Of a stretch of DNA of 64,000 nt, positions 1 through 64,000 are shown one piece after another. This DNA comes from Gemmatimonadota bacterium (lineage in GTDB: Bacteria; Gemmatimonadota; Gemmatimonadetes; Gemmatimonadales; GWC2-71-9). The stretch is taken from assembly GCA_046726475.1 (NCBI GenBank), contig JBKPAO010000060.1, positions 1,664 through 65,663 on the forward strand, in the 5' to 3' direction. A program made the position numbers and the translations under genes. The notes below the pieces were generated by a model. That model had not been told where the DNA came from, made no database searches, and was given only the letters and a program-made list of their open reading frames with translations. Position 1 is the stretch's first letter. Each line of letters starts with the position of its first letter.

Positions 1-597
1 TGGAGGATCGTGGTGCACCTCAGGATCCTCCCAGCCGTCGCCCAGATCGGACTGATAGGAGTAGTACACAGCGAGGCGTCCATCGAGGAAGATTCCGAAC
101 CCCTGGGCCGGCTTACCATCGTGGACATGGATCTTTGGAATGCCTCGGGGGAAGTCGTAGATCAGATGATAAATCGGGTGATCCAGCGGTACCTCGACCA
201 GCGGGTGGTCGGGGAATAGGCGCCCCAGCTCCCGGCGGATCGATGCATCCATGCCGTAGTTGTCGTCGGCGTGGAGAAACCCACCCTGCAGCAGGTAGCG
301 CCGCAGCGTGGCCAGATCCTGGTCGCTCCAATGGACGTTCCCGTGCCCCGTCATGTAAATGTACGGGATATTCCAGAGGTCATCGTCACTCAGGGTGACG
401 ACCTTCTCCACGGTCGCGACACGGAGGGCGGTCCGGCTCCGGAGTGCGGCGAGCAGGTTGGGAAGACTCGACGGATTGGCGTACCAGTCCCCGCCGCCGT
501 CATAGTGCAGCCTCCCGATGGTCAAGGAGGGGGCCGGCTCTCGCGAAGGAGCGGGCGAAGCGAGTGCCAGCTGGAGCAGGATGAGGGAACGCCACAT
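1..597 (-). CDS. DUF4159 domain-containing protein (partial; C-terminus lies beyond the window edge)
   Basis: The minus-strand frame is open from ATG 597-595 to position 1. It is absent from the ORF track because no stop lies in the window. The translation MWRSLILLQLALASPAPS...GRLHYDGGGDWYANPSSLPNLL...IPYIYMTGHGNVHWSDQDLATLRRYLLQGGFLHADDNYGMD...GIPKIHVHDGKPAQGFGIF shows a signal peptide plus the blocks I associate with DUF4159. There is an ATGA start/stop overlap with rsmI. Confidence 0.7.
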   Translation of the reverse strand, partial: MWRSLILLQLALASPAPSREPAPSLTIGRLHYDGGGDWYANPSSLPNLLAALRSRTALRVATVEKVVTLSDDDLWNIPYIYMTGHGNVHWSDQDLATLRRYLLQGGFLHADDNYGMDASIRRELGRLFPDHPLVEVPLDHPIYHLIYDFPRGIPKIHVHDGKPAQGFGIFLDGRLAVYYSYQSDLGDGWEDPEVHHDPP

Positions 598-1439
598 CAG
601 GGGAGCTCCATAACCAGTCGATACGCGTCGTTGCGCGGGATCCCCAGCGATTCGGTGAGTCGCCGAACAACCTCACGGCGGGTGAGTCCCTCCGCCAACA
701 ACGAGGTCGCTTGCTCCACCGCATCCTCGGTGCGGTCGGGCTCGGGGACCGGCGCACCGGTGCCCTGAAGGATCACGGTCAGCTCGCCCTTCGGCGACGT
801 TGCGGCATAGTACTCAACCAGCTCCTCCAACGTCCCGCCTCGAATCTCCTCATGTAGCTTGGTCAGCTCGCGCGCTACGACCGCCGGCCGATCCGGTCCG
901 ATCAGGGCAATTAAGTCCTCTAGGAGAGCGACCAGCCTGGGAGGGGCCTCGAAGAAGACGGTGCTCCACTCCTCCGCTGCCGCCCGGGTCAGCAGCCGCG
1001 TTCTCTCCCGGCCTTTGCGGGGAATGAAACCCAAGAAAAGGTAGCGATCAGCGCTGAAGCCGGAGGCCGAGAGCGCCACCGCGACCGCCGACGCTCCGGG
1101 GATCGGGACCACCGAACAGCCGGCAGCGCGGGCCTGAGCTACCAGATCCGCGCCAGGATCGCTGACTGTAGGCGTTCCTGCGTCCGAGACCAAGGCAACG
1201 TCACGGCCGGATCGGAGGATCTCGAGAAAACGGTCGGTGCGGTGACTACTGGAATGGGCGTGGAAGCTGCGCAGAGTCGGGCTGGCCCCGAGGTGGCTCA
1301 AGAGTCCCCGGGTTCTCCGAGTGTCCTCCGCGGCGACCACGGGAACCTGCCGGAGCAGCTCGGCAGCTCGATGGGACAAGTCGCCCAAGTTGCCGAGAGG
1401 AGTTGCCACGATGTAGAGCGTGCCAGGGCGCATCGTCAC
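597..1439 (-). CDS. rsmI: 16S rRNA (cytidine1402-2'-O)-methyltransferase RsmI
   Basis: The 280-aa ORF has the N-terminus GTLYIVATPLGNLGDLSHRAAELL...VAAEDTRRT and a tetrapyrrole-methylase fold pattern typical of RsmI. The start is GTG. Confidence 0.88.
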   Translation of the reverse strand: MTMRPGTLYIVATPLGNLGDLSHRAAELLRQVPVVAAEDTRRTRGLLSHLGASPTLRSFHAHSSSHRTDRFLEILRSGRDVALVSDAGTPTVSDPGADLVAQARAAGCSVVPIPGASAVAVALSASGFSADRYLFLGFIPRKGRERTRLLTRAAAEEWSTVFFEAPPRLVALLEDLIALIGPDRPAVVARELTKLHEEIRGGTLEELVEYYAATSPKGELTVILQGTGAPVPEPDRTEDAVEQATSLLAEGLTRREVVRRLTESLGIPRNDAYRLVMELP

Positions 1440-1449
1440 TGGAGCCGGA

Positions 1450-1492
1450 AAGACAAAAAGGACGGATAGGTTAATGATAACCTCCGTCCTTT
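1450..1492 (-). terminator. Rho-independent terminator downstream of trxA
   Basis: The hairpin AAAGGACGGATAGGTTA / TAACCTCCGTCCTTT (1457-1492, 4-nt loop) is followed on the minus strand by a T-run (plus-strand A-run 1455-1459). It lies 24 nt after the trxA stop. Confidence 0.6.
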
Positions 1493-1515
1493 CCGTGTTC
1501 TCCGAAACGTCCTTC

Positions 1516-1854
1516 TTAGGTTAGGTGCTGCTTGATCTTTCCTTCCAAGGTCGCCTTCGGAACAGCCCCCACCACTGTATCCACGTGTTGGCCGTCCTTA
1601 AAGAAGAGGATGCTCGGAATCGAGCGAACGTTGAACCGCATGGCGGTGCGCTGGTTCGCGTCGACATCGACCTTAGCTACTTTGGCCTTGCCCGCATACT
1701 CCCCGGCAAGCTGATCCAGAATCGGCGCTACGATCTGGCATGGTCCGCACCAGGCGGCCCAGAAGTCGACCAGCACGAGACCGCCGGCCTGCTCGATCTC
1801 CATGGCAAAGGATGCATCGCTGACGTGCACAGCCGGGGTATTCGGTGCCCCCAT
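1516..1854 (-). CDS. trxA: thioredoxin
   Basis: The WCGPC active site sits in ...LVDFWAAWCGPCQIVAPILDQLA.... The internal ATG at 1854 gives a typical 112-aa thioredoxin. The longer ORF-track N-terminus (to 2040) looks non-coding. Confidence 0.9.
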   Translation of the reverse strand: MGAPNTPAVHVSDASFAMEIEQAGGLVLVDFWAAWCGPCQIVAPILDQLAGEYAGKAKVAKVDVDANQRTAMRFNVRSIPSILFFKDGQHVDTVVGAVPKATLEGKIKQHLT

Positions 1855-1941
1855 CTTGTTATTCTCCTGTATTCTGTTTGCCCGCAATGCCACGCTCATC
1901 CAGGCGAACCAGCGGGTACTTATTTGCTCTGGGAGGAATCG

Positions 1942-2337
1942 GTGACTGATCGCCCCCGCATCGCCCATGTCGGTATTGCCGTTCCAGATCTCGAGACGGC
2001 AGTCGCCTTCTACCGCGACGTCCTGGGAGTGGAGCCGCAACCACCCGAGGTGGTGGACGGAGCCACTATCCTCGGCCTTCCGTTCGGCGACTCAGCTGTC
2101 GAGCTACTGGCCCCTACCGACCCAGACGGTCCCATCGGGAAATTCCTGGCCCGCCGGGGACCTGGGATCCATCATATCTGCTACCGGGTTCCCGATCTCG
2201 CCGCCGCGATTCAGGCGTGCCGAGACGCCGGCTATCGCCTGATCGACGAGGTCCCCCGCCGGGGGGCAGCCGGGCACAAGATCGCCTTTGTGCATCCCAA
2301 ATCGACAGCTGGAATTCTGCTCGAGCTGACGGAGTAG
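1942..2337 (+). CDS. mce: methylmalonyl-CoA epimerase (VOC/glyoxalase-fold)
   Basis: IAHVGIAVPDLETAVAFYRDVLG...GPGIHHICYRVPDL...AFVHPKSTAGILLELTE matches the epimerase pattern. GTG 1942 is preceded by GGGAGGA (1931-1937). The upstream part of ORF 1525..2337 is antisense to trxA. Confidence 0.75.
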   Translation: MTDRPRIAHVGIAVPDLETAVAFYRDVLGVEPQPPEVVDGATILGLPFGDSAVELLAPTDPDGPIGKFLARRGPGIHHICYRVPDLAAAIQACRDAGYRLIDEVPRRGAAGHKIAFVHPKSTAGILLELTE

Positions 2338-2366
2338 AACATAACAGGAGCCCGAAAAAGTTCCCG

Positions 2367-2831
2367 CTATCTCGACTTGGTGCTATCCGCCATCGCATTC
2401 TCGTCGCAGGGACGCGCCGGATTCCCCGCCTGGGTGAGATCCACCTGATTGACGAGCCAGGAGCCATCGCCAGTCTTGACGGCCACGAACGGGACGCTCC
2501 AAGTGCAAGTTTGCCGCTTTATTTGAACCTGAAGGACCCTACGCGCGTCGGTTTCGCCCACATCGGAGGTCAGACGATACGAGTCGGACTTGAGATAGGC
2601 CTGCATGATGGCGACGCGCCGCTCCCAGTCCGCCGGTTGTCCGGTCTTGGCTGCAGGACCATTCGTGGTTCCCCAAAGCCCGGCCATCTTGCTGACGTTG
2701 CTGTCCGTCACTGCCTGCATGAAGCCTTGAACCGCGGCCGCGGCCGACTTGGCCGGCTGCACCGTGCTGGTCTGGCTACCACCGCAGGCAGCGAGGAGAA
2801 CCGCTGTCGCACAGCATCCAAGCTTGGTCAC
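2367..2831 (-). CDS. hypothetical lipoprotein
   Basis: The N-terminus MTKLGCCATAVLLAACGG has a signal peptide with a lipobox. No family was recognised. Confidence 0.55.
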   Translation of the reverse strand: MTKLGCCATAVLLAACGGSQTSTVQPAKSAAAAVQGFMQAVTDSNVSKMAGLWGTTNGPAAKTGQPADWERRVAIMQAYLKSDSYRLTSDVGETDARRVLQVQIKRQTCTWSVPFVAVKTGDGSWLVNQVDLTQAGNPARPCDENAMADSTKSR

Positions 2832-2890
2832 AAGTCACTCACTGATCGAAGGTTAGCGTGCGAAGTTAAACCCCAGTGGAGCGGCAATCA

Positions 2891-3664
2891 ATGAGGCCGA
2901 TGCGGCTATACGTCAACATCGACCATGTTGCGACCCTGCGTGAGGCCCGGAAGACCGACGAGCCCGACCCGGTCGCCGCCGCCTTGATCTGCCAGGGGGC
3001 TGGTGCGGATGGCATCACGGCGCACCTGCGGGAAGACCGTCGGCACATCCAGGACCACGACGTGAAACGGCTGATGGTTGCCGTGCGGGTCTTCAATCTC
3101 GAGCTCGCCACCAGCCCCGACATTATCGAACTGGCCTGCCGGCTCCGGCCCTATCAAGCAACCCTGGTTCCTGAGCGTCGGGAGGAAGTTACCACCGAAG
3201 GTGGGCTGGACCTGCATCACCCCACCGCCCGGCTACGTGAGACCATTGCCCGGCTGCAGGACGCTAGTGTACGAGTCAGCCTCTTTGTTGATCCAGAGCC
3301 CGCGACGATTGACACTGCCAAGAGTCTCGGCGTCCCCGCAATCGAGCTGCACACCGGCCGTTATGCGCACACCTGGCGGGCGAATGATCGCGCGCTCAAC
3401 GACCTGAGGGAGGCGGCTCGTCGCGCTGCTGATATCGGCCTGGCCGTGCACGCCGGCCATGGGTTGACCACCAGCAATGTTGCGCCAGTCGCGGCGATCC
3501 CGGAGATCGAGGAGCTCAACATCGGGCACAGCATCGTGAGTAGGGCGGTCATGGTCGGCATGCAACAGGCGGTCGTGGAGATACTGCGAGCCATGGGCAC
3601 AGCACCCGGTGGCGGCAGCCAACTGGACGCATTGGCGGTTGATAGGTCGCTCTCTGCCTCATAG
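2891..3664 (+). CDS. pdxJ: pyridoxine 5'-phosphate synthase
   Basis: LYVNIDHVATLREARKTDEPDPV...GITAHLREDRRHI...HAGHGL are PdxJ hallmarks. ATG 2891 lies 9 nt after GGAG. The ORF track's alternative start is GTG 2876. Confidence 0.88.
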   Translation: MRPMRLYVNIDHVATLREARKTDEPDPVAAALICQGAGADGITAHLREDRRHIQDHDVKRLMVAVRVFNLELATSPDIIELACRLRPYQATLVPERREEVTTEGGLDLHHPTARLRETIARLQDASVRVSLFVDPEPATIDTAKSLGVPAIELHTGRYAHTWRANDRALNDLREAARRAADIGLAVHAGHGLTTSNVAPVAAIPEIEELNIGHSIVSRAVMVGMQQAVVEILRAMGTAPGGGSQLDALAVDRSLSAS

Positions 3665-3717
3665 CTTCCAGCCCGACATGCTGGCCGACGAGCTCCGGCT
3701 CCTAGCTCCGACTTCGA

Positions 3718-5415
3718 ATGAACAAGCCGCTCGGCACCGCTGATTTCTTTGCACTCGAAGCCGGTGAGTGCCTGGACCGCCTGGAACAGTTGGTGGCCGG
3801 CACAGCACCCCCTGCGCCGGACGAGTTTCTCCGCATGGCGCGGGTTCTTCGTGGGGCAGCGCTGATGGCAGGCCAAGGCCCCATTGCCAAGGCGGCGGCC
3901 AGCCTCGAAGCGTTGGCGCGGACGCAGCGGGACCATACCAGGAACTGGGATGCCGCAACCCGGGAACAGGTCAGTCAGGCCATCGAGGAGTTTCGGCTCC
4001 TGATCCGTCGGTCCCGCGAGTGGAGCGATGGGGACACTGAGCGCGCCGCCCGTTTGAGCCGAGGACTGGACAACCTTGCCGGACAGCTGGGGGCGCTCGA
4101 GGGGAACAGTTCTCCAAGTTCGACGGATCGGAAGGAGCTGCACACCGGCGTCCGCGCGTTTGTTGCTCGCGAAGGTGCCCTGATCGCGAGCGCGTTGGAT
4201 CGCGCAGCCCGAAGCCTTCGTGCCGCCCCCGGAGATCGGGAGCCGCTCTACAATGTGATCCGCCGAATGCAATCTCTCCGCGGACTTGCCGAGCTGGGCG
4301 AGCTCGCACCGCTTCCGGATATTTTGGATGGCATTGAGCTCGCGGTCGGCGATCTGACTCGGCTCTTTGCTCCGCCTCCGGGCGTCGACGAGGTAATGGA
4401 CGCCGCCGCCCAGGCGTTGACCAGGATCTCCAGGGATGTAGCGGATCGCGGACGCCCCGACCCCGATGGTCAGGAGGCGCGCCGCTTTACCGAACTGCTC
4501 CTGCGCGCGTTTGCGGTCGAACGGGACGTAGTCGCGATCGACACTCTCTACTATGCCGACGACCCGCAGCCGTTTTCTCACCCGGCGGCCCAACCCCACT
4601 TCACCTCTCCCGAGCCGATGGGGCCTTTGGAACTGGTCAGCCACGGTGAGCATCTCTGCCAGAGCGCAGATCTCATTCAAGGCGCCAGCTCCGCTATCCA
4701 GCGCGATCTCCGGCTGTACCGTCTCCTGGGTGCGCTGCGGTCGGCCACTGCACCCAGTGCCGATCCAGTGGCCGGTGCGCTCCGCATCTTCGCGCGTTCG
4801 ACTCAGGAGGCGTTGGCCGCCGGAGTAGCGACCCGTTCCGTCGATGATCTCGTAAGGCGGATGCGCGAGGCAGGTGAGCTGCTGCGCGCGGTGGTGGAGA
4901 GCGATGATCGCATGCTCATCTCCCGCCGCCTACTGGATGTGGCGCATCGCCTCGACGGCCTCCGGGTGGCAGCGGAATCGGAATCGGTCGTTCCGATCGA
5001 GTCGCTGATCTACGAGCCCGTGCCAGACGTGGTGCCAATCGAGAGTCTGGCACCGAGCCCTGAGCTATCGGCTGCAATGCCGTCCGCCGGAGGGATCCCC
5101 GACAGTCCTACCGGGCTCGAAATCAGCTTTGGAACGCTGAATCGATTGGTTCTGGAGCACGCGGCACCTACCGCGTCATTCACCGCCCTGCTGGTCGGAT
5201 CGGCAACGCCGTCGAAGCCGGAGACCATCGTCCCCGAGGATGCGCCGGTGCCGATCGGAACCTTGTGTTATCGGGGCCACGCTGCTCTCGAGCGCGCCAA
5301 CGCAGTTCGCCAGCAGATCGCGGCCGAGCTGGGCCGGGATGCTACGCTGCAGTCCCTCCAGCCACTGTTGCAAGAGCTCCTCGACCTGGTTCCGCTGGCG
5401 CTTGCCGAATCCTGA
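3718..5415 (+). CDS. hypothetical Ala/Leu/Arg-rich protein (possible degenerate HPt-like helical repeats)
   Basis: The 565-aa ORF has coding-like third-position GC. The antisense ORF 3361..4680 is judged a shadow. Segments such as LRMARVLRGAALMAGQGPIAKAAASLEAL resemble HPt helices but lack the phospho-His. Confidence 0.6.
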   Translation: MNKPLGTADFFALEAGECLDRLEQLVAGTAPPAPDEFLRMARVLRGAALMAGQGPIAKAAASLEALARTQRDHTRNWDAATREQVSQAIEEFRLLIRRSREWSDGDTERAARLSRGLDNLAGQLGALEGNSSPSSTDRKELHTGVRAFVAREGALIASALDRAARSLRAAPGDREPLYNVIRRMQSLRGLAELGELAPLPDILDGIELAVGDLTRLFAPPPGVDEVMDAAAQALTRISRDVADRGRPDPDGQEARRFTELLLRAFAVERDVVAIDTLYYADDPQPFSHPAAQPHFTSPEPMGPLELVSHGEHLCQSADLIQGASSAIQRDLRLYRLLGALRSATAPSADPVAGALRIFARSTQEALAAGVATRSVDDLVRRMREAGELLRAVVESDDRMLISRRLLDVAHRLDGLRVAAESESVVPIESLIYEPVPDVVPIESLAPSPELSAAMPSAGGIPDSPTGLEISFGTLNRLVLEHAAPTASFTALLVGSATPSKPETIVPEDAPVPIGTLCYRGHAALERANAVRQQIAAELGRDATLQSLQPLLQELLDLVPLALAES

Positions 5416-6430
5416 GCGGAGCGCGCGAGTTCGGGCTCGTCGTGCGCTCCCCGCGGTGCTTGGCGTCGCCGTTTCAGTCGGTCTTCTTGCCTGGGCGGTA
5501 CGGGGAGTCAGTCTTCAGGACATCTGGCAGAAGATCCGCGCGGCTCATCCCGCACCGCTTACCCTTGCCGCCATCATCGCGACCCTGACGTTTCCTCTTC
5601 GGCTGATCCGTTGGCGACTGCTGCTGCCGGACCGACATGGACGACCCTACCCAGCCGGCGCTCTCTGGCACGCGATTGCTTTGGGATTCATGGCCAACAA
5701 CATTCTCCCCCTCCGGGCGGGCGAGCTGGTTCGTTCCTACGCTGCATCGCGATTGGCTCAGATCCGTTTCACTACCGTGCTCTCGTCGATTGCGGTCGAG
5801 CGCATCTTCGACGGCCTCACGGTGGTTGCGCTGCTTTCTGCCGCGCTGCTGTACGCCGACCTTCCGCCGGATCTGACGATCGCAGGCGCCTCGGTGGCTC
5901 GCCTGACGAAAATCGCGGGCCTCGCGGGCTGCGTTGCTCTCCTCGCGAGTGTTCTCGTGCTCGCCGCTCCGATCCAGGCAGAACGGTTAGTGCGGCGGCT
6001 CATACCGCGGGCTCATGTCGCGGATAGGATCGTCAGCCTGATCGAGGGAATACGGCAGGGTCTGGTGGTGCTGCGATCACCGGGACGACTGATTAGGGTG
6101 GTGTTTTGGTCGTTCGTTTTGTGGAACCTCAATGCCCTGGCGTTCTTGGTCGCCTTCAGCGCATTTGATATCGCGGTGAGCTACTGGGGAGCTCTCCTGA
6201 TGCAGGGGCTGCTGGTGCTGGGCATCTCGATCCCATCAACGCCGGGCTTTTTCGGGCCGTTCGAGGCGGTCATCGTGGCGGTGCTGGCACTCTATCGGGT
6301 TCCCAACGACTTGGCATTTTCCTATGCCATCTCCTATCACCTGACTTCGTTCGTTCCCATTACGCTGCTCGGTCTCTGGTCGCTGATCCGCACTCCGGTC
6401 GGCCTTCGGCCAGGCAACGAGGAGCCATGA
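5402..6430 (+). CDS. lysylphosphatidylglycerol synthase TM-region / flippase-like (UPF0104) membrane protein
   Basis: This is a multi-TM protein with ...TFPLRLIRWRLLL...FMANNILPLRAGELVRSY.... The start is uncertain. TTG 5402 gives a basic N-terminus before TM1, and the alternatives are ATG 5339 and GTG 5456. There is an ATGA overlap with ispE. Confidence 0.65.
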   Translation: MPNPERSARVRARRALPAVLGVAVSVGLLAWAVRGVSLQDIWQKIRAAHPAPLTLAAIIATLTFPLRLIRWRLLLPDRHGRPYPAGALWHAIALGFMANNILPLRAGELVRSYAASRLAQIRFTTVLSSIAVERIFDGLTVVALLSAALLYADLPPDLTIAGASVARLTKIAGLAGCVALLASVLVLAAPIQAERLVRRLIPRAHVADRIVSLIEGIRQGLVVLRSPGRLIRVVFWSFVLWNLNALAFLVAFSAFDIAVSYWGALLMQGLLVLGISIPSTPGFFGPFEAVIVAVLALYRVPNDLAFSYAISYHLTSFVPITLLGLWSLIRTPVGLRPGNEEP

Positions 6431-7320
6431 CCACCGCGGTGACCCTGCCTGCGCTGGCCAAGATCAATCTCTTCCTCCGAGTTTTTTCCCGGGACGACGA
6501 GGGATACCATGGGCTCGAGACGCTCCTATGCCTGATCGGCCTCGGGGATATCCTCACCGCCGCGCGGCGCGAAGGGAATGGGGTAACCATCGAGGTTGTC
6601 GGACCGGATGTTGGGCCGGACGAAGAGAACCTCGCGGTCCGGGCAGCAACCCGGGTTCTCCAGGCAACGGGTAACCACTTCGCGGTGCATCTCAGAGTAG
6701 AGAAGCGCATTGCCGTTCGGGCCGGGCTGGGTGGAGGATCCAGCGATGCTGCGGCGGCGCTGCATGCGGTGAATAGCCTCGCTGGAAACGTTGTTCCCCG
6801 GCACGAGCTCCTCCAGTTCGCGGCCCAACTGGGAAGCGATGTCCCATTCTTCATGACCGGAGCGCCATTGGCACTTGCCTGGAATCGCGGTGAGCGCATG
6901 ATTCGTCTCCCGCCACTCCCCCCATCGCCTGCCCTGCTGGTTATTCCCGATGTTCCGATCGCGACTCCGGAGGCGTTCAGCTGGATAGATCAGTCCAGGA
7001 CATCAGGAACCCGACGGGGAGCCGTGGCGCTCGACCTGGCTGCCCTGTCACAGTGGGGAGACATCGGCCGGATGGCGGGCAACGATTTCGAGTCGGCGGT
7101 CTTCGGGCGGCACAGCCAGATCCGTGCAGCGTTTGAGGCGCTGGCTGCGACCAAACCACTGGTCTGCCGCATGTCCGGCTCGGGATCCACTCTCTTCGGG
7201 ATCTATCGCTCGGCACGCGACCGGGAGGACGCGCTCATGATGCTGGGCCGAAAGCATGGGACGCTGGTGCCGGTCGAGACGATGGCGACGCCCGCACCTG
7301 GACCGATCCCAGCTACTTGA
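6427..7320 (+). CDS. ispE: 4-(cytidine 5'-diphospho)-2-C-methyl-D-erythritol kinase
   Basis: PALAKINLFLRV...DEGYHGLETL...GLGGGSSDAAAAL is the GHMP-kinase motif. Confidence 0.9.
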   Translation: MTTAVTLPALAKINLFLRVFSRDDEGYHGLETLLCLIGLGDILTAARREGNGVTIEVVGPDVGPDEENLAVRAATRVLQATGNHFAVHLRVEKRIAVRAGLGGGSSDAAAALHAVNSLAGNVVPRHELLQFAAQLGSDVPFFMTGAPLALAWNRGERMIRLPPLPPSPALLVIPDVPIATPEAFSWIDQSRTSGTRRGAVALDLAALSQWGDIGRMAGNDFESAVFGRHSQIRAAFEALAATKPLVCRMSGSGSTLFGIYRSARDREDALMMLGRKHGTLVPVETMATPAPGPIPAT

Positions 7321-9055
7321 TCCGAACGATCTTGGCGATTGAGGGTACTCCAGTGCCGCTCAGGATAAACAGCAGGTAATGCCCCGGAGGGGAGAGATTG
7401 GGGTTCGATGGCGCGACGACGTTCAGCCCGCCGGTCACCTTGGTGAAGGAAAGCTCCTGAAATCGCTGGTTCATGTCGAAGGCATGGGTCACTGAGCCGA
7501 GACGAATCCAAGTCACCCGGGCAATGCTGGAGGGCGTCGGGGTACCCACCAGGAACTTTTCCCCGTAATTCACCGTGGAGGGACCGCTCGAGATTTTGGG
7601 TCTGGTACCTCTGAAGAGATAAGGTGGCGAGAAAATCTCTCCGTTTCGGTGATCGATCGCGCCGCTCGCATCGCCGCTGCCGGTGTGCAGTACCCGCCCG
7701 TCGCGTAGCAGCAATGAGGTGGAGTGATACACTCGGCTTACCGAACTGCTGGCCATTGGCGTCCATTTGCCGGTGCCGGGATCCCAGAGTTCGGCGACGT
7801 GCACTGCGCTGCCCTCGTCACTGAAGCTGGTCCCGCTGGTTCCACCGGTCACCAGCACCTGCCCATCGGCCAGAATGGTTGCATTCAGATGCCGCCGTTT
7901 ATACGCCATCGATCCGGTCCATTCCCAGGTAGGCGCTGGTCGATTGAGATCGATGATCTCGGCGGTGTTGGTGGTTCGTCCGCCACCGACGTACAGAATC
8001 TTTCCTGGCTGGTACATGACGGCGGATCCGTAGTCGCGGCTGCCATACCTCCGATCTCCGACAACACTCCAGGCACCGGCGCCGGCGGTCGAGAGATACG
8101 CGGTCTCGCGATTTTCTCCCGCGTAGAACACTCTGCCATCGGGGCTGAGGAAAGTGCGGGGATAATAGGGGAACAACCGTCCGGCTGAGGTCAGAGACCG
8201 CCAGCCCGAGCCGGTCCAGACTTCGGGAACTTTCACGAAAACCGCGTTTTGGTCCGCGCCGGAGATAGTAACCGCTTGACCGTTGCCCAGGATCGTGGTC
8301 GTCGGATACCAGCGACCTCGCGCCATGGCCGGCCGGGCAGACCAGGTCATAGTCGCTGGATCGAACAGACGGGCATCCGGCAGGCCATGGTTGTCACTGA
8401 TGTGGCCCCCGTTCACGAGCAGTCGACCGTCGGAGAGAAAAGCGTGGCCGCTGCAGAAGAGATTGGAACTGGTGGGTACGGCCGTGAAGGTCTTGGTGGA
8501 CGGGTCCCACACGTAAGGGTCGCCGAATTTTCCCCAGGCCAACACCTTTCCATTCCGAAGGAGGTGAACGTGGAGTGCTACAATGGGCCAACTGAACGGA
8601 GCGGCCCACTTTCCCACCGTGGCCTCGTTCCCAGCCAGCGTTACGGATGCTTCGATGGCCGGAGCTCCACATGCCGAGCCCTCGTTGATCCGCCGGGCTA
8701 CTCTCACATCATCGTCGTAGAGCTCGACGACACCCGGGGTCTTCGTCTCCAATTCCGTCTCACTGTACCCCGGATCCCCTCCAGGACCCTCCGGTAGCAT
8801 CAGGGAACCACTCTCGTTCGTGCCCCCTACGCGATAGACCACCTGCACCGGGGTGTGGGTAGCGTTGGTCACGAGGAACTTGTTCCCACACACATAGACC
8901 AGATCCACCGGTCCCGGCTGGCTCGTGCCTGGCGTCCCACCGGGAGCATCCGGTCGGGACGGCGGAGATTGTCCGCTGTCCTGGCAGCTGGGAAGTGTGA
9001 GAATGCTTAGGCCAAGCCAAACCACTGCGCGCAATCTCCTCGCGCCTATGTTCAT
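7313..9055 (-). CDS. galactose oxidase/glyoxal oxidase-like kelch beta-propeller lipoprotein with C-terminal DUF1929
   Basis: There is a signal peptide with lipobox (LTLPSC) and repeated kelch-like blades. The C-terminus ...YHSTSLLLRDGRVLHTGSG...ARVTWIRLGSVTHAFDMNQRFQELSF...PGHYLLFIL is typical of the DUF1929 domain. Confidence 0.78.
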   Translation of the reverse strand: MNIGARRLRAVVWLGLSILTLPSCQDSGQSPPSRPDAPGGTPGTSQPGPVDLVYVCGNKFLVTNATHTPVQVVYRVGGTNESGSLMLPEGPGGDPGYSETELETKTPGVVELYDDDVRVARRINEGSACGAPAIEASVTLAGNEATVGKWAAPFSWPIVALHVHLLRNGKVLAWGKFGDPYVWDPSTKTFTAVPTSSNLFCSGHAFLSDGRLLVNGGHISDNHGLPDARLFDPATMTWSARPAMARGRWYPTTTILGNGQAVTISGADQNAVFVKVPEVWTGSGWRSLTSAGRLFPYYPRTFLSPDGRVFYAGENRETAYLSTAGAGAWSVVGDRRYGSRDYGSAVMYQPGKILYVGGGRTTNTAEIIDLNRPAPTWEWTGSMAYKRRHLNATILADGQVLVTGGTSGTSFSDEGSAVHVAELWDPGTGKWTPMASSSVSRVYHSTSLLLRDGRVLHTGSGDASGAIDHRNGEIFSPPYLFRGTRPKISSGPSTVNYGEKFLVGTPTPSSIARVTWIRLGSVTHAFDMNQRFQELSFTKVTGGLNVVAPSNPNLSPPGHYLLFILSGTGVPSIAKIVRIK

Positions 9056-9115
9056 CGAAAGCCTCGGGCCAGTGATGAAGAAGAATTATCCCAGCAGTAT
9101 GATGCGGGCGACGGG

Positions 9116-11833
9116 CTAGGTAGGGTGTTTACTAGCGTCCACCAGCTCGCGAACTTTCCGGACCAGCTCCTCCGGCGCCAGTGGCTTCTGGACGAACTCG
9201 CGACCCTCCTCCAGCAGACCGCGCCGGACCACGTCCAGTCCGGTAAAACCGGACGTGAACAGCACTGGGATCGCCGGCCACTGTTGCGCTGCCCGCGCCG
9301 CCATCTCTCGCCCACCCATCTCCGGCATGACAAGATCTGCGATCAGGAGATTAAGCCTGCCCTCCTCTGCTGCGATGACGTCGAGCGCCTCTTTGCCGGT
9401 CGCTGCCTCCAAGACGGAGTAGCCGCAGTCGCGAAGAGTTCGTGCCATGATGCCGCGCACCATCGGTTCATCCTCGGCGACCAGCACGACCTCGCTCTTG
9501 CTGCCGCTGCGGGGCGGCAGCGGCACGGCGGGTGATTCTTGCGCGGGCGCGACCCAGGGGAAATACAGCTTGAAGGTGGTGCCAAGCCCCGGCTCACTGT
9601 AGGCCCAGATGAACCCTCCGCTTTGCTTCACGATGCCGTAGACCGTCGACAGGCCCAGACCGGTGCCCTCGCCGACGTTCTTGGTGGTGAAGAACGGCTC
9701 GAAGATGCGTTCGAGTGTGGCGCGATCCATTCCGTGACCGGTGTCGGTCACGACCAGAGCAGCGTACTCCCCGGGCTCGAGCGTCTCGACCGGCTTGGCG
9801 GCTGCGTATGCCTCGTCCAGCACCACGTTCATGGTCTCGATCGTCACCCTGCCGCCTTCGGCCATCGCGTCGCGGGCATTCAGGGTGAGATTGAGGAGCA
9901 CCTGTTCCAGCTGTCCCGGATCGGCCCGTACCGATCCCAGGGTGGGCGAGAGATGCATCCGAAGACCTCGACTCTCGCCCAGCGCACGGGTCAGGATAGG
10001 CTCGAGCTCGCGGACAGTGGTATTGAGGTCGAGTACCTGCGGCTGGAGAAACTGTCGCCGGCTGAACGCGAGGAGCTGCTGGGTAACTCCCGCGGTTCGC
10101 TTCGCTGCGCGCCAGATCTGATCCACGTCCTGGCGTACGGCCTCCGCCAGATCCTGGCGCTGGAGCACGTAGTCGGCGCAGCCCAAAACCACCGACATCA
10201 TGTTATTGGCTTCGTGAGCGATCCCCCCCGCGAGCTGCCCGATAGAGTCCATGCGCTGCGCCTGCCGCAGCCGCTCCTCCAGCAGCTTGCGATCTGTCAC
10301 ATCCAGGCAGACACCGGTCACGTATCGGACTGTCCCGCTGGCCTCGCGGACCACGCGACCCTGATTCGCCATCCACCGCTGCTGGCCCTTCGGCTGCAGA
10401 ATGCGGAATTGCACATCGAGCACGTCTCCACCGCTGAGGGCCCGCTGCATGGCGCTCTGGACGTGGGCGCGGTCATCTTCGTGGATTCGGTCCAACATTA
10501 CTGAGTAAGGCGTCACCATCTCATAGATGGTCAGACCGAAGAGTCGCTTGAGTCCCTCGTCCCAGCTCAGGAGATCGTTGGCAGGGTCCCATCGCCAGGT
10601 TCCCATCCGGGCCGCGCTGAGGGCGAGCAGCAGTCGCTCCTGACTCTGGGCCAGTGCCTCCTGCGCTTGGCGGCGCTCGGTCACGTCCCGCTTGATGGAT
10701 GAGGCCCCGATGACCTGGCCACGCACGTCACGAATCGGCGATACTGTCACCGAGACGAAGAGGCGCTGGCCGTCTTTGCGGATTCGCTCCACTTCCGTCA
10801 GCGCCGCCGGCTCACCTCGTCGGATCTGCTCAAGCAAGTCCCGCTCAGCCTGGTGCAAATCCTCCGGAATCAGTCGGAAGATCGAGCTGCCCACCATTTC
10901 CTCTGTCGAGTACCCGAACATGCGCTCGGCCGCCGCATTCCAGTTGGTAACCACACCCTCGATCGTTTTCCCAACGATGGCATCCGCGGACGACGCCACG
11001 ATCGCAGCGAGCCGCTGCGTGGCCTGTTCCGAGACCCATTGGTCGGTGACGTCCCGGGTAAAGCACCGGGTATGGATGAACTCGGCATTCCGGAAATACA
11101 CGCTGGAATCGATCAACACATCCTTGATCGAACCATCCCGGCAGCGAAGACGGGCGGGGTAATCGTGCAGGACTTCGCCGGCGGTCAGGCGCCGGAGGAT
11201 GTCGTCAATCGCCGGCCGATCGCTGTGGAAATCGGCGATGTTTCGACCGACATAGTCCTCACGCCGATATCCCAGCAGATCGAGCTCGGCTTGATTGGCC
11301 CGCAGAATCGTGCCGTCCGGTCCTTCCCAGTGGATGGGAATGGCGGCGTTCTCAAAGAAATCATTCAGCTCCTGCTCTCGTTGTTCTAGCGCCTGCTGGG
11401 CGCGCTTGAGGTCGTCGATGTCAACGGACGTCCCGACCCACCCCTCGAGCTCACCGTCACCTCGGTGAATCGGCGCGACCCGGGCGAGCATCCAGCGGTA
11501 TTCCCCATCGTGCCTACGATACCGAAGCTCCATCTCGAATTGGGTTTGCCGTTCGGTCGCTTCCTTCCACCGTTCCTGCACCTGCGCCAGCTCATCGGGA
11601 TGGTTGAATGATTCCCAACCATCCCGATTGAGCTCTGCTAGACTCGAGCCGGTATACTGCTCCCAAGTCCGGTTGACGTAGAGGAATCGACCGGTGCCGT
11701 CCACCAGCCAGAGGAAGCCAGGCGCAACGTCGCCGAGGCTGCGGTACAGGTGCTCCGTCGCGAAGCCGATGCCGAGTCCCGGTCTGGGCTCCGGCTGGTG
11801 ACGCCGCTCGCCCATGAAGGTGGTGTCAGCCAT
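9116..11833 (-). CDS. PAS-domain hybrid sensor histidine kinase/response regulator
   Basis: There are several PAS/PAC-like segments. The H-box is LAGGIAHEANNMM, the ATPase boxes are DTGHGMD and GTGLGLS, and a C-terminal receiver is present (VLVAEDEP...DLVMPEMGG...KP). Confidence 0.9.
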   Translation of the reverse strand: MADTTFMGERRHQPEPRPGLGIGFATEHLYRSLGDVAPGFLWLVDGTGRFLYVNRTWEQYTGSSLAELNRDGWESFNHPDELAQVQERWKEATERQTQFEMELRYRRHDGEYRWMLARVAPIHRGDGELEGWVGTSVDIDDLKRAQQALEQREQELNDFFENAAIPIHWEGPDGTILRANQAELDLLGYRREDYVGRNIADFHSDRPAIDDILRRLTAGEVLHDYPARLRCRDGSIKDVLIDSSVYFRNAEFIHTRCFTRDVTDQWVSEQATQRLAAIVASSADAIVGKTIEGVVTNWNAAAERMFGYSTEEMVGSSIFRLIPEDLHQAERDLLEQIRRGEPAALTEVERIRKDGQRLFVSVTVSPIRDVRGQVIGASSIKRDVTERRQAQEALAQSQERLLLALSAARMGTWRWDPANDLLSWDEGLKRLFGLTIYEMVTPYSVMLDRIHEDDRAHVQSAMQRALSGGDVLDVQFRILQPKGQQRWMANQGRVVREASGTVRYVTGVCLDVTDRKLLEERLRQAQRMDSIGQLAGGIAHEANNMMSVVLGCADYVLQRQDLAEAVRQDVDQIWRAAKRTAGVTQQLLAFSRRQFLQPQVLDLNTTVRELEPILTRALGESRGLRMHLSPTLGSVRADPGQLEQVLLNLTLNARDAMAEGGRVTIETMNVVLDEAYAAAKPVETLEPGEYAALVVTDTGHGMDRATLERIFEPFFTTKNVGEGTGLGLSTVYGIVKQSGGFIWAYSEPGLGTTFKLYFPWVAPAQESPAVPLPPRSGSKSEVVLVAEDEPMVRGIMARTLRDCGYSVLEAATGKEALDVIAAEEGRLNLLIADLVMPEMGGREMAARAAQQWPAIPVLFTSGFTGLDVVRRGLLEEGREFVQKPLAPEELVRKVRELVDASKHPT

Positions 11834-11970
11834 CAGATTCGCGACCCGAGGTCTGGAAGCGGCTCACGATATATTTTCAGCCTCGACCTGGACTGAGGCA
11901 AGGGTACACTCCCTTTCGTCCACTCCGATGGAGCGCTAGGCTTCAACCCGCATCCGCAGAACTCTCCGAC

Positions 11971-12041
11971 TGGCCCTTCGTCCAATGGCAGGACAGCGGA
12001 CTTTGGATCCGTTAATGGTGGTTCGAATCCACCAGGGCCAA
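11971..12041 (+). tRNA. tRNA-Gln (anticodon UUG)
   Basis: A cloverleaf was folded by hand. The acceptor is TGGCCCT/AGGGCCA, the D-arm is GTCC-AATGGCA-GGAC, the anticodon arm is GCGGA-CTTTGGA-TCCGT and the T-arm is GGTGG-TTCGAAT-CCACC. The discriminator is A and no CCA is encoded. Confidence 0.85.
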
Positions 12042-12043
12042 TA

Positions 12044-13204
12044 TTAGCAGCGGCGGTAGGCATCGATCGTGGCCGCGGCCGCTGCCTTCCAATGGAAGCC
12101 GCGCACCCGCTCGGCGCCCAGGCTCCGAAGCCGTTCCGCCTCCGGTGAGTGGGTGGCCTGCTCCAGGCCGCCCTCGATCGAGCCGACGTCAAAGGGGTCA
12201 ACCAGGATCGCCGCCCCGCCGGCGATCTCCGGAGCTGCGCCGGTTCGCGAGGTCACTACCGGCGTCCGGCACGCCATCGCCTCGATAATGGGCAAACCGA
12301 ACCCCTCATAAATCCCGGGATACAGAAAAGCAGCAGCCCTGGCGTAGAGGCCGGGGAGCTGAGCCTTGTCCACGTACCCCAGCAGCTTCACCCCGCTCGG
12401 GAGCGGAGCCGCGGCCCGGCTGAACTCCTGGTCGATCGAGGTGCCGGTGATCCAGAGCTGAAACGCCGAGCGGTGGCCCCCACGCGAGCGCCAACGGGTG
12501 AACGCCTCGATGAGTCGTCGGGTATTCTTGCGAGGAGAGACACCTCCGACGGCAAGCACATATGGACTGGAAGATTCAGCGTCCTTCGCCGGTGAAACCG
12601 GTGCCGTGAACACTGGATCTAACCCATGGTACACGACGTCGATTTTGGACGCCGGAACCCCCGCGCGCCGGATGAGATCATCGGCGGTATAGCGCGATAC
12701 CGCAATGAAACGGTTGGCGCGGCGGAGCACCCAAGGGAACAGACCCCCATACACCAGGCGAAGTTTTCGGTCGTAGAGCTCGGGGTGGACCTGCCAGCCC
12801 AGGTCATGCACCGTAGCGACGGCACGATCGCGGCGTCGAACCGAGTACGGCAGGAATCCATCCATGCCGTGGACCAGGACGCTTTCCTTCGGGGCCACCG
12901 CCCGGAACGACAGCCACTGATCAAACCAGAGCTTCCAGAGCGTGGCGCGGATTCCCCCAAGGTCTGGTCGGGTGGCGGGCACCACCTCGTGCACGTTGGG
13001 AAGTCCCAGCTCAAGCGGGCCCCAACTCACCGCGGTGATTTCTAGCTCGCCGGTAGCCGATAACGCCGCCAGGAGCTGCTCCATATACACCTCGATACCC
13101 GTCTTGGGGCCGGTCAGGTGCCGAGCATTGACGAAGAGATTGAGGCGGCTGGCAGCGGTAGGAGGGTGACTCTCTCGGCTGGGCGGTGCTGAAGGCATAG
13201 TCAT
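12044..13204 (-). CDS. glycosyltransferase family 4
   Basis: The GT-B/GT4 C-terminal motif is ...FLYPGIYEGFGLPIIEAMACRTPVVTS.... ATG 13204 (MTMPSAPP...) avoids overlap with the upstream gene stop at 13215. Confidence 0.85.
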   Translation of the reverse strand: MTMPSAPPSRESHPPTAASRLNLFVNARHLTGPKTGIEVYMEQLLAALSATGELEITAVSWGPLELGLPNVHEVVPATRPDLGGIRATLWKLWFDQWLSFRAVAPKESVLVHGMDGFLPYSVRRRDRAVATVHDLGWQVHPELYDRKLRLVYGGLFPWVLRRANRFIAVSRYTADDLIRRAGVPASKIDVVYHGLDPVFTAPVSPAKDAESSSPYVLAVGGVSPRKNTRRLIEAFTRWRSRGGHRSAFQLWITGTSIDQEFSRAAAPLPSGVKLLGYVDKAQLPGLYARAAAFLYPGIYEGFGLPIIEAMACRTPVVTSRTGAAPEIAGGAAILVDPFDVGSIEGGLEQATHSPEAERLRSLGAERVRGFHWKAAAAATIDAYRRC

Positions 13205-13214
13205 GATGATGGAA

Positions 13215-14378
13215 TTAGAGTCGAACGGCCGGCGTCGCAGGACGCACAGTGCCCCGGTTACGTGATCTGCGCTCGGCGGCGTCCTCGAGCACTCGCAGCG
13301 TCTCCGAGGCGCAGCGCGTCCAGGTGAACTCCCGGCTTCGCTCTCGTCCGGCGGCGATGAGCTCCGCCCGAATGGTGGAATCATCGAGCACTCGCCGGAT
13401 CCCCGCGGCGATGCTCTCGACCGACTCAGGATCGACCAGCACTGCAGCGCCCTCGGACAGCTCCCGAGTACCGTAACGGTCGGCGGTCACGACCGGAGTT
13501 CCGGCCGCCATCGACTCGAGCACAGGAAGACCGCAGGACTCGAAGAGCGATGGGAGCAGCAGCGCGTCGGCCAGCCAGTAGAACCCGGCCAAATCCTCCT
13601 GGTCCACCCATCCGGGCCAGCGCACCCACTCCGCGATGCCGAGCGCATTTGGCTCCTGGATCTCGCGTTCGGAGAGGAATCGATTCTCTCCTCCGGCAAC
13701 GACCAGCGGAATCCCGCGCTCCGGGCCAACCTGAGCATAGGCCCGAACCAGACGAGTAAAGTTCTTGGGAGGGTAAATGGCGCCGGCATACAGAACAAAG
13801 CGTTCGGGCAGTGAGTACCGGGCACGGATCTCCCGCAGACGAGTCTCGTCCGGCCGAGACCGGAACACGTCGTCCACTCCCGAGTACACCGTGATCACCC
13901 GGTCTTGCGGCACCCGGAGGTATTGCATCACGTGCTGCTTGGTAATTTCGGAGACGGCGATGATCGCGTCTGCCCGGGAGGCGTATCGCGGGACGAGAAA
14001 CTGGTGACTGAGACGATCAATCCGCTTGGATGCCCACGGCATGACATACCAGTCCAGCCCGTGGCACACCCAGACCGAGGGACACGGCGCCGTCAGCGGG
14101 ATCGAGTACTTCGGGTTATAAAGGAGATCAATGCGGTGACGGCGAACCGCCTGAGGAACTGCGATCTGGTCCCAGGTGAGGATCGATCGTGCGGGGATGG
14201 CGACCTCCTCGACACCGCGCTCGTCTCCGTAGGTTCCCACCAGGGACGGGTTGCGGTACAGCAGCACGAACTCGTGATCGGATCCGAGATCGAACAGGGC
14301 GCGCAGGAGCCGCTGGGTGTAAACCTTAACGCCACCCCCGTGCTGGTCGTAGTGCCGCAGCATCACCCCAATCCGCAC
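13215..14378 (-). CDS. glycosyltransferase family 4
   Basis: ...LLLPSLFESCGLPVLESMAAGTPVVTADRYG... is the E-x7-E type motif. The gene is tandem with the previous GT4. Confidence 0.85.
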   Translation of the reverse strand: MRIGVMLRHYDQHGGGVKVYTQRLLRALFDLGSDHEFVLLYRNPSLVGTYGDERGVEEVAIPARSILTWDQIAVPQAVRRHRIDLLYNPKYSIPLTAPCPSVWVCHGLDWYVMPWASKRIDRLSHQFLVPRYASRADAIIAVSEITKQHVMQYLRVPQDRVITVYSGVDDVFRSRPDETRLREIRARYSLPERFVLYAGAIYPPKNFTRLVRAYAQVGPERGIPLVVAGGENRFLSEREIQEPNALGIAEWVRWPGWVDQEDLAGFYWLADALLLPSLFESCGLPVLESMAAGTPVVTADRYGTRELSEGAAVLVDPESVESIAAGIRRVLDDSTIRAELIAAGRERSREFTWTRCASETLRVLEDAAERRSRNRGTVRPATPAVRL

Positions 14379-14460
14379 GACTGCTCCTCAAAGATGAGCC
14401 GGGTAAGCTATCACGACCGATGGGCCGGACCAGTGGTCTGGACCACCGCCGGCGCCCGCA

Positions 14461-14853
14461 CTACTCGCAAACAGGCGCCGAATCGAGCTGGACCGGCACC
14501 AGATCCGCTACCACGCCGGCCGTGTCATCCTGGGATCCGGAGCTGTTGGATTCGGGAGCGATGAAGGCGGCGACCCGGCCCTCGAGGCACCGGAGGATCA
14601 ACCTGGGCGGCTCTTCTCCCGGGAACCCATCGATGTCCTTGGCCGTGGGCAGCTGGAGTGAGGTCGTCGTAATATCGCCGGTCGTAGCGGTGTCCTCGGC
14701 AACAGTCCACTCGGCTGGGATCGCCTCCCCTGCTTCGGAAGGGACCAGAGCGGTATCCTGAAGAGCGGAAGAGGCTACCATCGCCGGGGAGCCGGTCGCC
14801 CCGCCGGAACACGCCAGCACGGCTACCCAGGCCAGCGGCCACAGACTGCGCAC
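14461..14853 (-). CDS. hypothetical lipoprotein
   Basis: MRSLWPLAWVAVLACSGG has a signal peptide with lipobox. The start is GTG and no family was recognised. Confidence 0.5.
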   Translation of the reverse strand: MRSLWPLAWVAVLACSGGATGSPAMVASSALQDTALVPSEAGEAIPAEWTVAEDTATTGDITTTSLQLPTAKDIDGFPGEEPPRLILRCLEGRVAAFIAPESNSSGSQDDTAGVVADLVPVQLDSAPVCE

Positions 14854-14870
14854 AAATCCTCCGAGCCGAA

Positions 14871-14901
14871 GAGAGACCAGTATGACGAGGAGAGACCAGT
14901 A
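14871..14901. repeat. 12-nt direct repeat GAGAGACCAGTA x2 (19-nt period) ending in palindrome GTACTAGTAC
   Basis: Seen directly at 14871-14882 and 14890-14901, immediately upstream of the lipoprotein gene start (14853, minus). Confidence 0.6.
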
Positions 14902-14977
14902 CTAGTACAAGCAGCCGCGCTCTGCCAGTGAAAGCCTGGCCGATCGCGGCTGCCCTTGCTGCTGGGTACGACGCGCG

Positions 14978-15694
14978 CTAGTTGCCGGTGGGCAAAGCGG
15001 TCAGCGTCAGATTCATATCGTCGAAGTCAGCGTCCGCGCCGTCCTCGTAGGTCAACGTCCAGACCGGGTAGCTACCGTCCACCCGGAGGCGGGGAGGATT
15101 CGCCAGGAGCGGAGCGACCACCTCAGCGGAAATCTCGGTCCCTGCCGGAAACGGTCCGGCGAAGGTCAGCTGCTTGCCGGCCTGCTCGTAGCAGCCGTCA
15201 TCGGTCAGAGTGCCACTGATCGGAATGGTGGTCCGGAACACGTTCCCGTGCGCCTGGCAGCTCGAGCTGTTGAGCACCACCTTGAAGCCGGCTTCCTGCT
15301 CCAGCTTCAGAGTGCAGGCGACGAAGCCGCCAGGAGCGGAGCCATCCACGCAGGAGAGCTGGGTCACGACCGGATTCTTCGGGTTCACCTTCTTGGTGCT
15401 GGTACTGGTCAAGCCCTGGGCATCGGTGACGCTGAGACTCACGTCATAGGTGCCGGCGCTGGAGTACAGGTAGAACGGGTTCTTCTGCGTCGAGCCGCCC
15501 GGACCGAAGTTCCAGGTCCAGGACACCACCCCCTCATCGTCGCTGCTGGCATCGTGGAAATCACACCGCAAGGCGGAGCACTGGAAGCTGAAGTCCGCGC
15601 TCGGGCCCGCATTCTCGTCCGGCTTCTGACTGTCTTTGCAGGCCGTGACCAGGCCCGCCCCAGCAACTGCTACTGCGAGCCACATCGCTCTCAT
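14978..15694 (-). CDS. PKD domain-containing lipoprotein
   Basis: It has a lipobox (LVTAC) and one PKD repeat (...CDFHDASSDDEGVVSWTWNFGPGG...YDVSLSVTDAQG...). A Cys-containing C-terminal domain is shared with the next gene. Confidence 0.78.
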   Translation of the reverse strand: MRAMWLAVAVAGAGLVTACKDSQKPDENAGPSADFSFQCSALRCDFHDASSDDEGVVSWTWNFGPGGSTQKNPFYLYSSAGTYDVSLSVTDAQGLTSTSTKKVNPKNPVVTQLSCVDGSAPGGFVACTLKLEQEAGFKVVLNSSSCQAHGNVFRTTIPISGTLTDDGCYEQAGKQLTFAGPFPAGTEISAEVVAPLLANPPRLRVDGSYPVWTLTYEDGADADFDDMNLTLTALPTGN

Positions 15695-15768
15695 GGTGCG
15701 CCTCAGGGGTAAGGGGGTGTTGGGTGCTGCGCTTCACGCTGCGAAATCGGTCGCAGACTTCCGTCCTA

Positions 15769-15792
15769 CCGCCGGAGGACTCCCTCCGGCGG
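15769..15792. repeat. perfect GC palindrome CCGCCGGAGG-acuc-CCTCCGGCGG
   Basis: A 10-bp perfect stem seen directly. It shares the CCGGAGG/CCTCCGG core with the hairpin at 15846. Confidence 0.55.
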
Positions 15793-15845
15793 GCCACTAC
15801 AGGTCTCTTCAACTGGTACTGTGATTAGTCCTGGGGTTCCTTCGA

Positions 15846-15873
15846 ACCTGCCGGAGGGTGCCCTCCGGCAGGT
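15846..15873 (-). terminator. candidate terminator hairpin after PKD gene (ACCTGCCGGAGGG/CCCTCCGGCAGGT)
   Basis: A 12-13-bp perfect stem lies 24 nt downstream (minus strand) of the stop at 15897. There is no clear T-tract. Confidence 0.4.
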
Positions 15874-15896
15874 CCACTGCTCATTTCAGCCTGCCT

Positions 15897-16928
15897 TTAG
15901 GCAGGATTCGCCTGCACCGTTACGACGACATCACCAAAGTCGGGTTCGCCTAGTCCACCAGGGTTGCCCCCGTCGTCGAAATTGAGCGTCCACGTCGGAC
16001 CGGTTCCTGTGATATTCCCAGCCGGCGAGCCTGGCGCAGGGTCACCGGTGCCACGCCGCAGCCGGACGTGGAGCTGGAAACCAGCCGGAAGGACCAGTGT
16101 CGCGCCCGATTCGTCCTTCAGCGTGTATTGCTGACCAATCTGTGCATTGCACGCGTTGCTAAAGACGTTCTGCGCAACGTTCAGATCCGGCGGCGGAATG
16201 AAGACCAAGTTCCCACCGAGCTCGCAATCGGCCGACGTCAGCGTCATGATGATCGTCGAGCTCGCCGCGATGGTGAGGAGGCAATCGACCTCGGTAGTGC
16301 TGAGCGTGGTGCACTGAGAGGCCGACGCGGCAGCGACAGTTACTGGAACAGTGACCGAGGCCGTCGCACCTGCGTTGTCGGTGACCGTGAGCTGCACCTG
16401 ATAGGTACCCTGTGCCCCAAAGGTGTGGTTGGTGTTCTGATTGTTGTCGACCGCAGTGCCATCTCCGAAGTTCCAGGCCCACGCGGTCAGAGTGCCATCT
16501 GAATCACTGCTCCCGTCGGTAAAGCCACAGGCGGAATTCACGGTGCACGACGGAGCGGTAAAGGCTGCGGTCGGCGGAACATTGCCGGTGCCGCCGGTGA
16601 CGGTTACCGGAACAGTTTTGGCGTTGGTGGCTCCACCATTGTCGGTAACGGTCAGGGTCACCTGGTAGGTCTGTGCCGCCCCAAACGTATGACTCGGATT
16701 CGCATCCTGGGAGGTGGTGCCGTCGCCGAAATCCCAGCTCCGCGACGCGATCGTTCCATCGGGATCGCTGCTTGCGTCGGTGAAAGTACAGGCCACACCG
16801 ACGGTACACGCCGGCGCGGTAAAGTTCGCGACTGGACTGGTGTTGCTGGGCCCATTGCTGTCGCTGCCGCAGGCCCACGCCCCGGCGAGTATGACAGTTG
16901 TTGCAGCCATCAGGGCGAATGATCGCAT
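15897..16928 (-). CDS. PKD domain-containing lipoprotein (two tandem PKD repeats)
   Basis: ATG 16928 gives MRSFALMAATTVILAGAWACGS. There are two repeats of the form ...FTDxSSDxDGTxxxxxWxFGDGT...TYQVxLTVTDNxGAT..., followed by the same type of C-terminal domain as 14978..15694. Confidence 0.8.
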   Translation of the reverse strand: MRSFALMAATTVILAGAWACGSDSNGPSNTSPVANFTAPACTVGVACTFTDASSDPDGTIASRSWDFGDGTTSQDANPSHTFGAAQTYQVTLTVTDNGGATNAKTVPVTVTGGTGNVPPTAAFTAPSCTVNSACGFTDGSSDSDGTLTAWAWNFGDGTAVDNNQNTNHTFGAQGTYQVQLTVTDNAGATASVTVPVTVAAASASQCTTLSTTEVDCLLTIAASSTIIMTLTSADCELGGNLVFIPPPDLNVAQNVFSNACNAQIGQQYTLKDESGATLVLPAGFQLHVRLRRGTGDPAPGSPAGNITGTGPTWTLNFDDGGNPGGLGEPDFGDVVVTVQANPA

Positions 16929-17239
16929 AGAGTCTTCCCAACTAAAGAGTGACTGAGTATCCCACATGATCGGCGGAGTTGGTTGCGCGTGACCATACGC
17001 GACCCGCTCGCGGCAGGAGCCAGAGGCGTGCCACTGGTCGACGCATCTTCGGTACACCCTGCACCCATAGTCCAACAACAAACGCCACATACACCTAGCA
17101 GGTGATCTTTACACGCCTCACAAGCGTGCGACGAACCTACAATTGTGGCGGACGGGCCATACCGTCGGGACCCATTTTATCGGTGTTGTCGCGCGCGCGC
17201 TGGTCATACGTCACACTGATCTTCCGGCAGCCCTTCAGG

Positions 17240-17269
17240 TTGACTGCACCTGCTTGAGACGGCTAGGTT
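17240..17269 (+). promoter_or_regulatory. candidate sigma-70 promoter of prs
   Basis: TTGACT (17240-45), 18 nt, then TAGGTT (17264-69). This would give a very short leader before ATG 17284. Confidence 0.3.
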
Positions 17270-17283
17270 TGCGGGCTGTAACC

Positions 17284-18237
17284 ATGACGGACCTGTCGCT
17301 GTCGCGCAGCCAGATGCTGCTGCTGAGCGGGTCGGCCAATCGTCCGCTCGCTACCGAGGTAGCCGCCCATCTGGGGCAGCCCCTCTGTCAGGTCACGCTC
17401 CGGCGGTTCGCCGATGGCGAGATCTTCGTCAAGATCGATGAAAACGTCCGGGGCCGGGACGTTTACATCATCCAGCCGACCAACCCGCCGGCCGAAAACA
17501 TGATGGAGCTGCTGCTCCTCATGGACGCGGCGAGGCGAGCGAGTGCTGCGCGGGTGACGTCGGTCATTCCCTACTTTGGGTATGCCCGGCAGGACAGGAA
17601 GGATCAGCCCCGGGTCGCGATCAGCGCGAAGCTGATGGCCAACATGGTATCGATGGCCGGGGCGGATCGGGTGCTGGCCATGGATTTCCACCAGCATCAG
17701 CTCCAGGGGTTCTTCGATCTGCCGGTCGATCACCTCTATGCGGCGCCGGTCTTTGTGAATCACTACCGGCAGAAGAGTCTCCGCGACCTGGTGATTGTGG
17801 CGCCGGACGTCGGCTCGGCCAAGATGGCCCGGGGGTTTGCCAAACGGCTCAACGCCTCCCTGGCCATCATCGATAAGCGTCGGCCGTCGGCGAACATAGC
17901 AGAGGTGCTTAACGTGGTGGGTGAGGTCACCGGGAAGGACTGCATCATTCCGGACGACATGATCGATACCGCCGGCACGATGGCGGAGGCAGTGACCGCA
18001 CTGAAGCGTCTCGGCGCGGAGGACGTGTACTGCTGCGCCACGCACGCGCTCCTGTCGGGTCCGGCGGTCGATCGGCTGATGGCGTCCGGCGTGAAGGAAG
18101 TCGCAGTCACCAACACGATCGCGATTCCGCCGGAGCGGCGTTTCGACCGGCTGAAGGTCCTGTCCATCGCCGGCCTCTTGGCCAAAGCGATCGGGTACAC
18201 CCATAGCGATCAGTCGGTGAGTTCGTTGTTTGATTGA
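17284..18237 (+). CDS. prs: ribose-phosphate pyrophosphokinase
   Basis: MLLLSGSANRPLA...FADGEIFVKI...VLAMDFHQHQLQGFF...DDMIDTAGT are the diagnostic blocks. ATG 17284 gives 317 aa. Confidence 0.92.
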   Translation: MTDLSLSRSQMLLLSGSANRPLATEVAAHLGQPLCQVTLRRFADGEIFVKIDENVRGRDVYIIQPTNPPAENMMELLLLMDAARRASAARVTSVIPYFGYARQDRKDQPRVAISAKLMANMVSMAGADRVLAMDFHQHQLQGFFDLPVDHLYAAPVFVNHYRQKSLRDLVIVAPDVGSAKMARGFAKRLNASLAIIDKRRPSANIAEVLNVVGEVTGKDCIIPDDMIDTAGTMAEAVTALKRLGAEDVYCCATHALLSGPAVDRLMASGVKEVAVTNTIAIPPERRFDRLKVLSIAGLLAKAIGYTHSDQSVSSLFD

Positions 18238-18240
18238 AGG

Positions 18241-18313
18241 AGGTCTAGGGTCTCTGGTGGCGGGCCAAATGTGCTCCCCCCCTTATAGCCCTAGACTCTA
18301 GACCCTAGACCCT
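18241..18313. repeat. mirror array, heptamer GGTCTAG / CTAGACC
   Basis: AGGTCTAGGGTCT (18241-18253), a 37-nt spacer, then CTAGACT CTAGACC CTAGACC CT (18291-18313). The arms are reverse complements (13 bp with one bulge). Confidence 0.85.
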
Positions 18314-18325
18314 CTTGAGGTACCG

Positions 18326-18994
18326 ATGGCCCAGCAAGCAAATCTCCAAGCCGCCACTCGCTCCAACACCGGTAAAGGCGCAGCCCGGAGCCTTCGTCGC
18401 GAAGGCAAGGTGCCGGGCGTGATCTACGGCCACAACCGGCCGCCCGAGCCGTTGGTGATCGACTCCACCGCGCTCAGCAAGATGCTGCTCGGCATCAGCG
18501 CCGGGACCACCGTCTTCGACGTCGTGGTGGACGGCCGTCCCGCCGTGAAGGCACTCATCCGCGAGATTCAGCGGGATTCGGTTCGTCCCGCCGAGATTCT
18601 GCATCTCGATCTCTACGAGGTCCGCGCCGACGAGAAGGTCACCCTCTCCGTTCCCATCCACCTCGTCGGAATCCCCGACGGTGTCCGGAACTTCGGTGGG
18701 GTCCTCGACCACTCTCTGCGCGAGCTCGAGATCGAAGTGCTGCCGGTGGACATCCCGGATCACGTGGAGCTGGACGTGACTGCGTTGGAGATCGGGGACT
18801 CCCTGTTCGTGCGCGACGTCAAGGTAGAGAAGGCGGAGATCCTCAACGATCCCGACACACCGGTGTGTAGCGTGGTCGCCCCGAGGACTGAGGAGGCCCC
18901 GGCGCCGGTGGAGGAAGCTGCAGTGACCGCCGAGCCCGAGCTGATCCGGAAGCCCAAGCCCGAGGAAGAGGGCGAGGCAGAACCGAAAGCCTGA
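18326..18994 (+). CDS. rplY: 50S ribosomal protein L25/general stress protein Ctc
   Basis: ...GKGAARSLRREGKVPGVIYG... is followed by an acidic C-terminal tail. Confidence 0.9.
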   Translation: MAQQANLQAATRSNTGKGAARSLRREGKVPGVIYGHNRPPEPLVIDSTALSKMLLGISAGTTVFDVVVDGRPAVKALIREIQRDSVRPAEILHLDLYEVRADEKVTLSVPIHLVGIPDGVRNFGGVLDHSLRELEIEVLPVDIPDHVELDVTALEIGDSLFVRDVKVEKAEILNDPDTPVCSVVAPRTEEAPAPVEEAAVTAEPELIRKPKPEEEGEAEPKA

Positions 18995-19009
18995 CCCCTG
19001 CACACGATC

Positions 19010-19582
19010 GTGGGGCTGGGAAATCCCGGCCCAGAGTACGAGGACACCCGACACAACGCAGGGTTTCGCCTCGCCGATCGCCTGGTGGATCGTTGGCAGC
19101 TGGGGCCGTTCCGGCGGGGTGATCGGGCCCGGGAAGCACGCGGGACCTGGCGGGACCACTCCGTCACGGTGATGAAGCCTCAGACCTATATGAATCGGAG
19201 TGGAGCGGCGATCGCTCCGCTCCGAGCTCGCCCCGATTTCGACCCCAGCCGACATCTCTTGATCATGGTAGACGACGTGGCGCTTCCCGTCGGCCGTTTC
19301 CGGCTTCGGGGCGCCGGGTCCGCCGGCGGTCACAACGGGCTCAAGAGCGTCGAGGGAGTTCTCCAGCGGCAGGACTACGCCCGGCTTCGCATCGGTGTCG
19401 GCCCTGCGCCGCCGGGGCTGGACGACCTGGCGGACTTCGTTCTCGACCGGTTCACGGCCGAGGAACGGGAAGCTATCGGCGCGCTGCTCGATCCCATGAG
19501 TGAGGCCGTCGAATGCTGGCTGGAGAGTGGCATCGAGACGGCCATGAGTGAGTTCAACCGGTGGCAGACTCCCAGCTCTTGA
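19010..19582 (+). CDS. pth: peptidyl-tRNA hydrolase
   Basis: The N-terminal signature is GLGNPGPEYEDTRHNAGF. The start is GTG. Confidence 0.9.
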   Translation: MGLGNPGPEYEDTRHNAGFRLADRLVDRWQLGPFRRGDRAREARGTWRDHSVTVMKPQTYMNRSGAAIAPLRARPDFDPSRHLLIMVDDVALPVGRFRLRGAGSAGGHNGLKSVEGVLQRQDYARLRIGVGPAPPGLDDLADFVLDRFTAEEREAIGALLDPMSEAVECWLESGIETAMSEFNRWQTPSS

Positions 19583-19600
19583 CTCCCAGCTGCTGAATCC

Positions 19601-20698
19601 ATGCTCAGATTAGGAATCGTCGGACTCCCCAACGTCGGCAAATCAACCCTGTTCAACGCGCTGACGTCGGCCAGGGCGTTGGTGGCGAACTACCCGTTTG
19701 CCACGATCGAGCCTAACACCGGGATCGTTCAGGTGCCCGATCCGCGACTCGACATCCTGGCGAACATCGTCCGACCCGAGCGCACCGTGCCTGCCGCAGT
19801 CGAATTCGTGGATATCGCGGGTCTGGTCAAAGGCGCCAGCGAAGGAGAGGGCCTCGGCAACCAGTTCCTCGCCAATATCCGGGAGGTAGACGCCATCGTG
19901 CACGTTGTTCGCTGCTTCGAGGACCCTGACGTCCAGCACGTGATGGGCGAAGTGGATCCGGTGCGAGATCGGGAGATCATCAATATCGAGCTGGGACTGG
20001 CCGATCTGGCCAGCGTTGAGAAGCGGCTCGACAAAACCGGCCGCGCAGCAAAATCGGGCGACGCGCAGGCCAAACTGGAGCTGCGCCTTCTGCAGGCTCT
20101 GCAGACTGCATTGGCCGCCGGCAATTCTGCTCGTTCCGTCGTACCTACCGAGGAGGAAGGTCCGGCGTTCCGCGGGTTCAATCTCCTGACTGCCAAGCCG
20201 GTGCTTTACGCCGCCAATGTGGCCGAGAACGAGATCGCGTCGGGCAACCGCTTTGTGGAGGCGCTGCGTGGCGCCCTGGCACGCGACCGGGAAGCCGCCG
20301 AGATCGTAGCCTTCTCCGCCAAGGTCGAGGCCGAGCTGGCGGAGCTTCCAGTGGAGGATCGCTTTGAGTTCCTCGAGTCACTTGGACTAAAGGAGTCTGG
20401 CCTCGACCGCCTGGCTCATGCGGCGTACCACCTACTGGGCCTCCAGAGCTATTTCACTGCGGGCGAAAAGGAGGTACGCGCTTGGACCGTCCATCGCGGC
20501 GATAAGGCACCCGCAGCTGCCGGGGTCATCCACTCGGATTTCGAGAAGGGCTTCATCCGGGCCGAAACCGTTGGGTACGGCGATTTTGTTCGGGTGGGTG
20601 GCTGGAAGCCGGCCCGGGAGCAGGGTCTCGCCCGGGCCGAAGGCAAGGAGTACGTCGTGCAAGACGGCGACGTCATGCTTTTCCGATTCAATCCCTAG
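19601..20698 (+). CDS. ychF: redox-regulated ATPase YchF
   Basis: The P-loop is GIVGLPNVGKSTLFNALT, and the C-terminal TGS-like region is ...DFEKGFIRAE.... Confidence 0.92.
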   Translation: MLRLGIVGLPNVGKSTLFNALTSARALVANYPFATIEPNTGIVQVPDPRLDILANIVRPERTVPAAVEFVDIAGLVKGASEGEGLGNQFLANIREVDAIVHVVRCFEDPDVQHVMGEVDPVRDREIINIELGLADLASVEKRLDKTGRAAKSGDAQAKLELRLLQALQTALAAGNSARSVVPTEEEGPAFRGFNLLTAKPVLYAANVAENEIASGNRFVEALRGALARDREAAEIVAFSAKVEAELAELPVEDRFEFLESLGLKESGLDRLAHAAYHLLGLQSYFTAGEKEVRAWTVHRGDKAPAAAGVIHSDFEKGFIRAETVGYGDFVRVGGWKPAREQGLARAEGKEYVVQDGDVMLFRFNP

Positions 20699-20723
20699 AC
20701 TTGACACAGCTTATCGTTTCTTG

Positions 20724-20747
20724 CCCCGCTTCCCCGCCGCCCTGCTT
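20724..20747. repeat. solo C-rich octamer array CCCCGCTT CCCCGCCG CCCTGCTT
   Basis: Seen directly. The unit family is the same as at 28343-28374 and 44884-44936. Only a weak G-rich partner exists (GGGGCAAC, 20797-20804). Confidence 0.6.
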
Positions 20748-20852
20748 GCCGACTATCTTTGATCCTACAAATCTCCTCCTCGGCGCCACACCAGCCCGGG
20801 GCAACCCAGCCGGTGGTCTCTCGTGAGCCGGCAAAGTCCAAAGGAAGGTGTC

Positions 20853-21194
20853 ATGACCCGTCAATACGAGGTGGTCTATATCTTCGACAGTGCGCTCGAA
20901 GAGGCCGCCATCAATGAGCGCTTGACGCGCTTTCATCAATTAATCCAGCAACCCGGCGCCGAGGCCCCGCAGGTGAACCACTGGGGGAAGCGGACCTTGG
21001 CCTATCCAGTCAAGAAGCACGAAACCGGGTATTACGTGGTGGCGAAGTTCGACGCCGACCCTACCGCGCTTCCGGAGTTCGAGCGGGCCATCAAGCTCGA
21101 TGATGGCGTACTGCGCTTCCTTGTCGTCGTGAGCGAGGGAGCCCAGCCGGTGCCGGTCACGGCTGGCAAGACCGATGAGGAGGACGACGAATGA
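20853..21194 (+). CDS. rpsF: 30S ribosomal protein S6
   Basis: [13 protein letters not shown]... begins at ATG 20853, preceded by AAGGAAGG. The C-terminus is acidic. Confidence 0.9.
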
Positions 21195-21412
21195 GGCGCC
21201 CGCAAAAGACCTGTGCCATCTGTGAGTCGGGTGTGCGGGTCGTAGACTTTAAGGATGAGCGCACCCTCTCCCGCTTTCTGACCGAGCGCGGGAAAATCCT
21301 GCCGAGCCGGCTGTCGGGAACCTGTGCGCGCCATCAACGCCAGCTCAGCACCGCCATCAAGCGGGCTCGTCAGCTGGCGCTCCTGCCGTACATCAAAGGA
21401 TTTGCCAGCTGA
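21191..21412 (+). CDS. rpsR: 30S ribosomal protein S18
   Basis: ...[41 protein letters not shown]... is the diagnostic sequence. There is an ATGA overlap with rpsF. Confidence 0.9.
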
Positions 21413-21477
21413 GTCGAGCGGAGCTGGTTCCAGGCGGAGCTGGGAATCGCCCAGAGAAGCGACACTGGTGGAGCGGA

Positions 21478-22356
21478 GTGCTGCTTCTATTGGGCTACTT
21501 GCTCTTTGCTCCACCCGTCCTGCTGTTTGGACCGCTCGCTGGGCTGCTACTGCTCGCCCGTCCCCATACACGCCGCGAGTGGCTGTGGCTGGCCGTGAGT
21601 GTGGCTGCTTCGGCCACATGGTTGAATCAGGCCGGCGGATTGGCCGGCCAGTTCAGCCGCGCGGGGGCGGTCCTGTTGGCAGGGACATTTCTGGCCCTGA
21701 CTGTCTGGCGGCCTTCCGGCAAGTTCTCCCGAGTGCTCGGGACTACGGCGATCGCCGGCGTTACGCTGGTCATCTGGATGTGGCACCTGGGCCTGGGATG
21801 GGATGAAGTCCAGCGAGCAGTGGAGCGTGATCTCTGGACCTACAATCAGGACCTGCTTACGCGTCTCGGCGAGGTAGGCCAGACGTATCCCGACGGCTTT
21901 CTGAACCAGATGGCGGACATGATCCGCACCATCGGAACGTTTTATCCGGCACTGTTTGCGCTGGCCTGCATTGCCGGCCTCAGGCTCGCCTGGATCTGGC
22001 ACCATCGGATCGCCCGGCACCCGCTGGGCCAGCCTCCGGAACACTTTACCGCGTTCGAATTCAGCGACCAACTGGTGTGGGGTTGGGTGGTGGGCCTCTC
22101 CCTTTGCCTCCTGCCGCTGCCTGAATTTTGGCAAGCGGTGGGAGCCAATCTGCTGCTGGTCTGGGCGGTGCTCTATGCCGTACGCGGACTTGCGGTGTTT
22201 TTCGCCGGTTCCCGGAGGGTCCCGGGATCGGTGATGGCGACCCTTACCCTCGTCGCCATGTTCCTGTTGCCATTCGTTTTGGGCGGACTCACCCTCCTGG
22301 GTCTCGCCGACACTTGGCTAGATTTCCGACGTCGGCTCCCCGCGTCGGCCACCTGA
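21478..22356 (+). CDS. DUF2232-like (YybS-like) integral membrane protein
   Basis: It is a polytopic membrane protein. The position between rpsR and rplI matches that of yybS in other bacteria. The start is GTG. Confidence 0.6.
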   Translation: MLLLLGYLLFAPPVLLFGPLAGLLLLARPHTRREWLWLAVSVAASATWLNQAGGLAGQFSRAGAVLLAGTFLALTVWRPSGKFSRVLGTTAIAGVTLVIWMWHLGLGWDEVQRAVERDLWTYNQDLLTRLGEVGQTYPDGFLNQMADMIRTIGTFYPALFALACIAGLRLAWIWHHRIARHPLGQPPEHFTAFEFSDQLVWGWVVGLSLCLLPLPEFWQAVGANLLLVWAVLYAVRGLAVFFAGSRRVPGSVMATLTLVAMFLLPFVLGGLTLLGLADTWLDFRRRLPASAT

Positions 22357-22366
22357 GGCACAAGCG

Positions 22367-22813
22367 ATGATCGAAGTGATACTGCGAGAGGACATCAAGA
22401 CGCTGGGACGCGCCGGAGAGATGGTCAAGGTGAAGCCCGGATATGCCCGAAACTATCTGTTACCCCAGGGGCTGGCCTACGAGGCCACCGAGGGGAACAA
22501 GAAAAGAGTTGCCGCGGAGAGCCGAGTCCGTGCGACCCGGGAGCAGGCGGAGCGCGGCGAGGCGGAACGGCTGGCTTCGACCTTGAGCCAAGTGACTTTG
22601 ACACTGGCAGGCAAGGCCGGCGAGGAAGGCAAGCTTTTCGGCTCGATCACTTCACAGGACATTGCAGACGCGCTCAGCCGGCAGGGTCATCAGATCGATC
22701 GCCGCAAGATCGAGCTGGATCATCCGATTAAGACGACGGGGTCACATACCGTCTCGATCCGGCTGCACCCCGAGGTTCATGCAGAGCTTGGCGTTACCGT
22801 CGTCCCCGAGTAG
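22367..22813 (+). CDS. rplI: 50S ribosomal protein L9
   Basis: The N-terminus is MIEVILREDIKTLGRAGEMVKVKPGYARNYLLPQGLA. Confidence 0.92.
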   Translation: MIEVILREDIKTLGRAGEMVKVKPGYARNYLLPQGLAYEATEGNKKRVAAESRVRATREQAERGEAERLASTLSQVTLTLAGKAGEEGKLFGSITSQDIADALSRQGHQIDRRKIELDHPIKTTGSHTVSIRLHPEVHAELGVTVVPE

Positions 22814-22823
22814 CTCCAGGGCG

Positions 22824-24668
22824 ATGCCGGGGGGGATCACGTATGTCGACGGACCCCGACTGGCGCGATCTGTAGTCGCGGCCGCGAATTGGGTGGCAGC
22901 CGGCCGCGAAGAGATCAACCGGATTAATGTCTTCCCGGTGCCGGACGGAGATACCGGCACCAACTTCACCCTGACTCTCCGCGCCGTCGCCGACGCTCTT
23001 CGAGCTCTCGGCGACGCTCCGCTTCCGGAGACCGCCCGCACCGTTGCTCGGGCTGCCGTGCTGGGTGCCCGGGGAAATTCGGGGATGATGCTCGCCCAGT
23101 TCCTGCTGGGCTTCACCGAGACGTTGGGCGATCGAGCCGTGGCGACGGCGCCCGATGTCGCCCGCGCGATCCGCTGCGGCGCAGAGCGGCTGTACCAGTG
23201 TCTCGACGACCCCCGCGAAGGCACCATTCTGACCGTCGCCCGAGAGGCTGCCGCGGCCGCTGAGCCGGTCGCGAGCACAACGGGCGACCTGGCCGAGTTT
23301 ATGCGACGCCTGCTCGAGGAAGGCGAGCTCGCGCTGGCCCGAACTCCGGAGCTCATGGCGGTGCTGAAGGAGGCCGGTGTGGTGGACGCCGGGGGGAAAG
23401 GTTTCGTCAGAATGCTCGAGGGCGTCGTTCGCTATATCCAGGGTGGCACCGTCGCGCCCGAGCTGCCGACTGAACTCGACTTCACCACCCCGATGCCTGC
23501 CGCCCGCATCGACGTCGCCTCCGATCGCGACTTTCAGTACTGCACCGAGGTGCTGGTTCGGGGCGAGTCTCTGCCTTCCGCCAATGAAGTGCGCGCCGTC
23601 ATGAACGGCTTCGGTGGATCGACTGTCGTCGCGGTGATGGGAGACATCCTCAAGATCCATGTGCACACCAACACCCCGGACGCCGTCTTTAGCTATGCGG
23701 CACGCTGGGGGCGGGTGGATTCCGCCAAGGCGCAGGATATGCGGCAGCAACACCGGCAGCTGGCGCATGACGCTCGCCGGCCGGTGGCCATCGTAACGGA
23801 TAGCTCGGCCGACTTGCCGGATACCCTGCTCGATCAGCACCACATCGCGATGGTGCCGCTGCAAGTAGTTTTTGGAGAGTCGACCTTTCGAGATCGAGTG
23901 GAGCTCAAGCCCGAGGAGTTCTATCGCAGGCTCCGAACCTCGGCGGAGCTGCCCACGACGTCGCAGCCGGCTCCCGCCGAATTTATCCAGGCGTTTCGCA
24001 ATGCGACCGAGGAGGCGAATGAGGTTGTGGCCGTATTATTGGGATCCAACCTCTCGGGCACGTTCAATGCGGCGCAATCCGCGATCCGGACCGGCGGTCT
24101 CGAGAGAGTGGCCTTAGTGGACAGCCGCTCGGCGTCCCTGGGTGTTGGACTCCTCGCGTTGAGGGGGGCGGAGCTGGCGGAGTCTGGCTGGGAGGGATCA
24201 CGGATCGCGGAGGAGCTGTGCCGGGTCCGGGCCCAGTCCGGGATGCTCCTTACGGTGGACCGGTACGACAATCTGCTGCGCTCGGGCCGAATCTCCCGAA
24301 GCAAGGCGTGGCTGGCAGGGATGCTGGACGTCAAGCCCATCCTGTCGCTCGATGCCGAGGGCCGGGTGGTTCCCGTCGAGCGCGTCCGAGGAAGCGAACA
24401 GGTAGAAGCGCGCCTGTTGGCACTGTTGGACCGGCGGTTGACCCCGCGCCCGCGGGTCGTGCGTTTCGGGATTGCCCACGCCGATGCCCCCGAGGTGGCC
24501 GACCGGGTCCGCCGAGTGTTACTCGACCGGTATCGGCCGCGTGACTGCCTGGTAACGCTGGCAACCGGCGTGCTCGGCACTCATGTCGGACCCGGCGCGT
24601 GGGGAGTTTTCTATCAGGTCGACGATCCGTCCGCTTCATCTGCTGCGAGAGGACCAGTGAAGGAATGA
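22824..24668 (+). CDS. DAK2 (DhaL/FakA-like) domain fused to a DegV (FakB-like) fatty-acid-binding domain
   Basis: The N-terminus ...NVFPVPDGDTGTNFTLT... is DAK2. The middle ...FQYCTEVLV...GDILKIHVHTNTPD... is YloV/FakA-like. The C-terminus ...AIVTDSSADLP...MVPLQVVFGESTFRD...ELPTTSQPAP...LSGTFNAA...RSGRISRSKAWLAGMLDVKPIL... is canonical DegV. ATG 22824 follows the rplI stop. Confidence 0.8.
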   Translation: MPGGITYVDGPRLARSVVAAANWVAAGREEINRINVFPVPDGDTGTNFTLTLRAVADALRALGDAPLPETARTVARAAVLGARGNSGMMLAQFLLGFTETLGDRAVATAPDVARAIRCGAERLYQCLDDPREGTILTVAREAAAAAEPVASTTGDLAEFMRRLLEEGELALARTPELMAVLKEAGVVDAGGKGFVRMLEGVVRYIQGGTVAPELPTELDFTTPMPAARIDVASDRDFQYCTEVLVRGESLPSANEVRAVMNGFGGSTVVAVMGDILKIHVHTNTPDAVFSYAARWGRVDSAKAQDMRQQHRQLAHDARRPVAIVTDSSADLPDTLLDQHHIAMVPLQVVFGESTFRDRVELKPEEFYRRLRTSAELPTTSQPAPAEFIQAFRNATEEANEVVAVLLGSNLSGTFNAAQSAIRTGGLERVALVDSRSASLGVGLLALRGAELAESGWEGSRIAEELCRVRAQSGMLLTVDRYDNLLRSGRISRSKAWLAGMLDVKPILSLDAEGRVVPVERVRGSEQVEARLLALLDRRLTPRPRVVRFGIAHADAPEVADRVRRVLLDRYRPRDCLVTLATGVLGTHVGPGAWGVFYQVDDPSASSAARGPVKE

Positions 24669-25048
24669 TGCACGAGGTACCGGAGGCGGGCCCGATGTCG
24701 CCCCCTCCCTTGGCGCTCCGATTGGCGTTGAATGCCATTCAGGATCTGAAAGGTGACCAACTGGTGGTGCTCGATCTTCGAGGACTCAACGATGCGACCG
24801 ATTATTTCGTCATTGCCTCTGGGACGTCGGACGCCCATGTGCGCGGCATCGCCGAGTCGGTCATGGAGAAGCTGGATCGGCAAGGTCACCACACTCATCA
24901 CGTCGAGGGGCTCACCGGCGGGCGCTGGGTGCTGATCGACTTCGTGGATTTCGTGATTCACCTCTTTCACCCGGAGACGCGCTCGTTCTACCAACTCGAG
25001 CGCCTGTGGGACGATGCACCCGAGCTGCTGATCAGCTCATCTTCATAG
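24665..25048 (+). CDS. rsfS: ribosome silencing factor RsfS
   Basis: ...DLKGDQLVVLDLRGLNDATDYFVIASGTSDAHVRGIA...WVLIDFVDFVIHLF... is the diagnostic sequence. The ATG overlaps the upstream stop. Confidence 0.85.
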   Translation: MMHEVPEAGPMSPPPLALRLALNAIQDLKGDQLVVLDLRGLNDATDYFVIASGTSDAHVRGIAESVMEKLDRQGHHTHHVEGLTGGRWVLIDFVDFVIHLFHPETRSFYQLERLWDDAPELLISSSS

Positions 25049-25056
25049 AGGTCGTT

Positions 25057-28000
25057 ATGCTCAGACGCGCCGCCCCAATCGTGCTGTCTTTGCTGCTCGC
25101 CCCCGCACTCCTTCCGGCGCAGTATTTCGGCAGGAACAAGGTGCAGTACAGCACGTTTGACTTCAAAGTGATCCAGACCGAGCATTTTGACGTCTACTAC
25201 TACGAGCGCGAGCGAGTGGCTGCGATGGACGCCGCCCGGATGGCGGAGCGTGCCTACGCTCGCCTTTCCAAAGTGCTGAACCACGACTTCCGCGAGCGCA
25301 AGCCGATCATCCTGTACGCCTCACATTCCGACTTCCAGCAGACCAACGCGCTGGGGGAGCCTCCCAGTGAAGGCACCGGTGGCGTGACGGATTTCCAGCG
25401 CAACCGGGCGGTGATGCCGTTCACCGGATCTTACGCGGAGTTCGAGCACGTCCTGCAGCACGAAATGGCGCACCAGTTTCAATACGACACTTGGTCCCGG
25501 GGACGCGCAGGCGGCGGACTCTCCACGATCATCGCCATCAATCCTCCACTCTGGTTCGCCGAGGGCATGGCCGAGTACCTGTCAATCGGCCCCATCAACC
25601 CGGAAACAGCGATGTGGCTGAGGGATGCATCGCTCGAGGGCAGTCTCCCGTCCATCGAGCAGATGACACTCGATCCCTACAGATACTTCCCGTACCGCTT
25701 CGGTCACGCGCTCTGGTCGTACATCGGAGAGCGTTGGGGTGATGAGGCGGTGGGAGCGATCCTCAAGGCAACGCTGGCGGGTGGGATCGAGGGGGCGTTC
25801 CGTCGCACCATTGGGTTGACCCTGGACCAGCTCTCCGACCAATGGCGTGACGCGGTGCAGAAGAAGTACCTCCCCGAAATCGGCGCCCGGGCAAAGGCCA
25901 GCGCGATAGCGGACGAGTTGCTGACCGAGAAGCGGTCGCAGGGCACTTTGCATCTGGCTCCGGCGCTGTCACCCGATGGATCTCGCGTCGCGTATTTCAG
26001 CGAGAAAGACTTTTACTACGTCGATCTCTACCTGGCTGACGGGACTACCGGAAAGGTCAAACGCCGGATCCTGAAATCGGGCGTCAGCAGTAACTATGAG
26101 ACATACCGCTTCATCAACTCGCAGGCCAACTGGTCTCCCGACGGCAAGTTCCTGGCATTCGCCGCGAAGCGTGGCGGGCGCGACGACATCGTCATCGTTG
26201 ACGTCGATCGCAACAAGCAGGTCAAACGCATCGAGCTCAAGTTGAGCGGTGTGACCACCCCGTCGTGGAGCCCTGACGGTAAGCAATTGGTCTTTACCGG
26301 CTACGATGGAGGGTTGAGCGATCTCTTCGTCGTCTCTCGCGATGGCGGTAACCTGCGGCGGCTTACTCAGGATAAGTACGCCGATCTCCACCCGGTCTGG
26401 TCGCCGGACGGACACACGATCGCCTTTGCCACTGATCGAGGTGGGCATACCGACTTCAAGACGCTGGACATCGGCAATATGCGGATCGCGCTGTACGATC
26501 TGGACCTCGGTTCGATCCAGGTGCTGGACCAGATGGACCAGGGCAAGAACGTCAGCCCCCAGTGGTCGCCGGACGGCACCTCGATCGCCTTCGTGTCCGA
26601 TCGCAACGGGGTCAGCAACATCTTTCTGTACGAGCTGAACGCGAAGGCGCTGTACCAGCTCACCGACTTCTACACCGGTACCCAGGGAATCACCCCACTG
26701 TCACCGGTCCTCTCCTGGGCTGCCCAAGCCGACCGCCTTGCGTTCTGCTACTTCGAAAAAGGGAAGTACGACGTCTATACTCTTGCCAACCCCAGGAGCC
26801 TCAAGCACCAGCCCTATCAGCGCACGGCACCCGACAGCAGCGGGATGCTTGCCGCTGTCACTGCCACCCCCGTGGATACCACCCGCTCGCTTCAGGTCCC
26901 GGAAGAGGTGCGCTCCCAGGTTGGGGAGGGCGGCTCGATTTACCGGTCGCCCCAGGGGTTCCGTTCGTCGAGCGAGGTCACCCGGACCGGTGATACGACG
27001 ATCTCGACTCCCCCGGTGTCGATTGCAGCGCTGCTCGACTCTGCCCGCTACAATCTGCCTGACACCAGCGAATTCAGTGTCAAGAAATATCGGGTGCACT
27101 TCATGCCGGACTACGTGGCGAGGCCAGCGATCGGGTATTCCCGCGACAACTTCGGCCGGGGATTTTTCGGGGGCGCCGCCGTGTCCCTCAGCGACATCCT
27201 GGGAAATCACCAGTTGGTCTTCGCCGGCTATGTGAACGGCCGGATCAGTGAGGCTCAGGTGTTGGCTGCCTACATCAATATGAGCCGCCGGATCAACTGG
27301 ATCGCGGGCATCTCCCAGGAGCCGTACTACTTCTATGAGCCGAGTCAGGTCCGGGTGGATGAACCCGCGCCGGGTCTCAACACCTTCGTGACCAACGTCC
27401 GCCGCCTGGTCGTCCGCTCGGCGTTCGGGCAGGCGTACTACCCCATCAGCCGGTTCCAGCGCATCGAGGCCAACCTACGGGTAGCCAATGTGGACGACGC
27501 GGTACTCAGTATTCTGGAGCCGTACAACCCGTTCTCCGGGTTCGCCACCGATGATCCGACGCTCGAAACCAACAACCAGCCGGGGGTCACCTATGTCCAG
27601 CCGTCCGCAGCGCTGGTGTTCGATAACTCTCTCTTCGGCTACACCGGTCCGTTCTACGGTCGCCGCTGGCGCCTAGACTTCGCCCAGACGATAGGCGACT
27701 GGAGATACTCCCAGATCACCGCCGATTACCGCCGGTACGACAAGATCGCCGGCCCGGTGATTCTCGCCCTACGCCTGTTCTACTTCGGCCGGATTGGCCG
27801 CGATACCGACCGCTTCCGGATCTTCGGCGGCAGCACCGATCTCATCCGCGGCAACACCTCTGGCTCCTACCGCCGGCACGAGTGTCTCAATGCCAACGAC
27901 GTGAACACTCGGACCGGGTGCGCAGAGCTCGATCGGCTGGTCGGTTCCCAGATCGGCATAACTAGCGCGGAACTCCGTTTCCCCATTCTGACACCGGCGA

Positions 28001-28266
28001 TGAGGTTCCTCCCGCAGGGGTTTCCACCAATCGAAGGAGGCATCTTTTACGATATCGGGCTGGTCTGGGACGAAGAATCTACAATCCGATGGAGCCGGAA
28101 GGAGGGGGATGATCCCGTGAATGTCCGCACTCCGTTGCGAGTGTTCGGAGCTTCACTACGGGCCAACGTCTTCGGCTTCGCCATCGCACGGCTGGAATAT
28201 GCGGTCCCGCAGAATCGCCGGGGGGTCGGTGGACTGTGGACGCTCAGTCTGGGTCCGACATTTTAG
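25057..28266 (+). CDS. outer-membrane protein: MA-type metallopeptidase-like domain + TolB-like PD40 beta-propeller + Omp85/surface-antigen-like beta-barrel
   Basis: It has a signal peptide and an HEMAH (HExxH) motif. There are five (W/L)SPDG PD40-type repeats. The C-terminal ~450 aa are beta-rich and end ...WTLSLGPTF, with the terminal Phe typical of OMPs. Confidence 0.78.
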   Translation: MLRRAAPIVLSLLLAPALLPAQYFGRNKVQYSTFDFKVIQTEHFDVYYYERERVAAMDAARMAERAYARLSKVLNHDFRERKPIILYASHSDFQQTNALGEPPSEGTGGVTDFQRNRAVMPFTGSYAEFEHVLQHEMAHQFQYDTWSRGRAGGGLSTIIAINPPLWFAEGMAEYLSIGPINPETAMWLRDASLEGSLPSIEQMTLDPYRYFPYRFGHALWSYIGERWGDEAVGAILKATLAGGIEGAFRRTIGLTLDQLSDQWRDAVQKKYLPEIGARAKASAIADELLTEKRSQGTLHLAPALSPDGSRVAYFSEKDFYYVDLYLADGTTGKVKRRILKSGVSSNYETYRFINSQANWSPDGKFLAFAAKRGGRDDIVIVDVDRNKQVKRIELKLSGVTTPSWSPDGKQLVFTGYDGGLSDLFVVSRDGGNLRRLTQDKYADLHPVWSPDGHTIAFATDRGGHTDFKTLDIGNMRIALYDLDLGSIQVLDQMDQGKNVSPQWSPDGTSIAFVSDRNGVSNIFLYELNAKALYQLTDFYTGTQGITPLSPVLSWAAQADRLAFCYFEKGKYDVYTLANPRSLKHQPYQRTAPDSSGMLAAVTATPVDTTRSLQVPEEVRSQVGEGGSIYRSPQGFRSSSEVTRTGDTTISTPPVSIAALLDSARYNLPDTSEFSVKKYRVHFMPDYVARPAIGYSRDNFGRGFFGGAAVSLSDILGNHQLVFAGYVNGRISEAQVLAAYINMSRRINWIAGISQEPYYFYEPSQVRVDEPAPGLNTFVTNVRRLVVRSAFGQAYYPISRFQRIEANLRVANVDDAVLSILEPYNPFSGFATDDPTLETNNQPGVTYVQPSAALVFDNSLFGYTGPFYGRRWRLDFAQTIGDWRYSQITADYRRYDKIAGPVILALRLFYFGRIGRDTDRFRIFGGSTDLIRGNTSGSYRRHECLNANDVNTRTGCAELDRLVGSQIGITSAELRFPILTPAMRFLPQGFPPIEGGIFYDIGLVWDEESTIRWSRKEGDDPVNVRTPLRVFGASLRANVFGFAIARLEYAVPQNRRGVGGLWTLSLGPTF

Positions 28267-28374
28267 CAGCGGGCAGCGGGGCAACAGGCCCGCGGGGTGG
28301 TTACAGTTGCAGAGACACGACTCTCAGAATGCTCTGGCGCCGCCCCCCTGCCCCGCTGCCCTGCTGCCCCGCTA
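28266..28374. repeat. mirror array, octamer CAGCGGGG / CCCCGCTG
   Basis: GCAGCGG GCAGCGGG GCAACAGG (28266-28288), a 54-nt spacer, then CCCCCCTG CCCCGCTG CCCTGCTG CCCCGCTA (28343-28374). The left arm starts at the last base of the upstream TAG stop. Confidence 0.85.
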
Positions 28375-28384
28375 TCTTCCGTCC

Positions 28385-29779
28385 GTGAAATTCCCAGTCA
28401 TACTGTTGGGAGCCGCCGCCGTCCTGATCAGCTCGGCGTGCAAGGGCTCCTCCGACCTCGCGACCGGCAGTCTGTCCGGGACCTCGCGTAGTCTCCCCAG
28501 TGTCAGCGTGCTCCGTATTCCGAAAGAGGGGGGCCTGCCCCGCCTGTACCGCGCTCCAGGCCTCGACTCGGCCGCGTGGAAGTCAGCCGAGCGGCTCCCG
28601 CCCATCGAGCGAACGATCGGCGCCGATCCCGAGCAGGGCCTCGTGTTCGCGCTCGATCGCAAGAACAACGTCGTCGGTGTTGACCTGGATACGCGCCGAG
28701 TCAGGACGTTCTTGGAGAACGTCCGCTATGCCGCGCTGGGACCGGACGGCGCTCTCTATGCCGTGGATACGGGGAGCACCGTTACCCAACTGGTCCGGCG
28801 AACGCCGGTGCGGTTTCGGTCCAAGCTCCAGGGCAAGCCGCTGGAGATGCAGGGCACCATGGACGGTGCCCTGCTCGCCCATCTGGCCGGAAACCACTCG
28901 GCACTCGAGTTCCTCGGATCCGACCAGCCACCGACCTCGACCGAGCTGCCTAAGGGGCAGGTCACCTCCAGCTTTCTCGGCGACCTGGTAGCTGTCGCGG
29001 CGGACACGGCAGTCATTCTCTACACTCCGCAAAACAAGTCGAAACCCAAGGTCATCCCGGTGGAAGGTGATGCCCGGGCTGTCCTCTTCTCGCCTTCCGG
29101 TCATCGCCTCTATGTCGCCCGGGCAGCGGCACCGCTGCTCATACTGGATCGCTACGAGGGCACCCGTCTCCGCGAGATCGAGCTGCCGGGCCCGGCTCGG
29201 GGACTCCGGAGCGATCTCTATGGAAGCTGGCTTCTGGTCCAACCGGAGAACGCCGACTCGGTTTGGGTGATCGACGTCGGTACCGGCAAGTACGCCGGTG
29301 CCACCGCCGCTCGGTGGACTGCTGATCTGCCGGCAGTGGCCGCGCCCCACACTCTTCTGCTGCGACGCGGTAGTGACTTGGTCGCCCTCGACCTCGGCGC
29401 ACCTGGCTTCAAGGAGGTCGGCAGGGTTCCCGGCGGGGCCACCGACTTCTGGCTGCCGCTGGCATGGCATCCGCCTGCGGAGAACGAGCTTCCCATCGAG
29501 TCCGATTCGACGTCCACCGCGTCGGCAGACAGCAGCGCGAACCGACCGACCGTGTACCTCCAGGTGAGCAGCTCGCAGAATCCTACCTGGGCCAGCGAGC
29601 TCTCCGAAAAGCTTCGGGCAGCCGGCCTCCCTGCGTCGGTGCTGACACCTCGTCGCTCAGAGGAAGCCTATCGTGTCGTGTTGGGACCATACGCCACCCG
29701 CGAGCAAGCGGAGGAAACCGGCCGCAAGCTCGGAATGCCTTCATTTATAGTCACAGCCCAGGACCAGTCGGCTAAATAG
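28385..29779 (+). CDS. SPOR domain-containing lipoprotein
   Basis: GTG 28385 gives VKFPVILLGAAAVLISSACKG (lipobox). The C-terminus ...VYLQVSSSQNPTWASELSEKLRAAGLPASV...YRVVLGPYATREQAEETGRKL... is a SPOR fold pattern. Confidence 0.7.
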   Translation: MKFPVILLGAAAVLISSACKGSSDLATGSLSGTSRSLPSVSVLRIPKEGGLPRLYRAPGLDSAAWKSAERLPPIERTIGADPEQGLVFALDRKNNVVGVDLDTRRVRTFLENVRYAALGPDGALYAVDTGSTVTQLVRRTPVRFRSKLQGKPLEMQGTMDGALLAHLAGNHSALEFLGSDQPPTSTELPKGQVTSSFLGDLVAVAADTAVILYTPQNKSKPKVIPVEGDARAVLFSPSGHRLYVARAAAPLLILDRYEGTRLREIELPGPARGLRSDLYGSWLLVQPENADSVWVIDVGTGKYAGATAARWTADLPAVAAPHTLLLRRGSDLVALDLGAPGFKEVGRVPGGATDFWLPLAWHPPAENELPIESDSTSTASADSSANRPTVYLQVSSSQNPTWASELSEKLRAAGLPASVLTPRRSEEAYRVVLGPYATREQAEETGRKLGMPSFIVTAQDQSAK

Positions 29780-29806
29780 CGTCACCCTTCGTGGGGGGTA
29801 GATCGC

Positions 29807-32800
29807 ATGAAGCTCACCAAGCTGGAACTGTCCGGCTTCAAGTCGTTCGCCGATACGGTGACCCTGACGTTTGACCAGGGAGTCACCGCGATCGTGGGCC
29901 CGAACGGCTGTGGGAAATCCAACGTCTCCGACTCGGTCCGGTGGGTCCTGGGCGAGCAGTCCGCCCGGCTGCTTCGTGGCGGCAAGATGGAGGACGTGAT
30001 CTTCCAGGGTTCGGCCGCTCGCCGTCCGGTCAACGTCACCGAAGTCTCTCTCTTCCTTGATAACAGCGACGGCGATCTACCAATCGCCTACCGTGAGGTA
30101 GTGGTAACTCGCCGGCTCTCGCGCTCCGGCCAGAGCGACTATCTGCTGAACGGCTCACCGGTGCGTCTCCGCGATATTCAGGATCTGCTGCGGGGGACCG
30201 GTCTGGGCAGCGATGCCGGTGCGGTGATCGAGGCCAAGATGATCGATCTGCTGCTCTCCGATCGGGCGGAAGAGCGCCGGTCGTTATTCGAGGAGGCAGC
30301 CGGCATCGGACTCTATCGCGACCGGAAGCACAGTACCGAACGCCGGCTCGAGGAGACCGCCGTCGATCTGCAACGGGTCGAGGACCTCATCGCGGAAGTC
30401 CAATCGCAGATCCGAAGCCTTGCACGCCAACGCGGCAAAGCCGAACGGCACGCCAAACTCTCCGAGGAAAAGTTTGCGGTGCAGCTCACTCTGGCCCGCC
30501 GCCAGCTCGAGCACCTGTCGGAGGAAGTCGCCGGCATGGAGACTCGATATGCCGAGCTGGCCGAACTGCGGCCTGCGGCCCGCGAGCGGCTGGCGCAAAG
30601 CGATCACCTGCGAGAGCATGGGGTCCACGCTCGGGCCACCGCAGAAGCTCGGCGGACGGAAATCACCCACCGACTTGCAACACTCCGAGTGGAGATTGGA
30701 CGGCTGGAGGGCGACCTGGCACTCGCCAGCGAGCGCCTGGCGCACGCATCCTCGCGGCGGCTGCGCGCGGCCGAAGAGCGCACCCATATGGAGCAACGTG
30801 CACAGCAGGCGAGCCTGGAACAGAGCAGCGCGGCGGAAGATCATCAGACGGCGGCCGCGGAGCACACCCGAATCGGTCGCGAGCTGGCGGGACGGGCGGA
30901 GGCCGAGGAAGCCGTGCGTCGAAAGCTGAGTGACCAGCGCGCAACGGTACGGCAACTCGAGCAGGATCTCCAGCACTACGCGCAGAGCCTCAAATCTCTG
31001 GAAGGAGAGCGGGCAGCACTCGAAGGCGAGTTGCTCGCCTTGCGAGAGCGGGCCGCTCAGGCCGAAGCCCACCGCTCACGCCTCAGCCTGGAGCTCGGCG
31101 AGGCGCAACAAAGCCATGGGCTCGCCGCTGAGAACGCCGACACGTCCACTCGGGACGCGAAGCGTGCCACTGCGTCTGCCGACCACGCCAGGCACCTGGT
31201 GGCCGAGACCCGAGAGCGAGAGGCGATGCACCGCGCCGATCGGAGACAAGCTGAGGAGTCGCTCGCTCAGCTTACCGCCCGAAGGCAGGCGCTCGAAGAG
31301 CTCGAGCGTGATCGCGTCGGCTTGGCCCCCGGAGCAGCCGCCCTGCTGGGCGCCCGCGAGCAGTTTGATGGCGGCGTGCTCGGGCCGCTCAGCGACTTCG
31401 TGAGCACCGGTCGAGAGAAGGCTGAGCTGGCGGAACGGCTGCTGGGAGAGTGGATGCACGCGGTGTTGGTGCGCGATGCCGATTCAGTCAACGCCATCCA
31501 AGCCTGGCATGCGGAACATCAGCCGGGAGCTTTAGTGCTGCTACCGGTCGACCCGGGACCGGTCACTCCCAGCACGGAAGCCGCCTTCGCCGAGCAGCTG
31601 CAAGCCGAAGGACCCGCCGCCGGGTGGGTTCGTGCGGCGCTGGCGGGCTCCGAGGTACTCGACGAGAACGGCAGGGTCCTCCGCCGGGCCAGCGGAGCAA
31701 TCTTCCTGTCCGGTCAAGGTGCCCCATTTGGACCGATCCGGCGCCGGGCGGAGCTCGCCACTGTGTTGGACGAGACGGAGCAGGCGGAGCGCTCGCTCAG
31801 CGGCGCAGATGCCGCTCTCCGCGATACTATAGAGCGGCTCAGAGAGCTGGAGCAGACGCTCGCAGACGCAACTTCCGCTGCGGAGCGCGCCCGGGATGCG
31901 GAGCGACTCGCGGCTGCGTCCAGGGAGGACGCGAGTCGCATCGTTGGCAATCTGACTCGGGAAGTCGCCGAATCGGAGACCCAACTTCAGCGTATCAACG
32001 AGCGAGTTGCCGCCTCGGAGCAGCGGTTGCGAGAGATCGATCGCTCGCTGACGGCTGGAGAGCTGACGCGGAGCCGGGTGGAGGAGGAGCTCGGCGCATC
32101 CCGAATCCTGCTCTCCGACCTCGAGGCCGAACAGGAGGCGGCACGCGAGCAACGGGCACACTGGCAAGTCCAGGAAGCGCATCTTGCCGGAAGCCTCCGT
32201 GCCGCCGCCGAGCGACTGGAGCGCGCCGGCCGTACCCGAGCGGAAGCCGAGGAGAGCGCACGCGCACTGTCGTCAGAGCTGGCTCAACTCGAGACCGACG
32301 CAGCCGGGCTGGCCACTCAACAGGGAGAATGGCTGGAGGCGCTGGCGGAGCGGCGGGTGGCTCTTCAGGAGCTGGACAGCGCGAGCAGCCAGGCCGAAGC
32401 CGAGCTTTCTAGCGCAGAGGAAGCTTTGGCGGCGGCGGAGCGAGAGGTCGCCGCGGTGCGAGGCGAGCTCGAGTCCGCGGGAGACGAGAGCCATGCCTTG
32501 GAGGTCCGCCTGACCGAGGTGGCCGGGCTCCGGCGGAGCATTGTCGATCGGGTGGAGGCCGAATGGCACCGTCCATTCGATCAGCTGATGGACTCGGCGG
32601 TGCCGCTGGAGCTCGACATGGAGACGTTGGAGACGGAAGCATCTCGCATTCACGCCGCCCTCGAATCGATCGGACCGGTGAACCCGCTCGCGGTCGAAGA
32701 GCACGCCGAGGAATCCAAGCGCTTGGAGTTCCTGACTTCCCAACGCGACGACTTGGTGAGCGCCCGCCAGTCGCTGATGCAGGCAATACGGGAGATCGAC

Positions 32801-33286
32801 GGCACCGCACGGACGATGTTCGTGGACACGTTTACCGCGATCCAGGCCAACTTCTCCAAGGTGTTTCAAACCCTGTTCGGCGGAGGCGAATGCGAGCTTC
32901 GCCTCGCCAGCCCGGATGACCCGTTGGAGAGCGAGATCGACATTCACGCCGCACCGCGCGGCAAGCGCACCCAGCGCATCCACCTCCTCTCCTCCGGCGA
33001 GCGCACGCTGGTGGCCGTGTCCCTCCTCTTCAGTATCTACCTTACCAAACCCAGTCCCTTCTGCCTCATGGATGAGGTGGACGCACCGCTCGACGACGCC
33101 AACGTCGGCCGCTTCACTCGCCTGCTGGAGGAGTTCAAGGACGAAACCCAGTTCCTGGTCATAACCCACAATCCTCGGACGATGCAGTCGGCCGACGCGG
33201 TGTACGGGGTGACCATGCAGGAGCCGGGCGTGTCGACGATCGTTGGAGTACGGCTTGGCGAGCGGGAGCAGATTGAAAGAGTCTAG
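29807..33286 (+). CDS. smc: chromosome segregation protein SMC
   Basis: Walker A is GPNGCGKSN. There are long coiled-coil arms and a hinge. The C-terminus has ...LLSSGERTLVAVSLLF... and Walker B FCLMDEVDAPLD. Confidence 0.95.
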   Translation: MKLTKLELSGFKSFADTVTLTFDQGVTAIVGPNGCGKSNVSDSVRWVLGEQSARLLRGGKMEDVIFQGSAARRPVNVTEVSLFLDNSDGDLPIAYREVVVTRRLSRSGQSDYLLNGSPVRLRDIQDLLRGTGLGSDAGAVIEAKMIDLLLSDRAEERRSLFEEAAGIGLYRDRKHSTERRLEETAVDLQRVEDLIAEVQSQIRSLARQRGKAERHAKLSEEKFAVQLTLARRQLEHLSEEVAGMETRYAELAELRPAARERLAQSDHLREHGVHARATAEARRTEITHRLATLRVEIGRLEGDLALASERLAHASSRRLRAAEERTHMEQRAQQASLEQSSAAEDHQTAAAEHTRIGRELAGRAEAEEAVRRKLSDQRATVRQLEQDLQHYAQSLKSLEGERAALEGELLALRERAAQAEAHRSRLSLELGEAQQSHGLAAENADTSTRDAKRATASADHARHLVAETREREAMHRADRRQAEESLAQLTARRQALEELERDRVGLAPGAAALLGAREQFDGGVLGPLSDFVSTGREKAELAERLLGEWMHAVLVRDADSVNAIQAWHAEHQPGALVLLPVDPGPVTPSTEAAFAEQLQAEGPAAGWVRAALAGSEVLDENGRVLRRASGAIFLSGQGAPFGPIRRRAELATVLDETEQAERSLSGADAALRDTIERLRELEQTLADATSAAERARDAERLAAASREDASRIVGNLTREVAESETQLQRINERVAASEQRLREIDRSLTAGELTRSRVEEELGASRILLSDLEAEQEAAREQRAHWQVQEAHLAGSLRAAAERLERAGRTRAEAEESARALSSELAQLETDAAGLATQQGEWLEALAERRVALQELDSASSQAEAELSSAEEALAAAEREVAAVRGELESAGDESHALEVRLTEVAGLRRSIVDRVEAEWHRPFDQLMDSAVPLELDMETLETEASRIHAALESIGPVNPLAVEEHAEESKRLEFLTSQRDDLVSARQSLMQAIREIDGTARTMFVDTFTAIQANFSKVFQTLFGGGECELRLASPDDPLESEIDIHAAPRGKRTQRIHLLSSGERTLVAVSLLFSIYLTKPSPFCLMDEVDAPLDDANVGRFTRLLEEFKDETQFLVITHNPRTMQSADAVYGVTMQEPGVSTIVGVRLGEREQIERV

Positions 33287-33403
33287 GGTCTAGGGTCTAG
33301 AGTCGAGGATCTAAGCCCAAGGGGCACAGGTTGATCCGACTGTGGCCTCGCGGGCCTGGCATGCAGCGTGCATGATTAGACCCTAGAAGGCCGACTCTAG
33401 ACC
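33281..33403. repeat. mirror array, heptamer GTCTAGG / CTAGACC
   Basis: GTCTAGG GTCTAGG GTCTAGA GTCGAGG ATCTAAG (33281-33315), a 60-nt spacer, then TTAGACC CTAGAAG GCCGACT CTAGACC (33376-33403). The smc TAG stop (33284-86) lies inside unit 1. Confidence 0.85.
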
Positions 33404-33428
33404 TCCTTGCACGGGAGTCCCAGCTCGA

Positions 33429-34469
33429 ATGTTGATTGTCATGCGCCATGGAGCGCCTGAAGAAGACATCCGACGCGTCGCTGAAACCATCGAGGAGATG
33501 GGTTATCAGGCTCGACCTATGCCGGGCAAGCAGCGTACGACGGTCGGGCTGGTCGGCAATGACGGCCGCGTCGATGCCTCCCGCCTGGCGGCACTCCCCA
33601 GCGTGCAGGAGATCATCCATGTCACCAAGCCGTACAAACAGGTCTCCCGCGAATGGAAAGCGGAGTCCACTATCGTCCGTCTCCCAGGCGGGCTCACTAT
33701 CGGCGGCGATGAAGTGGTGGTCATGGCCGGTCCGTGTTCGGTCGAAAGCGAGCGACAGATTCTGGACGCCGCTCGTGCCGTGCGAGAGTCGGGCGCTACC
33801 GTCCTCCGGGGGGGCGCCTTCAAGCCGCGAAGCTCTCCCTATTCGTTCCAGGGTTTGGGCACTGCAGGCCTCAAGCTACTGGCCCGTGCGCGGGAGGAAA
33901 CCGGGCTGTTGATCGTCACCGAGGCGATGGATGGGGAGGGCATGGACGCGGTGGCCGAAACCGCGGACATCATTCAAATCGGCGCGCGCAACATGCAGAA
34001 TTACTCTCTCCTGAAGCGAGCCGGCCGAATCGGCAAACCAGTACTGCTCAAGCGAGGTCTCTCGGCAACCATTCAGGAACTGCTGCTCTCCGCCGAATAC
34101 ATTCTGGCCGAAGGCAATCCCAACGTCATCTTGTGCGAGCGGGGCGTCCGCGGATTCGACCCGGCCACCCGAAATCTCCTCGATCTGAGCGCCATTCCAG
34201 TGGTTCACGGAGCCTCGCACCTGCCTATCATTGCTGACCCGAGCCACGGTACCGGTCACCGGGACATGGTCATGCCGATGGCCAAGGCCGCAGTCGCGGG
34301 AGGCGCCGACGGCCTGCTGATTGAAGTGCATCCGACTCCAGACCGGGCACTCTCTGACGGGGCCCAGAGCCTCTACCCCGAACAGTTCGATCGATTGATG
34401 AAGGAAATCCGGCTGATAGCGGAGGCGATCGGGCGCCGGGTCGCCGAGCCGGCGGGTATTCGGGCGTGA
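33429..34469 (+). CDS. aroF: 3-deoxy-7-phosphoheptulose (DAHP) synthase, type I-beta with N-terminal ferredoxin-like extension
   Basis: ...[14 protein letters not shown]...[19 protein letters not shown]...DPSHGTG... is the diagnostic core. About 75 aa of N-terminal extra domain precede it. Confidence 0.88.
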
Positions 34470-35113
34470 GATTGCTATCGCTTATTGCTCTCGTCCTGCT
34501 GGTCGGGACACCGGCGCAAGCTCAGGACGCGCAGGCCGTCATTGGGCGGTCAGCCCGGGTATACCGCTCATTGCGGAGCCTCAGCGCGGACTTCGTTCAG
34601 GTGATCGACAACCCGATGATCGACAGCGCCGAGAGCAAGGGCACGCTGGTGCAGGCAGGTCCGGCCAAGCTCGCGATGCGCTTCAGTGATCCACCGGGCG
34701 AGGCGATTGTGATCGACGGCGAGCATATCTGGGTATATACCCCGAGCACCGTGCCGGACCAGGTGCTGCGGCTGTCGGTGCCGAACGGCGGGCCGGTATA
34801 CGGGTACAATCTTCTCGCCTGGTTTCTCGATCGTCCGACCGAGCGCTATAAGCCATCCTACCTGCGGACTGAACAACGGAATGGCCGGCCGGTCGACGTG
34901 ATCCAACTGATTCCAACTGTCCCCGGGCTGCCCTTCAGTAAGGCGGTCATCTGGCTGGATCGGGCGGACGCTTTGCCCCGACGTTTGGAGATTCAAGAGG
35001 AATCGGGAGCGACGCGCACTCTCGAGCTGTCCCGGATCCGGGTCAATGAGGCGGTGCCGGACAAGACCTTTACCTTCAAGGTACCCAAAGGCGTCCGGGT
35101 GGTAGATCAGTAA
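34466..35113 (+). CDS. lolA: outer membrane lipoprotein carrier protein LolA
   Basis: It has a signal peptide and ...LSADFVQV...SKGTL.....[24 protein letters not shown].... There is a GTGA overlap with aroF. Confidence 0.72.
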
Positions 35114-35115
35114 CC

Positions 35116-35988
35116 CTACGCGGTAGCTTCCCCACCGATCAACGCTTCATCGAGGACAGCGTTCACCCGCGCGGCGGCGGCGGCATCCAATCCCGCCTCG
35201 CTGGCCAGCGCAACCGCCGCGCGCCCGACGGCGCGATAGAGCTCCCGGTCTTCCGGGCCGAGTGCCTGAAGGTGCGCCCGAATCGTCTGGACGTCCCCCC
35301 GGCGTACGGCCCCCGTCAGCGACCCGGCAGGTCCGAGGGCGGTCAGATTGGCCACAGCTCCTCCGAGCAATGGCAGGTAGAGCTTCGCTGCGACTTCGTC
35401 CGGCACTCCCGCCGATCTCGCGAGCCGCTCTGCCACCCCAACCAGCGCAATCGTGTAGTTCGCCACGAAGGAAGCGCCCGCGTGGTATGCGGGCTTGGCC
35501 TCCGCCGGAATCCTCACCGGCACCATCCGCAGAGTATTCGCCAGCCGTTCCGCTGCTACCAGCGCCCGCTCGTCTCCTTCGATGCCCACGTAGGCGCCCT
35601 TCAGCCGTTCGGCTGCGCTTCCGGGATCGGCAACCGTTTGGACGGGATGGAATGAGCCGCACGCAGCCCCAGAGACCTCGAGCGGAAGGAGGGCTCGCCG
35701 ATCGAGGAGGCCGGACAGGTGCAGGATGACCTGGTCGTGCGTGATCCCACCCCGTACCGCTAACTCCGCTGCCACCTCTTCGATGGCATCATCCGGCGTG
35801 GCGATGAGAACGAGCTCGGCTTCCGAGGTCGCTTCGGCCAAGCTTCCCTGATGCAGGATGAGCGGAGCGATGACGTCGCGGGAGCTGCGGTTGACCAGTA
35901 GCACCCGGTAACCACGGCGCTTCAGCGCCAGACCCAGCCCCTGCCCCATTCGTCCCGCTCCGATGATCGTAATTCTGGGTTGAGACAT
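35116..35988 (-). CDS. Rossmann-fold oxidoreductase with C-terminal DUF2520
   Basis: The N-terminus is ITIIGAGRMGQGLGLAL. The C-terminus is ...AYHAGASFVANYT...LTGAVRRGD.... Confidence 0.68.
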   Translation of the reverse strand: MSQPRITIIGAGRMGQGLGLALKRRGYRVLLVNRSSRDVIAPLILHQGSLAEATSEAELVLIATPDDAIEEVAAELAVRGGITHDQVILHLSGLLDRRALLPLEVSGAACGSFHPVQTVADPGSAAERLKGAYVGIEGDERALVAAERLANTLRMVPVRIPAEAKPAYHAGASFVANYTIALVGVAERLARSAGVPDEVAAKLYLPLLGGAVANLTALGPAGSLTGAVRRGDVQTIRAHLQALGPEDRELYRAVGRAAVALASEAGLDAAAAARVNAVLDEALIGGEATA

Positions 35989-36040
35989 GCTTCTCCGCGT
36001 CGGTGAAAATGCTACGGGTTATCGAGTAGGCGCTTGGGCC

Positions 36041-36083
36041 AATAAACGAAACCCGGCCGACCCTCATGGCCGACCGGGTTTCG
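36041..36083 (-). terminator. Rho-independent terminator downstream of the S41 protease gene
   Basis: The stem is CGAAACCCGG (36047-56) / CCGGGTTTCG (36074-83). It is followed on the minus strand by TTTATT (plus-strand AATAAA, 36041-46). It lies 23 nt after the stop at 36106. Confidence 0.55.
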
Positions 36084-36105
36084 AGAGACACGCTGCTCCC
36101 GTTGC

Positions 36106-37758
36106 TTACTGGTTCTGTGCCGTCGGCACGGGCACACTCGCCCGCGACAGACTCAGCAGCTCCTTGGGAGTCTGGGCCTTTCGCAGCAGGCCCATCGCGG
36201 TCTGCATCTGCGAGTCGTTGGCTGCGCGGCGGCGGAATTCCGCGGGGCGCCCGAAAACGTACCGAGCGATTTCATAGCCAAGCTGCTCATCGATGAGAGC
36301 GCCGGCTCCATTGAACACACTCTCGCTGACGTCGACATTGTGTGCCCGCATGCGAGTGTAGACCTCCTGCCGCATTGCGGGAGTCACCTTGAACGCCTCG
36401 GTCCGCACCCCGTGATTTTTCTTGGCTTCGAGCGCTATGGAGGTCAGGGCATCGCGATACTGCGGGAACCCATTGCCCAACGCCTTGGCGAACTCGCGCT
36501 CCGAAGCGGTCAGCGTGTCGGGACGGATGACCAGATCGGGAACGATACCGCCGCCGCCGCGCACTACTCGGCCGGCATCGGTGTGGAAGATCGGACGCTC
36601 CTTGAGCGCCGAATCAGTCGATTCCTTATCCGGCGCGTTCAGCACGGTGTCGGCGACCACCGCCATGGCGGCCTGCGTGGCCTGGTCCTCCTCGTCCTTG
36701 GCGATCCGCTGAATGGTGCGGCCGCTCGGCGTGAACCACCGCGCGGTCGTCAGTTTGAGTGCCACTCCCTCCCCCAAAGGAAAGAGTGTCTGCACCAGTC
36801 CCTTGCCGAACGTGGGGGCTCCGACAACGACTGCACGATCGTGGTCCTGCAGGGCGCCGGCAATGATTTCGGCGGCGCTGGCAGTACCATCGTTGACCAG
36901 GACGATGATCGGAAGGTCTGGCCACGCCTGACGAGCCTCGTCGTAAAATTCTTTGGTGGATCCCCGAGCCCTGCCGCGGGTAGAGACGATCTCCTGCCGG
37001 GTATCAAGGAATAGATCAGCCACCTTCACTCCCTGATCCAACAGACCTCCCGGGTTCCCCCGAAGGTCCATGATCAGGGACTTCATTCCCTTCCCTTTCA
37101 TCGCCGTGATTTCCTGGCGGAGCTCTTCGGCGGAGGTTTCGCTGACCGGGTTCAACGAGATGTAGCCGACCCCGCGATCGAACATCGTACCTGGAGGAAC
37201 CGAGCGCATGTGAATCTGCGCGCGGGTGAGCCGGTACTTCATGGGATCAGTGATGCCGGCCCGCCGAATCGTAATGCCGACCTTCGAGCCCGCCTCACCC
37301 CGGAGCGCCTTCACCGCCTGATCGTTCTTCCAGCCTTCGGTCGACTTCCCGTCGACCTCGATGATCTGGTCTCCGGTTTCGATCCCGGCCCGTTCAGCCG
37401 GGGTCTCCGGGAGTGGCGCCACGACCGTGATCCATCCATCGCGTACGTCGATCTGGATGCCCAACCCGGCGTAGTTCCCCGAGGTCTGCTCGGTCAACGC
37501 CTTGTAATCGTCCCCAGTGAGGAGAACCGAATACGGGTCCTGAAGCTGCTCGAGCATCCCGCGGGTCGCCTTCTGGTACAGGTCGGTCTCACCAATCGAA
37601 TCGACGTAGTACGTACTCACGTGGCCGAGCACGTCGTCGAACAGGCGTGCCTGCTGATAGACATTGCCGTCACTGGCAACACCTCGCTGCAGCAGCCAGC
37701 CGCCGCTCAGGAAAGAGATTACCGCCACCAGCCCGATCACGCCCCAACGCTGCTTCAT
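36106..37758 (-). CDS. carboxyl-terminal processing protease (S41 family, PDZ domain)
   Basis: ...GLGIQIDVRDGWITVVAPLPETPAERAGIETGDQIIEVDG... is the PDZ domain, followed by the S41 core. ATG 37758 is preceded by GGAGG at 6-nt spacing. Confidence 0.9.
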   Translation of the reverse strand: MKQRWGVIGLVAVISFLSGGWLLQRGVASDGNVYQQARLFDDVLGHVSTYYVDSIGETDLYQKATRGMLEQLQDPYSVLLTGDDYKALTEQTSGNYAGLGIQIDVRDGWITVVAPLPETPAERAGIETGDQIIEVDGKSTEGWKNDQAVKALRGEAGSKVGITIRRAGITDPMKYRLTRAQIHMRSVPPGTMFDRGVGYISLNPVSETSAEELRQEITAMKGKGMKSLIMDLRGNPGGLLDQGVKVADLFLDTRQEIVSTRGRARGSTKEFYDEARQAWPDLPIIVLVNDGTASAAEIIAGALQDHDRAVVVGAPTFGKGLVQTLFPLGEGVALKLTTARWFTPSGRTIQRIAKDEEDQATQAAMAVVADTVLNAPDKESTDSALKERPIFHTDAGRVVRGGGGIVPDLVIRPDTLTASEREFAKALGNGFPQYRDALTSIALEAKKNHGVRTEAFKVTPAMRQEVYTRMRAHNVDVSESVFNGAGALIDEQLGYEIARYVFGRPAEFRRRAANDSQMQTAMGLLRKAQTPKELLSLSRASVPVPTAQNQ

Positions 37759-37888
37759 ATCTGGCCTCCGCTCCCGCAGAATAGCTGACACGTTCTGTTC
37801 GCAATCCCCGAGAATTGCCTCAACCCCTGGCCCGATTGATTGGAGATGAGCACCCGGGACACACGATAGATTGCAGAACTATAAAGGT

Positions 37889-38530
37889 TTAGCCGACTGC
37901 AACGGGAAACAACTCCGGAGCGGCGGCGCGCACTTCCGACCAAGCTGCCTGCAAGAGCCGGTCCGGGGGAAGTCGTCCGTCTAAATGTCGCACCTTTTCA
38001 CCCCGCACCGCTAGGTAGTAATCGACAACGCGTCGATGAAATTCGACGCTCTCCCGGTCGAGTCGGTCCTGACGTTTGCCGGCCGCGATTTGGCGGGCTT
38101 GGCCCAGCTCCGGAGGTAGGTCGAGGATCAGGGTAAGATCGGGAATCAGTCCTTGCGTGGCGGCCTCATTCCCCGCTCGGATCAGCGCGGCGTCGAGCCC
38201 GCGTCCCGCCATCTGGTACGCCTCGGTCGAAAGGGCGAACCGGTCGGAGAGGACCACCTTGCCTTGCGCCAGTGCGGGCAGCACGACCGTCTCGACCAGA
38301 TCGGCGCGGGCGGCCAGATAGAGAAACAGCTCGGCCACCGGTCCCACCGGATGCTCGGCGTCGAGCAGCGCCTGGCGAGCGATCTCCGCCGCTCGGGTCC
38401 CTCCCGGCTCGCGAATGACGACCGGGTCGACCCGGTTCTCGCGCATCAACCCAGCGAGTGGCCCGAGAAGTGTGGATTTGCCGGAACCTTCAGGCCCCTC
38501 GAGCACGATGAAGAAACCAGGAGAGCTCAT
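37889..38530 (-). CDS. tmk: dTMP kinase
   Basis: The P-loop is FIVLEGPEGSGKST. Confidence 0.9.
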   Translation of the reverse strand: MSSPGFFIVLEGPEGSGKSTLLGPLAGLMRENRVDPVVIREPGGTRAAEIARQALLDAEHPVGPVAELFLYLAARADLVETVVLPALAQGKVVLSDRFALSTEAYQMAGRGLDAALIRAGNEAATQGLIPDLTLILDLPPELGQARQIAAGKRQDRLDRESVEFHRRVVDYYLAVRGEKVRHLDGRLPPDRLLQAAWSEVRAAAPELFPVAVG

Positions 38531-38880
38531 CCCAGCGTGATAATGCTGCTGGCTGCTCCCTTGTCCATGCCCTCACTGATCTGCTGATTTACCTTCTGCA
38601 TCAGCTTCTCGAAGTTCGATCGCGCCACGACATAGGCCTGACCGGTGGGACTCATTTCGAGGTCGCGAACAGCAGTCTCGTACGATTCTGCGGTCGCCTG
38701 GTCAGGCATCTGCCCGGAGGACACTGCCTGATCGACCTTGCGGGCGAGCGTCTGGATCTGGTCCAGCTTGGCGACGGTCTCCTTGTCTTCGCGCAGCGAG
38801 GTCTCAGCCCGCCGGAGCGCCTGATACTCCGCGGATTGGCCGATCAAGCGGCCGAGGTCCTGCGCCTTGTCCCAGATCAC
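38527..38880 (-). CDS. YlbF/YmcA-like helical protein
   Basis: ...AQDLGRLIGQSAEYQALRRAE...KVDQ...FEKLMQKVNQQI... is the pattern. GTG 38880 follows AAGGAG and avoids overlap with the prmC stop (38885). Confidence 0.55.
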   Translation of the reverse strand: MIWDKAQDLGRLIGQSAEYQALRRAETSLREDKETVAKLDQIQTLARKVDQAVSSGQMPDQATAESYETAVRDLEMSPTGQAYVVARSNFEKLMQKVNQQISEGMDKGAASSIITLG

Positions 38881-38884
38881 CGTG

Positions 38885-39733
38885 TCACTCCTTCTGCGCG
38901 AGTAGGTAACGCTCGCGTCCAAATAGGTCCTCATGAATGCTCACGTCTTGCCAGCCCTGCCGCACGGCCGTCGTGGCCGTTTGCGCCGCACGGGAGCAGT
39001 CGATCTCGAGCGCGAGCCAGCCTCCGGTTCGCAATACCTCACGCCCTTCATCCAGCAAGCGCGTCGTGACTTCCAAACCGTCGAGTCCGCCGACCAGTGC
39101 GAGAGCGGGCTCCCACTCCCGCACCGAGGGGTCGAGTGCGGCGTGCTCTTCAACTGTAAGATATGGCGGATTGGAGATAAGTGCGTCGAAGGCAGCCCGG
39201 CGCAATGGGAGACACAGGTCGCCTTGAACCAGATCGACTGGGGTGCTGGGTCGCATGGACGTGATGTTCTCCTGGGCGAGCGCGATCGCTTCGCGTGACC
39301 GGTCGACCCCTACGATGTAGGAAAACGAGCCTTCCAGCGCCAGACTGAGCGCGAGACAGCCCGAGCCGGTGCCCACATCCGCCACTGCTCCCGTACGTAC
39401 TCGTTCGAGAAGAAGCTCGACCAGCCCCTCCGTCTCCGGTCTAGGTATGAGGGCCCGGCGATCGCTCCGGAGCGAGAGATGCCGAAAGCCGGTCGTGCCG
39501 GTGACGTAGGGCAACGGCTCTCCCTGGGCTCGGCGCTCGACCGCTTGCTGAAAGCGGACAAGCGCTCCGCGATCCGTCGCATCGCCCTGCCGGAGTGCCG
39601 TGCCCCAGCGATCCCCCGTGAGATCGCTCCAGATCCTCAACGCTTCCCTGCGCGAATCCGCGACTCCTCCGACGCGCAACCGATCTATTGCACGCCGGAT
39701 GACGGTCGGTACCGGAGCGCTACTCTCAGGCAT
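38885..39733 (-). CDS. prmC: peptide chain release factor N(5)-glutamine methyltransferase
   Basis: It has the SAM-binding motif VADVGTGSG and the NPPY motif (ISNPPYL). It lies next to prfA. Confidence 0.88.
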   Translation of the reverse strand: MPESSAPVPTVIRRAIDRLRVGGVADSRREALRIWSDLTGDRWGTALRQGDATDRGALVRFQQAVERRAQGEPLPYVTGTTGFRHLSLRSDRRALIPRPETEGLVELLLERVRTGAVADVGTGSGCLALSLALEGSFSYIVGVDRSREAIALAQENITSMRPSTPVDLVQGDLCLPLRRAAFDALISNPPYLTVEEHAALDPSVREWEPALALVGGLDGLEVTTRLLDEGREVLRTGGWLALEIDCSRAAQTATTAVRQGWQDVSIHEDLFGRERYLLAQKE

Positions 39734-40784
39734 CGATCAGCTCCTGTCGGCTCGCCATCCGGAGTGCATCGATCAGCTCATCGAGATTACCGTTGAGGAC
39801 GTCGGTGAGATTGTGCACCGAGAGGTTGATCCGATGATCGGTGATGCGGCTCTGGGGATAGTTATAGGTCCGGATCTTGGCGGAGCGGTCGCCGGTGCCG
39901 ACCATCGCCCGCCGGTCGCGTGACCGCGCCGCTTCCTGTTCTGCCAGCATACGATCCAGTAGGCGAGCGCGCAGGACCTCGAGGGCCTTGATCTTGTTTT
40001 GCAGTTGGGATTTCTGGTCCTGCTGGCTGACGACCAGTCCGGTCGGCAGGTGGGTAACACGCACAGCGCTGTCGGTGGTATTCACGCTCTGGCCGCCCGG
40101 GCCAGAGGACCGAAACACGTCGATCTTCAAATCCTGGGGCTCGATCTTCACGTCCACTTCTTCCGCCTCGGGGAGCACAGCAACCGTCGCTGCGGAGGTA
40201 TGGATGCGGCCCTGGGTCTCGGTCGCCGGCACCCGCTGGACCCGATGCACACCCGACTCGCGCCGGAGGAGCCCATATGCTTCCTCTCCGCGGACGGCCA
40301 CGATGGCTTCCTTGATTCCACCCAGGAGCCCGTCACTCACCGAGATTGGCTCCCAGGAGAGCCGGTGGCGCTCGGTGTATCGCTGATACATACGGTAGAG
40401 GTCGGCGGCGAAAAGCGCCGCTTCGTCTCCTCCAGTACCCGCTCGGATCTCCATGATCGCATCGCGATCGTCGTGGGGATCCCGCGGCAGTAGCAACTCG
40501 TGGAGTTGATCCTGCAGAGCGGAGATCTCGGACGGAAGCCGGGCCAGATCGGCCTTGGCCAACCCGACAAGCTCGGGATCGGACTCGGTCACCAACTCCC
40601 GAGCCTGCTCCAGCTCCAGCTGTAATCGGGTGATCCGGTCGGCCAGCCTGACGACCGGTGCCAGCCTGGTGTGCTCTCGTCCGAGCGACTTGAGCTTCCC
40701 CGGGTCCCGTGCGGTGGCCGGGTCTGCGAGGGCGTGGCCGATCTCCTCGGCCCGCGACAAGGCCTGGCGGAGCCGGGCCTCCAT
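39726..40784 (-). CDS. prfA: peptide chain release factor 1
   Basis: It has the PAT tripeptide (RVQRVPATETQGR) and the GGQ motif (SGPGGQSVNTT). Confidence 0.95.
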   Translation of the reverse strand: MEARLRQALSRAEEIGHALADPATARDPGKLKSLGREHTRLAPVVRLADRITRLQLELEQARELVTESDPELVGLAKADLARLPSEISALQDQLHELLLPRDPHDDRDAIMEIRAGTGGDEAALFAADLYRMYQRYTERHRLSWEPISVSDGLLGGIKEAIVAVRGEEAYGLLRRESGVHRVQRVPATETQGRIHTSAATVAVLPEAEEVDVKIEPQDLKIDVFRSSGPGGQSVNTTDSAVRVTHLPTGLVVSQQDQKSQLQNKIKALEVLRARLLDRMLAEQEAARSRDRRAMVGTGDRSAKIRTYNYPQSRITDHRINLSVHNLTDVLNGNLDELIDALRMASRQELIDA

Positions 40785-40787
40785 GGC

Positions 40788-41012
40788 TTACGCCTTGGGT
40801 GCCGCGGTCGCCGACTCGGTCTGGTACTTCCGGCGGAAGCGATCAACCCGGCCGGCGGTGTCTACCAGACGCTGCTTGCCCGTAAAGAAGGGATGGCACT
40901 GCGCGCACACCTCGACGTGAATCGAGGTCGCGGTCGAGCGGGTCTCGAACTGATTGCCGCAGGCACATTGAACCATGATCTTGCGGTAGTTCGGGTGTAA
41001 ATCGGCCTTCAT
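40788..41012 (-). CDS. rpmE: 50S ribosomal protein L31
   Basis: [27 protein letters not shown]...[15 protein letters not shown] begins at the internal ATG 41012. Confidence 0.9.
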
Positions 41013-41043
41013 CGTTGCTCCGAGGGTTAGTGCTAAGCCCTTC

Positions 41044-41073
41044 AATTTAGACGCGTTGGGGGGCGTGATGCAA
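41044..41073 (-). promoter_or_regulatory. candidate sigma-70 promoter of rpmE
   Basis: On the minus strand, TTGCAT (41073-41068), 18 nt, then TAAATT (41049-41044). Confidence 0.3.
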
Positions 41074-41091
41074 GCCAAGGTCTAAGAAAAC

Positions 41092-41177
41092 GTGAACAGT
41101 GAACGGTAAACAGTAAACGGGGCGCGTCCGTTCCCTCCGGTTTACTGTTCACTGTTTACTGTTTACTGTTGCTTACT
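41092..41177. repeat. mirror array, heptamer GTGAACA/GTAAACA vs GTTTACT/GTTCACT
   Basis: GTGAACA GTGAACG GTAAACA GTAAACG (41092-41119), a 21-nt loop, then GTTTACT GTTCACT GTTTACT GTTTACT GTTGCTTACT (41140-41177). Hand pairing of 41092-41118 with 41140-41166 gives 23 Watson-Crick pairs, 3 G-T pairs and 1 mismatch. Confidence 0.88.
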
Positions 41178-41187
41178 TTCGAACTCG

Positions 41188-41216
41188 TTGACACCACTCC
41201 CAGGCGCAAGTATGCT
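41188..41216 (+). promoter_or_regulatory. candidate sigma-70 promoter of the Crp/Fnr gene
   Basis: TTGACA (41188-93), 17 nt, then TATGCT (41211-16). The SD GAGAGG (41238-43) lies 5 nt before GTG 41249. Confidence 0.45.
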
Positions 41217-41248
41217 ACGGCCAAACACTTCCATACTGAGAGGCGCGA

Positions 41249-41926
41249 GTGCCACTGTCCCCGATGGAGGTCCTGCGGAAGGTTCCTCTCTTCTCCGGAT
41301 TGGGCGAATCCGATCTGGCCGCGTTCGCTGACTTGACGCGGGAGCGCAGCTACCCCAAGGGCAGCGTGATTGTGTTCGAAGACGATCCTGGCGACGCGCT
41401 GTTCCTTGTCGCTGCAGGACAAGTCAAGGTGGTGCTCATCGCAGAGGATGGCCGGGAGGTCATCCTCTCGGTGCTTGGAGAAGGCAGCTTTTTCGGTGAA
41501 ATGGCGGTAATCGACGAAGAGCCCAGATCGGCTCACGTGATCGCGATGGAGGATTCGAGCCTCCTGGTTCTTCGCCGGGAGGATTTTCACGCCCGGCTCA
41601 GAAGCTCACCGGAAGTGGCCATCTCCCTGTTAAAAGAGATCTCGCGTCGGCTACGCCGCGCGGACGAAAAGATCGGCAGTCTCGTGCTCCTCGATGTGAA
41701 CGGGCGGGTGGCGCATCTGCTCCTGAGAATGGCGGAAGATGAAGGCGGCGATCGCATCACCCGGAAACTCACCCACCATACCATCGCCCAGATGATCGGC
41801 TCCAGCCGGGAAACCGTCTCCCGAACCATGCGCAATCTGGTGGAGCGCGGCATCATCCAGGTCAGTCGCAAGGACATCACGCTCCAGGACCGCCGTTCCC
41901 TCATGCTGGCCGCCCGGAGGGCGTGA
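41249..41926 (+). CDS. Crp/Fnr family transcriptional regulator (cNMP-binding + HTH)
   Basis: ...LRKVPLFSGLGESDLAAFA...FFGEMAVID..PRSAHVIA... is the cNMP-binding domain. The C-terminal HTH is ...TIAQMIGSSRETVSRTMRNL.... Confidence 0.85.
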   Translation: MPLSPMEVLRKVPLFSGLGESDLAAFADLTRERSYPKGSVIVFEDDPGDALFLVAAGQVKVVLIAEDGREVILSVLGEGSFFGEMAVIDEEPRSAHVIAMEDSSLLVLRREDFHARLRSSPEVAISLLKEISRRLRRADEKIGSLVLLDVNGRVAHLLLRMAEDEGGDRITRKLTHHTIAQMIGSSRETVSRTMRNLVERGIIQVSRKDITLQDRRSLMLAARRA

Positions 41927-41929
41927 CGA

Positions 41930-41952
41930 CAGTCACAAAGCTTCTGTGACTG
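41930..41952 (+). terminator. weak hairpin after the Crp/Fnr gene
   Basis: CAGTCACA-aagcttc-TGTGACTG is an 8-bp stem 4 nt after the stop. There is no T-tract. Confidence 0.25.
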
Positions 41953-42019
41953 CTGCCGCTGCCGGCCCTCTTCGAGCCGGGGAAGGTTGCGGCATGGCCC
42001 ACACCGCCGGCGGTTCCCC

Positions 42020-42886
42020 ATGACTTATCAAGTGACGTTTTGGGGAACGCGAGGATCGATCCCGACACCCGGTCCAGGCACGGCACGATACGGCGGGAAC
42101 ACCGCCTGCATCAGCCTCACGGGAGTTCCCGGCAGGCTGGTCATTCTCGATGCCGGCAGCGGGCTGCGCCCGCTCGGTCACGAGCTGATGAAGCAGCACA
42201 AGGGCCTGCTCACCGCCGACATTCTCTTGTCGCATACCCACTGGGACCACATCCAGGGCCTTCCATTCTTCAAACCCTTGAGTACTCGGGACACGGCAGT
42301 GTGCATCTATGGCGCTGCGCAGGAGGGTGCGGCACTCAAGGAAATCCTGGGCCGACAGATGGATCCCATGGTATTCCCGGTCCCGCTCAATGCACTGGCG
42401 GCCTCCCTCATGGTAGTCGAGATCGAGGAAGGCGAGTTCGAGATCGACGACTTCCGGATTTGTGCCTTTCGGCTCCGCCACCCCGGCACCACGCTCGGCT
42501 ATCGCCTGGCACCGCGAGGGGGAGGCAGAGAGGTTGCCTATGTGACCGATAACGAGTTGGGACCCGGTGGCAACTACGAAGTCGCCCCAGACTGGCGGGG
42601 AAGGCTGATCCAGTTCATTGCCGGTGCCGATACTCTAATTCACGACGCCATGTATCTCGATCAGATCATTCAGGCGCGCGCCGGCTGGGGACACTCGACG
42701 CCGCGACAGGCGGTAGATCTCGCACAGGAAGGCCGCTGTCGCCGGCTGATCCTGTTTCATCACGAGCCGGAGCATGACGACAACGCCCTCGACAACCTGC
42801 TGGCCGACACTCGGGAGTACGCGAAGAAGGTCGCGCCCCGCCTCCAGGTGGATGCGGCAATCGAAGGGATGACGTTCTCGCTATGA
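42020..42886 (+). CDS. MBL-fold metallo-hydrolase (PhnP/class-II phosphodiesterase-like)
   Basis: It has ...TFWGTRGSIPTPG...LLSHTHWDHIQGLPFF... and the later ...LFHHEPEHDD... motif. The start is ATG 42020. Confidence 0.78.
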   Translation: MTYQVTFWGTRGSIPTPGPGTARYGGNTACISLTGVPGRLVILDAGSGLRPLGHELMKQHKGLLTADILLSHTHWDHIQGLPFFKPLSTRDTAVCIYGAAQEGAALKEILGRQMDPMVFPVPLNALAASLMVVEIEEGEFEIDDFRICAFRLRHPGTTLGYRLAPRGGGREVAYVTDNELGPGGNYEVAPDWRGRLIQFIAGADTLIHDAMYLDQIIQARAGWGHSTPRQAVDLAQEGRCRRLILFHHEPEHDDNALDNLLADTREYAKKVAPRLQVDAAIEGMTFSL

Positions 42887-43599
42887 GCCCTATGCGGTTC
42901 GGAGACAGAACACTGGTCTGGTACTTGGCCGTAGCGACGCTCGGCGCGATCCCCCCAGTCCAGGCCCAGAGCCAACCGGTCGTCGTGGCGATTCTCCCGT
43001 TCGAGGACCGTGGCTCCTACGGCCAGGATAAGGAGGTCTTCCGCGCCTTGCAGCTCGGCATTCCCGCGACCATCGCCGGGGAGCTGGCCGGGCATCCGGA
43101 GCTGCGGCTGGCGGACGCCGGCCGCATCACCCGCGCGCTGCCGAGCGGGGGCGTGAATTCGAGAACCAGGCTGGACGCGAGTACCGCGGCGCAGGTCGGC
43201 AAGGAAGCCGGCGCTCGCTACGCCATCACCGGCAGCTTCGCCGATTTCTACGGTAAGATCCGACTCGATGCCAGAATCATCGACACCGGTACCGGTCAAA
43301 TTCTCAAGGTTGTCTCCAACGATCTCCGGCAGGACGATCGATCGCAGCTGTACAGCATCATCCGAACTGTCGGTCACAAGGTGCTCGCCGCGGCGAGTGG
43401 TTCAGGAGCTGGCCGAGCGCCACCGCCCAACGAGGAGCGTACCATCCCCACCGAAGCGCTCACTGAGTACAGCCTCGGACTGCTCTACGAGCGGGAAGGT
43501 GATAAGGCCCGCGCAGGGGAGCACTTTCAGCGCGCGATTGCGAGCTTCTCCGACTACCGCGACGCCAGGGAAGGGTTGACCCGAGTAGCGGGCTCCTGA
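42883..43599 (+). CDS. hypothetical periplasmic protein (TolB_N-like domain + TPR-like C-terminus)
   Basis: It has a signal peptide. ...VAILPFEDRGSYG...ITGSFADFYGKIRLDARIIDTGTGQIL... resembles TolB-N/FlgO-type domains. The tail is ...YSLGLLYEREGDKARAGEHFQRAI.... There is an ATGA overlap with the upstream gene. Confidence 0.5.
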   Translation: MSPMRFGDRTLVWYLAVATLGAIPPVQAQSQPVVVAILPFEDRGSYGQDKEVFRALQLGIPATIAGELAGHPELRLADAGRITRALPSGGVNSRTRLDASTAAQVGKEAGARYAITGSFADFYGKIRLDARIIDTGTGQILKVVSNDLRQDDRSQLYSIIRTVGHKVLAAASGSGAGRAPPPNEERTIPTEALTEYSLGLLYEREGDKARAGEHFQRAIASFSDYRDAREGLTRVAGS

Positions 43600-44834
43600 T
43601 TCGTACTCAGCCGGTGCACGGCGGCCGCAACCCCGGCGTGGGCAGGCAAGGCCAAGGCGATGACATCGCCGTTCACCTGATAAAACTGCGGAAACAGCTT
43701 CAGGATCAGCCCCAGGAGGGACAGCCCGGCTACCACGGCCGCGACCACCAGGGCAGGCCTTGCCCTGACGGGAGAGCCGAATACGGCTCGGGTGAGGAGC
43801 CAGATCAACGGTAGACTCAGGAGATTGGCCTGGAGGGCATTCTCGTTGTCGTAGGCCGCCGCGTGATCGGTGAGCGCCCACAGACCGACGAGTACCAATC
43901 CAGCGATGCCGCTGGCCAGACACCACATCCAGGTGGTCAGCAGAAACGCCCATTTCGCTACCGAGCTCCTTCGCACCGCACCGGAAAACCCGAACACCAG
44001 CCCTCCGACAGCGACTCCTCCCAGCAAATACATCGGTAACCAACCCGGCGGCTGGGCGGGAGGAATCGGCTCGCTGGATTGGAACAGCGTCCGCTCCGAT
44101 TTGACCAGCGGTACCTCGCGGCCGTCGGCTCCAGTGACTGTGACGGTACGAACCCACTCGCGCACCGCCAGGGGCAGAAACATCTCCTGCCAGGCCGAGA
44201 TAGGCCGGTCCACCGGGTGACCAAGCGCCAGCAGCAATCCGGTGAACACCAGAGGATCGTTTGCGGTCAAACGCTGGGTGTGGAATCGGTAGGTCCGTCC
44301 AGTCATGACAGTCTCGGTGCGTTTCCTGAGTCTGGCGCCCAGCGCTCGATCCAGGGCATCGCGCACTCGCGTCGAGCAGTTGTCCCGATAGTAGTCGTAG
44401 TGGTAGAAGCGGTGCTCCGGTTGCTCGTTCCACTCCAGAAACGCCTGAAGCTCGCGGCGCTTCCCTACCGGGATCTCGAGCTCCTGCACCCAGACCGACC
44501 GATTAGCCCTCCGGTACGACTCGACATAGGACTGCGCAGGAAAGCCCTGCATCCAGTACCACATTCGTCCCTGGACGAATCGCAGGAGAAAGTTGTGCTG
44601 CCGGAAGTCGAACAGCCCATAGTTGTATGCCTGATCGGTCCCGTGAGCGGGATCGTGAATCCAGATGGCATTGTGTCCGAACCGCTCCCAAACCTGCTTG
44701 CCGGGACCCATGGTCATCAGGTACACCCTTAGCAGGGTGTCCTGGGGGGAAGCGGGGAAGCGGGGAAGCGGGGAACTCTGTTGGGCAGCCAGCGGCGTGC
44801 TGAAAAACACAGCAACAAGGACGATGGGTCTCAC
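43554..44834 (-). CDS. DUF4105 (Lnb N-terminal periplasmic domain) protein with C-terminal multi-TM region
   Basis: ...VYLMTMGPGKQVWERFGHNAIWIHDP...YNYGLFDF... is the DUF4105 pattern. GTG 44834 gives the signal peptide MRPIVLVAVFFSTPLAAQ. The alternative start is ATG 44717. The ORF-track N-terminus (to 44942) is repeat-encoded. Confidence 0.68.
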   Translation of the reverse strand: MRPIVLVAVFFSTPLAAQQSSPLPRFPASPQDTLLRVYLMTMGPGKQVWERFGHNAIWIHDPAHGTDQAYNYGLFDFRQHNFLLRFVQGRMWYWMQGFPAQSYVESYRRANRSVWVQELEIPVGKRRELQAFLEWNEQPEHRFYHYDYYRDNCSTRVRDALDRALGARLRKRTETVMTGRTYRFHTQRLTANDPLVFTGLLLALGHPVDRPISAWQEMFLPLAVREWVRTVTVTGADGREVPLVKSERTLFQSSEPIPPAQPPGWLPMYLLGGVAVGGLVFGFSGAVRRSSVAKWAFLLTTWMWCLASGIAGLVLVGLWALTDHAAAYDNENALQANLLSLPLIWLLTRAVFGSPVRARPALVVAAVVAGLSLLGLILKLFPQFYQVNGDVIALALPAHAGVAAAVHRLSTNQEPATRVNPSLASR

Positions 44835-44936
44835 GAAGACGTGAATCCACTGTCCCGCCCATTCCCCCACAAGCAGGTACCCGCCCCGCTGCCCCGCTGC
44901 CCTTCCCCGCCTCCCCGCTTCCCAGCTTCCCCGACC
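44746..44936. repeat. mirror array, octamer GGGGAAGC / CCCCGCTT, bracketing the DUF4105 start region
   Basis: GGGGAAGC x3 plus GGGGAACT (44746-44777), 106 nt, then CCCCGCTG CCCCGCTG (44884-44899) and CCCCGCCT CCCCGCTT CCCAGCTT CCCCGACC (44905-44936). Confidence 0.88.
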
Positions 44937-44938
44937 CC

Positions 44939-45973
44939 TCACAACGTCACATCCCGCCCATCAAACGCCGACCGATAGATCGCGTCGACCACCTTATGGA
45001 GGGTCAGATGTTCCTGCAGCGCGGGGATCTTTGCCTCACCCGCGATCGCTGCCTGGAAGTGAGCCCACTCCGCCCGATAGGAAGCGGTGAAGGCGTTTTC
45101 CCGGCCCACTGATCCGGTCGGTGAAACGTCCACGGCAACGCCGTGCAGCTCCTTCCAGACGTTAAGCGGATTGATGCCAGCCGTTCCCTTACTCCCCCGA
45201 AGGCCCACCCCGAATCGTTCGCCCTCACCCAGGTGCCGCCAGGTGACATCCACAAAAATCGAGGTGCCGTTTTCGCAGATCACGAACGCGCTTCCCGACT
45301 GTTCGACCGTGCGATCCTTGCCGATCGGATCGAGACTCGCGCTCACTCTGGCGGGTGGTGAGCTTCCGCCCAGCCAGAGGCCGAGGTCTAAAATCGAGAG
45401 CCCGAGGTCGAGCATGGCACCGCCACCTGCCTGGTCCTTCCGCTGGCGCCAGCCCAGCTGCGTGCGTCCCGGGCGGAAGGCGTGCCAGCTTCCCCGGATA
45501 CTTTCGATCGTGCCGAGCTCTCCGCTCTGGACGAAGCTCCGAACAATCTGCACGTCAGGCCGGTAGCGGTGATTCATCCCCACCATCACGACTCGATCCC
45601 GCTTCTCCACTGCGCGCAGGATTTTCTGCACGCCTGCGGCGGACATCGCCAACGGCTTCTCGACCAGCACGTGCAGGTTGGCGGAGAGGGCGGCTTGAAT
45701 GTGCGGCTCGTGAAGGTGGGTCGGTGAGCAGATGACAACCGCGTCGAGCGCCGCGTAGCGCAGAAGGTCTTCGATGTCGTCGAAGGCGTCTTTCACCCCG
45801 AATCTGTCGGCCAGCGCCTTCGCCTTCGGCAGATCGGTGTCGCAGATCGCCTGGACTTCGACACCACGCATTTTCTTGAGCACCGGCAGGTGGGCCACCT
45901 GAGTGATCGCACCACCGCCGACGATCCCGACCTTGAGTCGCTCATTCGTGCCCGCGCTACGGCCGCCGGTCAT
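44939..45973 (-). CDS. Gfo/Idh/MocA family oxidoreductase
   Basis: The N-terminal Rossmann motif is LKVGIVGGGAITQVAHLPVL. The family has typical length. Confidence 0.85.
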   Translation of the reverse strand: MTGGRSAGTNERLKVGIVGGGAITQVAHLPVLKKMRGVEVQAICDTDLPKAKALADRFGVKDAFDDIEDLLRYAALDAVVICSPTHLHEPHIQAALSANLHVLVEKPLAMSAAGVQKILRAVEKRDRVVMVGMNHRYRPDVQIVRSFVQSGELGTIESIRGSWHAFRPGRTQLGWRQRKDQAGGGAMLDLGLSILDLGLWLGGSSPPARVSASLDPIGKDRTVEQSGSAFVICENGTSIFVDVTWRHLGEGERFGVGLRGSKGTAGINPLNVWKELHGVAVDVSPTGSVGRENAFTASYRAEWAHFQAAIAGEAKIPALQEHLTLHKVVDAIYRSAFDGRDVTL

Positions 45974-45985
45974 GACGCCTCCTCC

Positions 45986-47278
45986 TCAGTAGCGGCGTTC
46001 CAGCCTGGTGCCCGGGAAGTAGGCGGCCAGGATCTCCGGAAACTCCTGCCCTGCCCTGGCCCGTCCGACCGCTCCCCACTGGCAGAATCCCACTCCATGT
46101 CCCGATCCCATCCCGTCAACCGACAGGTGAGTCACCAGTTTGCCGTCGCCGTCGGCGACGAGGGTGAACGCGGTGCTGCGCAGGATCCCGCCGGTCATCG
46201 GCCGCAGGACTCGCCGGATCGCAGGACCGTCGACGCGCACCTCCCGATCTCCCAGGCCGAGGGCCAACTGGTCGACCCGGCCGGATCCGGTTCGTCGGGT
46301 GATGTGGAGGCCAACCACTTGCCGGATCTGGTCGGAAGAGATCCCGGTGGCCGGCGGCAAGTTCCGCTCAAGCGTCGCCCGCAGCGCTTCCCCACTCCAG
46401 TCTTCCCGCCAGTGATAGCGCGGGGAGATGCTGCAATACACTCTGCCGTTGGGAGCCTCATCCGGGATGGATCGAAGATATGGCTGTGCCACTCCGCGAA
46501 AGACCTCGGTGCCCGCGGCGGTCCGGCCGCCACACGTCGAATAGAAGAAAGCCTCGATCGGCCTACCCTCGTAGGTCAGTATCCGGCCGCGAGTCTCCGC
46601 TACCGCCGCTCTTCCCTCCTCCGTCTCCACCGACAGGCCACCATAGACCTGATCGTCCACTGAGGCGGTGAGGTCGAAGCCTCGAGCCTTCGACTTGCCG
46701 AGGTTGCGCATCGCATACGTGCGGGAGACCACTGCCTGGGCTCGCAGCGCCTCCACCTCCGAGGGGGTTCGCCGCCCCATCTCGGCCGACACCACGCCCG
46801 GCAGGTAGCTCTCCAGCCCCACTCGGTTCACCGCAGTAATGCCCATCGAATCGCGCAGCAGATCGAGCGATCCGCGATAAGTTCGGCCGTTGATTCGGAC
46901 CGGAACGCCCGACGCGGCCCCCCACACCGAGATGGCGTCGAGCGGCTGGGAGATCCAGCCAGCGGTACCGCGCAGCACCAGCCTCGGTCCCACCGGAACG
47001 ACCTGCCAGGTTTGCCCCGGCGGAATGGTCCCGATCCGAGACCCGTCGGGCTCCCCGGCAATCAGCGCGTCGCTCCCGCCCAGAGTGGCCGTCGGCACAC
47101 CGACCAATAGGCCGATCCGGATCTCCGGATCCGCTCGCCCCGGAGGAGGGCTGCGTACCGGTTTTACTGGCGAACGCTCAGGAGGAGCCGAGCCTGACAC
47201 ACAGCTCATCGCGACAACCAGCAGCAGCGCCAGCGAGAGCCGCCACTGATTCAGTAGATCAGCCCCGGTAGTTGCCAA
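45986..47278 (-). CDS. SpoIID/LytB domain-containing protein
   Basis: ...VNRVGLESYLPGVVSAEMG...ALRAQAVVSRTYAM...DQVYGG...FFYSTCGGRTA... is the family pattern. The start is TTG, overlapping the yajQ end by 20 nt. Confidence 0.8.
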   Translation of the reverse strand: MATTGADLLNQWRLSLALLLVVAMSCVSGSAPPERSPVKPVRSPPPGRADPEIRIGLLVGVPTATLGGSDALIAGEPDGSRIGTIPPGQTWQVVPVGPRLVLRGTAGWISQPLDAISVWGAASGVPVRINGRTYRGSLDLLRDSMGITAVNRVGLESYLPGVVSAEMGRRTPSEVEALRAQAVVSRTYAMRNLGKSKARGFDLTASVDDQVYGGLSVETEEGRAAVAETRGRILTYEGRPIEAFFYSTCGGRTAAGTEVFRGVAQPYLRSIPDEAPNGRVYCSISPRYHWREDWSGEALRATLERNLPPATGISSDQIRQVVGLHITRRTGSGRVDQLALGLGDREVRVDGPAIRRVLRPMTGGILRSTAFTLVADGDGKLVTHLSVDGMGSGHGVGFCQWGAVGRARAGQEFPEILAAYFPGTRLERRY

Positions 47279-47762
47279 ACTTCAGCTCGACCCCGAAGTC
47301 CTGCCCTCGTAGGAAGGCGATCACCGCCTGCAGCTCATCCCGCGAAGGAGCGGTGACCCGCACCTCATCGGCCTGGATTGCAGCCTGCACTTTCTTGAAA
47401 CCCTGATCCTTGATCGCCTTGACGATCCGCTTGGATGTGTCCTGGGGGATTCCCTGCGTCAGCTTGATCGTGCGGCGAACGCTCTGACCGGTCGCCGGCT
47501 CCAACTCGCCCAGCTGGAGGTTCTTCGTCGGCACTCCCCGTTTGATCATCTTGGTCTGGAGTACGTCCACCAGAGCGTCCATTCGAAATTCGTCGTCGGC
47601 GCTCAGCCGGATCTCGGCCTTGCCCCGGTCGAAATCCACGGTGCAGTGGGTTCCCTTGAAGTCGTATCGCTGGGCGATCTCCTTCAGGGTTTGATTCACC
47701 GCGTTGTCGACCTCCTGGAGATCGGCACCGGTCGACACGTCGAATGAGGCGTTACTGGCCAT
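47259..47762 (-). CDS. yajQ: YajQ family nucleotide (c-di-GMP)-binding protein
   Basis: It shows full-length similarity to the YajQ pattern: MASNASFDV...DLQEVDNAVNQ..KEI..RYDFKG......ELKFGNYR. Confidence 0.88.
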   Translation of the reverse strand: MASNASFDVSTGADLQEVDNAVNQTLKEIAQRYDFKGTHCTVDFDRGKAEIRLSADDEFRMDALVDVLQTKMIKRGVPTKNLQLGELEPATGQSVRRTIKLTQGIPQDTSKRIVKAIKDQGFKKVQAAIQADEVRVTAPSRDELQAVIAFLRGQDFGVELKFGNYRG

Positions 47763-47861
47763 AGAAGCGAGGCAGGCTGCAGAGATGTAAGACGCAGGAG
47801 TGGACGCCGAAGAATGACCTCACTGCCGTAGCGCGGCAAGCGGTCCTCCTGACCCGGCACC

Positions 47862-47931
47862 GTCATCCTGAGCGAAGCGAAGGATCTCTCCGCTCGCCGA
47901 GAAGGGATCCCTTCGCTTCGCTCAGGATGAC
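47862..47931. repeat. palindromic element GTCATCCTGAGCGAAGCGAAGGATC (25-bp arms, 19-nt loop)
   Basis: The left arm is 47862-47886 and the right arm GATCCCTTCGCTTCGCTCAGGATGAC is 47906-47931, with one extra C. Related fragments lie at 51264-51311, 59718-59743 and 62278-62321. Confidence 0.88.
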
Positions 47932-47948
47932 AGAAGGGCGAGGTACGC

Positions 47949-47976
47949 TTGACAGCCCCCTGGAATGGCATATAGT
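47949..47976 (+). promoter_or_regulatory. near-consensus sigma-70 promoter of the metY leader
   Basis: TTGACA (47949-54), 16 nt, then TATAGT (47971-76). Confidence 0.5.
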
Positions 47977-47983
47977 GGAATCA

Positions 47984-49653
<1,670 letters not shown>

Positions 49654-49677
49654 GGCACTGGAATCCAGCACACTCCC

Positions 49678-50205
49678 ATGGAGGTGTCGATGTCGGCCAT
49701 TGATGAACTGCTTCGAGCTAACACGGGGTACGCCAGGACGTTCGATCTCGGTGATCTGCCGACTCCGCCACGCTTGAAGCTCGCCATCGTCACCTGCATG
49801 GATTCCCGGATCCTGCCCTCCCGTGCATTCGGATTGCGGGAGGGAGACGCGCACATCATCCGGAACGCCGGCGGTCGCGCTCAGGACGCACTCCGCTCGC
49901 TGGTAATCTCTCAGCGACTTCTCGGCACCAACGAGATTGCGGTGATACACCATACCGAATGCGGCAGTCTGACTTTCTCCAATGGCGATCTCCACGCCAG
50001 GGTGAAACAGGATCTGGACGCCGATGCCAGCGATATCGACTTTCTTCCGTTCAGCGATTTGGAGGAGAGCATCCGGGAGGACGTCGCGTTCTTGCTCTCC
50101 TCCCCGCTGATCTCGCCCAACGTCGTCATTCGGGGCTTCATCTACGACGTGCACAGCGGCAGGCTCAAGGAGGTCCGCCTCGAGCCGGCCGGAGTCCGGA
50201 AGTGA
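49678..50205 (+). CDS. beta-class carbonic anhydrase
   Basis: The zinc-ligand motifs are CMDSR and HHTECG. It is similar in layout to mycobacterial CanA-type enzymes. Confidence 0.82.
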   Translation: MEVSMSAIDELLRANTGYARTFDLGDLPTPPRLKLAIVTCMDSRILPSRAFGLREGDAHIIRNAGGRAQDALRSLVISQRLLGTNEIAVIHHTECGSLTFSNGDLHARVKQDLDADASDIDFLPFSDLEESIREDVAFLLSSPLISPNVVIRGFIYDVHSGRLKEVRLEPAGVRK

Positions 50206-51239
50206 CGCTGACCGTTACGGCCGATCGTGCAGCCGGAGACTTGAAACTCGGTGAGTTCCGCACCGAGCGGGGCCAAGAAGTTCGGGGACTCCAGCTTCGC
50301 TATCGGGTGATCGGCAATGTCGAGGCTGCCGCGGCAAATGGATGGATTCTGGCGTTCCATTCCCTGACCGGCAGCGCGGACGTCGAGAGCTGGTGGGGGC
50401 CACTGGTTGGCCCCGGCCGGCCGCTCGACACCTCCAATTCCGCCATTCTGTCCGCCAATCTCCTGGGTAGTTGCTACGGCTCGAGCGGCCCGACGGAATG
50501 GAGAGCGGAGCATGAAGAGCCCTTTCCCGAGCTTACGCCGGCCGACCTCGCCCGGGCACACTGGCCACTCCTGGAGCACCTCGGCATCCAACGTATTTCC
50601 CTAGCCACCGGCGGGTCGCTCGGCGGCATGGTCGCCCTCGAGTGGGGACGGGTCGCGAGTGTTCCCACCGACCGTGTGGTAGTCTTCGCCGCTCCCGCAG
50701 CAACATCACCTCAGTCGATCGGATGGAACGCCGTGCAGCGGATGGCGATCGAATCCGATCCGGCATGGGTCGGCGGACGCTACGCGCCGGACCGGCCACC
50801 GTCCGCTGGTCTCGCCGCGGCTCGAGCGCTGGCGATGATCACCTATCGCTCCGGCGCAGAGTTTCAAGCGCGGTTCGGCCGGATCAGCTCACGAGCGAAG
50901 AACCGGTTCGACGTGGAGTCCTATCTCAGAAGGCAGGGAGACAAGTTGGTCGCCCGTTTCGACGCCGCCAGTTACGTCCAACTGATGCATAGTATGGACC
51001 TGCACGACGTCGGAGATCTCGCTGCTGCGGCCCGGGAAACTGCGAAACGGGTGGGTCGGGTGATCGGGGTGGGAATCGACTCGGATATCCTGTACTATCC
51101 CGCCGAGGTGCGCGACTGGGTCCGCGCCTACCAGCGCGCCGGCGCGAACGCGGAGTACCGGGAGATTTCCTCGCTCTACGGGCACGACGCGTTTTTGATC
51201 GAGTGGGATCAGGTGGAGGAGATCTTAAGAGGGTCCTGA
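50202..51239 (+). CDS. metX: homoserine O-acetyltransferase
   Basis: ...AFHSLTGSADVESWWGPLVGPGRPLDT...LLGSCYGSSGP...GGSLGGM is the alpha/beta hydrolase nucleophile elbow. GTG 50202 overlaps the upstream stop (GTGA). Confidence 0.9.
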   Translation: MTLTVTADRAAGDLKLGEFRTERGQEVRGLQLRYRVIGNVEAAAANGWILAFHSLTGSADVESWWGPLVGPGRPLDTSNSAILSANLLGSCYGSSGPTEWRAEHEEPFPELTPADLARAHWPLLEHLGIQRISLATGGSLGGMVALEWGRVASVPTDRVVVFAAPAATSPQSIGWNAVQRMAIESDPAWVGGRYAPDRPPSAGLAAARALAMITYRSGAEFQARFGRISSRAKNRFDVESYLRRQGDKLVARFDAASYVQLMHSMDLHDVGDLAAAARETAKRVGRVIGVGIDSDILYYPAEVRDWVRAYQRAGANAEYREISSLYGHDAFLIEWDQVEEILRGS

Positions 51240-51263
51240 GGAGCAAGCCACTCTGTACAGCGC

Positions 51264-51311
51264 TGTCATCCTTCGCTGCGCTCAGGATGACATGCTTCGC
51301 CCAGGATGACA
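51264..51311. repeat. short GTCATCCT...AGGATGAC hairpin plus an extra AGGATGACA copy (candidate bidirectional terminator)
   Basis: TGTCATCCT (51264-72), an 11-nt loop, then AGGATGACA (51284-92). A second AGGATGACA lies at 51303-11. The element sits between convergent metX and the sigma-factor gene. Confidence 0.6.
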
Positions 51312-51345
51312 GGCTCTGTGGGAAGGCCGTACTTAGAAGGCGTAC

Positions 51346-52215
51346 TTAAATGAGGAAGCTCTCCAGCGCCCGAGCCCGACTCACATGCCGGAGCCGGCTC
51401 AGCGCCTTTTCCTTGATCTGCCGTACCCGCTCCCTCGTGATCCCCAGCAGACTTCCAATCTCCTCCAACGTCATCGGCTCCGGGCCATCCAGCCCGAAGT
51501 AAAGCCGGAGAATTTTGGCCTCCCGCTCCTTCAGCGTGGAGAGGACTTCCTCGATCGACTCGGTGAGCGCGTGCTCGAAGGTCTCGGAATCGGGTCCGGG
51601 GTTCTGCGTGTCGGGGAGGTAGTCGAGCAGCTTGTTGTCTTCGCCGGGAGTGAGCGGCGCATCCAGGGAGAGATGGTTCTGGGAGATCGAGAGGGTCTTC
51701 TGGACCTCTTCCATCGAGATGTCCATTCCCTCGGCGATCTCGGACGGGGTGGGCTCCCGGCCCAGCTCCTGGAGCAGCGCGGACGACCGCTTGCCGATCC
51801 GGTGCAGCGTGCCGGCGCGGTTAAGCGGTACCCGGACGATCCGGCTCTGCTCGGCGAGTGCCTGAAGGATCGCCTGGCGAATCCACCACACCGCGTAAGA
51901 GATGAACTTGATCCCTTTGGTCTCGTCGAATTTGTGGGCCGCGCGGATCAGACCGAGGTTACCCTCGTTGATGAGGTCCGCGAGCGAGACACCCTGATTC
52001 TGATATTTCTTGGCGACCGAAACGACGAATCGCAGATTACTGCGGACCAGCTTGTCCAGCGCCTCTCCGTCTCCCACCCGGATCCGCTGCGCCAGACTGA
52101 CCTCTTCCTCCTGCGGTATCAGCGGGTATTTGCTGATCTCCCGCAAATACTGGTCAAGCGAGCCTTCGTCGAACGAGGGAGCTCGCTTGCCGGATCCAAC
52201 TTGCATAGGGCGCAT
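51346..52215 (-). CDS. RNA polymerase sigma-70 family factor, RpoD/SigA-like (short form lacking region 1.1)
   Basis: It has regions 2-4: ...RFVVSVAKKYQNQGVSLADLINEGNLGLIRAAHKFD...YAVWWIRQAI...TLEEIGSLLGITRERVRQIKEKAL.... ATG 52215 has a GGGAG/AGG upstream. The longer ORF-track N-terminus is repeat-encoded. Confidence 0.85.
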   Translation of the reverse strand: MRPMQVGSGKRAPSFDEGSLDQYLREISKYPLIPQEEEVSLAQRIRVGDGEALDKLVRSNLRFVVSVAKKYQNQGVSLADLINEGNLGLIRAAHKFDETKGIKFISYAVWWIRQAILQALAEQSRIVRVPLNRAGTLHRIGKRSSALLQELGREPTPSEIAEGMDISMEEVQKTLSISQNHLSLDAPLTPGEDNKLLDYLPDTQNPGPDSETFEHALTESIEEVLSTLKEREAKILRLYFGLDGPEPMTLEEIGSLLGITRERVRQIKEKALSRLRHVSRARALESFLI

Positions 52216-52253
52216 GTGGGGAACCTTACTCCCGGTTTGCATGAGGCGCAATG

Positions 52254-52397
52254 GAGGTTCGAGTCGAGAGTCGCGAGTCGAGAGTCGCGAGACCCGTTGC
52301 GTGACTACCGTCACGTGAAAGGCTTGACCCTCGACACCAACCTGCTCTCAAAAACTCGTGACTCATGACTCGTGACTCTCGACTTTCGACTCGACTA
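52254..52397. repeat. mirror array, heptamer GAGTCGM / KCGACTC
   Basis: (GAGGTTC) GAGTCGA GAGTCGC GAGTCGA GAGTCGC GAGACCC (52254-52295), a 58-nt spacer, then ACTCGTG ACTCATG ACTCGTG ACTCTCG ACTTTCG ACTCGAC TAG (52354-52397). The ALDH TAG stop (52395-97) lies inside the last unit. Confidence 0.88.
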
Positions 52398-53942
52398 GAC
52401 ATCATACGTATCGATCTGCGCCCGCTGGAGCTTGCCGGAATAATCCACGTAGCAGACCTTGGTCTCGGAGTAAAACTCGTACACTTCCCAGCCACCCTCA
52501 CGGTGCCCGTTGCCGGTGGCCTTGACCCCGCCGAACGGGAGGTGCGCCTCTGCCCCGATGGTGGGCGCGTTGATGTAGGTGATTCCGTTGTCCAGCTCCT
52601 GCATCGCGCGGAACGCCAGATCCACATTCCGGGTGTAGAGCGAGCTCGAAAGCCCGTAGCGAACGTCGTTGTTGACCCGGACCGCCTCGTCGAAGGATCC
52701 GACCCGGACCACGCTCAGCACCGGGCCGAAGATCTCCTCCTGCTCCAGCCGCGACCTCGGCTTGACGCCGGTGAACACGGTGGGGCGGTAGAAATAACCC
52801 TTCTCGAGCGGGCCGCCGGATGGCCGCTCCCCCCCGATCACCAGTTCCGCACCTTCACTCCGCCCGACCTCGACGTAGCGCTCGACCTTCTGCCGTGACG
52901 CTTCATGGATCAGCGGTCCGACATCGGTCTTGTCCTGCCGGCCATCACCCAATCTCAGGCGCCCTGCCGCCTCAGCGAGCCGCCGCACGAAGCCGTCGTG
53001 CACCTTGTCGTGGACGATCAAGCGGCTGGTCGCGGTACAGCGCTGCCCCGTGGTGCCAAAGGCGCCCCAGAGCACTCCCTCGAGGGCGAGATCGAGGTCG
53101 GCATCGTCCATCACGATCATGGCATTCTTGCCGCCCATCTCCAGCGAGAGCCGCTTGTGCATCCGGCCGCAGGTCTCCCCGATGATCGAGCCGGTCTCGG
53201 TAGAACCGGTAAACGAGATCACCGGCACCTCCGGATGTTCGACCAGCGCCTTGCCCACCGTCTCTCCCCGCCCGTGGACCAACTGGATGACCTCGGGCGG
53301 GAGACCGGCCTCGAGCAGGATCTCCACCAGAAGATGAACCGTGTGGGGGACATCTTCCGAGGGCTTGATGATCACCGAGTTTCCGCAGACCAATGCCGGA
53401 AACATCTTCCAGGTGGGAATCGCTAGCGGGAAATTGAACGGGGTGATCAGACCCACGACGCCGATCGGCCGCCGGTAGCTCATCGCCCATTTGGAGCGCA
53501 GCTCTGACGGAACGACATGGCCGAAGAGCCGGCGCCCCTCGGTCGCGGCATAGTACGCGGTATCGATGCCCTCCTGGACATCGCCTCTCGTCTCCGCCAG
53601 CACCTTTCCCATCTCCCGAGTCATGGCGTTGGCGATCGCCTCCTTCCGCTCGACCAGCAGGTCACCCACTCGGCGCAGCACGTCGCCCCGCGCGGGCGCC
53701 GGCGTCCGACTCCAGAGGGCAAACCCCCGCTTGGCCGACTTGACTGCGGCATCGACATCGCGCTGATCCGAGTCGGGGAATCGTCCGATCAAATCGTCAG
53801 GCTGGGCCGGGTTCCGGTTGTCGAAGTAGGCGCCGTTCGCCGGCTCCGACCAGAGGCCGGCAACGAAGTTCTTGAAGGTCTGAGTCCTGGTCGCTTGGGC
53901 GATCCGTGGCTCACGAAGCTTCGAGGTCTTTGGCATAGTCAT
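52395..53942 (-). CDS. aldehyde dehydrogenase family protein
   Basis: ...LEMGGKNAMIV... and the catalytic Cys in ...GQRCTATSRL... are present. The start is ATG 53942 (MTMPKTSK...). Confidence 0.85.
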   Translation of the reverse strand: MTMPKTSKLREPRIAQATRTQTFKNFVAGLWSEPANGAYFDNRNPAQPDDLIGRFPDSDQRDVDAAVKSAKRGFALWSRTPAPARGDVLRRVGDLLVERKEAIANAMTREMGKVLAETRGDVQEGIDTAYYAATEGRRLFGHVVPSELRSKWAMSYRRPIGVVGLITPFNFPLAIPTWKMFPALVCGNSVIIKPSEDVPHTVHLLVEILLEAGLPPEVIQLVHGRGETVGKALVEHPEVPVISFTGSTETGSIIGETCGRMHKRLSLEMGGKNAMIVMDDADLDLALEGVLWGAFGTTGQRCTATSRLIVHDKVHDGFVRRLAEAAGRLRLGDGRQDKTDVGPLIHEASRQKVERYVEVGRSEGAELVIGGERPSGGPLEKGYFYRPTVFTGVKPRSRLEQEEIFGPVLSVVRVGSFDEAVRVNNDVRYGLSSSLYTRNVDLAFRAMQELDNGITYINAPTIGAEAHLPFGGVKATGNGHREGGWEVYEFYSETKVCYVDYSGKLQRAQIDTYDV

Positions 53943-53947
53943 TCGAT

Positions 53948-54403
53948 TTACTGCCCTGAAGGCGGTGCGGGGTTGGCGGCCGGAGGCGGCGCTGGGCAGG
54001 TCCATTCACGCGCTTCCTTGGCGTAACCGGTGCGTGGCAGAATTTCCCGCGCAGCCATCACGCCGGCCGATACGATCACCAGCAGCGAAAGCAGCAGCGC
54101 TACCCCTTGGCGGTGAGTCCAGCTGGCAAAGGCGCCGAGCACGGCCATGATCCCTGCAAGAAGGGCCGCACCAAGGAAAAAGATCAGCCGGATGCCGCAA
54201 TTCTTATCGTACGGCCAGAGCAGGAGCGCGATCCCGAGCACGATCGCGAGCACCGTCCAGAACCAGGCCAGTGCGATGAACCGTCGGCGCGGCACCGGTT
54301 GGGCTACCGGGACAGTCGCCCCAGCTGGCACTCCCGGCTGCTTCCCCATGGCCCGGTCGATATTGGCGAGCTCCTTGTCCCAGTCTCTCGGCTGCTCAGT
54401 CAT
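53948..54403 (-). CDS. hypothetical membrane protein (4 predicted TM helices)
   Basis: ATG 54403 ([21 protein letters not shown]...) overlaps the upstream stop by 8 nt. The core is hydrophobic and no family was recognised. Confidence 0.5.
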   Translation of the reverse strand: MTEQPRDWDKELANIDRAMGKQPGVPAGATVPVAQPVPRRRFIALAWFWTVLAIVLGIALLLWPYDKNCGIRLIFFLGAALLAGIMAVLGAFASWTHRQGVALLLSLLVIVSAGVMAAREILPRTGYAKEAREWTCPAPPPAANPAPPSGQ

Positions 54404-55760
54404 TCGATCTCCCGGGTGGGGTAATGCCAAAGCGCTCGATCTTCTTGTACAGGTTGGACCGCGGCATCTTCAACGCCTTCGCGGTCTCGGTCACGTTCCA
54501 ATCGTTCTCCACCAGGCGCTGCACCAGAAACTTCTTCTCCGTCTCCTCCCGGAACTTCTCGTAGCTTTGACCGTCCCGCGCACCCGACACTCCAGCGCCG
54601 TTGGGCAACAGCTGCTCGATATCTTTGGCATTGACAACCTTGCCCGATGCCAAAATCAACGCTCGCTCCACTGCGTTCCTGAGCTCGCGCACGTTGCCGG
54701 GCCAGGAGCGGCTCTGGAGCTGGCGGATTGCGTCAGCCGAAAACTTCTTTCCCGGGATACCGGCGCCAGCGGACAACTGCTCCACAAAATGGGCGACCAG
54801 CGCCGGAATGTCCTGGCTGCGCTCGCGGAGTGTGGGTACGTGGATCGGCACCACGTTCAGCCGGTAGAGCAAGTCCTCCCGGAACCGGCCCGCCGCGATC
54901 TCCTGGTCCAGCTGCTTGTTGGTAGCCGCGAGCACTCGCACATCCACCTGAATCGCCTTGGCTCCGCCGATCCGGGTGACCACGCCCTCCTGCAGCACGC
55001 GCAACAGCTTGGCCTGTGCCGGGAGCGACATGTCTCCCACTTCGTCAAGGAAGAGGGTGCCTCCATCGGCCTGCTCGAACTTCCCTGCCCGGTCGGCGAC
55101 GGCCCCGGTGAACGATCCCTTCATGTGACCGAACAGCTCGCTCTCGATCAGCTCCGAAGGGATCGCGGCGCAGTTAACCTCGACGAACGGCCGCTCCCGG
55201 CGGGGTGAGGCCTCGTGCAGCCCCCGAGCGACCAGCTCCTTCCCGGTGCCGTTCTCACCGGTGATGAGCACGCGGGCGGAAGTGGGACCCACCTTGGCGA
55301 TCAGCTGCCGGACCTCCTCGAGTGAGGCGCTGCTTCCCACCATCGCGAACCGGCTCTCGGTCGCTTCCTTGAGCCGGGAGTTCTCGTCCACCAGTTCGGC
55401 ATGCGCCAGCGCGTTCCGCACCGTGACCAGTAAGCGGTCGGTGTCGAGCGGCTTCTCCAGAAAATCGAACGCTCCCCGCTGAGTGGCTTCCACTGCGGTC
55501 GCGATGGTCCCATGGCCCGATATCATCACCACCTGTGCCCTCGGATCGAGCTTTCGGATTCGCGTGAGAGTGTCCAGTCCATCGAGCCCGGCCATCTTCA
55601 CGTCCAGAAATACCAGGTGCGGGCGGAACTCGGGATAAACCGTGATCGCCTCGCCACCGGTAGCAGCGACTTTGACCGTCAGGTGTTCATACTCCAGCAC
55701 CTGCTTCAGCGCCTGACGGATTCCCGCCTCGTCGTCGACGATCAGAATGCGATGACTCAT
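54396..55760 (-). CDS. sigma-54-dependent Fis-family response regulator (NtrC-like)
   Basis: It has a receiver (ILIVDDE...[11 protein letters not shown]) and an AAA+ domain ([17 protein letters not shown], ...GSFTGA..., ...[11 protein letters not shown]...). A C-terminal Fis HTH is also present. Confidence 0.9.
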
Positions 55761-56404
55761 GCTCGGGGCGTTCCGATGAGGGTGGCCCCGCCGGGACGAA
55801 TCCGGATCTCCCGTATCCCTGCTGGGATCTTCACCGGCACTGTCTTCTTGTTAGGATCGCCCAACGCCTTCGCGACCAGCTTCGGTACCGCGTCGCGCGG
55901 AAGCGGAAAGTTGCGCACCCGAAAGCTCCGCAGAGCCCACTCCGCCCGCCTGGGACCCACGACTTCGATCGGTCCGGCTGCTTCGATCGGCTCGGTCGGC
56001 CGGAGCGCGACGGAGAGAGGACCGATCAGCTCACGCGGAAGCCGTGCGGTGGCGAGCCGGGCCTTCACCGCGATCGAGCCATCCAGCAGCTCGACCTGGA
56101 GCGAGTCGAGCTGGCTCCGGAGACTGGGGTCGAGCCCGGCCCCGATCATCGAAGCAACCTCGGATGCCGTGAGCACCACCGAATCTGCTCTCCATCCGTT
56201 CAGCGAATCGACCTTCGCCCGAGCGGAGAGGAGGGCTTGCGAACCGGGCCGGCCGCCGGTCGGCGCCACCTCCCTGCCGGTGATGGAGCCGAGTACTTGA
56301 TGCGCCTGCTCCGCAAGACGATCCCGGTAGAGCCAGCCTATCGCCAGAGCGGCGAGCAGTCCGAGAAATCCGGCAAACTTGAACGGCGCGGTAAGACAGC
56401 CCAT
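55757..56404 (-). CDS. hypothetical membrane-anchored protein
   Basis: It has a single N-terminal TM helix (FAGFLGLLAALAIGWLY). Its start and stop are translationally coupled to both neighbours. No family was recognised. Confidence 0.5.
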   Translation of the reverse strand: MGCLTAPFKFAGFLGLLAALAIGWLYRDRLAEQAHQVLGSITGREVAPTGGRPGSQALLSARAKVDSLNGWRADSVVLTASEVASMIGAGLDPSLRSQLDSLQVELLDGSIAVKARLATARLPRELIGPLSVALRPTEPIEAAGPIEVVGPRRAEWALRSFRVRNFPLPRDAVPKLVAKALGDPNKKTVPVKIPAGIREIRIRPGGATLIGTPRA

Positions 56405-56958
56405 TACTGCCTCAGGTCCAGAGTGAGCCGCGACTCGTAGTGGGGTCCCTTCGTGGTCAACGTGCTCTCGTACAGCACCAGCTCCTCCGCCACGAACTGC
56501 ACCGGCTCGAACCCTTCCGCATGATCGTCCAGTCCGCGCGACGGGAGTCGTTGACCCTCCCGCACGCGACCCAGAGTAACATGAGGTTGGAACGGAGCAC
56601 CTTCGGGAGGAAAGCCGATCGCCTCGCAGCCGCGCTCGATCCGATCCTGCAAGAGCTCCAGCGCCGAGGGCGCTTCGATGCCGACCCAGAGGACCTTGGG
56701 ACGCGACCGGCTGGGAAACGCTCCCAGCTCACCCAGTCGGAGGGCAAATGGGCCCGCACCCTCAGCGGCAAAGCGAAGCGCTTCGACGATCACCTCGAGC
56801 CGTTCGGGCGCGACCTCGCCGAAGAACTTGAGTGTCATGTGCAACCCTTCATCATGCACCCAGCGTACCGGCCAGCCGCCGTCTCGCAATTGGCCCAGCA
56901 ATCTCAGGATCTGCCCTCGAGCAGGATCCGGTATGGGGACGGCAACGAAGAGCCGCAT
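56404..56958 (-). CDS. thpR: RNA 2',3'-cyclic phosphodiesterase (2H phosphoesterase, ThpR/LigT)
   Basis: It has two H-x-T motifs, HMTLKF and HVTLGR. Confidence 0.85.
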   Translation of the reverse strand: MRLFVAVPIPDPARGQILRLLGQLRDGGWPVRWVHDEGLHMTLKFFGEVAPERLEVIVEALRFAAEGAGPFALRLGELGAFPSRSRPKVLWVGIEAPSALELLQDRIERGCEAIGFPPEGAPFQPHVTLGRVREGQRLPSRGLDDHAEGFEPVQFVAEELVLYESTLTTKGPHYESRLTLDLRQ

Positions 56959-57767
56959 CAGTCCCGCGCGAGCGGCGCGATCGCGAGCAGACCGCCTCTA
57001 CGGTAGCCGGCGGGGTCCAGCTCGACCTGGTCGAAACCAAAGCTGCCGAAAGCGGCATCGATCGAGCTCCAGTTAGCCCGCAGCCGATCCATCTGCTCGG
57101 GGGCTACCTCCAACCGGGCCTTGGCTCCGTAGTGCCGCACCCGGAGGTCTCCTGTGACTCCGAGCTGCCGCAGAAACGCCTCTCCCTGCTCTACTTGCCT
57201 AAGCCGCTCTGAAGTAATCTCTAGCCCGTAGAGCACCCGGCTGGAAAGGCACGGCGCGGCCGGAGCGTCCCAGGTCGGAAGCCTCAGCTTGCGGGCGGCG
57301 GCACGGACCTGGGACTTGCTCCACCCCAGCTCCGCAAGCGGCGAGCGGACCCCGTATTCCTTTATAGCGCGAAGACCGGGCCGGTGGTCGCCCAGGTCGT
57401 CGGCATTGGTTCCATCCATGATTACGTCGTACCCACCTTCTTGCGCGACCGCTCTCAAACGGCGCCACAGCTCCGACTTGCAGAAGTAGCATCGCTCGGT
57501 CGTGTTCTCGAGGTAGCGGGGGTCGTTCAGCTCCTGGGTGTCGACCTCGAGCAACGGAATGTGGAACTGTTGGGCGAGCCGGACTGCGTTTTCGGCCTGG
57601 ACTGCAGGATACGACGCGCTTCGTCCCATGACGGCGAGGAAGCACTCCGGCCCGAGAGCTCTCGTCGCCGCAACCGCCAGAAGAGCGGAATCGACGCCAC
57701 CGGAGTAGCCGAGCACGGCACTGCCGAGGGAGTGGAGCTGGACGTAGAGGTTTTCGAGGTCGGGCAT
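56958..57767 (-). CDS. larE: PP-loop ATP-utilising enzyme, LarE-like sulfur transferase family (TIGR00268-type)
   Basis: It has the PP-loop YSGGVDSALLA and ...ERCYFCKSEL.... ATG 57767 is the start (MPDLENLY...). The assignment to LarE function itself is by family only. Confidence 0.72.
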   Translation of the reverse strand: MPDLENLYVQLHSLGSAVLGYSGGVDSALLAVAATRALGPECFLAVMGRSASYPAVQAENAVRLAQQFHIPLLEVDTQELNDPRYLENTTERCYFCKSELWRRLRAVAQEGGYDVIMDGTNADDLGDHRPGLRAIKEYGVRSPLAELGWSKSQVRAAARKLRLPTWDAPAAPCLSSRVLYGLEITSERLRQVEQGEAFLRQLGVTGDLRVRHYGAKARLEVAPEQMDRLRANWSSIDAAFGSFGFDQVELDPAGYRRGGLLAIAPLARD

Positions 57768-57778
57768 GGGGGAAACGT

Positions 57779-57878
57779 AAGCGGAAAGGCGGTAAGGCGG
57801 TAAGGCGGAACGTGTCCCCACGTTCCGTCGTTCCCCACGTTCCGCCGTTCCCCACGTTCCGCCGTTCCGTCGTTCCGC
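57779..57878. repeat. mirror array, octamers AGGCGGWA vs CGTTCCGY (8-9 nt) around a central GGAACGTG/CACGTTCC hairpin
   Basis: AAGCGGAA AGGCGGTA AGGCGGTA AGGCGGAA (57779-57810). The central palindrome is 57807-57826. Seven CGTTCC-type units follow (57821-57878), including a 17-nt repeat CGTTCCCCACGTTCCGC x2. Confidence 0.85.
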
Positions 57879-57890
57879 CTAACTTCCCCC

Positions 57891-58325
57891 ATGCCCGACG
57901 GCTTCCTCGAAATCACCCCCGACCTCCGTCTTCCCTTCCTCGAGCTGGAGTACCTCGCCTCGCGTTCCGGCGGCCCCGGCGGCCAGCATGTGAACACGTC
58001 CTCGACCCGGATCGAGCTCTGGTGGGATGTGGCGCGATCGCCCAGTCTCACTCCAGAGCAGCGGTCATGGTTGCTGAAGCGACTCGCACCGCGCCTTGAT
58101 TCCGAGGGGCGTCTCCGGCTGGTCTCCAGCGGGTCGCGAAGCCAGCTCAGGAATCGAGAGGACGTGACCGAGCGACTGCGAACCCTGGTGGCAGCGTCGA
58201 TGGTGGTACCCAAGAAGCGGAAGCCTACCAAACCTACCCGCGCGGCAAAGGCGGCCCGCCTGGAAGCTAAGCGCCGCCGTGCGACCACGAAGCAGCAGAG
58301 GCGTGCTCCCTCGCCCGACGACTAG
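57891..58325 (+). CDS. arfB: alternative ribosome rescue factor ArfB (peptidyl-tRNA hydrolase, GGQ)
   Basis: It has ...SGGPGGQHVNTSSTR... and a basic C-terminal tail (KKRKPTKPTRAAKAARLEAKRRR). Confidence 0.88.
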   Translation: MPDGFLEITPDLRLPFLELEYLASRSGGPGGQHVNTSSTRIELWWDVARSPSLTPEQRSWLLKRLAPRLDSEGRLRLVSSGSRSQLRNREDVTERLRTLVAASMVVPKKRKPTKPTRAAKAARLEAKRRRATTKQQRRAPSPDD

Positions 58326-58333
58326 CGCGGAGG

Positions 58334-59002
58334 ATGGCACCAGAATTTTCGCTACAATGCGCCGCCATTCTGTTCGACCTGGATGGCGTTCTCGTCGATT
58401 CGGCGGCGTGCATCGAAGGCACCTGGCGCCGCTGGGCGCTGCAACACCAGCTCGATCCCGCACAGGTGATCTCGCTGGCGCACGGCCGTCGAGCGATCGA
58501 GACGCTCCAACTCATAGCCCCTCACCTGGCGCCCGACACAGAGCTGGCCGCGTTGGCGGCGAGCGAATCGAGCTCCAGGGAGGGCATCTTGGAGATCGAG
58601 GGCGCCCGGGAAATGCTTCAGCACCTGCCGCCGGGTACTTGGGGGATCGTCACCTCAGGTATTCGCGAGGCTGCGATCTTCCGGCTGAGGCATACTGGGC
58701 TGCCGGTCCCGGAGGTCTTGGTCTGTGCCGATGAAATCCAGCACGGGAAGCCTGATCCGGAGGGGTATCTGACCGCGGCCCGCCGACTCGGCGTCTCTCC
58801 CGCTGCATGCATCGTCATCGAAGACGCGCCGGCAGGGCTGGAGGCGGCCCGCGCAGCGGGCATGCGGTCGATTGCAGTGAGCGGAACCTACAGCCGGGAA
58901 AGACTCACGATGGCGGATTACACGATCTCACGTCTCGGCGCGATGCAGGTCAGTACCGCGAAGAATGACGCGCTCGTCGAGATTCACTTAGCGTCAGATT
59001 GA
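58334..59002 (+). CDS. HAD-IA family hydrolase
   Basis: Motif I is ILFDLDGVLVDS and motif IV is ...IVIEDAPAGLEAA.... Confidence 0.8.
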   Translation: MAPEFSLQCAAILFDLDGVLVDSAACIEGTWRRWALQHQLDPAQVISLAHGRRAIETLQLIAPHLAPDTELAALAASESSSREGILEIEGAREMLQHLPPGTWGIVTSGIREAAIFRLRHTGLPVPEVLVCADEIQHGKPDPEGYLTAARRLGVSPAACIVIEDAPAGLEAARAAGMRSIAVSGTYSRERLTMADYTISRLGAMQVSTAKNDALVEIHLASD

Positions 59003-59011
59003 GGAGAACCT

Positions 59012-59185
59012 ATGGCTACTGCAAGACAGAAGGCGGCAGCACGACGCAACATCAAGAAGGCAGCGAAAGCAGCGAGACGGAAGAAGACCATCGCCAAGCT
59101 GCCCAAGAAGATCCGCACGGCGCTGGGAAAGCAGGGGGCCAAAATGGCGCAGCGGAAGCGACGCGGTCGCGGAAGCACTGCTTAA
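59012..59185 (+). CDS. small highly basic protein (57 aa; Lys/Arg/Ala-rich, histone-H1-like composition)
   Basis: It is not in the ORF track because it is under 60 aa. The strong SD GAGGAG (59001-59006) lies 5 nt before ATG 59012. The translation is MATARQKAAARRNIKKAAKAARRKKTIAKLPKKIRTALGKQGAKMAQRKRRGRGSTA, with TAA at 59183-85. Confidence 0.5.
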   Translation: MATARQKAAARRNIKKAAKAARRKKTIAKLPKKIRTALGKQGAKMAQRKRRGRGSTA

Positions 59186-59210
59186 CATCTAACTCACCGA
59201 GGTCTCGCCT

Positions 59211-59681
59211 ATGCCCACTACCCTTGCACCGGAGCAGACCGCGGCCGCTCTGCGCCAGCTCCATGCCTCGCTTCTAGACTCCTGGAACCGCCGTGACGCA
59301 GCGGGGTTTGCCGCACTGTTCACACCTGCGGGAAACGTCGTCGGATTCGATGGAAGTCCGGTGGACGGAGCCGGCACCATCCGGGATCACCTGCAGCAAA
59401 TCTTCACCGACCACCGTCCCGCCGCCTACGTTGCCATTGTGCGGGAAGTGCGCCAGCTCGGCTCCGACACGGCGCTACTTCGTGCGGTGGCGGGAATGGT
59501 GCCACCGGGAAAGACCCAGGTGAATCCCGCGGTGAATGCCATCCAGAGTCTGGTCGCGCGGCAGGAGAAGGGACGTTGGCTGATCGAGCTGTTCCAGAAC
59601 ACGCCGGCGGCGTTTCACGGTCGTCCCCAGGAGGCGGCAGCCCTCACCGCTGAACTGCAGCGGCAGTCGGACGCGAAGTAG
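59211..59681 (+). CDS. SgcJ/EcaC family (NTF2-like, DUF4440) protein
   Basis: ...LLDSWNRRDAAGFAALFTPAGNVVGFDG...GRWLIELFQNTP... is the family pattern. Confidence 0.72.
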   Translation: MPTTLAPEQTAAALRQLHASLLDSWNRRDAAGFAALFTPAGNVVGFDGSPVDGAGTIRDHLQQIFTDHRPAAYVAIVREVRQLGSDTALLRAVAGMVPPGKTQVNPAVNAIQSLVARQEKGRWLIELFQNTPAAFHGRPQEAAALTAELQRQSDAK

Positions 59682-59785
59682 GAGGACGGGCGGACAGGCG
59701 GAGTGACGTTCAGACCAGTCATCCTGAGTGAAGTGAAGGATCCGTTCCTTCCCCGTCCGCCTGCCCGCCTGTCCGCCTGTCCGCC
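59681..59785. repeat. mirror array, octamer AGGCGGAC / GTCCGCCT with a nested half palindromic element
   Basis: GGAGGAC GGGCGGAC AGGCGGAG (59681-59703), a 51-nt spacer, then GTCCGCCT GCCCGCCT GTCCGCCT GTCCGCC (59755-59785). The spacer contains GTCATCCTGAGTGAAGTGAAGGATCC (59718-59743). Confidence 0.88.
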
Positions 59786-62259
59786 AGCAAATGCTGCACC
59801 GCCCGCACCAGCGCCTCGGGTGTCACTGGCTTTTGAATGAAGGCCATCCCCGGCGCGAGCAGTCCCCGCCGCTGGATGTCGCCGTCGGTGTAACCGGAGG
59901 TAAAGAGCACCGGTGTTTGAGGACGAAGCTCGGCGATCCGATCTGCCAGCTGGCGTCCGCTTCCACCCGGCATGACTACGTCGGTGAGCACCAAATTGAT
60001 GGGTTCGGTGCTCTCCATGAAGCGCTCCATCGCCGCGGCGGCCGTTCCCGCCTCCACCACCCGATAGCCCGCGTCCTCCAGCGAGCGCTTCAGTATAGAT
60101 CGGACCGGCGCCTCGTCCTCCACCAACAGGATGCACTCACCCCGCCTGGTCCGTTCAGGGCCCACGCCCTTCGGTTCGACCGCTACCGTGCCGGTCCGTA
60201 ACGGGAGATAGATCTTGAACGTGGTTCCCTGCCCCGGCTCGCTGTACGCCCAGATATAGCCATCCGACTGTTTCACGATTCCGTAGACAGTGGAGAGGCC
60301 GAGGCCGGTTCCCTTCCCCAGTCCTTTGGTGGTGAAGAACGGCTCGAATATGTGGCTCAGCGTCTCGCGGTCCATCCCGTGACCCGTATCCGACACGGCA
60401 AGCACGGCGTATTCGCCGGGGCGCACCGACGTCCCCGGCTTGAGCTGGGCGTAGCCGCCGCTCAGCTCGGTCCGGAACGTCTCCACGGTGATGGCACCGC
60501 CGCGTGGCATCGCGTCGCGCGCATTGAGCGCGAGGTTGAGAAGTACCTGCTCCAGTTGGCCGGGATCGGCCCGCGCCAGCGTTGGCTCGGCTGCGGTCTT
60601 CACATACACCGAGCAATCCTCCCCCATCAGCCGGCGGAGCACCGGCTCCCATTTCCTCACCACCTCGTTGAGATCCAGGATCTCCAACCGGAGCACCTGC
60701 CGGCGGCTGAAGGCGAGCAGCTGGCCCGTTACGGCGGCTGTGCGCTCGGCTGCCTTCTGAATGAACTCGACGTCTTGCCGCACCGCCTCCGGGATATCGG
60801 GACGCTGGAGGATGAAATCAGCAGCACCCATCACCACGCTCATCTGATTGTTGGTCTCGTGCGCGACACCGCCGGCCAGGCGGCCTACCGACTCCATCCG
60901 GTGGGCCTGCCGAAGCCGCTCCTCGGTCACCCGCCGCTCGGTCACGTCGGTGCACACCCCGGCCAGATAGACCGGCTCTCCCGCCTCGTTGCGCCGCACC
61001 TCGCCCTGATCCGCAATCCAGCGCACCTGACCTCCGGGAAGCACGATGCGAAACTGGTAATCCAAGTCTCCCCCACCCTGGAGCACCCGCCTCACCGATT
61101 CGGCGACGAACGTGCGATCGTCGGGATGGACCCGTTCAAGGAACTCCTCGTAACTCGAGATCCGCTCGCCGGGCACGAGGCCATAGAGCTTCCGAAGATT
61201 CTCATCCCACACCAGTGAGTTGTCCTCGACCGACCAGACCCAGGTTCCCATTCGGGCGGCCTCGAGCGCACGCCGGAGGCGCTCCTCACTGTGGGCCAGC
61301 GCCTCGGTTGCCTCGAGTCGCTCCCACCGCACTGCCGCCGCGAGCACCAGTCCGGTGATGGCCACGGCAGCCAGATAACTGCTGAGCGCGAATAGCGTGT
61401 TCGTGGTGGTCCCGCCGACGAAGGGGCCGCTCCCTCCAACGGTGTGGACCACCGCAGCGACGGCAACGCTAAGTGTCATCACAGCGGCCCCTCGAGCGCC
61501 GAAGCGGAGCGCCGCCCAGATCACGAAGGGGAACAAGAGGTATTGGTAGTCTACCTGCCGAAGCACATTGGGATCGACCAGCCGCCCGAGACCCACTTCC
61601 GCGACGATCAGCGCCCCGATGCAGAGCACGACCAGCTCGAGGATTGGTCTGCTGCTTCCCTCCTGACGCGGCGGACTGCTCCAGGCCAGGATTGCCGGTG
61701 CCACCACCAGGGCGCCGAGGAGGTCCCCAGTCCACCAGATGGCCATGGCAGGCAGTAATCCCCCGGGAAGCTCGCCGGCGAGTGAGAGCATGGCGGTGCC
61801 GATCACGGCGCTGCAGAGCGAGCCTACGGGAGCAGCGAGCAGGATGAGAGCGCGGACCTGTCGGAGATCGTCGAGCTGAGGCCTATCGCCGGCGGTGCGC
61901 CGGAGGAGGTACGCGGCGACGAGTGCCTCCGCAGTATTGCCGACTGCGATACCGCCGGCGGTCCAGAGCGGGACCGGTGTTGCGGCGTTGGCCAGGAATG
62001 CCCCGAGGAAAACGCCGGGCCAGTAGCGGTATCCCAGGAGAGTCAGGGCGGCAAAGGCGATTCCGCTGGGCGGCCAGATTAGCGATACGCTGTGACCGAT
62101 CGAGGCGTAGGCGAGACCGAGCCGGGCTGTCGCATAGTAAACGCCGGCGAGAAGCGCTACCGTGACCGCGTAGCGGAGACCCTGCTGGAGAGACGCTTTG
62201 CTTCCTAGGGAAGCTGAGTCCATGCCGAGAACCGGTGGCCGGAGGAGGCCCTGAAGCAT
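59719..62259 (-). CDS. MASE1-PAS hybrid sensor histidine kinase/response regulator
   Basis: The N-terminal multi-TM region is MASE1-like (...LRYAVTVALLAGVYYATARLGLAY...). It also has PAS, the H-box LAGGVAHETNNQM, an ATPase domain and a receiver. The start is ambiguous (ATG 62259 or 62223; ORF-track 62301 lies in a repeat). The last ~23 aa are repeat-encoded. Confidence 0.85.
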   Translation of the reverse strand: MLQGLLRPPVLGMDSASLGSKASLQQGLRYAVTVALLAGVYYATARLGLAYASIGHSVSLIWPPSGIAFAALTLLGYRYWPGVFLGAFLANAATPVPLWTAGGIAVGNTAEALVAAYLLRRTAGDRPQLDDLRQVRALILLAAPVGSLCSAVIGTAMLSLAGELPGGLLPAMAIWWTGDLLGALVVAPAILAWSSPPRQEGSSRPILELVVLCIGALIVAEVGLGRLVDPNVLRQVDYQYLLFPFVIWAALRFGARGAAVMTLSVAVAAVVHTVGGSGPFVGGTTTNTLFALSSYLAAVAITGLVLAAAVRWERLEATEALAHSEERLRRALEAARMGTWVWSVEDNSLVWDENLRKLYGLVPGERISSYEEFLERVHPDDRTFVAESVRRVLQGGGDLDYQFRIVLPGGQVRWIADQGEVRRNEAGEPVYLAGVCTDVTERRVTEERLRQAHRMESVGRLAGGVAHETNNQMSVVMGAADFILQRPDIPEAVRQDVEFIQKAAERTAAVTGQLLAFSRRQVLRLEILDLNEVVRKWEPVLRRLMGEDCSVYVKTAAEPTLARADPGQLEQVLLNLALNARDAMPRGGAITVETFRTELSGGYAQLKPGTSVRPGEYAVLAVSDTGHGMDRETLSHIFEPFFTTKGLGKGTGLGLSTVYGIVKQSDGYIWAYSEPGQGTTFKIYLPLRTGTVAVEPKGVGPERTRRGECILLVEDEAPVRSILKRSLEDAGYRVVEAGTAAAAMERFMESTEPINLVLTDVVMPGGSGRQLADRIAELRPQTPVLFTSGYTDGDIQRRGLLAPGMAFIQKPVTPEALVRAVQHLLADRRTGGQADGEGTDPSLHSG

Positions 62260-62277
62260 ACACTTCTCTGAGCCCCC

Positions 62278-62321
62278 GTCATCCTCTAACCTCACCCTCA
62301 TCCCGAACGCAGCGAAGAGCC
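62278..62321. repeat. degenerate copy of the GTCATCCTGAGCGAAGCGAAGGATC element
   Basis: GTCATCCT lies at 62278-85. CTCATCCCGAACGCAGCGAAGAGCC (62297-62321) matches about 18 of 25 positions of the arm at 47862. Confidence 0.5.
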
Positions 62322-62390
62322 TGTCCGCGCGGTTGCAGTTTTAGTCACCACAATGCAGTGTAGTATCGAGAAAAAGACCTGGGTCAGGGA

Positions 62391-62645
62391 ATGATTCATT
62401 CGATCGTGCGCTCCTGTTTCGCCGGCACCCTCCTCTGCGCCTGCGCCGGTGCCACGCAGAGCAGCCAGAGCGCGGTACCCGTCAAGCACGAACCTGATTG
62501 CAGCTTCCGATCGGCCAGCACCTGCTGGACAGTTTCCGGCAGGTTTCCTGCCGCGCGTCCGAGCGGTACCCCTCAGCTTCCTAAGACCCTCGAGGCTCCT
62601 GCCTCACTCGCGGCCGGTCGCCAGACGCCAGACACTAGTCGCTAG
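62391..62645 (+). CDS. possible small lipoprotein (hypothetical)
   Basis: MIHSIVRSCFAGTLLCACAG is signal/lipobox-like and the first half has reasonable GC3. The RBS is poor and the 3' end runs into the heptamer array. Confidence 0.3.
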   Translation: MIHSIVRSCFAGTLLCACAGATQSSQSAVPVKHEPDCSFRSASTCWTVSGRFPAARPSGTPQLPKTLEAPASLAAGRQTPDTSR

Positions 62646-62720
62646 TTCCCAGTCATCGGTCCTCAGTCGTTAGCCGGCATTGATCAGTCCGCCAGTCCGC
62701 CTGTCGGCCTGTCCTCGCCT
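62637..62720. repeat. two adjacent direct arrays: AGTCNNN x6 (7-nt period) and GTCCGCCW x4 (8-nt period)
   Basis: AGTC/AGTT/AGTC/GGTC/AGTC/AGCC start at 62637, 62644, 62651, 62658, 62665 and 62672. GTCCGCCA GTCCGCCT GTCGGCCT GTCCTCGCCT follow at 62687-62720. No inverted partner was seen nearby. Confidence 0.75.
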
Positions 62721-63209
62721 TTGGTGCAATAGCACCCCGCGTTACCCCGTTCCACATTCGATCTTCGCACCCAGCCCAATGTCCATTTATCCAAACGCCG
62801 CCTCGCCTTACTAAGGCGTCTGCGATCGGAACCGGGACTCTGAACGATGCGGAACCGGAGCACTCGGCCTTGTGCCGTCACGATCTATTCGGGACTCAGC
62901 TGCGCACTTGGCGTCCTCCTGGTGCTGGTCCCAGCTGCGTGTCGCGATCAACCCGCGGCCCACTATCGGACCTCGGATAGATCTCCGAGTATGCCCGGCT
63001 ACTTCTCCCTCCTGGGTTTGCCTGGAATCAGTTGCTTCAGGCTGCTGCGAAGCCTGCCGCCAATCAGCTGCGCAGGCAGTCGGATGATAAAGCTGCCGAT
63101 ATCATGAGCGAAGCCAGCTGGAAAGCCGATAGCGTGGTCGCCCAGACCAAGCGGCAGGCGGGGGAGATCGGTGGGCAACAGTGAGATAGAGCTTTAGGCG
63201 GGCTCAGCG

Positions 63210-64000
63210 ATGACACTCCTCTTACTCAGTCTTAGCGGTCTGCTGGTCGGCCAGACTGATTCGCTGGCCGTCCGGGTGGATTCCGCCAAGCATGAAGTGG
63301 TGCTGAGTGTTCACGCTCTCGCGTCGGCGCGCCCCGCGGGCCACGAGCATGGAGCGGCCGAACATCACTCCATGTCTCTCTACGGATGGACCAGCTTCGA
63401 CTGGCCGGTGGACGGATGGGCTCGAGGTTTTCGCCTCAGCATACTGGCATGTAACCAGCCGTTGCGATCCCACAACATTCTGCACCACCTGGTCGTTGCC
63501 AACCTAGCGAGACGGCAGCTGGTCCATTCGGCCATGGAACGATTCCTGGCTATAGGGAGTGAGACTCCTGACGTCGTTTTACCCAAAACGGTGGGTATTC
63601 CGCTGCGGGCAGGTACCCCACTCGCCATCAGGATCGCCTGGGCTTCTCCCTCCATTAAGGGCTGTGATCTAGTTTTTCGACTGGTCATCCTCTGGACCCC
63701 GAAGAACCTCGTCCCGTCACCGACCTCGGTTCTCCCGTTTTACGTGGACGTGGAGCAGAAAAATGTACTCGCCTCGAATCTGTTCGATGTCAGACCGGGA
63801 CGGTCCACGCAGACTTTGGATTTCGCGTTGCAGGTGCCGGGACGACTCCTCGCCGCCGGCGCGCACCTGCACCGGTACGGCCAGAGGATCTCGCTTGTCG
63901 GCCTGCCCCGCGACACGCTCTCAACCCTCAGAGCCCGCTATGAGGAGAAAGCCGGTATCCTGCGGATCGACCAGAAGCTCTATGGTGTGGCAGGCCGGGG
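63210..64000 (+). CDS. hypothetical secreted protein, partial (open to window end); possible copper monooxygenase-like His motifs
   Basis: The frame is open from ATG 63210 to the window end (263 codons) and is absent from the ORF track because it has no stop. The signal peptide is MTLLLLSLSGLLVGQ. The motifs HNILHHLVV and GAHLHRYGQ are noted. Confidence 0.55.
   Translation, partial: MTLLLLSLSGLLVGQTDSLAVRVDSAKHEVVLSVHALASARPAGHEHGAAEHHSMSLYGWTSFDWPVDGWARGFRLSILACNQPLRSHNILHHLVVANLARRQLVHSAMERFLAIGSETPDVVLPKTVGIPLRAGTPLAIRIAWASPSIKGCDLVFRLVILWTPKNLVPSPTSVLPFYVDVEQKNVLASNLFDVRPGRSTQTLDFALQVPGRLLAAGAHLHRYGQRISLVGLPRDTLSTLRARYEEKAGILRIDQKLYGVAGR

Follow-up and report, generated by a model that had tools for sequence, protein, structure and literature searches.

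Locus-specific inverted pairs of 7-9-nt tandem repeats in the intergenic DNA of Gemmatimonadales

The closest described counterparts of the arrays we report here are the GGGAATC heptamer repeats of Xanthomonas, which occur in 'convergent' inverted pairs, together with the GGGGAYT repeats of Nostoc (Rehm et al., 2015, PLoS One, PMC4692102). Xanthomonas has 70-75 such pairs, with one array per strand, and convergent means that the G-rich array comes first: downstream of a stop codon the coding strand carries the G-rich sequence, and ahead of a start codon the non-coding strand does. The repeat has G-quadruplex (G4) potential, four G3 tracts being preferred, and forms G4s in vitro (PMC4692102). 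The Xanthomonas and Nostoc repeats are tandem heptamers of 2-26 units, 89-93% intergenic, and the arrays here are alike in kind. Common to both are the architecture, position and G-first polarity of the pairs, the persistence of loci among related species that differ in copy number, and the lack of a mobile-element link. The preliminary description of these arrays, which recognised no named repeat class in them, was hence half right, as the same architecture, position and polarity are on record for Xanthomonas (PMC4692102). There are also several differences: a single G4-forming unit is used genome-wide in Xanthomonas, whereas about five unit families occur here in 64 kb; three-tetrad G4s are impossible for most of these units, unlike GGGAATC; more than half of the Xanthomonas sites hold single arrays, whereas here almost every array has a partner and is complementary to that partner alone; octamers are as frequent here as heptamers; and divergent gaps, under-represented in Xanthomonas, are not so here. 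No array in the window (the whole 64,000-nucleotide stretch of DNA analysed) has a GGGNATC or GGGGAYT unit, the nearest being AGGAATC in relative L040, and literature searches returned neither a Gemmatimonas-specific description of such arrays nor a follow-up on GGGAATC.

Further intergenic tandem heptamers are the cyanobacterial STRR and the Beggiatoaceae TAACTGA repeats, for both of which slippage is presumed; a single inverted case is found among 170 TAACTGA sets (PMC4679880). Where PMC4679880 and PMC4692102 cite Mrazek, heptamers are given as the commonest long bacterial simple-sequence repeats and are put down to the polymerase footprint. Like the arrays here, STRR and TAACTGA lie close to ORF boundaries; unlike them, they are single-strand direct arrays with one unit per genome and without locus-specific complementarity. 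A HIP1/STRR-type cyanobacterial origin was rejected, as GCGATCGC shows no enrichment (9 matches, 5.1 expected); the SMC relatives, Gemmatimonadales without exception, also count against it.

The REPs of a genome comprise one or a few conserved sequences of 20-40 nt, linked to RAYT transposases and lying in transcribed gaps; they stabilise the mRNA upstream of them, are able to attenuate transcription, are bound by gyrase or IHF and serve as IS insertion targets. The REP/BIME elements of Enterobacteria and Pseudomonas resemble the arrays here in being intergenic, hairpin-forming and abundant, and their IS-target property is paralleled by an element, GTCATCCYGAGCG, seen within array loops of relatives. 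Unlike REP/BIME, the units here are tandem, 7-8 nt long and variable by locus, enclose unique loops and also occur between divergent genes; neither a RAYT nor a transposase gene is present among the flanking genes. CRISPR arrays have direct repeats of 23-50 nt and unique spacers of similar size; here 7-9-nt units follow one another head-to-tail with no spacer in between, and one array is inverted relative to the other. Intrinsic terminators consist of a GC-rich stem, a 3-8 nt loop and a U-tract, and bidirectional as well as U-tract-less 'I-shaped' hairpins have been proposed for GC-rich bacteria. The arrays share with them a GC-rich hairpin right after the stop codon, which, being symmetric, could act both ways; they differ in their 53-nt median loop, the lack of a U-tract and the location of some upstream of divergent promoters. 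Lastly, quasi-palindrome template-switch mutagenesis and slipped-strand mispairing are known from E. coli genetics. These would make and homogenise imperfect inverted repeats and shift whole-unit counts, as between strains here; they are, however, mutational processes rather than a class of element, and alone do not predict the G-first polarity.

The window, part of a Gemmatimonadales genome, holds nine arrays of period 7/8, where 60 dinucleotide shuffles average 0.03; for seven of the nine a reverse-complement partner lies no more than 200 nt away, and a second array in direct orientation accompanies none. TRF and an inverted-repeat scan recovered the arrays and hairpins at the positions given by the preliminary description, and the excess over shuffled sequence and the complementarity of arms far beyond chance, on which it hinges, both held: the median match score of a window arm is 20.5 with its own partner and 5 with partners from other loci. 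Every folded locus yields a long hairpin (RNA-fold z-scores -2.6 to -7.0), and TRF further detects a higher-order period of 14, 17 or 21 nt, particular to each arm. Some details need amending. The eight mirrored places out of ten resolve into seven clear pairs and one partial pair (57777-57814/57815-57880), in which mirroring is limited to the loop-proximal unit GGCGGAACGTG, each arm having amplified a different portion of it; the arrays at 20724 and 62685 are single (Table 1). An AGTCNNN stretch listed at 62637 (compared over 62637-62680) is not the reverse complement of the 62685 array, and the spacer range of 4-106 nt is corrected to 5 to about 127 nt, the hairpin-forming pairs themselves standing. 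The units do differ among families, but not, as had been stated, at each locus: the ten loci use about five families, with GGTCTAG occurring twice, MAGCGGGG three times and AGGCGGNN three times. Directly after the 20724-20750 array the sequence reads CTATCTT, a -10-like motif as at 28373. On a rough gene map of 18-63 kb, about 9 of the 15 gaps longer than 80 nt contain arrays; the earlier estimate of about half therefore holds. In an Rfam search of the window at gathering score, a tRNA at 11971-12041 was the sole match. The arrays are not assembly artefacts: the same ones are seen in 6 independent contigs from 4 samples, and the architecture is present in dozens of species.

Table 1. Array loci of the window with their gene context, units and predicted structure (positions in the window; x, unit copies)
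Locus	Arms (left / right)	Gene context	Units and associated sequence	Fold or inverted repeat
18242..18313	18242-18255 / 18289-18313	prs (PRPP synthetase), stop 18237; L25/Ctc gene, start 18326	Mirror pair GGTCTAG; left GGTCTAG GGTCTCT, right CCCTAGA x3.6; loop ~33 nt	-34.3 kcal/mol, z -2.6
20724..20750	single	ychF-rpsF gap	C-rich CCCCGCTT CCCCGCCG CCCTGCTT; no G-rich partner	
28264..28373	28264-28297 / 28338-28373	Tricorn-like protease, stop 28266; SPOR protein, probable GTG start 28385	Mirror pair CAGCGGGG; left CAGCGGG(G), begins in stop codon; right CCCCGCTG, ends at conserved CCCCGC-TATCTT motif	-66.4 kcal/mol, z -5.0
33278..33410	33281-33313 / 33376-33410	smc, stop TAG 33284-33286 within first unit; DAHP synthase gene, start 33429	Mirror pair GGTCTAG; left GGTCTAG x4.7, right interrupted CTAGACC units; 76-nt loop with conserved sigma54-type motif TGGCATGCAGCGTGCA, 33357-33372	
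41083..41175	41083-41121 / 41137-41175	Centred between divergent rpmE (start 41012, -) and Crp-family gene (start 41249, +)	Mirror pair GTRAACA x4 / GTTYACT x4; loop 15 nt; flanked by both -35 boxes; crp promoter TTGACA-17-TATGCT, 41188-41216	39-nt arms, 79%; z -7.0
44746..44933	44746-44775 / 44884-44933	GFO/IDH/MocA oxidoreductase, stop 44939 (-); Lnb_N protein (-)	Mirror pair GGGGAAGC; left GGGGAAGC x3.8, perfect; right CCCCGCTK x6.6; loop ~108-127 nt, by counting of degenerate inner right-arm units	30 nt, 93%
52259..52394	52259-52296 / 52354-52394	ALDH, stop 52395-52397 (-); sigma-70 family gene, start probably 52242	Mirror pair GAGTCGM; left GAGTCGA GAGTCGC, perfect 14-nt period; right ACTCGTG/ACTCATG/ACTCTCG; loop 60 nt	z -3.6
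57769..57890	57777-57814 / 57815-57880	NAD-synthase-like gene, start 57767 (-); RF-1-domain gene, start 57891 (+)	Palindromic array pair over entire 123-nt divergent gap; left AGGCGGWA x4; right 17-nt period TCCCCACGTTCCGCCGT x3.9; flanks CATGGGGGAA / TTCCCCCATG also palindromic	z -6.0
59680..59785	59680-59702 / 59755-59785	Convergent: DUF4440 gene, stop 59681; MASE1 hybrid histidine kinase, stop 59719 (-)	Mirror pair AGGCGGAC; AGGMGGAC x2.9 and GTCCGCCT x3.9; right arm codes last ~24 codons of kinase ORF; half of GTCATCCTGAG element within loop	z -5.9
62685..62714	single		C-rich CAGTCCGC x3.8; no mirror partner	

A scan of 80 related genomes recovered the same architecture: 66 arrays were counted, of which 44 are mirrored, and shuffles gave 0-3 arrays with no mirrored ones. 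It is well supported that the pairs are locus-specific inverted 7-9-nt microsatellites, lineage-wide in Gemmatimonadales intergenic DNA. Among 38 mirror loci the period is 7 in 23, 8 in 13 and 9 in 2, and only one locus lies within a predicted CDS. Most arrays begin at a stop codon, the left arm mostly within about 5 nt of it. The preliminary description rightly placed the arrays between genes, in gaps of co-directional, convergent and divergent type alike; each type is used at about its base rate (5-6 of 23 periodic hairpins in divergent gaps, which make up 21% of gaps). Newly found here is their polarity, with 35 of the 38 loci having the G/purine-rich arm on the 5' side, whatever the gene context. 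Strong inverted repeats are G-first in 19/19 cases at the gap between the Tricorn-like protease and SPOR genes (tricorn-SPOR) and in 8/8 at the rpmE-crp gap, and long aperiodic intergenic hairpins likewise lean G-first, 15-19 versus 3. Background skew was rejected as the source, as the arms have a G-C skew of +0.42 and array-free intergenic DNA one of only +0.02 to +0.04 after stops and -0.05 to -0.11 before starts.

The stems of the mirror loci are GC-rich, repeat-built and 20-40 bp long, and the 38 loops, with a median of 53 nt and a range of 2-154 nt, can contain conserved promoters. Across these loci a U-tract directly 3' of the stem was not found as a feature: in the 10 nt that follow the right arm the T content is 28%, and at least five T occur there in only 7/38. 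Canonical terminators, with 4 against 11.3 expected in one count and 12 against 11.0 in another, are not enriched, and were rejected as the identity of the arrays, which lack T-runs. Simple termination is indeed insufficient, as first proposed, given the missing U-tract, the long loops and the location of some arrays upstream of both divergent promoters; those at rpmE-crp lie upstream of both -35 boxes and are therefore not transcribed from the flanking promoters. As for G4 formation, at least four GG runs are present in 20/38 left arms and four G3 runs in only 5/38, and we rejected it as a general explanation.

At three orthologous gaps (tricorn-SPOR, smc-DAHP synthase and rpmE-crp) the presence of arrays varies by species, and where present they are built of other units in other species. 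Scoring absence as a gap of 40 nt or less, arrays are absent in 16/60 species at tricorn-SPOR and in 24/69 at smc-DAHP synthase. The conserved sigma54-type promoter in the smc-site loop is also found in species without arrays; the arms therefore flank pre-existing DNA. At the tricorn-SPOR gap the ancestral CAGCGGGG pair survives in relative L005 but has given way to a GGACGGAGA pair in its sister L036. This turnover, in which arrays come and go and the unit of both arms changes together, is new here, and the absence or different build of arrays at orthologous gaps argues for their origin in situ. The expectation that the arms of a locus co-vary is borne out for whole units, since at the tricorn-SPOR gap a species' own partner matches better than that of the other species in 12 of 14 different-unit species pairs; it fails at finer scale, as within a same-unit clade the own partner is no better than the cross partner, and fine-scale co-evolution is therefore not shown. 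RNAalifold on 12 orthologous smc-site regions returned only a 6-bp GTC/GAC core stem with a covariation term of -0.05; arrays with different units do not align between species, and the comparison is uninformative. A comparison of mismatches aimed at RNA-level selection is ambiguous: G-U-type mismatches exceed A-C-type ones by 61 to 29 on the + strand, with the same sign in -- and -+ contexts; this excess, being independent of gene orientation, could reflect a strand mutation bias.

Between relatives L005 and L036 smc third codon positions are 60% identical and the intergenic region 85%; between the window and relatives L006 and L052 third positions are 46-47% identical and GGTCTAG is retained in both arms. 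These comparisons argue for the retention of some arrays beyond neutral expectation. Across sites and species 22 near-identical unit pairs occur versus 6.6 +/- 2.5 expected from composition-matched random units; unit sequence is therefore not free, and the vocabulary is restricted to octamers of the GGNGG type and heptamers of the RGTC and GGTGA types. Unit diversity was overstated in the preliminary description, and spread between loci is possible.

That a generating process lies behind the arrays was borne out in the form of slippage, through whole-unit differences between strains. In other strains, 98-99% identical, the right arm at 57769 is shorter by exactly 34 nt (2 x 17) in one case, and in another (one strain) the 62685 array is short of exactly one 8-nt unit; at 52259 arms and loop are remodelled among strains 98% identical overall; and L005 and L036 differ at the smc site by one 7-nt unit in one arm. 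Arm lengths within pairs are uncorrelated (r = 0.09). The arms thus grow and shrink independently by slippage, and such whole-unit changes in single arms between strains are a new observation. Copy-number changes appear only at 1-2% strain divergence; phase-variation-like hypervariability was rejected, as all three arrays compared kept their copy number across four strains of 99.3-99.9% identity.

Our tentative reading, to which we give somewhat less than an even chance, is that these inverted microsatellite pairs, particular to each locus and grown by slippage, are retained as RNA hairpins that act at the boundaries of transcription units irrespective of orientation. Judging from the sequences, the seed would be a short inverted repeat, often drawn from local sequence such as the upstream stop codon or a C-rich motif beside the downstream -10 element. 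Slippage of whole units or multi-unit blocks then lengthens or shortens the arms separately, a step shown by the strain differences, and the arrays come to occupy the free space from the stop codon to the next promoter or start codon. In the longer term the unit changes in both arms together, so that complementarity is preserved, presumably via selection for pairing or arm-to-arm template switching. Since the G/purine-rich arm is 5', a polymerase arriving from either side would make a purine-rich arm first, onto which the pyrimidine-rich arm, transcribed second, would zip. We propose, with moderate confidence, that the long hairpin so formed would mark a boundary in either orientation and do so in three ways: as a site of pausing or termination that needs no U-tract, by protecting the upstream transcript's 3' end, and by insulating neighbouring promoters from read-through. 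Such an element would suit a genome without enrichment of canonical hairpin-plus-U-tract terminators. In its favour count the G-first polarity, the joint unit change in both arms, the retention beyond neutral expectation, the few canonical terminators and the independent precedent in Xanthomonas. Against the boundary function stand the long loops, which known intrinsic terminators do not have, the lack of a U-tract, the absence of a context preference, the dispensability of the arrays at every orthologous site, the lack of fine-scale covariation and the ambiguity of the G-U result. A wider version, which we think unlikely, would see in G-first inverted microsatellite pairs a general class of transcription boundary that works in both directions and depends little on sequence, in GC-rich bacteria lacking canonical terminators, covering Gemmatimonadota, Xanthomonas and probably others; slippage would build and continually renew the pairs, a purine-rich arm 5' and a pyrimidine-rich arm 3' would be their functional signature, and a weak pyrimidine-RNA:purine-DNA hybrid under the growing hairpin would replace the U-tract.

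A serious rival, if a somewhat improbable one, is that the pairs are a functionless, non-adaptive by-product of slippage and quasi-palindrome template switching in unconstrained intergenic DNA, selection doing no more than halting their spread where stop codons, -10 elements and ribosome-binding sites begin. This would account for context frequencies equal to base rates, presence and absence among species at all three orthologous sites, the exact abutting of functional elements, uncorrelated arm lengths, single-arm whole-unit changes and the lack of species-specific fine covariation, and it agrees with heptamers being the commonest long bacterial simple-sequence repeats where Mrazek is cited (PMC4679880, PMC4692102). 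However, a symmetric DNA mechanism would not be expected to give a 35:3 G-first polarity, nor does it predict the joint unit change in both arms, the restricted unit vocabulary or the retention of a unit in both arms where synonymous sites are saturated. Quite unlikely, in our judgement, is a role as non-B DNA, in which G4s with i-motifs opposite, or a cruciform, would modulate supercoiling or promoters in the gap. This explanation was proposed for the Xanthomonas GGGAATC repeat, which forms G4s in vitro (PMC4692102), and units capable of G4s exist here as well, for instance GGGGAAGC x4 and CAGCGGGG. The 20 left arms with at least four GG runs, and the location of some arrays directly upstream of -10/-35 elements or between divergent promoters, a zone of negative supercoiling, point the same way. 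Yet the four G3 runs are confined to 5/38 left arms, GAGTCGM-, GTRAACA- and GGTCTAG-type units are incapable of stable G4s, and a G4 needs no complementary arm, whereas the arms are complementary locus by locus. Moreover, with 50-150 nt of spacer the extrusion of a cruciform from duplex DNA is strongly disfavoured, and convergent gaps gather positive, not negative, supercoils.

The recurrence of units at non-orthologous loci (the 22 pairs against 6.6) would also be explained by non-autonomous mobile or convertible elements, MITE- or REP-like, with tandem-repeat termini, a few families of which spread between loci or genomes. Thus the two GGTCTAG loci, 18241 and 33281, have a similar GATTGAARGAG sequence immediately beyond the left arm, L022 has GACGGAGAG at its tricorn-SPOR gap and L026 at its rpmE-crp gap, and the pair swap in L036 did not take place in its sister L005. 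The arrays could on this account be a new type of non-autonomous element with simple-sequence-repeat termini. A MITE would consist of terminal inverted repeats enclosing a conserved interior, with a target-site duplication and several near-identical copies. We nevertheless consider mobility very unlikely: loops are locus-specific, those of the two GGTCTAG loci within the 64-kb window being unrelated; the smc-site loop carries the orthologous promoter that array-less species also have; the right-arm units at tricorn-SPOR derive from the local conserved CCCCGC-TATCTT motif; no target-site duplications were seen at the arrays; and no transposase or RAYT gene was found among the gene contexts of the window. 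Still more doubtful, and in our view highly improbable, is that the arrays are binding sites for a few DNA- or RNA-binding proteins recognising 7-8-nt spaced motifs and matching the few unit superfamilies. The restricted vocabulary and the GTGAAC/GTTCAC units adjoining a Crp-family gene are in keeping with it; the unit, however, differs between species at one orthologous site, many variants coexist in 64 kb, units drift while phase is kept, and no candidate binding protein is known.

If functional, as slippage-grown boundary hairpins would be, the arrays would explain how transcription units end in a GC-rich soil-bacterial phylum without canonical terminators, and would supply a function for the unexplained Xanthomonas repeats. 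Their locus-specific units are a natural experiment that parts structure from sequence, and the 35:3 polarity gives them a signature sharp enough to test. Even without a function, they are a clean case of bacterial microsatellite and palindrome co-evolution. They also bear on annotation by lengthening ORF calls, with arms read as the C-terminal tail of a histidine kinase or as false N-termini. Some metagenome-assembled (MAG) contigs start at, or a few bases from, an array, and such starts may mark assembly breaks.

Tandem arrays were defined as at least three copies of a unit of period 6-9, free of 1-3-nt repeats, and a mirror partner as a reverse-complement array within 200 nt. The window holds nine period-7/8 arrays, versus 0.03 per dinucleotide shuffle; seven of the nine have such a mirror partner and none (0/9) has a second direct array. 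TRF and an inverted-repeat scan recovered arrays at the positions of the preliminary description, and RNA folding gave a long hairpin at every locus folded (-34 to -66 kcal/mol; z-scores -2.6 to -7.0). Several details of that description require revision: 20724 and 62685 are single, unpaired C-rich arrays; the 'AGTCNNN' stretch at 62637 does not mirror 62685; the spacers are longer than it allowed, up to about 127 nt; and at 57779 the arms have a palindromic seed in common (GGCGGAACGTG-tcccc-CACGTTCCGCC) but amplify different portions of it.

The arrays are a real, lineage-wide and intergenic feature, and their pairs are self-complementary and polar and change through slippage of whole units. 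In 1.44 Mb of sequence taken from 80 related genomes we found 66 arrays of period 7/8, of which 44 have a mirror and 13 a direct partner; in five shuffles the number of arrays was 0-3, and 0 were mirrored. Arrays are also present at the Gemmatimonas MAG loci L071 and L075. After merging, window and relatives together yield 38 mirror loci. The median score of an arm's unit against its own partner is 20.5, versus 5 against the partners of other loci (95th percentile 10). A literature search found no description of such arrays for Gemmatimonadota. The window has a G+C content of 62-67%; relatives of its SMC protein, 63-83% identical, occur solely in Gemmatimonadales and Gemmatimonadota MAGs, and two NCBI MAGs (GCA_046729435.1, GCA_046724575.1) together with two JGI metagenomes supplied the contigs 98-99.9% identical to the window. 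Gene contexts were taken from the gene calls of near-identical contigs and Pfam. In several MAG contigs the first base falls in a period-8 array or only a few bases away from one (L009 10-43, L033 1-29, L042 13-55, L047 1-75): the arrays may thus break short-read assemblies and thereby bias any MAG-based census.

The period is 7 nt at 23 of the 38 mirror loci, 8 nt at 13 and 9 nt at 2. The arms have a median length of 28-29 nt, with a correlation between the lengths of the two arms of r = 0.09, and enclose loops with a median of 53 nt (range 2-154). Individual arms commonly have a higher-order period of their own by TRF. At least five T in the 10 nt past the right arm are seen at 7/38 loci, and four G3 runs in the left arm at 5/38. 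Canonical terminators (hairpin plus T-run) show no enrichment in the window (4 versus 11.3 expected; 12 versus 11.0).

The strongest new regularity of the mirror pairs is their polarity: the G-rich arm stands 5' (G-first) in 35 of the 38 loci, an arrangement that is symmetric and hence equal on both strands. The left arms comprise 48% G, 19% C, 22% A and 11% T, and a comparable skew is nearly absent from array-free intergenic DNA. The polarity is maintained in co-directional, convergent and divergent gaps, and it recurs among the strong inverted repeats of three orthologous gaps: 19 G-first versus 0 C-first between the tricorn protease and SPOR genes, 8 versus 3 between smc and the DAHP synthase gene, and 8 versus 0 between rpmE and crp, with no inverted repeats of that kind in shuffles. 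Long non-periodic intergenic hairpins also lean G-first (15-19 versus 3); within genes, perfect stems 9 bp or longer have no polarity bias (370 versus 399).

The preliminary description had argued from the change of unit between loci that the sequence itself is free. This argument is weakened by a restricted vocabulary: about five unit families serve the ten loci of the window, and 22 pairs of loci at different sites have units within one mismatch, versus 6.6 ± 2.5 (maximum 17) in 2000 composition-preserving shuffles. Among the recurrent units are octamers carrying two GG doublets (AGGCGGAC, GGCGGAAC, GGACGGAC and others) and heptamers of the RGTC (GGTCTAG, GAGTCGC, GGTCGCG) and GGTGA types. 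Such a vocabulary would be compatible with a spread from locus to locus or with preferred sequences. The two GGTCTAG loci have GATTGAARGAG in common, a match that may be coincidental or a relic of inter-locus conversion.

Comparison of orthologous gaps reveals arrays gained and lost, and turnover of the unit in both arms together. The tricorn-SPOR gap is at most 40 nt long and array-less in 16/60 species, and strong G-first inverted repeats are present in 19 of the 35 species in which it reaches at least 80 nt; its units include CAGCGGGG, GGACGGAC, GACGGAGAG, GGCGGGCAGAC, CGGGGAA, GGCGGGTAA and GGTAAACAGTGAA. Among species with different units there, an arm matched its own partner far better than the other's in 12 of 14 pairs, and this advantage is absent among unit-sharing species. 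Outright replacement is seen at this gap between the sisters L005 (CAGCGGGG) and L036 (GGACGGAGA). In the smc gap, a homologous array persists in one clade with a constant GTC/GAC core, the rest of the unit being altered in both arms (GGTCTAG/CTAGACC, GAGCTGG/CCAGCTC, GAGTCGC/GCGACTC, GGGAGTC/GACTCCC). Some arrays outlast neutral divergence: between L005 and L036 third codon positions of smc are 60% identical and the intergenic region 85%, and GGTCTAG is still found in both arms when the window is compared with relatives L006 and L052, at a third-position identity of 46-47%. Copy number is unchanged in every array compared between strains 99.3-99.9% identical. In strains 98.2-98.8% identical, two arrays differ in length by exact multiples of a unit: 34 nt (2 x 17) in the right arm at 57779 and a single 8-nt unit at 62685. 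At 52261 the arms are remodelled and the loop is almost unalignable between identical flanks; these differences are direct evidence of slippage, one arm at a time.

Periodic pairs are distributed over co-directional, convergent and divergent gaps roughly in proportion to the abundance of each gap type, and their outer ends adjoin functional elements. On the left, the arm mostly begins within the stop codon of the upstream gene or a few nt from it (smc, tricorn protease, ALDH); on the right, the distance from the end of the arm to the following start codon is either 13-21 or 37-47 nt. The C-rich arms at 28373 and 20753 lead into CTATCTT, a -10-like motif that lies 6-7 nt ahead of the SPOR gene's GTG start and is kept in all orthologues; the SPOR gene is hence likely to have a leaderless promoter. 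The longer string CCCCGC-TATCTT-N6-GTG is kept in nearly all SPOR-gene orthologues. This conservation and comparable hexamers before other starts suggest that leaderless mRNAs are common in this lineage. The loop of the smc site contains the sole sigma54-type match in the window, which is kept in array-less species too. This -24/-12 motif, upstream of the DAHP synthase gene (variant TGGCCC-N5-TTGC), is conserved across Gemmatimonadales at the orthologous positions of L001-L039; it would be unusual for an aromatic-biosynthesis gene to be under sigma54 control.

Arrays and other features of the window
Position	Feature	Observation
18226-18250; 33268-33292	GGTCTAG loci	GATTGAARGAG directly outside left arm, overlapping final codons of unrelated genes prs and smc
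28121-28384; 52243-52314	SPOR and sigma-70 genes	long ORFs run upstream across arrays, whose arms ORF callers take as coding
28264-28373	mirror pair in tricorn-SPOR gap	
28367-28387; 57876-57893; 57765-57782	-10-like hexamers TATCTT, TAACTT, TACGTT	5-7 nt before GTG/ATG starts without Shine-Dalgarno sequence
29807-33286	SMC protein	
31004-31078 (-)	ARAGORN tRNA-Ala(cgc)	within smc coding region, without Rfam support; probably a false positive
33278-33410	mirror pair in smc-DAHP synthase gap	
33357-33372	TGGCAY-N5-KTGCA	sigma54-type, in loop
36047-36083 (-)	lone good canonical terminator in scanned 40 kb	16-bp stem, 5-nt loop, then TTTATT; after gene 36106-37791
41083-41175	mirror pair in divergent rpmE-crp gap	array flanked by the -35 boxes of the two promoters
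44884	array arm	higher-order period 21 nt
47862-47931	palindromic element GTCATCCTGAGCGAAGCGAAGG	perfect 22-nt arms, 26-nt spacer
47949-47976	promoter-like TTGACA-16-TATAGT	strong; after the GTCATCCTGAGCGAAGCGAAGG element
51275-51348	short tandem repeats in gap upstream of 51346	19 nt x2.2 and 13 nt x2.0, unmirrored
52260	array arm	higher-order period 14 nt, 100% match
about 54396-55760	sigma54-activator gene	
57769-57890	divergent gap	wholly filled by array, start codon to start codon
57815	array arm	higher-order period 17 nt, confined to right arm
59058-59147	90-nt insertion/deletion versus strain L085	downstream of HAD-hydrolase gene, not an array; GGCAGCG direct repeats at borders
59712-59736	half copy of GTCATCCTGAGCGAAGCGAAGG element	
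59722-59793	MASE1 histidine kinase	final ~24 codons, called as coding, lie in right arm and loop

A precedent exists in Xanthomonas: two genomes each have about 185 arrays of the heptamer GGGAATC, 89-93% of them intergenic, with 70-75 inverted pairs 'in convergent orientation' (Rehm et al. 2015, PMC4692102). Their copy number varies between species and they are unlinked to mobile elements; that study put forward G4 formation and found no function. The Gemmatimonadales pairs are equal to the Xanthomonas pairs in architecture, placement and polarity; however, their units are many, most of them are not G4-capable, and their complementarity is locus-specific. Such complementarity is probably kept by hairpin selection or by arm-to-arm templating.

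The reading we prefer is that the arrays act as orientation-independent RNA boundary hairpins, because any polymerase entering such a gap, from either side, would place the purine-rich arm first in the RNA, the sole feature common to all contexts. The stability order of purine- and pyrimidine-rich RNA:DNA hybrids is established, so the pyrimidine-rich 3' arm would form a weak RNA:DNA hybrid that could substitute for a U-tract. The weak points of the boundary-hairpin model are the long loops, the arrays lying upstream of both divergent promoters and the dispensability of the array at every orthologous site. Nearly as likely is that the arrays are a non-adaptive by-product of slippage, although the G-first polarity and the retention of arrays past neutral divergence speak against this.

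A distinct palindromic element, GTCATCCTGAGCGAAGCGAAGG, is also present in the window. Relatives contain 14 copies of GTCATCCYGAGCG, in 7/84 loci (L010, L023, L025, L028, L031, L052, L072), often within the loops of mirror arrays or replacing arrays in the same gaps. The GTCATCCTGAGCGAAGCGAAGG/GTCATCCYGAGCG element looks like a REP/MITE-like family targeting array gaps.

Follow-up and report, generated by a model that had tools for sequence, protein, structure and literature searches.

Complementary tandem octamer arrays in the coding leader of an Lnb-like gene of Gemmatimonadales look like a stem that is maintained where a stop and a start codon overlap

In a 64,000-nt stretch of DNA from a Gemmatimonadota bacterium, referred to here as the window, two complementary tandem octamer arrays fall within the first 66 codons of an Lnb-like gene and flank its signal peptide. 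These arrays look like a maintained stem at the stop/start junction with the upstream gene, as opposed to an on/off repeat switch, because dozens of related soil bacteria share the paired design, with different repeats. Should the stem function as proposed below, it would represent a clear natural case of a coding-sequence helix enforcing translational coupling, in which both helix strands encode protein and the sequence is free to change while the arms match. The start at GTG 44942 furthermore corrects the annotation of a widespread gene, for which database entries use three different start codons. To our knowledge, neither the many tandem octamer and heptamer hairpins of fixed polarity in soil Gemmatimonadales nor the replacement of an arm-enclosed leader at a much higher rate than its flanks has been described; a literature search on Gemmatimonadota repeat hairpins and octamer mirror arrays yielded nothing specific.

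By its predicted architecture, the protein is a member of the Lnb family, with five transmembrane helices behind an N-terminal periplasmic DUF4105 domain; acyltransferase function is putative. The same arrangement is known from Lnb of Bacteroides, a housekeeping lipoprotein N-acyltransferase of the DUF4105 family (PMC11573676). The Pfam Lnb_N match begins at residue 71, the 5TMH_Lnb match reaches 24.5 bits and thus lies slightly below the cut-off of 25.2, and the number of homologues is 3021. The upstream Gfo/Idh/MocA gene is syntenic in nearly all orthologous loci. Neither a promoter-like nor a terminator-like site was found in 44400-45300, which fits co-transcription of the gene pair. Rfam returned no match at gathering score for the locus, the only hits being sub-threshold plant miRNA-precursor hairpin models (32.8 bits versus 168), and known RNA families are represented across the whole window by one tRNA only. 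The features of the locus are listed in Table 1.

Table 1. Features of the Lnb-like locus in window coordinates.
Feature	Position	Strand	Remarks
Lnb-like/DUF4105 CDS	43554..44942	-	462 codons from GTG 44942; Pfam Lnb_N 4.4e-22, 5TMH_Lnb 3.1e-5
Gfo/Idh/MocA-family oxidoreductase gene, upstream	44939..45973	-	Pfam GFO_IDH_MocA 7e-31; C-terminus ...GRDVTL*
GTGA overlap	44939..44942	-	start GTG 44942-44940 (Lnb-like) over stop TGA 44941-44939 (Gfo/Idh/MocA)
5' arm region, G-rich octamer array on mRNA	44884..44938	-	codons 2-20; TRF 6.6 copies
5' arm core	44903..44932	-	30 nt pairing with 44746-44775; 93% complementary; paired in MFE and centroid structures
Enclosed segment, 127 nt	44776..44902	-	remaining N-terminal extension and signal-peptide core (translation)
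Internal GTG, codon 37	44832..44834	-	possible alternative start; CTG in L082, TTG in L081, hence not conserved
3' arm, C-rich octamer array on mRNA	44746..44775	-	TTCCCCGC x3.8; codons 57-66 SPLPRFPASP; TRF
ATG, codon 76	44715..44717	-	within conserved YLMTMGPGK motif; gene-caller start in some database entries

The orthologue set comprised 140 Gemmatimonadales loci, with 60 arm-bearing members spanning 56-99% protein identity and with uncultured MAGs as the source of all relatives. Comparison of these loci shows that the conserved start is the GTG of the GTGA, at 44942 in the window. An NTGA start/stop overlap is present in 138 of the 140 loci (135 GTG, one ATG in L056, one TTG in L157, and one CTG), its start shares the reading frame of the gene in 135-137 of the 140 even though the leader, counted from the GTG to the MTMGPG motif, varies from 105 to 291 nt, and the frame is open through the leader in 132; in arm-less orthologues the GTGA leads straight into MRPAVLLSLLL, and a hydrophobic segment lies between the arm positions in all orthologues. 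The sequence-only reading had favoured GTG 44834, with ATG 44717 as the other candidate, and had placed only one arm within the CDS. Both starts were rejected: GTG 44834 is CTG in the closest relative, L082, the in-frame NTGA start being conserved instead, and ATG 44717 is preceded in frame by LTVYL, which is conserved in all orthologues, and by the signal peptide. Translation would thus begin at GTG 44942, and both arms therefore lie within the CDS. Database calls of 387 aa (P0003 and others) were considered as frameshifted 'off' alleles; for P0003 this was discarded, its stop-to-MTMGPG spacing of 197 nt being equal to that of the 454-aa entry P0134.

On the plus strand, positions 44746-44775 consist of 3.8 copies of GGGGAAGC (100% matches, TRF score 60), and 44884-44933 form an irregular CCCCGCTT-type array of 6.6 copies with 71% matches and 13% indels. 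In mRNA sense, the 5' arm region reads GGGGTC GGGGAAGC TGGGAAGC GGGGAGGC GGGGAAGG GCAGCGGG GCAGCGGGG, a mixture of GCGGGGAA-type and GCGGGGCA-type units which is translated into the peptide RGRGSWEAGRRGRAAGQRG and begins at 44938, abutting the TGA of the upstream gene. This peptide is rich in Gly and Arg and extends the signal peptide at its N-terminus; the hydrophobic run I40-F47 of the signal peptide is encoded by 44825-44802, and its likely cleavage site follows LAA (A53, 44786-44784). The 3' arm encodes a Pro-rich linker from the signal peptide to the conserved LRVYLMTMGPGK strand, with the frame kept in the orthologues. The existence of the arrays, their complementarity, their position around the signal-peptide segment and the translation of the downstream one as a linker were thus correctly read beforehand from the letters alone. 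The spacing of 106 nt given there applies to the gap between the two whole arrays, whereas the paired arms of the best ungapped inverted repeat (28 of 30 nt complementary) stand 127 nt apart.

The minus-strand RNA of 44735-44945 has a predicted folding energy of -127.6 kcal/mol compared with -97.3 +/- 4.8 in dinucleotide shuffles (z = -6.3; 0 of 200 shuffles equally good), and the plus strand folds about equally well (z = -7.2). The 16-mer GGGGAAGCGGGGAAGC, with up to three mismatches, occurs 12 times in the window versus 1.8 expected, seven of these copies being located within the two arms. Each strand of the locus contains at least four runs of at least G3 with loops of at most 7 nt.

The 60 arm-bearing loci draw on more than 12 different unit families, and the 5' arm of every locus matches the 3' arm of that same locus. 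The period is 8 nt in 52 of 55 periodic leaders and 9 nt in the other three. The 5' arm begins 4-10 nt past the start GTG (median 8 nt after its G), and the 3' arm about 165 nt into the CDS, just past the signal peptide. Arm-bearing orthologues show a median fold z of -4.55, with 31 of the first 40 CDS nucleotides paired long-range, compared with -1.0 in arm-less ones. The computed cost of opening -15 to +19 around the GTG has a median of 33.5 kcal/mol in 52 arm-bearing loci versus 19.0 in 36 arm-less loci (p = 3e-12), and amounts to 28.5 kcal/mol in the window. For eight unit families, the true assignment of 5' to 3' arms is the single best among 40,320 permutations. Across 48 loci, 92.4% of cells are paired compared with 56.7% in shuffles, none of 500 of which reaches the observed score, and 271 double-sided changes are counted versus 72, the pair counts being inflated because the arms were chosen by complementarity. 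Mismatches between the arms comprise 30 G:U versus 50 A:C, so there is no sense-strand wobble signature; as a test of RNA against DNA, a G:U excess proved uninformative or slightly contrary, in part owing to coding constraint. At 31 of the 50 A:C mismatches, a 3'-arm change that re-establishes the pair would entail Pro>Leu, Arg>Cys or a stop, which points to a probable dual constraint from coding and pairing at these positions.

Long-range occlusion of an initiation region is classically known from the MS2 coat-replicase and rpmI-rplT systems. At 4-nt stop/start overlaps, translational coupling with RNA structure blocking independent initiation has been described as termination-reinitiation (Huber et al. 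2019, PMC6728339). The pair studied here likewise consists of co-directional genes with a 4-nt NTGA overlap and, in silico, an occluded downstream initiation region. We tentatively propose, at somewhat less than an even chance, that the arms would form a long-range helix in the 5' coding end of the Lnb-like gene, coupling its translation to that of the upstream oxidoreductase via the GTGA overlap. On the polycistronic mRNA, this helix would bury the initiation region from +4 to about +40 and presumably deny a free 30S subunit a start. A ribosome that terminates at the overlapping TGA would already keep the helix base open, could re-initiate on the GTG and would unwind the remaining helix during elongation. 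Synthesis of the Lnb-like protein would therefore be strictly dependent on, and proportioned to, upstream translation. The tandem 8-nt units would then be a means of stem growth and renewal, through slippage inside an arm and copying between arms, and no frameshift device; both arms are probably tolerated because the coding segments that contain them are the two under the weakest constraint, namely the signal-peptide n-region and the linker behind it. The idea with the strongest support is a stem that takes in the initiation region, as already suggested by the sequence-only reading, since the arms covary from orthologue to orthologue; the region concerned is that of GTG 44942 and not of GTG 44834. 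In contrast to the termination-reinitiation pairs, in which the upstream ribosome would likewise open a stable helix predicted to bury the downstream initiation region, the occluding partner here lies downstream, within the CDS of the regulated gene itself; in addition, both helix strands are translated tandem 8-nt repeats that are swapped wholesale between close relatives, and coupling is a prediction.

Several observations leave room for other interpretations. The lack of a wobble signature means that pairing could be kept at the DNA level or by copying, without selection on the mRNA. The initiation region of arm-less orthologues is already costly to open, so an extra stem may be unnecessary for coupling. 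Since similar hairpins are also found between genes in any orientation to each other, their presence does not require a gene-specific role. Two observations also speak against a coupling stem, namely that 74 of the 140 orthologues are arm-less and that many A:C mismatches which silent or conservative 5'-arm changes could repair have nevertheless been left unrepaired.

At least six other tandem-unit hairpins lie in the window, between genes that are divergent, convergent or arranged in tandem. A scan for long inverted repeats with a score of at least 15 gave 11 overlapping 300-nt scan windows, equivalent to six distinct sites in 64 kb, and none in three shuffles. In 415 kb of related DNA, tandem arrays most often have period 8 (82 of 237 arrays), and some unit families are shared with unrelated loci, the unit at window position 59684 matching the leader unit of L025 and that at 57820 the leader unit of L030. 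All of these hairpins have the purine arm 5', and those at 52392, 28267 and 59682 start 0-5 nt from a stop codon. One of them, at 41095-41170, looks functional, as judged from a T-run behind it in terminator-like arrangement and from its conservation with covarying units in L010, L081 and L082.

Arm-bearing leaders are hypervariable cassettes, in which the sequence between the arms is replaced at a much higher rate than the flanks. Units turn over between near-identical backgrounds, and loops of equal length differ by 69-81% without gaps. Such divergence corresponds to unrelated sequence, without graded divergence, so that point-mutational hypermutation was rejected and replacement or recombination of the loop is more likely. 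In an extended interpretation that we consider unlikely, the arms and the signal peptide would constitute a cassette of about 170 nt, built into the Lnb-like coding leader from an undescribed class of self-renewing Gemmatimonadales hairpins (tandem 7-9-nt units, usually GCGG-core octamers, with the purine-rich arm always 5'). These would be made and homogenised by a dedicated or lineage-specific mechanism, and the cassette would be swapped or rewritten at a rate well above that of neutral sites in the genes on either side, with diversifying selection possibly acting on nucleic acid rather than protein.

A rather doubtful alternative to the coupling stem would regard the arms as a by-product of a lineage-wide repeat process. 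Gemmatimonadales would make and renew tandem hairpins of 7-9-nt units by slippage coupled with template switching from one inverted arm to the other or gene conversion between them, and such hairpins would persist here only because the n-region and the post-signal-peptide linker tolerate nearly any in-frame low-complexity sequence; complementarity would then reflect copying, with neither selection nor a gene-specific function. The number and varied intergenic orientation of the other hairpins, the prevalence of period 8, the leader units at unrelated loci, the unit turnover, the missing G:U excess and the often unequal arms (6.6 versus 3.8 units in the window, 6 versus 18 in L066) are all consistent with this. 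However, the arms occupy two constant positions in all 60 arm-bearing loci, with the 5' arm always a few nucleotides from the start, across their whole range of protein identity, and deletion-prone tandem direct repeats would be expected to be lost without selection. At least one member of the hairpin class looks functional, and the shared polarity would not arise from a process confined to double-strand DNA. The purine-first order, by which the C-rich arm is paired upon synthesis, also fits a different device at the RNA level, which we judge quite unlikely: a site of RNase III cleavage or other processing, or a transcription or decay attenuator, that would set the ratio of upstream to Lnb-like expression or mask the C-rich linker RNA from Rho. 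A nearly perfect GC-rich helix of 30 bp is long enough as a substrate of RNase III, and the hairpins that begin next to stop codons agree with such a role. In Haemophilus influenzae, hmw1A is under the control of a 5' hairpin that is built from repeats and cleaved by RNase III (PMC12721329). Cleavage in both arms, on the other hand, would sever the start codon from the body of the CDS, and the 3' arm has no U-tract behind it; from the coupling model itself, the sequence offers nothing to separate this device.

Phase variation, the logic favoured by the sequence-only reading, would have one octamer gained or lost in a coding arm shift the frame and switch the protein off or on. We consider it highly improbable, even though an 8-nt unit, not divisible by 3, lies inside the CDS in both arms. 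Two of the 60 arm-bearing loci do have an out-of-frame GTGA start, caused by a 5' array 7 nt shorter than in the close relative L007 (L015) or by a 1-nt defect in a 9-nt array (L028), and L062 and L092 contain stop codons between the arms; yet all four have an internal start just ahead of the hydrophobic core, and the other 56 are in frame and open. Apart from the shifts in L015 and L028, no in-frame/out-of-frame unit polymorphism was seen among close strains: five near-identical strains all encode 462 aa, and the window and L082 have equal unit counts. The shared spacing of P0003 and P0134 agrees with this, and the unit-number change observed between L066 and L074 (96 nt) keeps the frame. Moreover, the 9-nt units of three leaders are incapable of shifting the frame, the tracts are short (3.8 perfect units in the window), and Lnb of Bacteroides is a housekeeping enzyme and no surface antigen. 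Still less probable is a G-quadruplex element, in which G4 structures formed by the G-rich arm, as RNA or non-template DNA, and by the G-rich strand complementary to the other arm would regulate transcription or translation. The motif had been recognised beforehand at this locus and is indeed present on both strands, but its canonical form is found in only 19 (sense) and 20 (antisense) of 34 arm-bearing orthologues, the families GCGGTACG, GCGGTCAG, GCGGAACG and GCGGACGG contain GG runs only and keep full complementarity, and the competing 30-bp duplex is far more stable. With out-of-frame alleles rare, some units of 9 nt and the quadruplex motif in about 56%, neither phase variation nor G4 formation is the conserved logic. 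Finally, inverted repeats of 20-44 bp around a short segment would fit an invertible switch in which recombination between the arms would flip the 127-bp signal-peptide segment, a chance that we take to be close to negligible. The ORF is continuous across this segment in 132 of 140 loci, divergent leaders in close backgrounds show only baseline identity (0.54-0.65) to each other's reverse complement, and inversion was rejected on these grounds; a conserved recombinase site is lacking because the arm sequences differ between lineages.

The locus resembles several known repeat systems in part. Phase variation of the Neisseria opa genes works through CTCTT coding repeats in the signal-peptide region, so that both systems have short repeats with a unit that is no multiple of 3 in a leader-peptide coding region. 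Unlike the one long direct array of opa, with frequent out-of-frame alleles and no complementary partner, the Lnb-like locus has two complementary arrays, rare out-of-frame alleles, some 9-nt units and a housekeeping-type gene. The long hairpin in the 5'-UTR of hmw1A, which RNase III processes, has a heptamer SSR as one of its arms (PMC12721329). Both systems place a tandem repeat of short units in an arm of a long RNA hairpin, at the 5' end of a gene whose product is exported, but in hmw1A there is one repeat arm, located in the UTR, and its variable unit number tunes expression, whereas in the Lnb-like locus both arms are coding repeats with a unit number that stays the same among close strains.

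Cyanobacterial STRR are intergenic heptamer direct repeats. TAACTGA heptamers form intergenic direct repeats near start codons in Beggiatoaceae, cyanobacteria and Bacteroidetes (PMC4679880). These elements share with the present arrays the lineage-specific tandem 7-nt units beside starts or stops and the indels in unit steps; they differ in belonging to one sequence family per genome and in being almost always direct, not paired inverted arrays. We know of no covarying partner arm described for them. Rickettsia RPEs are palindromic elements inserted in frame (PMC2229807). REP, BIME and REPIN elements are extragenic palindromes (PMC2817692). As with these two groups, the hairpins described here are scattered over the genome, often just behind stops, and some are tolerated in frame, but their loop at the Lnb-like locus is ordinary coding sequence for a signal peptide without a mobile-element part. 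REP sequences, in addition, are many near-identical copies of one sequence, whereas here each locus has its own unit and the arms are internally tandem: in the window, the octamer unit is essentially confined to this intragenic locus, and the other hairpins use other units. A REP-like palindrome, GTCATCCTGAGCGAAGCGAAGG, is present at 47862-47931, separate from the octamer arms. The GAAGCGG and AGCGG motifs within some units resemble Firmicutes Chi sites, although most unit families contain neither.

The arms of the Lnb-like (DUF4105) gene are real and conserved and are no chance repeat. Two properties make them unusual, namely their membership in a lineage-wide class of tandem-unit hairpins and the cassette-like hypervariability of their leader, i.e. 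the stretch from a GTGA stop/start overlap to the conserved MTMGPG motif. The arrays and their complementarity, as described accurately by the sequence-only reading, were confirmed by repeat search and folding; its layout stands, corrected in two points only: the second array is not perfect, and it follows immediately on the upstream stop codon. Ungapped, the best inverted repeat joins 44746-44775 and 44903-44932 (30 nt each, 93% complementary, spacing 127 nt). For mRNA-sense (minus-strand) RNA from 44735-44945, a folding energy of -127.6 kcal/mol was predicted (z = -6.3 against 200 dinucleotide shuffles), with a single long helix formed from both arrays in the MFE and centroid structures, and the predicted fold of the opposite-strand RNA is equally good. 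Stems of comparable length occur at six sites in the 64-kb window, whereas shuffled sequence contained none.

Genes, arm arrays and tandem-unit hairpins of the window (plus-strand coordinates)
Feature	Position	Strand or setting	Description
Lnb-like CDS	43554-44942	minus	Pfam Lnb_N (DUF4105), 4.4e-22, from residue 71, and Lnb transmembrane domain
Upstream oxidoreductase gene	44939-45973	minus, same strand as Lnb-like gene	Gfo/Idh/MocA
3' arm array	44746-44775	plus-strand reading	perfect GGGGAAGC x3.8
5' arm array	44884-44933	plus-strand reading	irregular CCCCGCTT-type, 6.6 copies, 71% matches, 13% indels
5' arm, coding	codons 2-20		RGRGSWEAGRRGRAAGQRG, Gly/Arg-rich extension of the signal peptide n-region
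3' arm, coding	codons 57-66		SPLPRFPASP, linker after the predicted cleavage site between LAA and Q
Hairpin 18243/18289	18243-18313		tandem 7- or 8-mer arms
Hairpin 28266/28338	28266-28388	between stop TAG 28264-28266 and GTG 28385	GCAGCGGG and CCCCGCTG arrays
Hairpin 41095/41140	41095-41170	upstream of Crp/Fnr-like gene	heptamers AACAGTR / YACTGTT
Hairpin 52262/52355	52261-52392	minus-strand genes	GAGTC/GACTC heptamer arrays, 18-score stem
Hairpin 57777/57820	inner arms 57777-57808 and 57820-57877		octamer arrays, unit as in the L030/L031 leaders
Hairpin 59684/59765	59680-59785	between convergent genes	octamers GGACGGGC GGACAGGC / GTCCGCCT

In Bacteroides, Lnb is a lipoprotein N-acyltransferase in which five transmembrane helices follow a periplasmic DUF4105 domain (PMC11573676); export of this N-terminal domain is therefore required, and with it a signal peptide. 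Homologues of the Lnb-like protein gave 3021 matches, the named ones being Gemmatimonadales MAGs. Orthologous loci (L numbers) were collected from metagenomes (80), from species-representative genomes (80) and from two close relatives; by name, the genome records all belong to uncultured Gemmatimonadota MAGs, except one labelled Bacillota. Among the 140 loci with an identifiable upstream stop and MTMGPG motif, 138 show an NTGA stop/start overlap (135 GTGA and one each of ATGA, TTGA and CTGA), while the remaining two (L034, L037) were mis-located in that scan and have GTGA by another. The distance from GTG to MTMGPG varies between 105 and 291 nt and is a multiple of three in 135 of 140 loci, to which the mis-located L034 and L037 can be added; the GTGA-initiated frame is open in 132 of 140. 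In arm-less orthologues a canonical signal peptide follows directly after GTGA, for example in L005 with MRPAVLLSLLLVLQ. From the overlap and the kept frame it follows that the conserved start is GTG 44942, which overlaps TGA 44941-44939 of the upstream gene, and that both arms are coding, not one of them as assumed from the sequence alone. That reading favoured GTG 44834 as the start, a codon for which L082, the nearest relative (99.5% identity to the window across the initial 600 nt of the mature gene), has CTG and L081 has TTG. The conserved strand LRVYLMTMGPGK contains ATG 44717.

The GTGA frame is broken in four of the 60 arm-bearing loci (L015, L028, L062 and L092), and since in each of them an internal start lies shortly upstream of the hydrophobic core, a start such as 44834 may act as a fallback, though not as a rule. 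In the Nanopore-derived MAG L092 (CAWGVB010000020.1), the frame is disrupted twice, in a compensating manner, around the segment for the signal peptide; either the allele is truly broken or the G/C runs carry homopolymer errors, and caution is advised with long-read MAGs at this leader.

A long ungapped stem (stem score of at least 15) is present at the equivalent position in 60 of the 140 loci. In these, the 5' arm starts at a median of 8 nt past the G of GTG, the enclosed segment comprises 59-141 nt, and the 3' arm finishes just before LTVYL. The units vary by locus (GCGGGGAA, GCGGGGCA, GCGGGGAG, GCGGTACG, GCGGTCGG, GCGGTCAG, GCGGACGG, GCGGAACG, GCGGGCAG, GGAACGAG, GGGGGGCA and GGCGGACC, among others), and in every arm-bearing locus the two arms match one another. 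For eight unit families, the true arm pairing was the unique optimum of 40,320 permutations. Over 48 distinct stems, 92.4% of the cells in the outer 18 bp are paired compared with 56.7% after shuffling of partners, double-sided changes number 271 compared with 72, and 0 of 500 shuffles reached the observed covariation, figures to be read with the caveat that arms were picked by complementarity and that the sequences are related. The median fold z against shuffles is -4.55 for arm-bearing and -1.0 for arm-less leaders.

Units recur every 8 nt in 52 leaders and every 9 nt in three (L028, L065 and L070, unit GGACGGAGA), the period being unclear in five. Of 34 arm-bearing loci, only 19 on the sense strand and 20 on the antisense strand contain a canonical G4 motif, the basis of the quadruplex idea in the sequence-only reading. 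Phase variation by gain or loss of units had also been envisaged there; when octamers were counted across related strains, unit number was unchanged among five near-identical ones. Where numbers differ, as in the 3' arrays of L066 (about 18 units) and L074 (6 units), the difference of 96 nt keeps the frame; the GTGA start is out of frame only in L015, which is shorter by 7 nt than L007, and in L028, through a 1-nt defect. Because period and G4 motif are not conserved and unit number is stable or frame-keeping, neither frameshift logic nor G4 formation is the maintained property; what persists is complementarity. The 9-nt-unit arms (GGACGGAGA / TCTCCGTCC; L028 420-720, L065, L070 1565-1860) mark an MTFGPG sub-clade and translate as RTERTE... 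and SPSSPSSPS.

Leaders were compared between locus pairs whose mature genes are 92-99% identical in their first 600 nt. Where both loci bear arms (n=25), median leader identity is 63% versus a baseline of 56.5% for unrelated leaders, so that these leaders are essentially unrelated; where both are arm-less (n=11) it is 87% (p = 1e-4, the pairs not being independent), with a divergence close to that of third codon positions of the gene, about the neutral rate. The replaced stretch takes in the signal-peptide segment plus the arms, and its borders are sharp, with divergence setting in right after GTGA and ending just before the LTVYL codons. In L017/L089, flanks of 100% and 98.8% identity enclose a leader of 50% identity, and L007/L010 are a further sharp-bordered pair; together with L083/L085 and L026/L041, these arm-bearing examples have flanks 95-100% identical around unrelated stretches of about 170 nt. 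In L026/L041 and L060/L141 the arms are retained and the enclosed segment is replaced. Leader type is incongruent with the flanking gene tree, L083 having a leader like L006 and a mature gene like L085. Recombination of a cassette of about 170 nt offers the simplest account, with the arms and the highly conserved flanks perhaps acting as crossover points.

The earlier notion of a stem at the initiation region is supported in outline. The computed cost of opening -15 to +19 around GTG, the region that the 30S subunit must occupy, is 33.5 kcal/mol for arm-bearing loci, 28.5 for the window and 19.0 for arm-less loci. A ribosome terminating at the overlapping TGA would already cover the helix base, and a shift by one nucleotide would suffice to reach GTG. 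Since the initiation region is costly to open and a terminating ribosome would stand at the helix base, we propose that the helix may suppress independent initiation and thus enforce termination-reinitiation coupling to the upstream gene, extending the structure-linked coupling suggested for overlapping pairs in E. coli (PMC6728339). Alternatively, the arms could have other roles at the RNA level, such as RNase III processing, attenuation, or Rho shielding of the C-rich linker RNA. Against a simple story of RNA selection stand the lack of a G:U excess over A:C mismatches (30 versus 50), the persistence of many mismatches which silent 5'-arm changes would cure, and the absence of arms from more than half of the orthologues. 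In 31 of the 50 A:C mismatches, repair in the 3' arm would mean Pro to Leu, Arg to Cys, or a stop, and this protein cost is evidence that the 3' arm is under double duty for pairing and coding. We classify the element as a possible case of structure-enforced translational coupling, or as a repeat-built leader hairpin.

Further hairpins with tandem 7- or 8-mer arms occur in the window in tandem, divergent and convergent intergenic settings, several starting only a few nucleotides from a stop codon. In all tandem-unit hairpins seen, with one short exception, the purine/G-rich arm is 5' and the pyrimidine/C-rich arm 3'. Among 237 tandem arrays in 415 kb of related DNA, a period of 8 is more frequent than any other (82 arrays), and a GCGG core is found in 69 of 81 period-8 arrays versus 17% of random 8-mers, the arrays not being independent. 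Rfam gave no family match for any of these hairpins, and a description of the class was not found in the searched literature, the nearest relatives there being the hmw1A repeat hairpin (PMC12721329) and intergenic heptamer repeats (PMC4679880). Some members at least look like ordinary functional RNA hairpins, as the one upstream of the Crp/Fnr-like gene is followed on the minus strand by a T-run (GTTTTCTT), terminator-like, and is kept with covarying units in L010 (3822-3914), L081 (4258-4299) and L082 (6270-6348).

GTG 28385 opens a lipoprotein-like ORF (MKFPVILLGAAAVLISSAC), and a 19-codon uORF (ATG 28329) traverses the 3' arm before it, its TGA 28386-28388 overlapping this GTG as GTGA. The GAGTC/GACTC stem begins 3 nt past stop TAG 52395-52397 of one minus-strand gene and leaves about 15 nt to the ATG of the following one. 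The 57777/57820 arrays are enclosed in a 141-nt palindrome (57759-57899) between divergent ORFs, whose outer arms hold both start codons (TTCCCCCATGCCCGAC per strand); both proteins start with MPD. In the hairpin between convergent genes, an arm of 18 nt matches that of the L025 leader at every position, and the loop holds a copy of the REP-like motif GTCATCCTGAGTGAAGTGAAGGATC. Short-unit arrays adjoin stop or start codons at 18243-18313, 33281-33313, 20712-20745 and 62619-62714 (CCCTAGA/GTCTAGG heptamers, lone CCCCGCTT-type, GCCAGAC and CAGTCCGC), with short partners in some and none in others. A perfect 22-bp palindrome with a 26-nt loop (GTCATCCTGAGCGAAGCGAAGG, 47862-47931), also found in L028 (1809-1896) and L071 (3790-3873), represents a dispersed element of REP-like type and does not belong to the tandem-unit hairpins.
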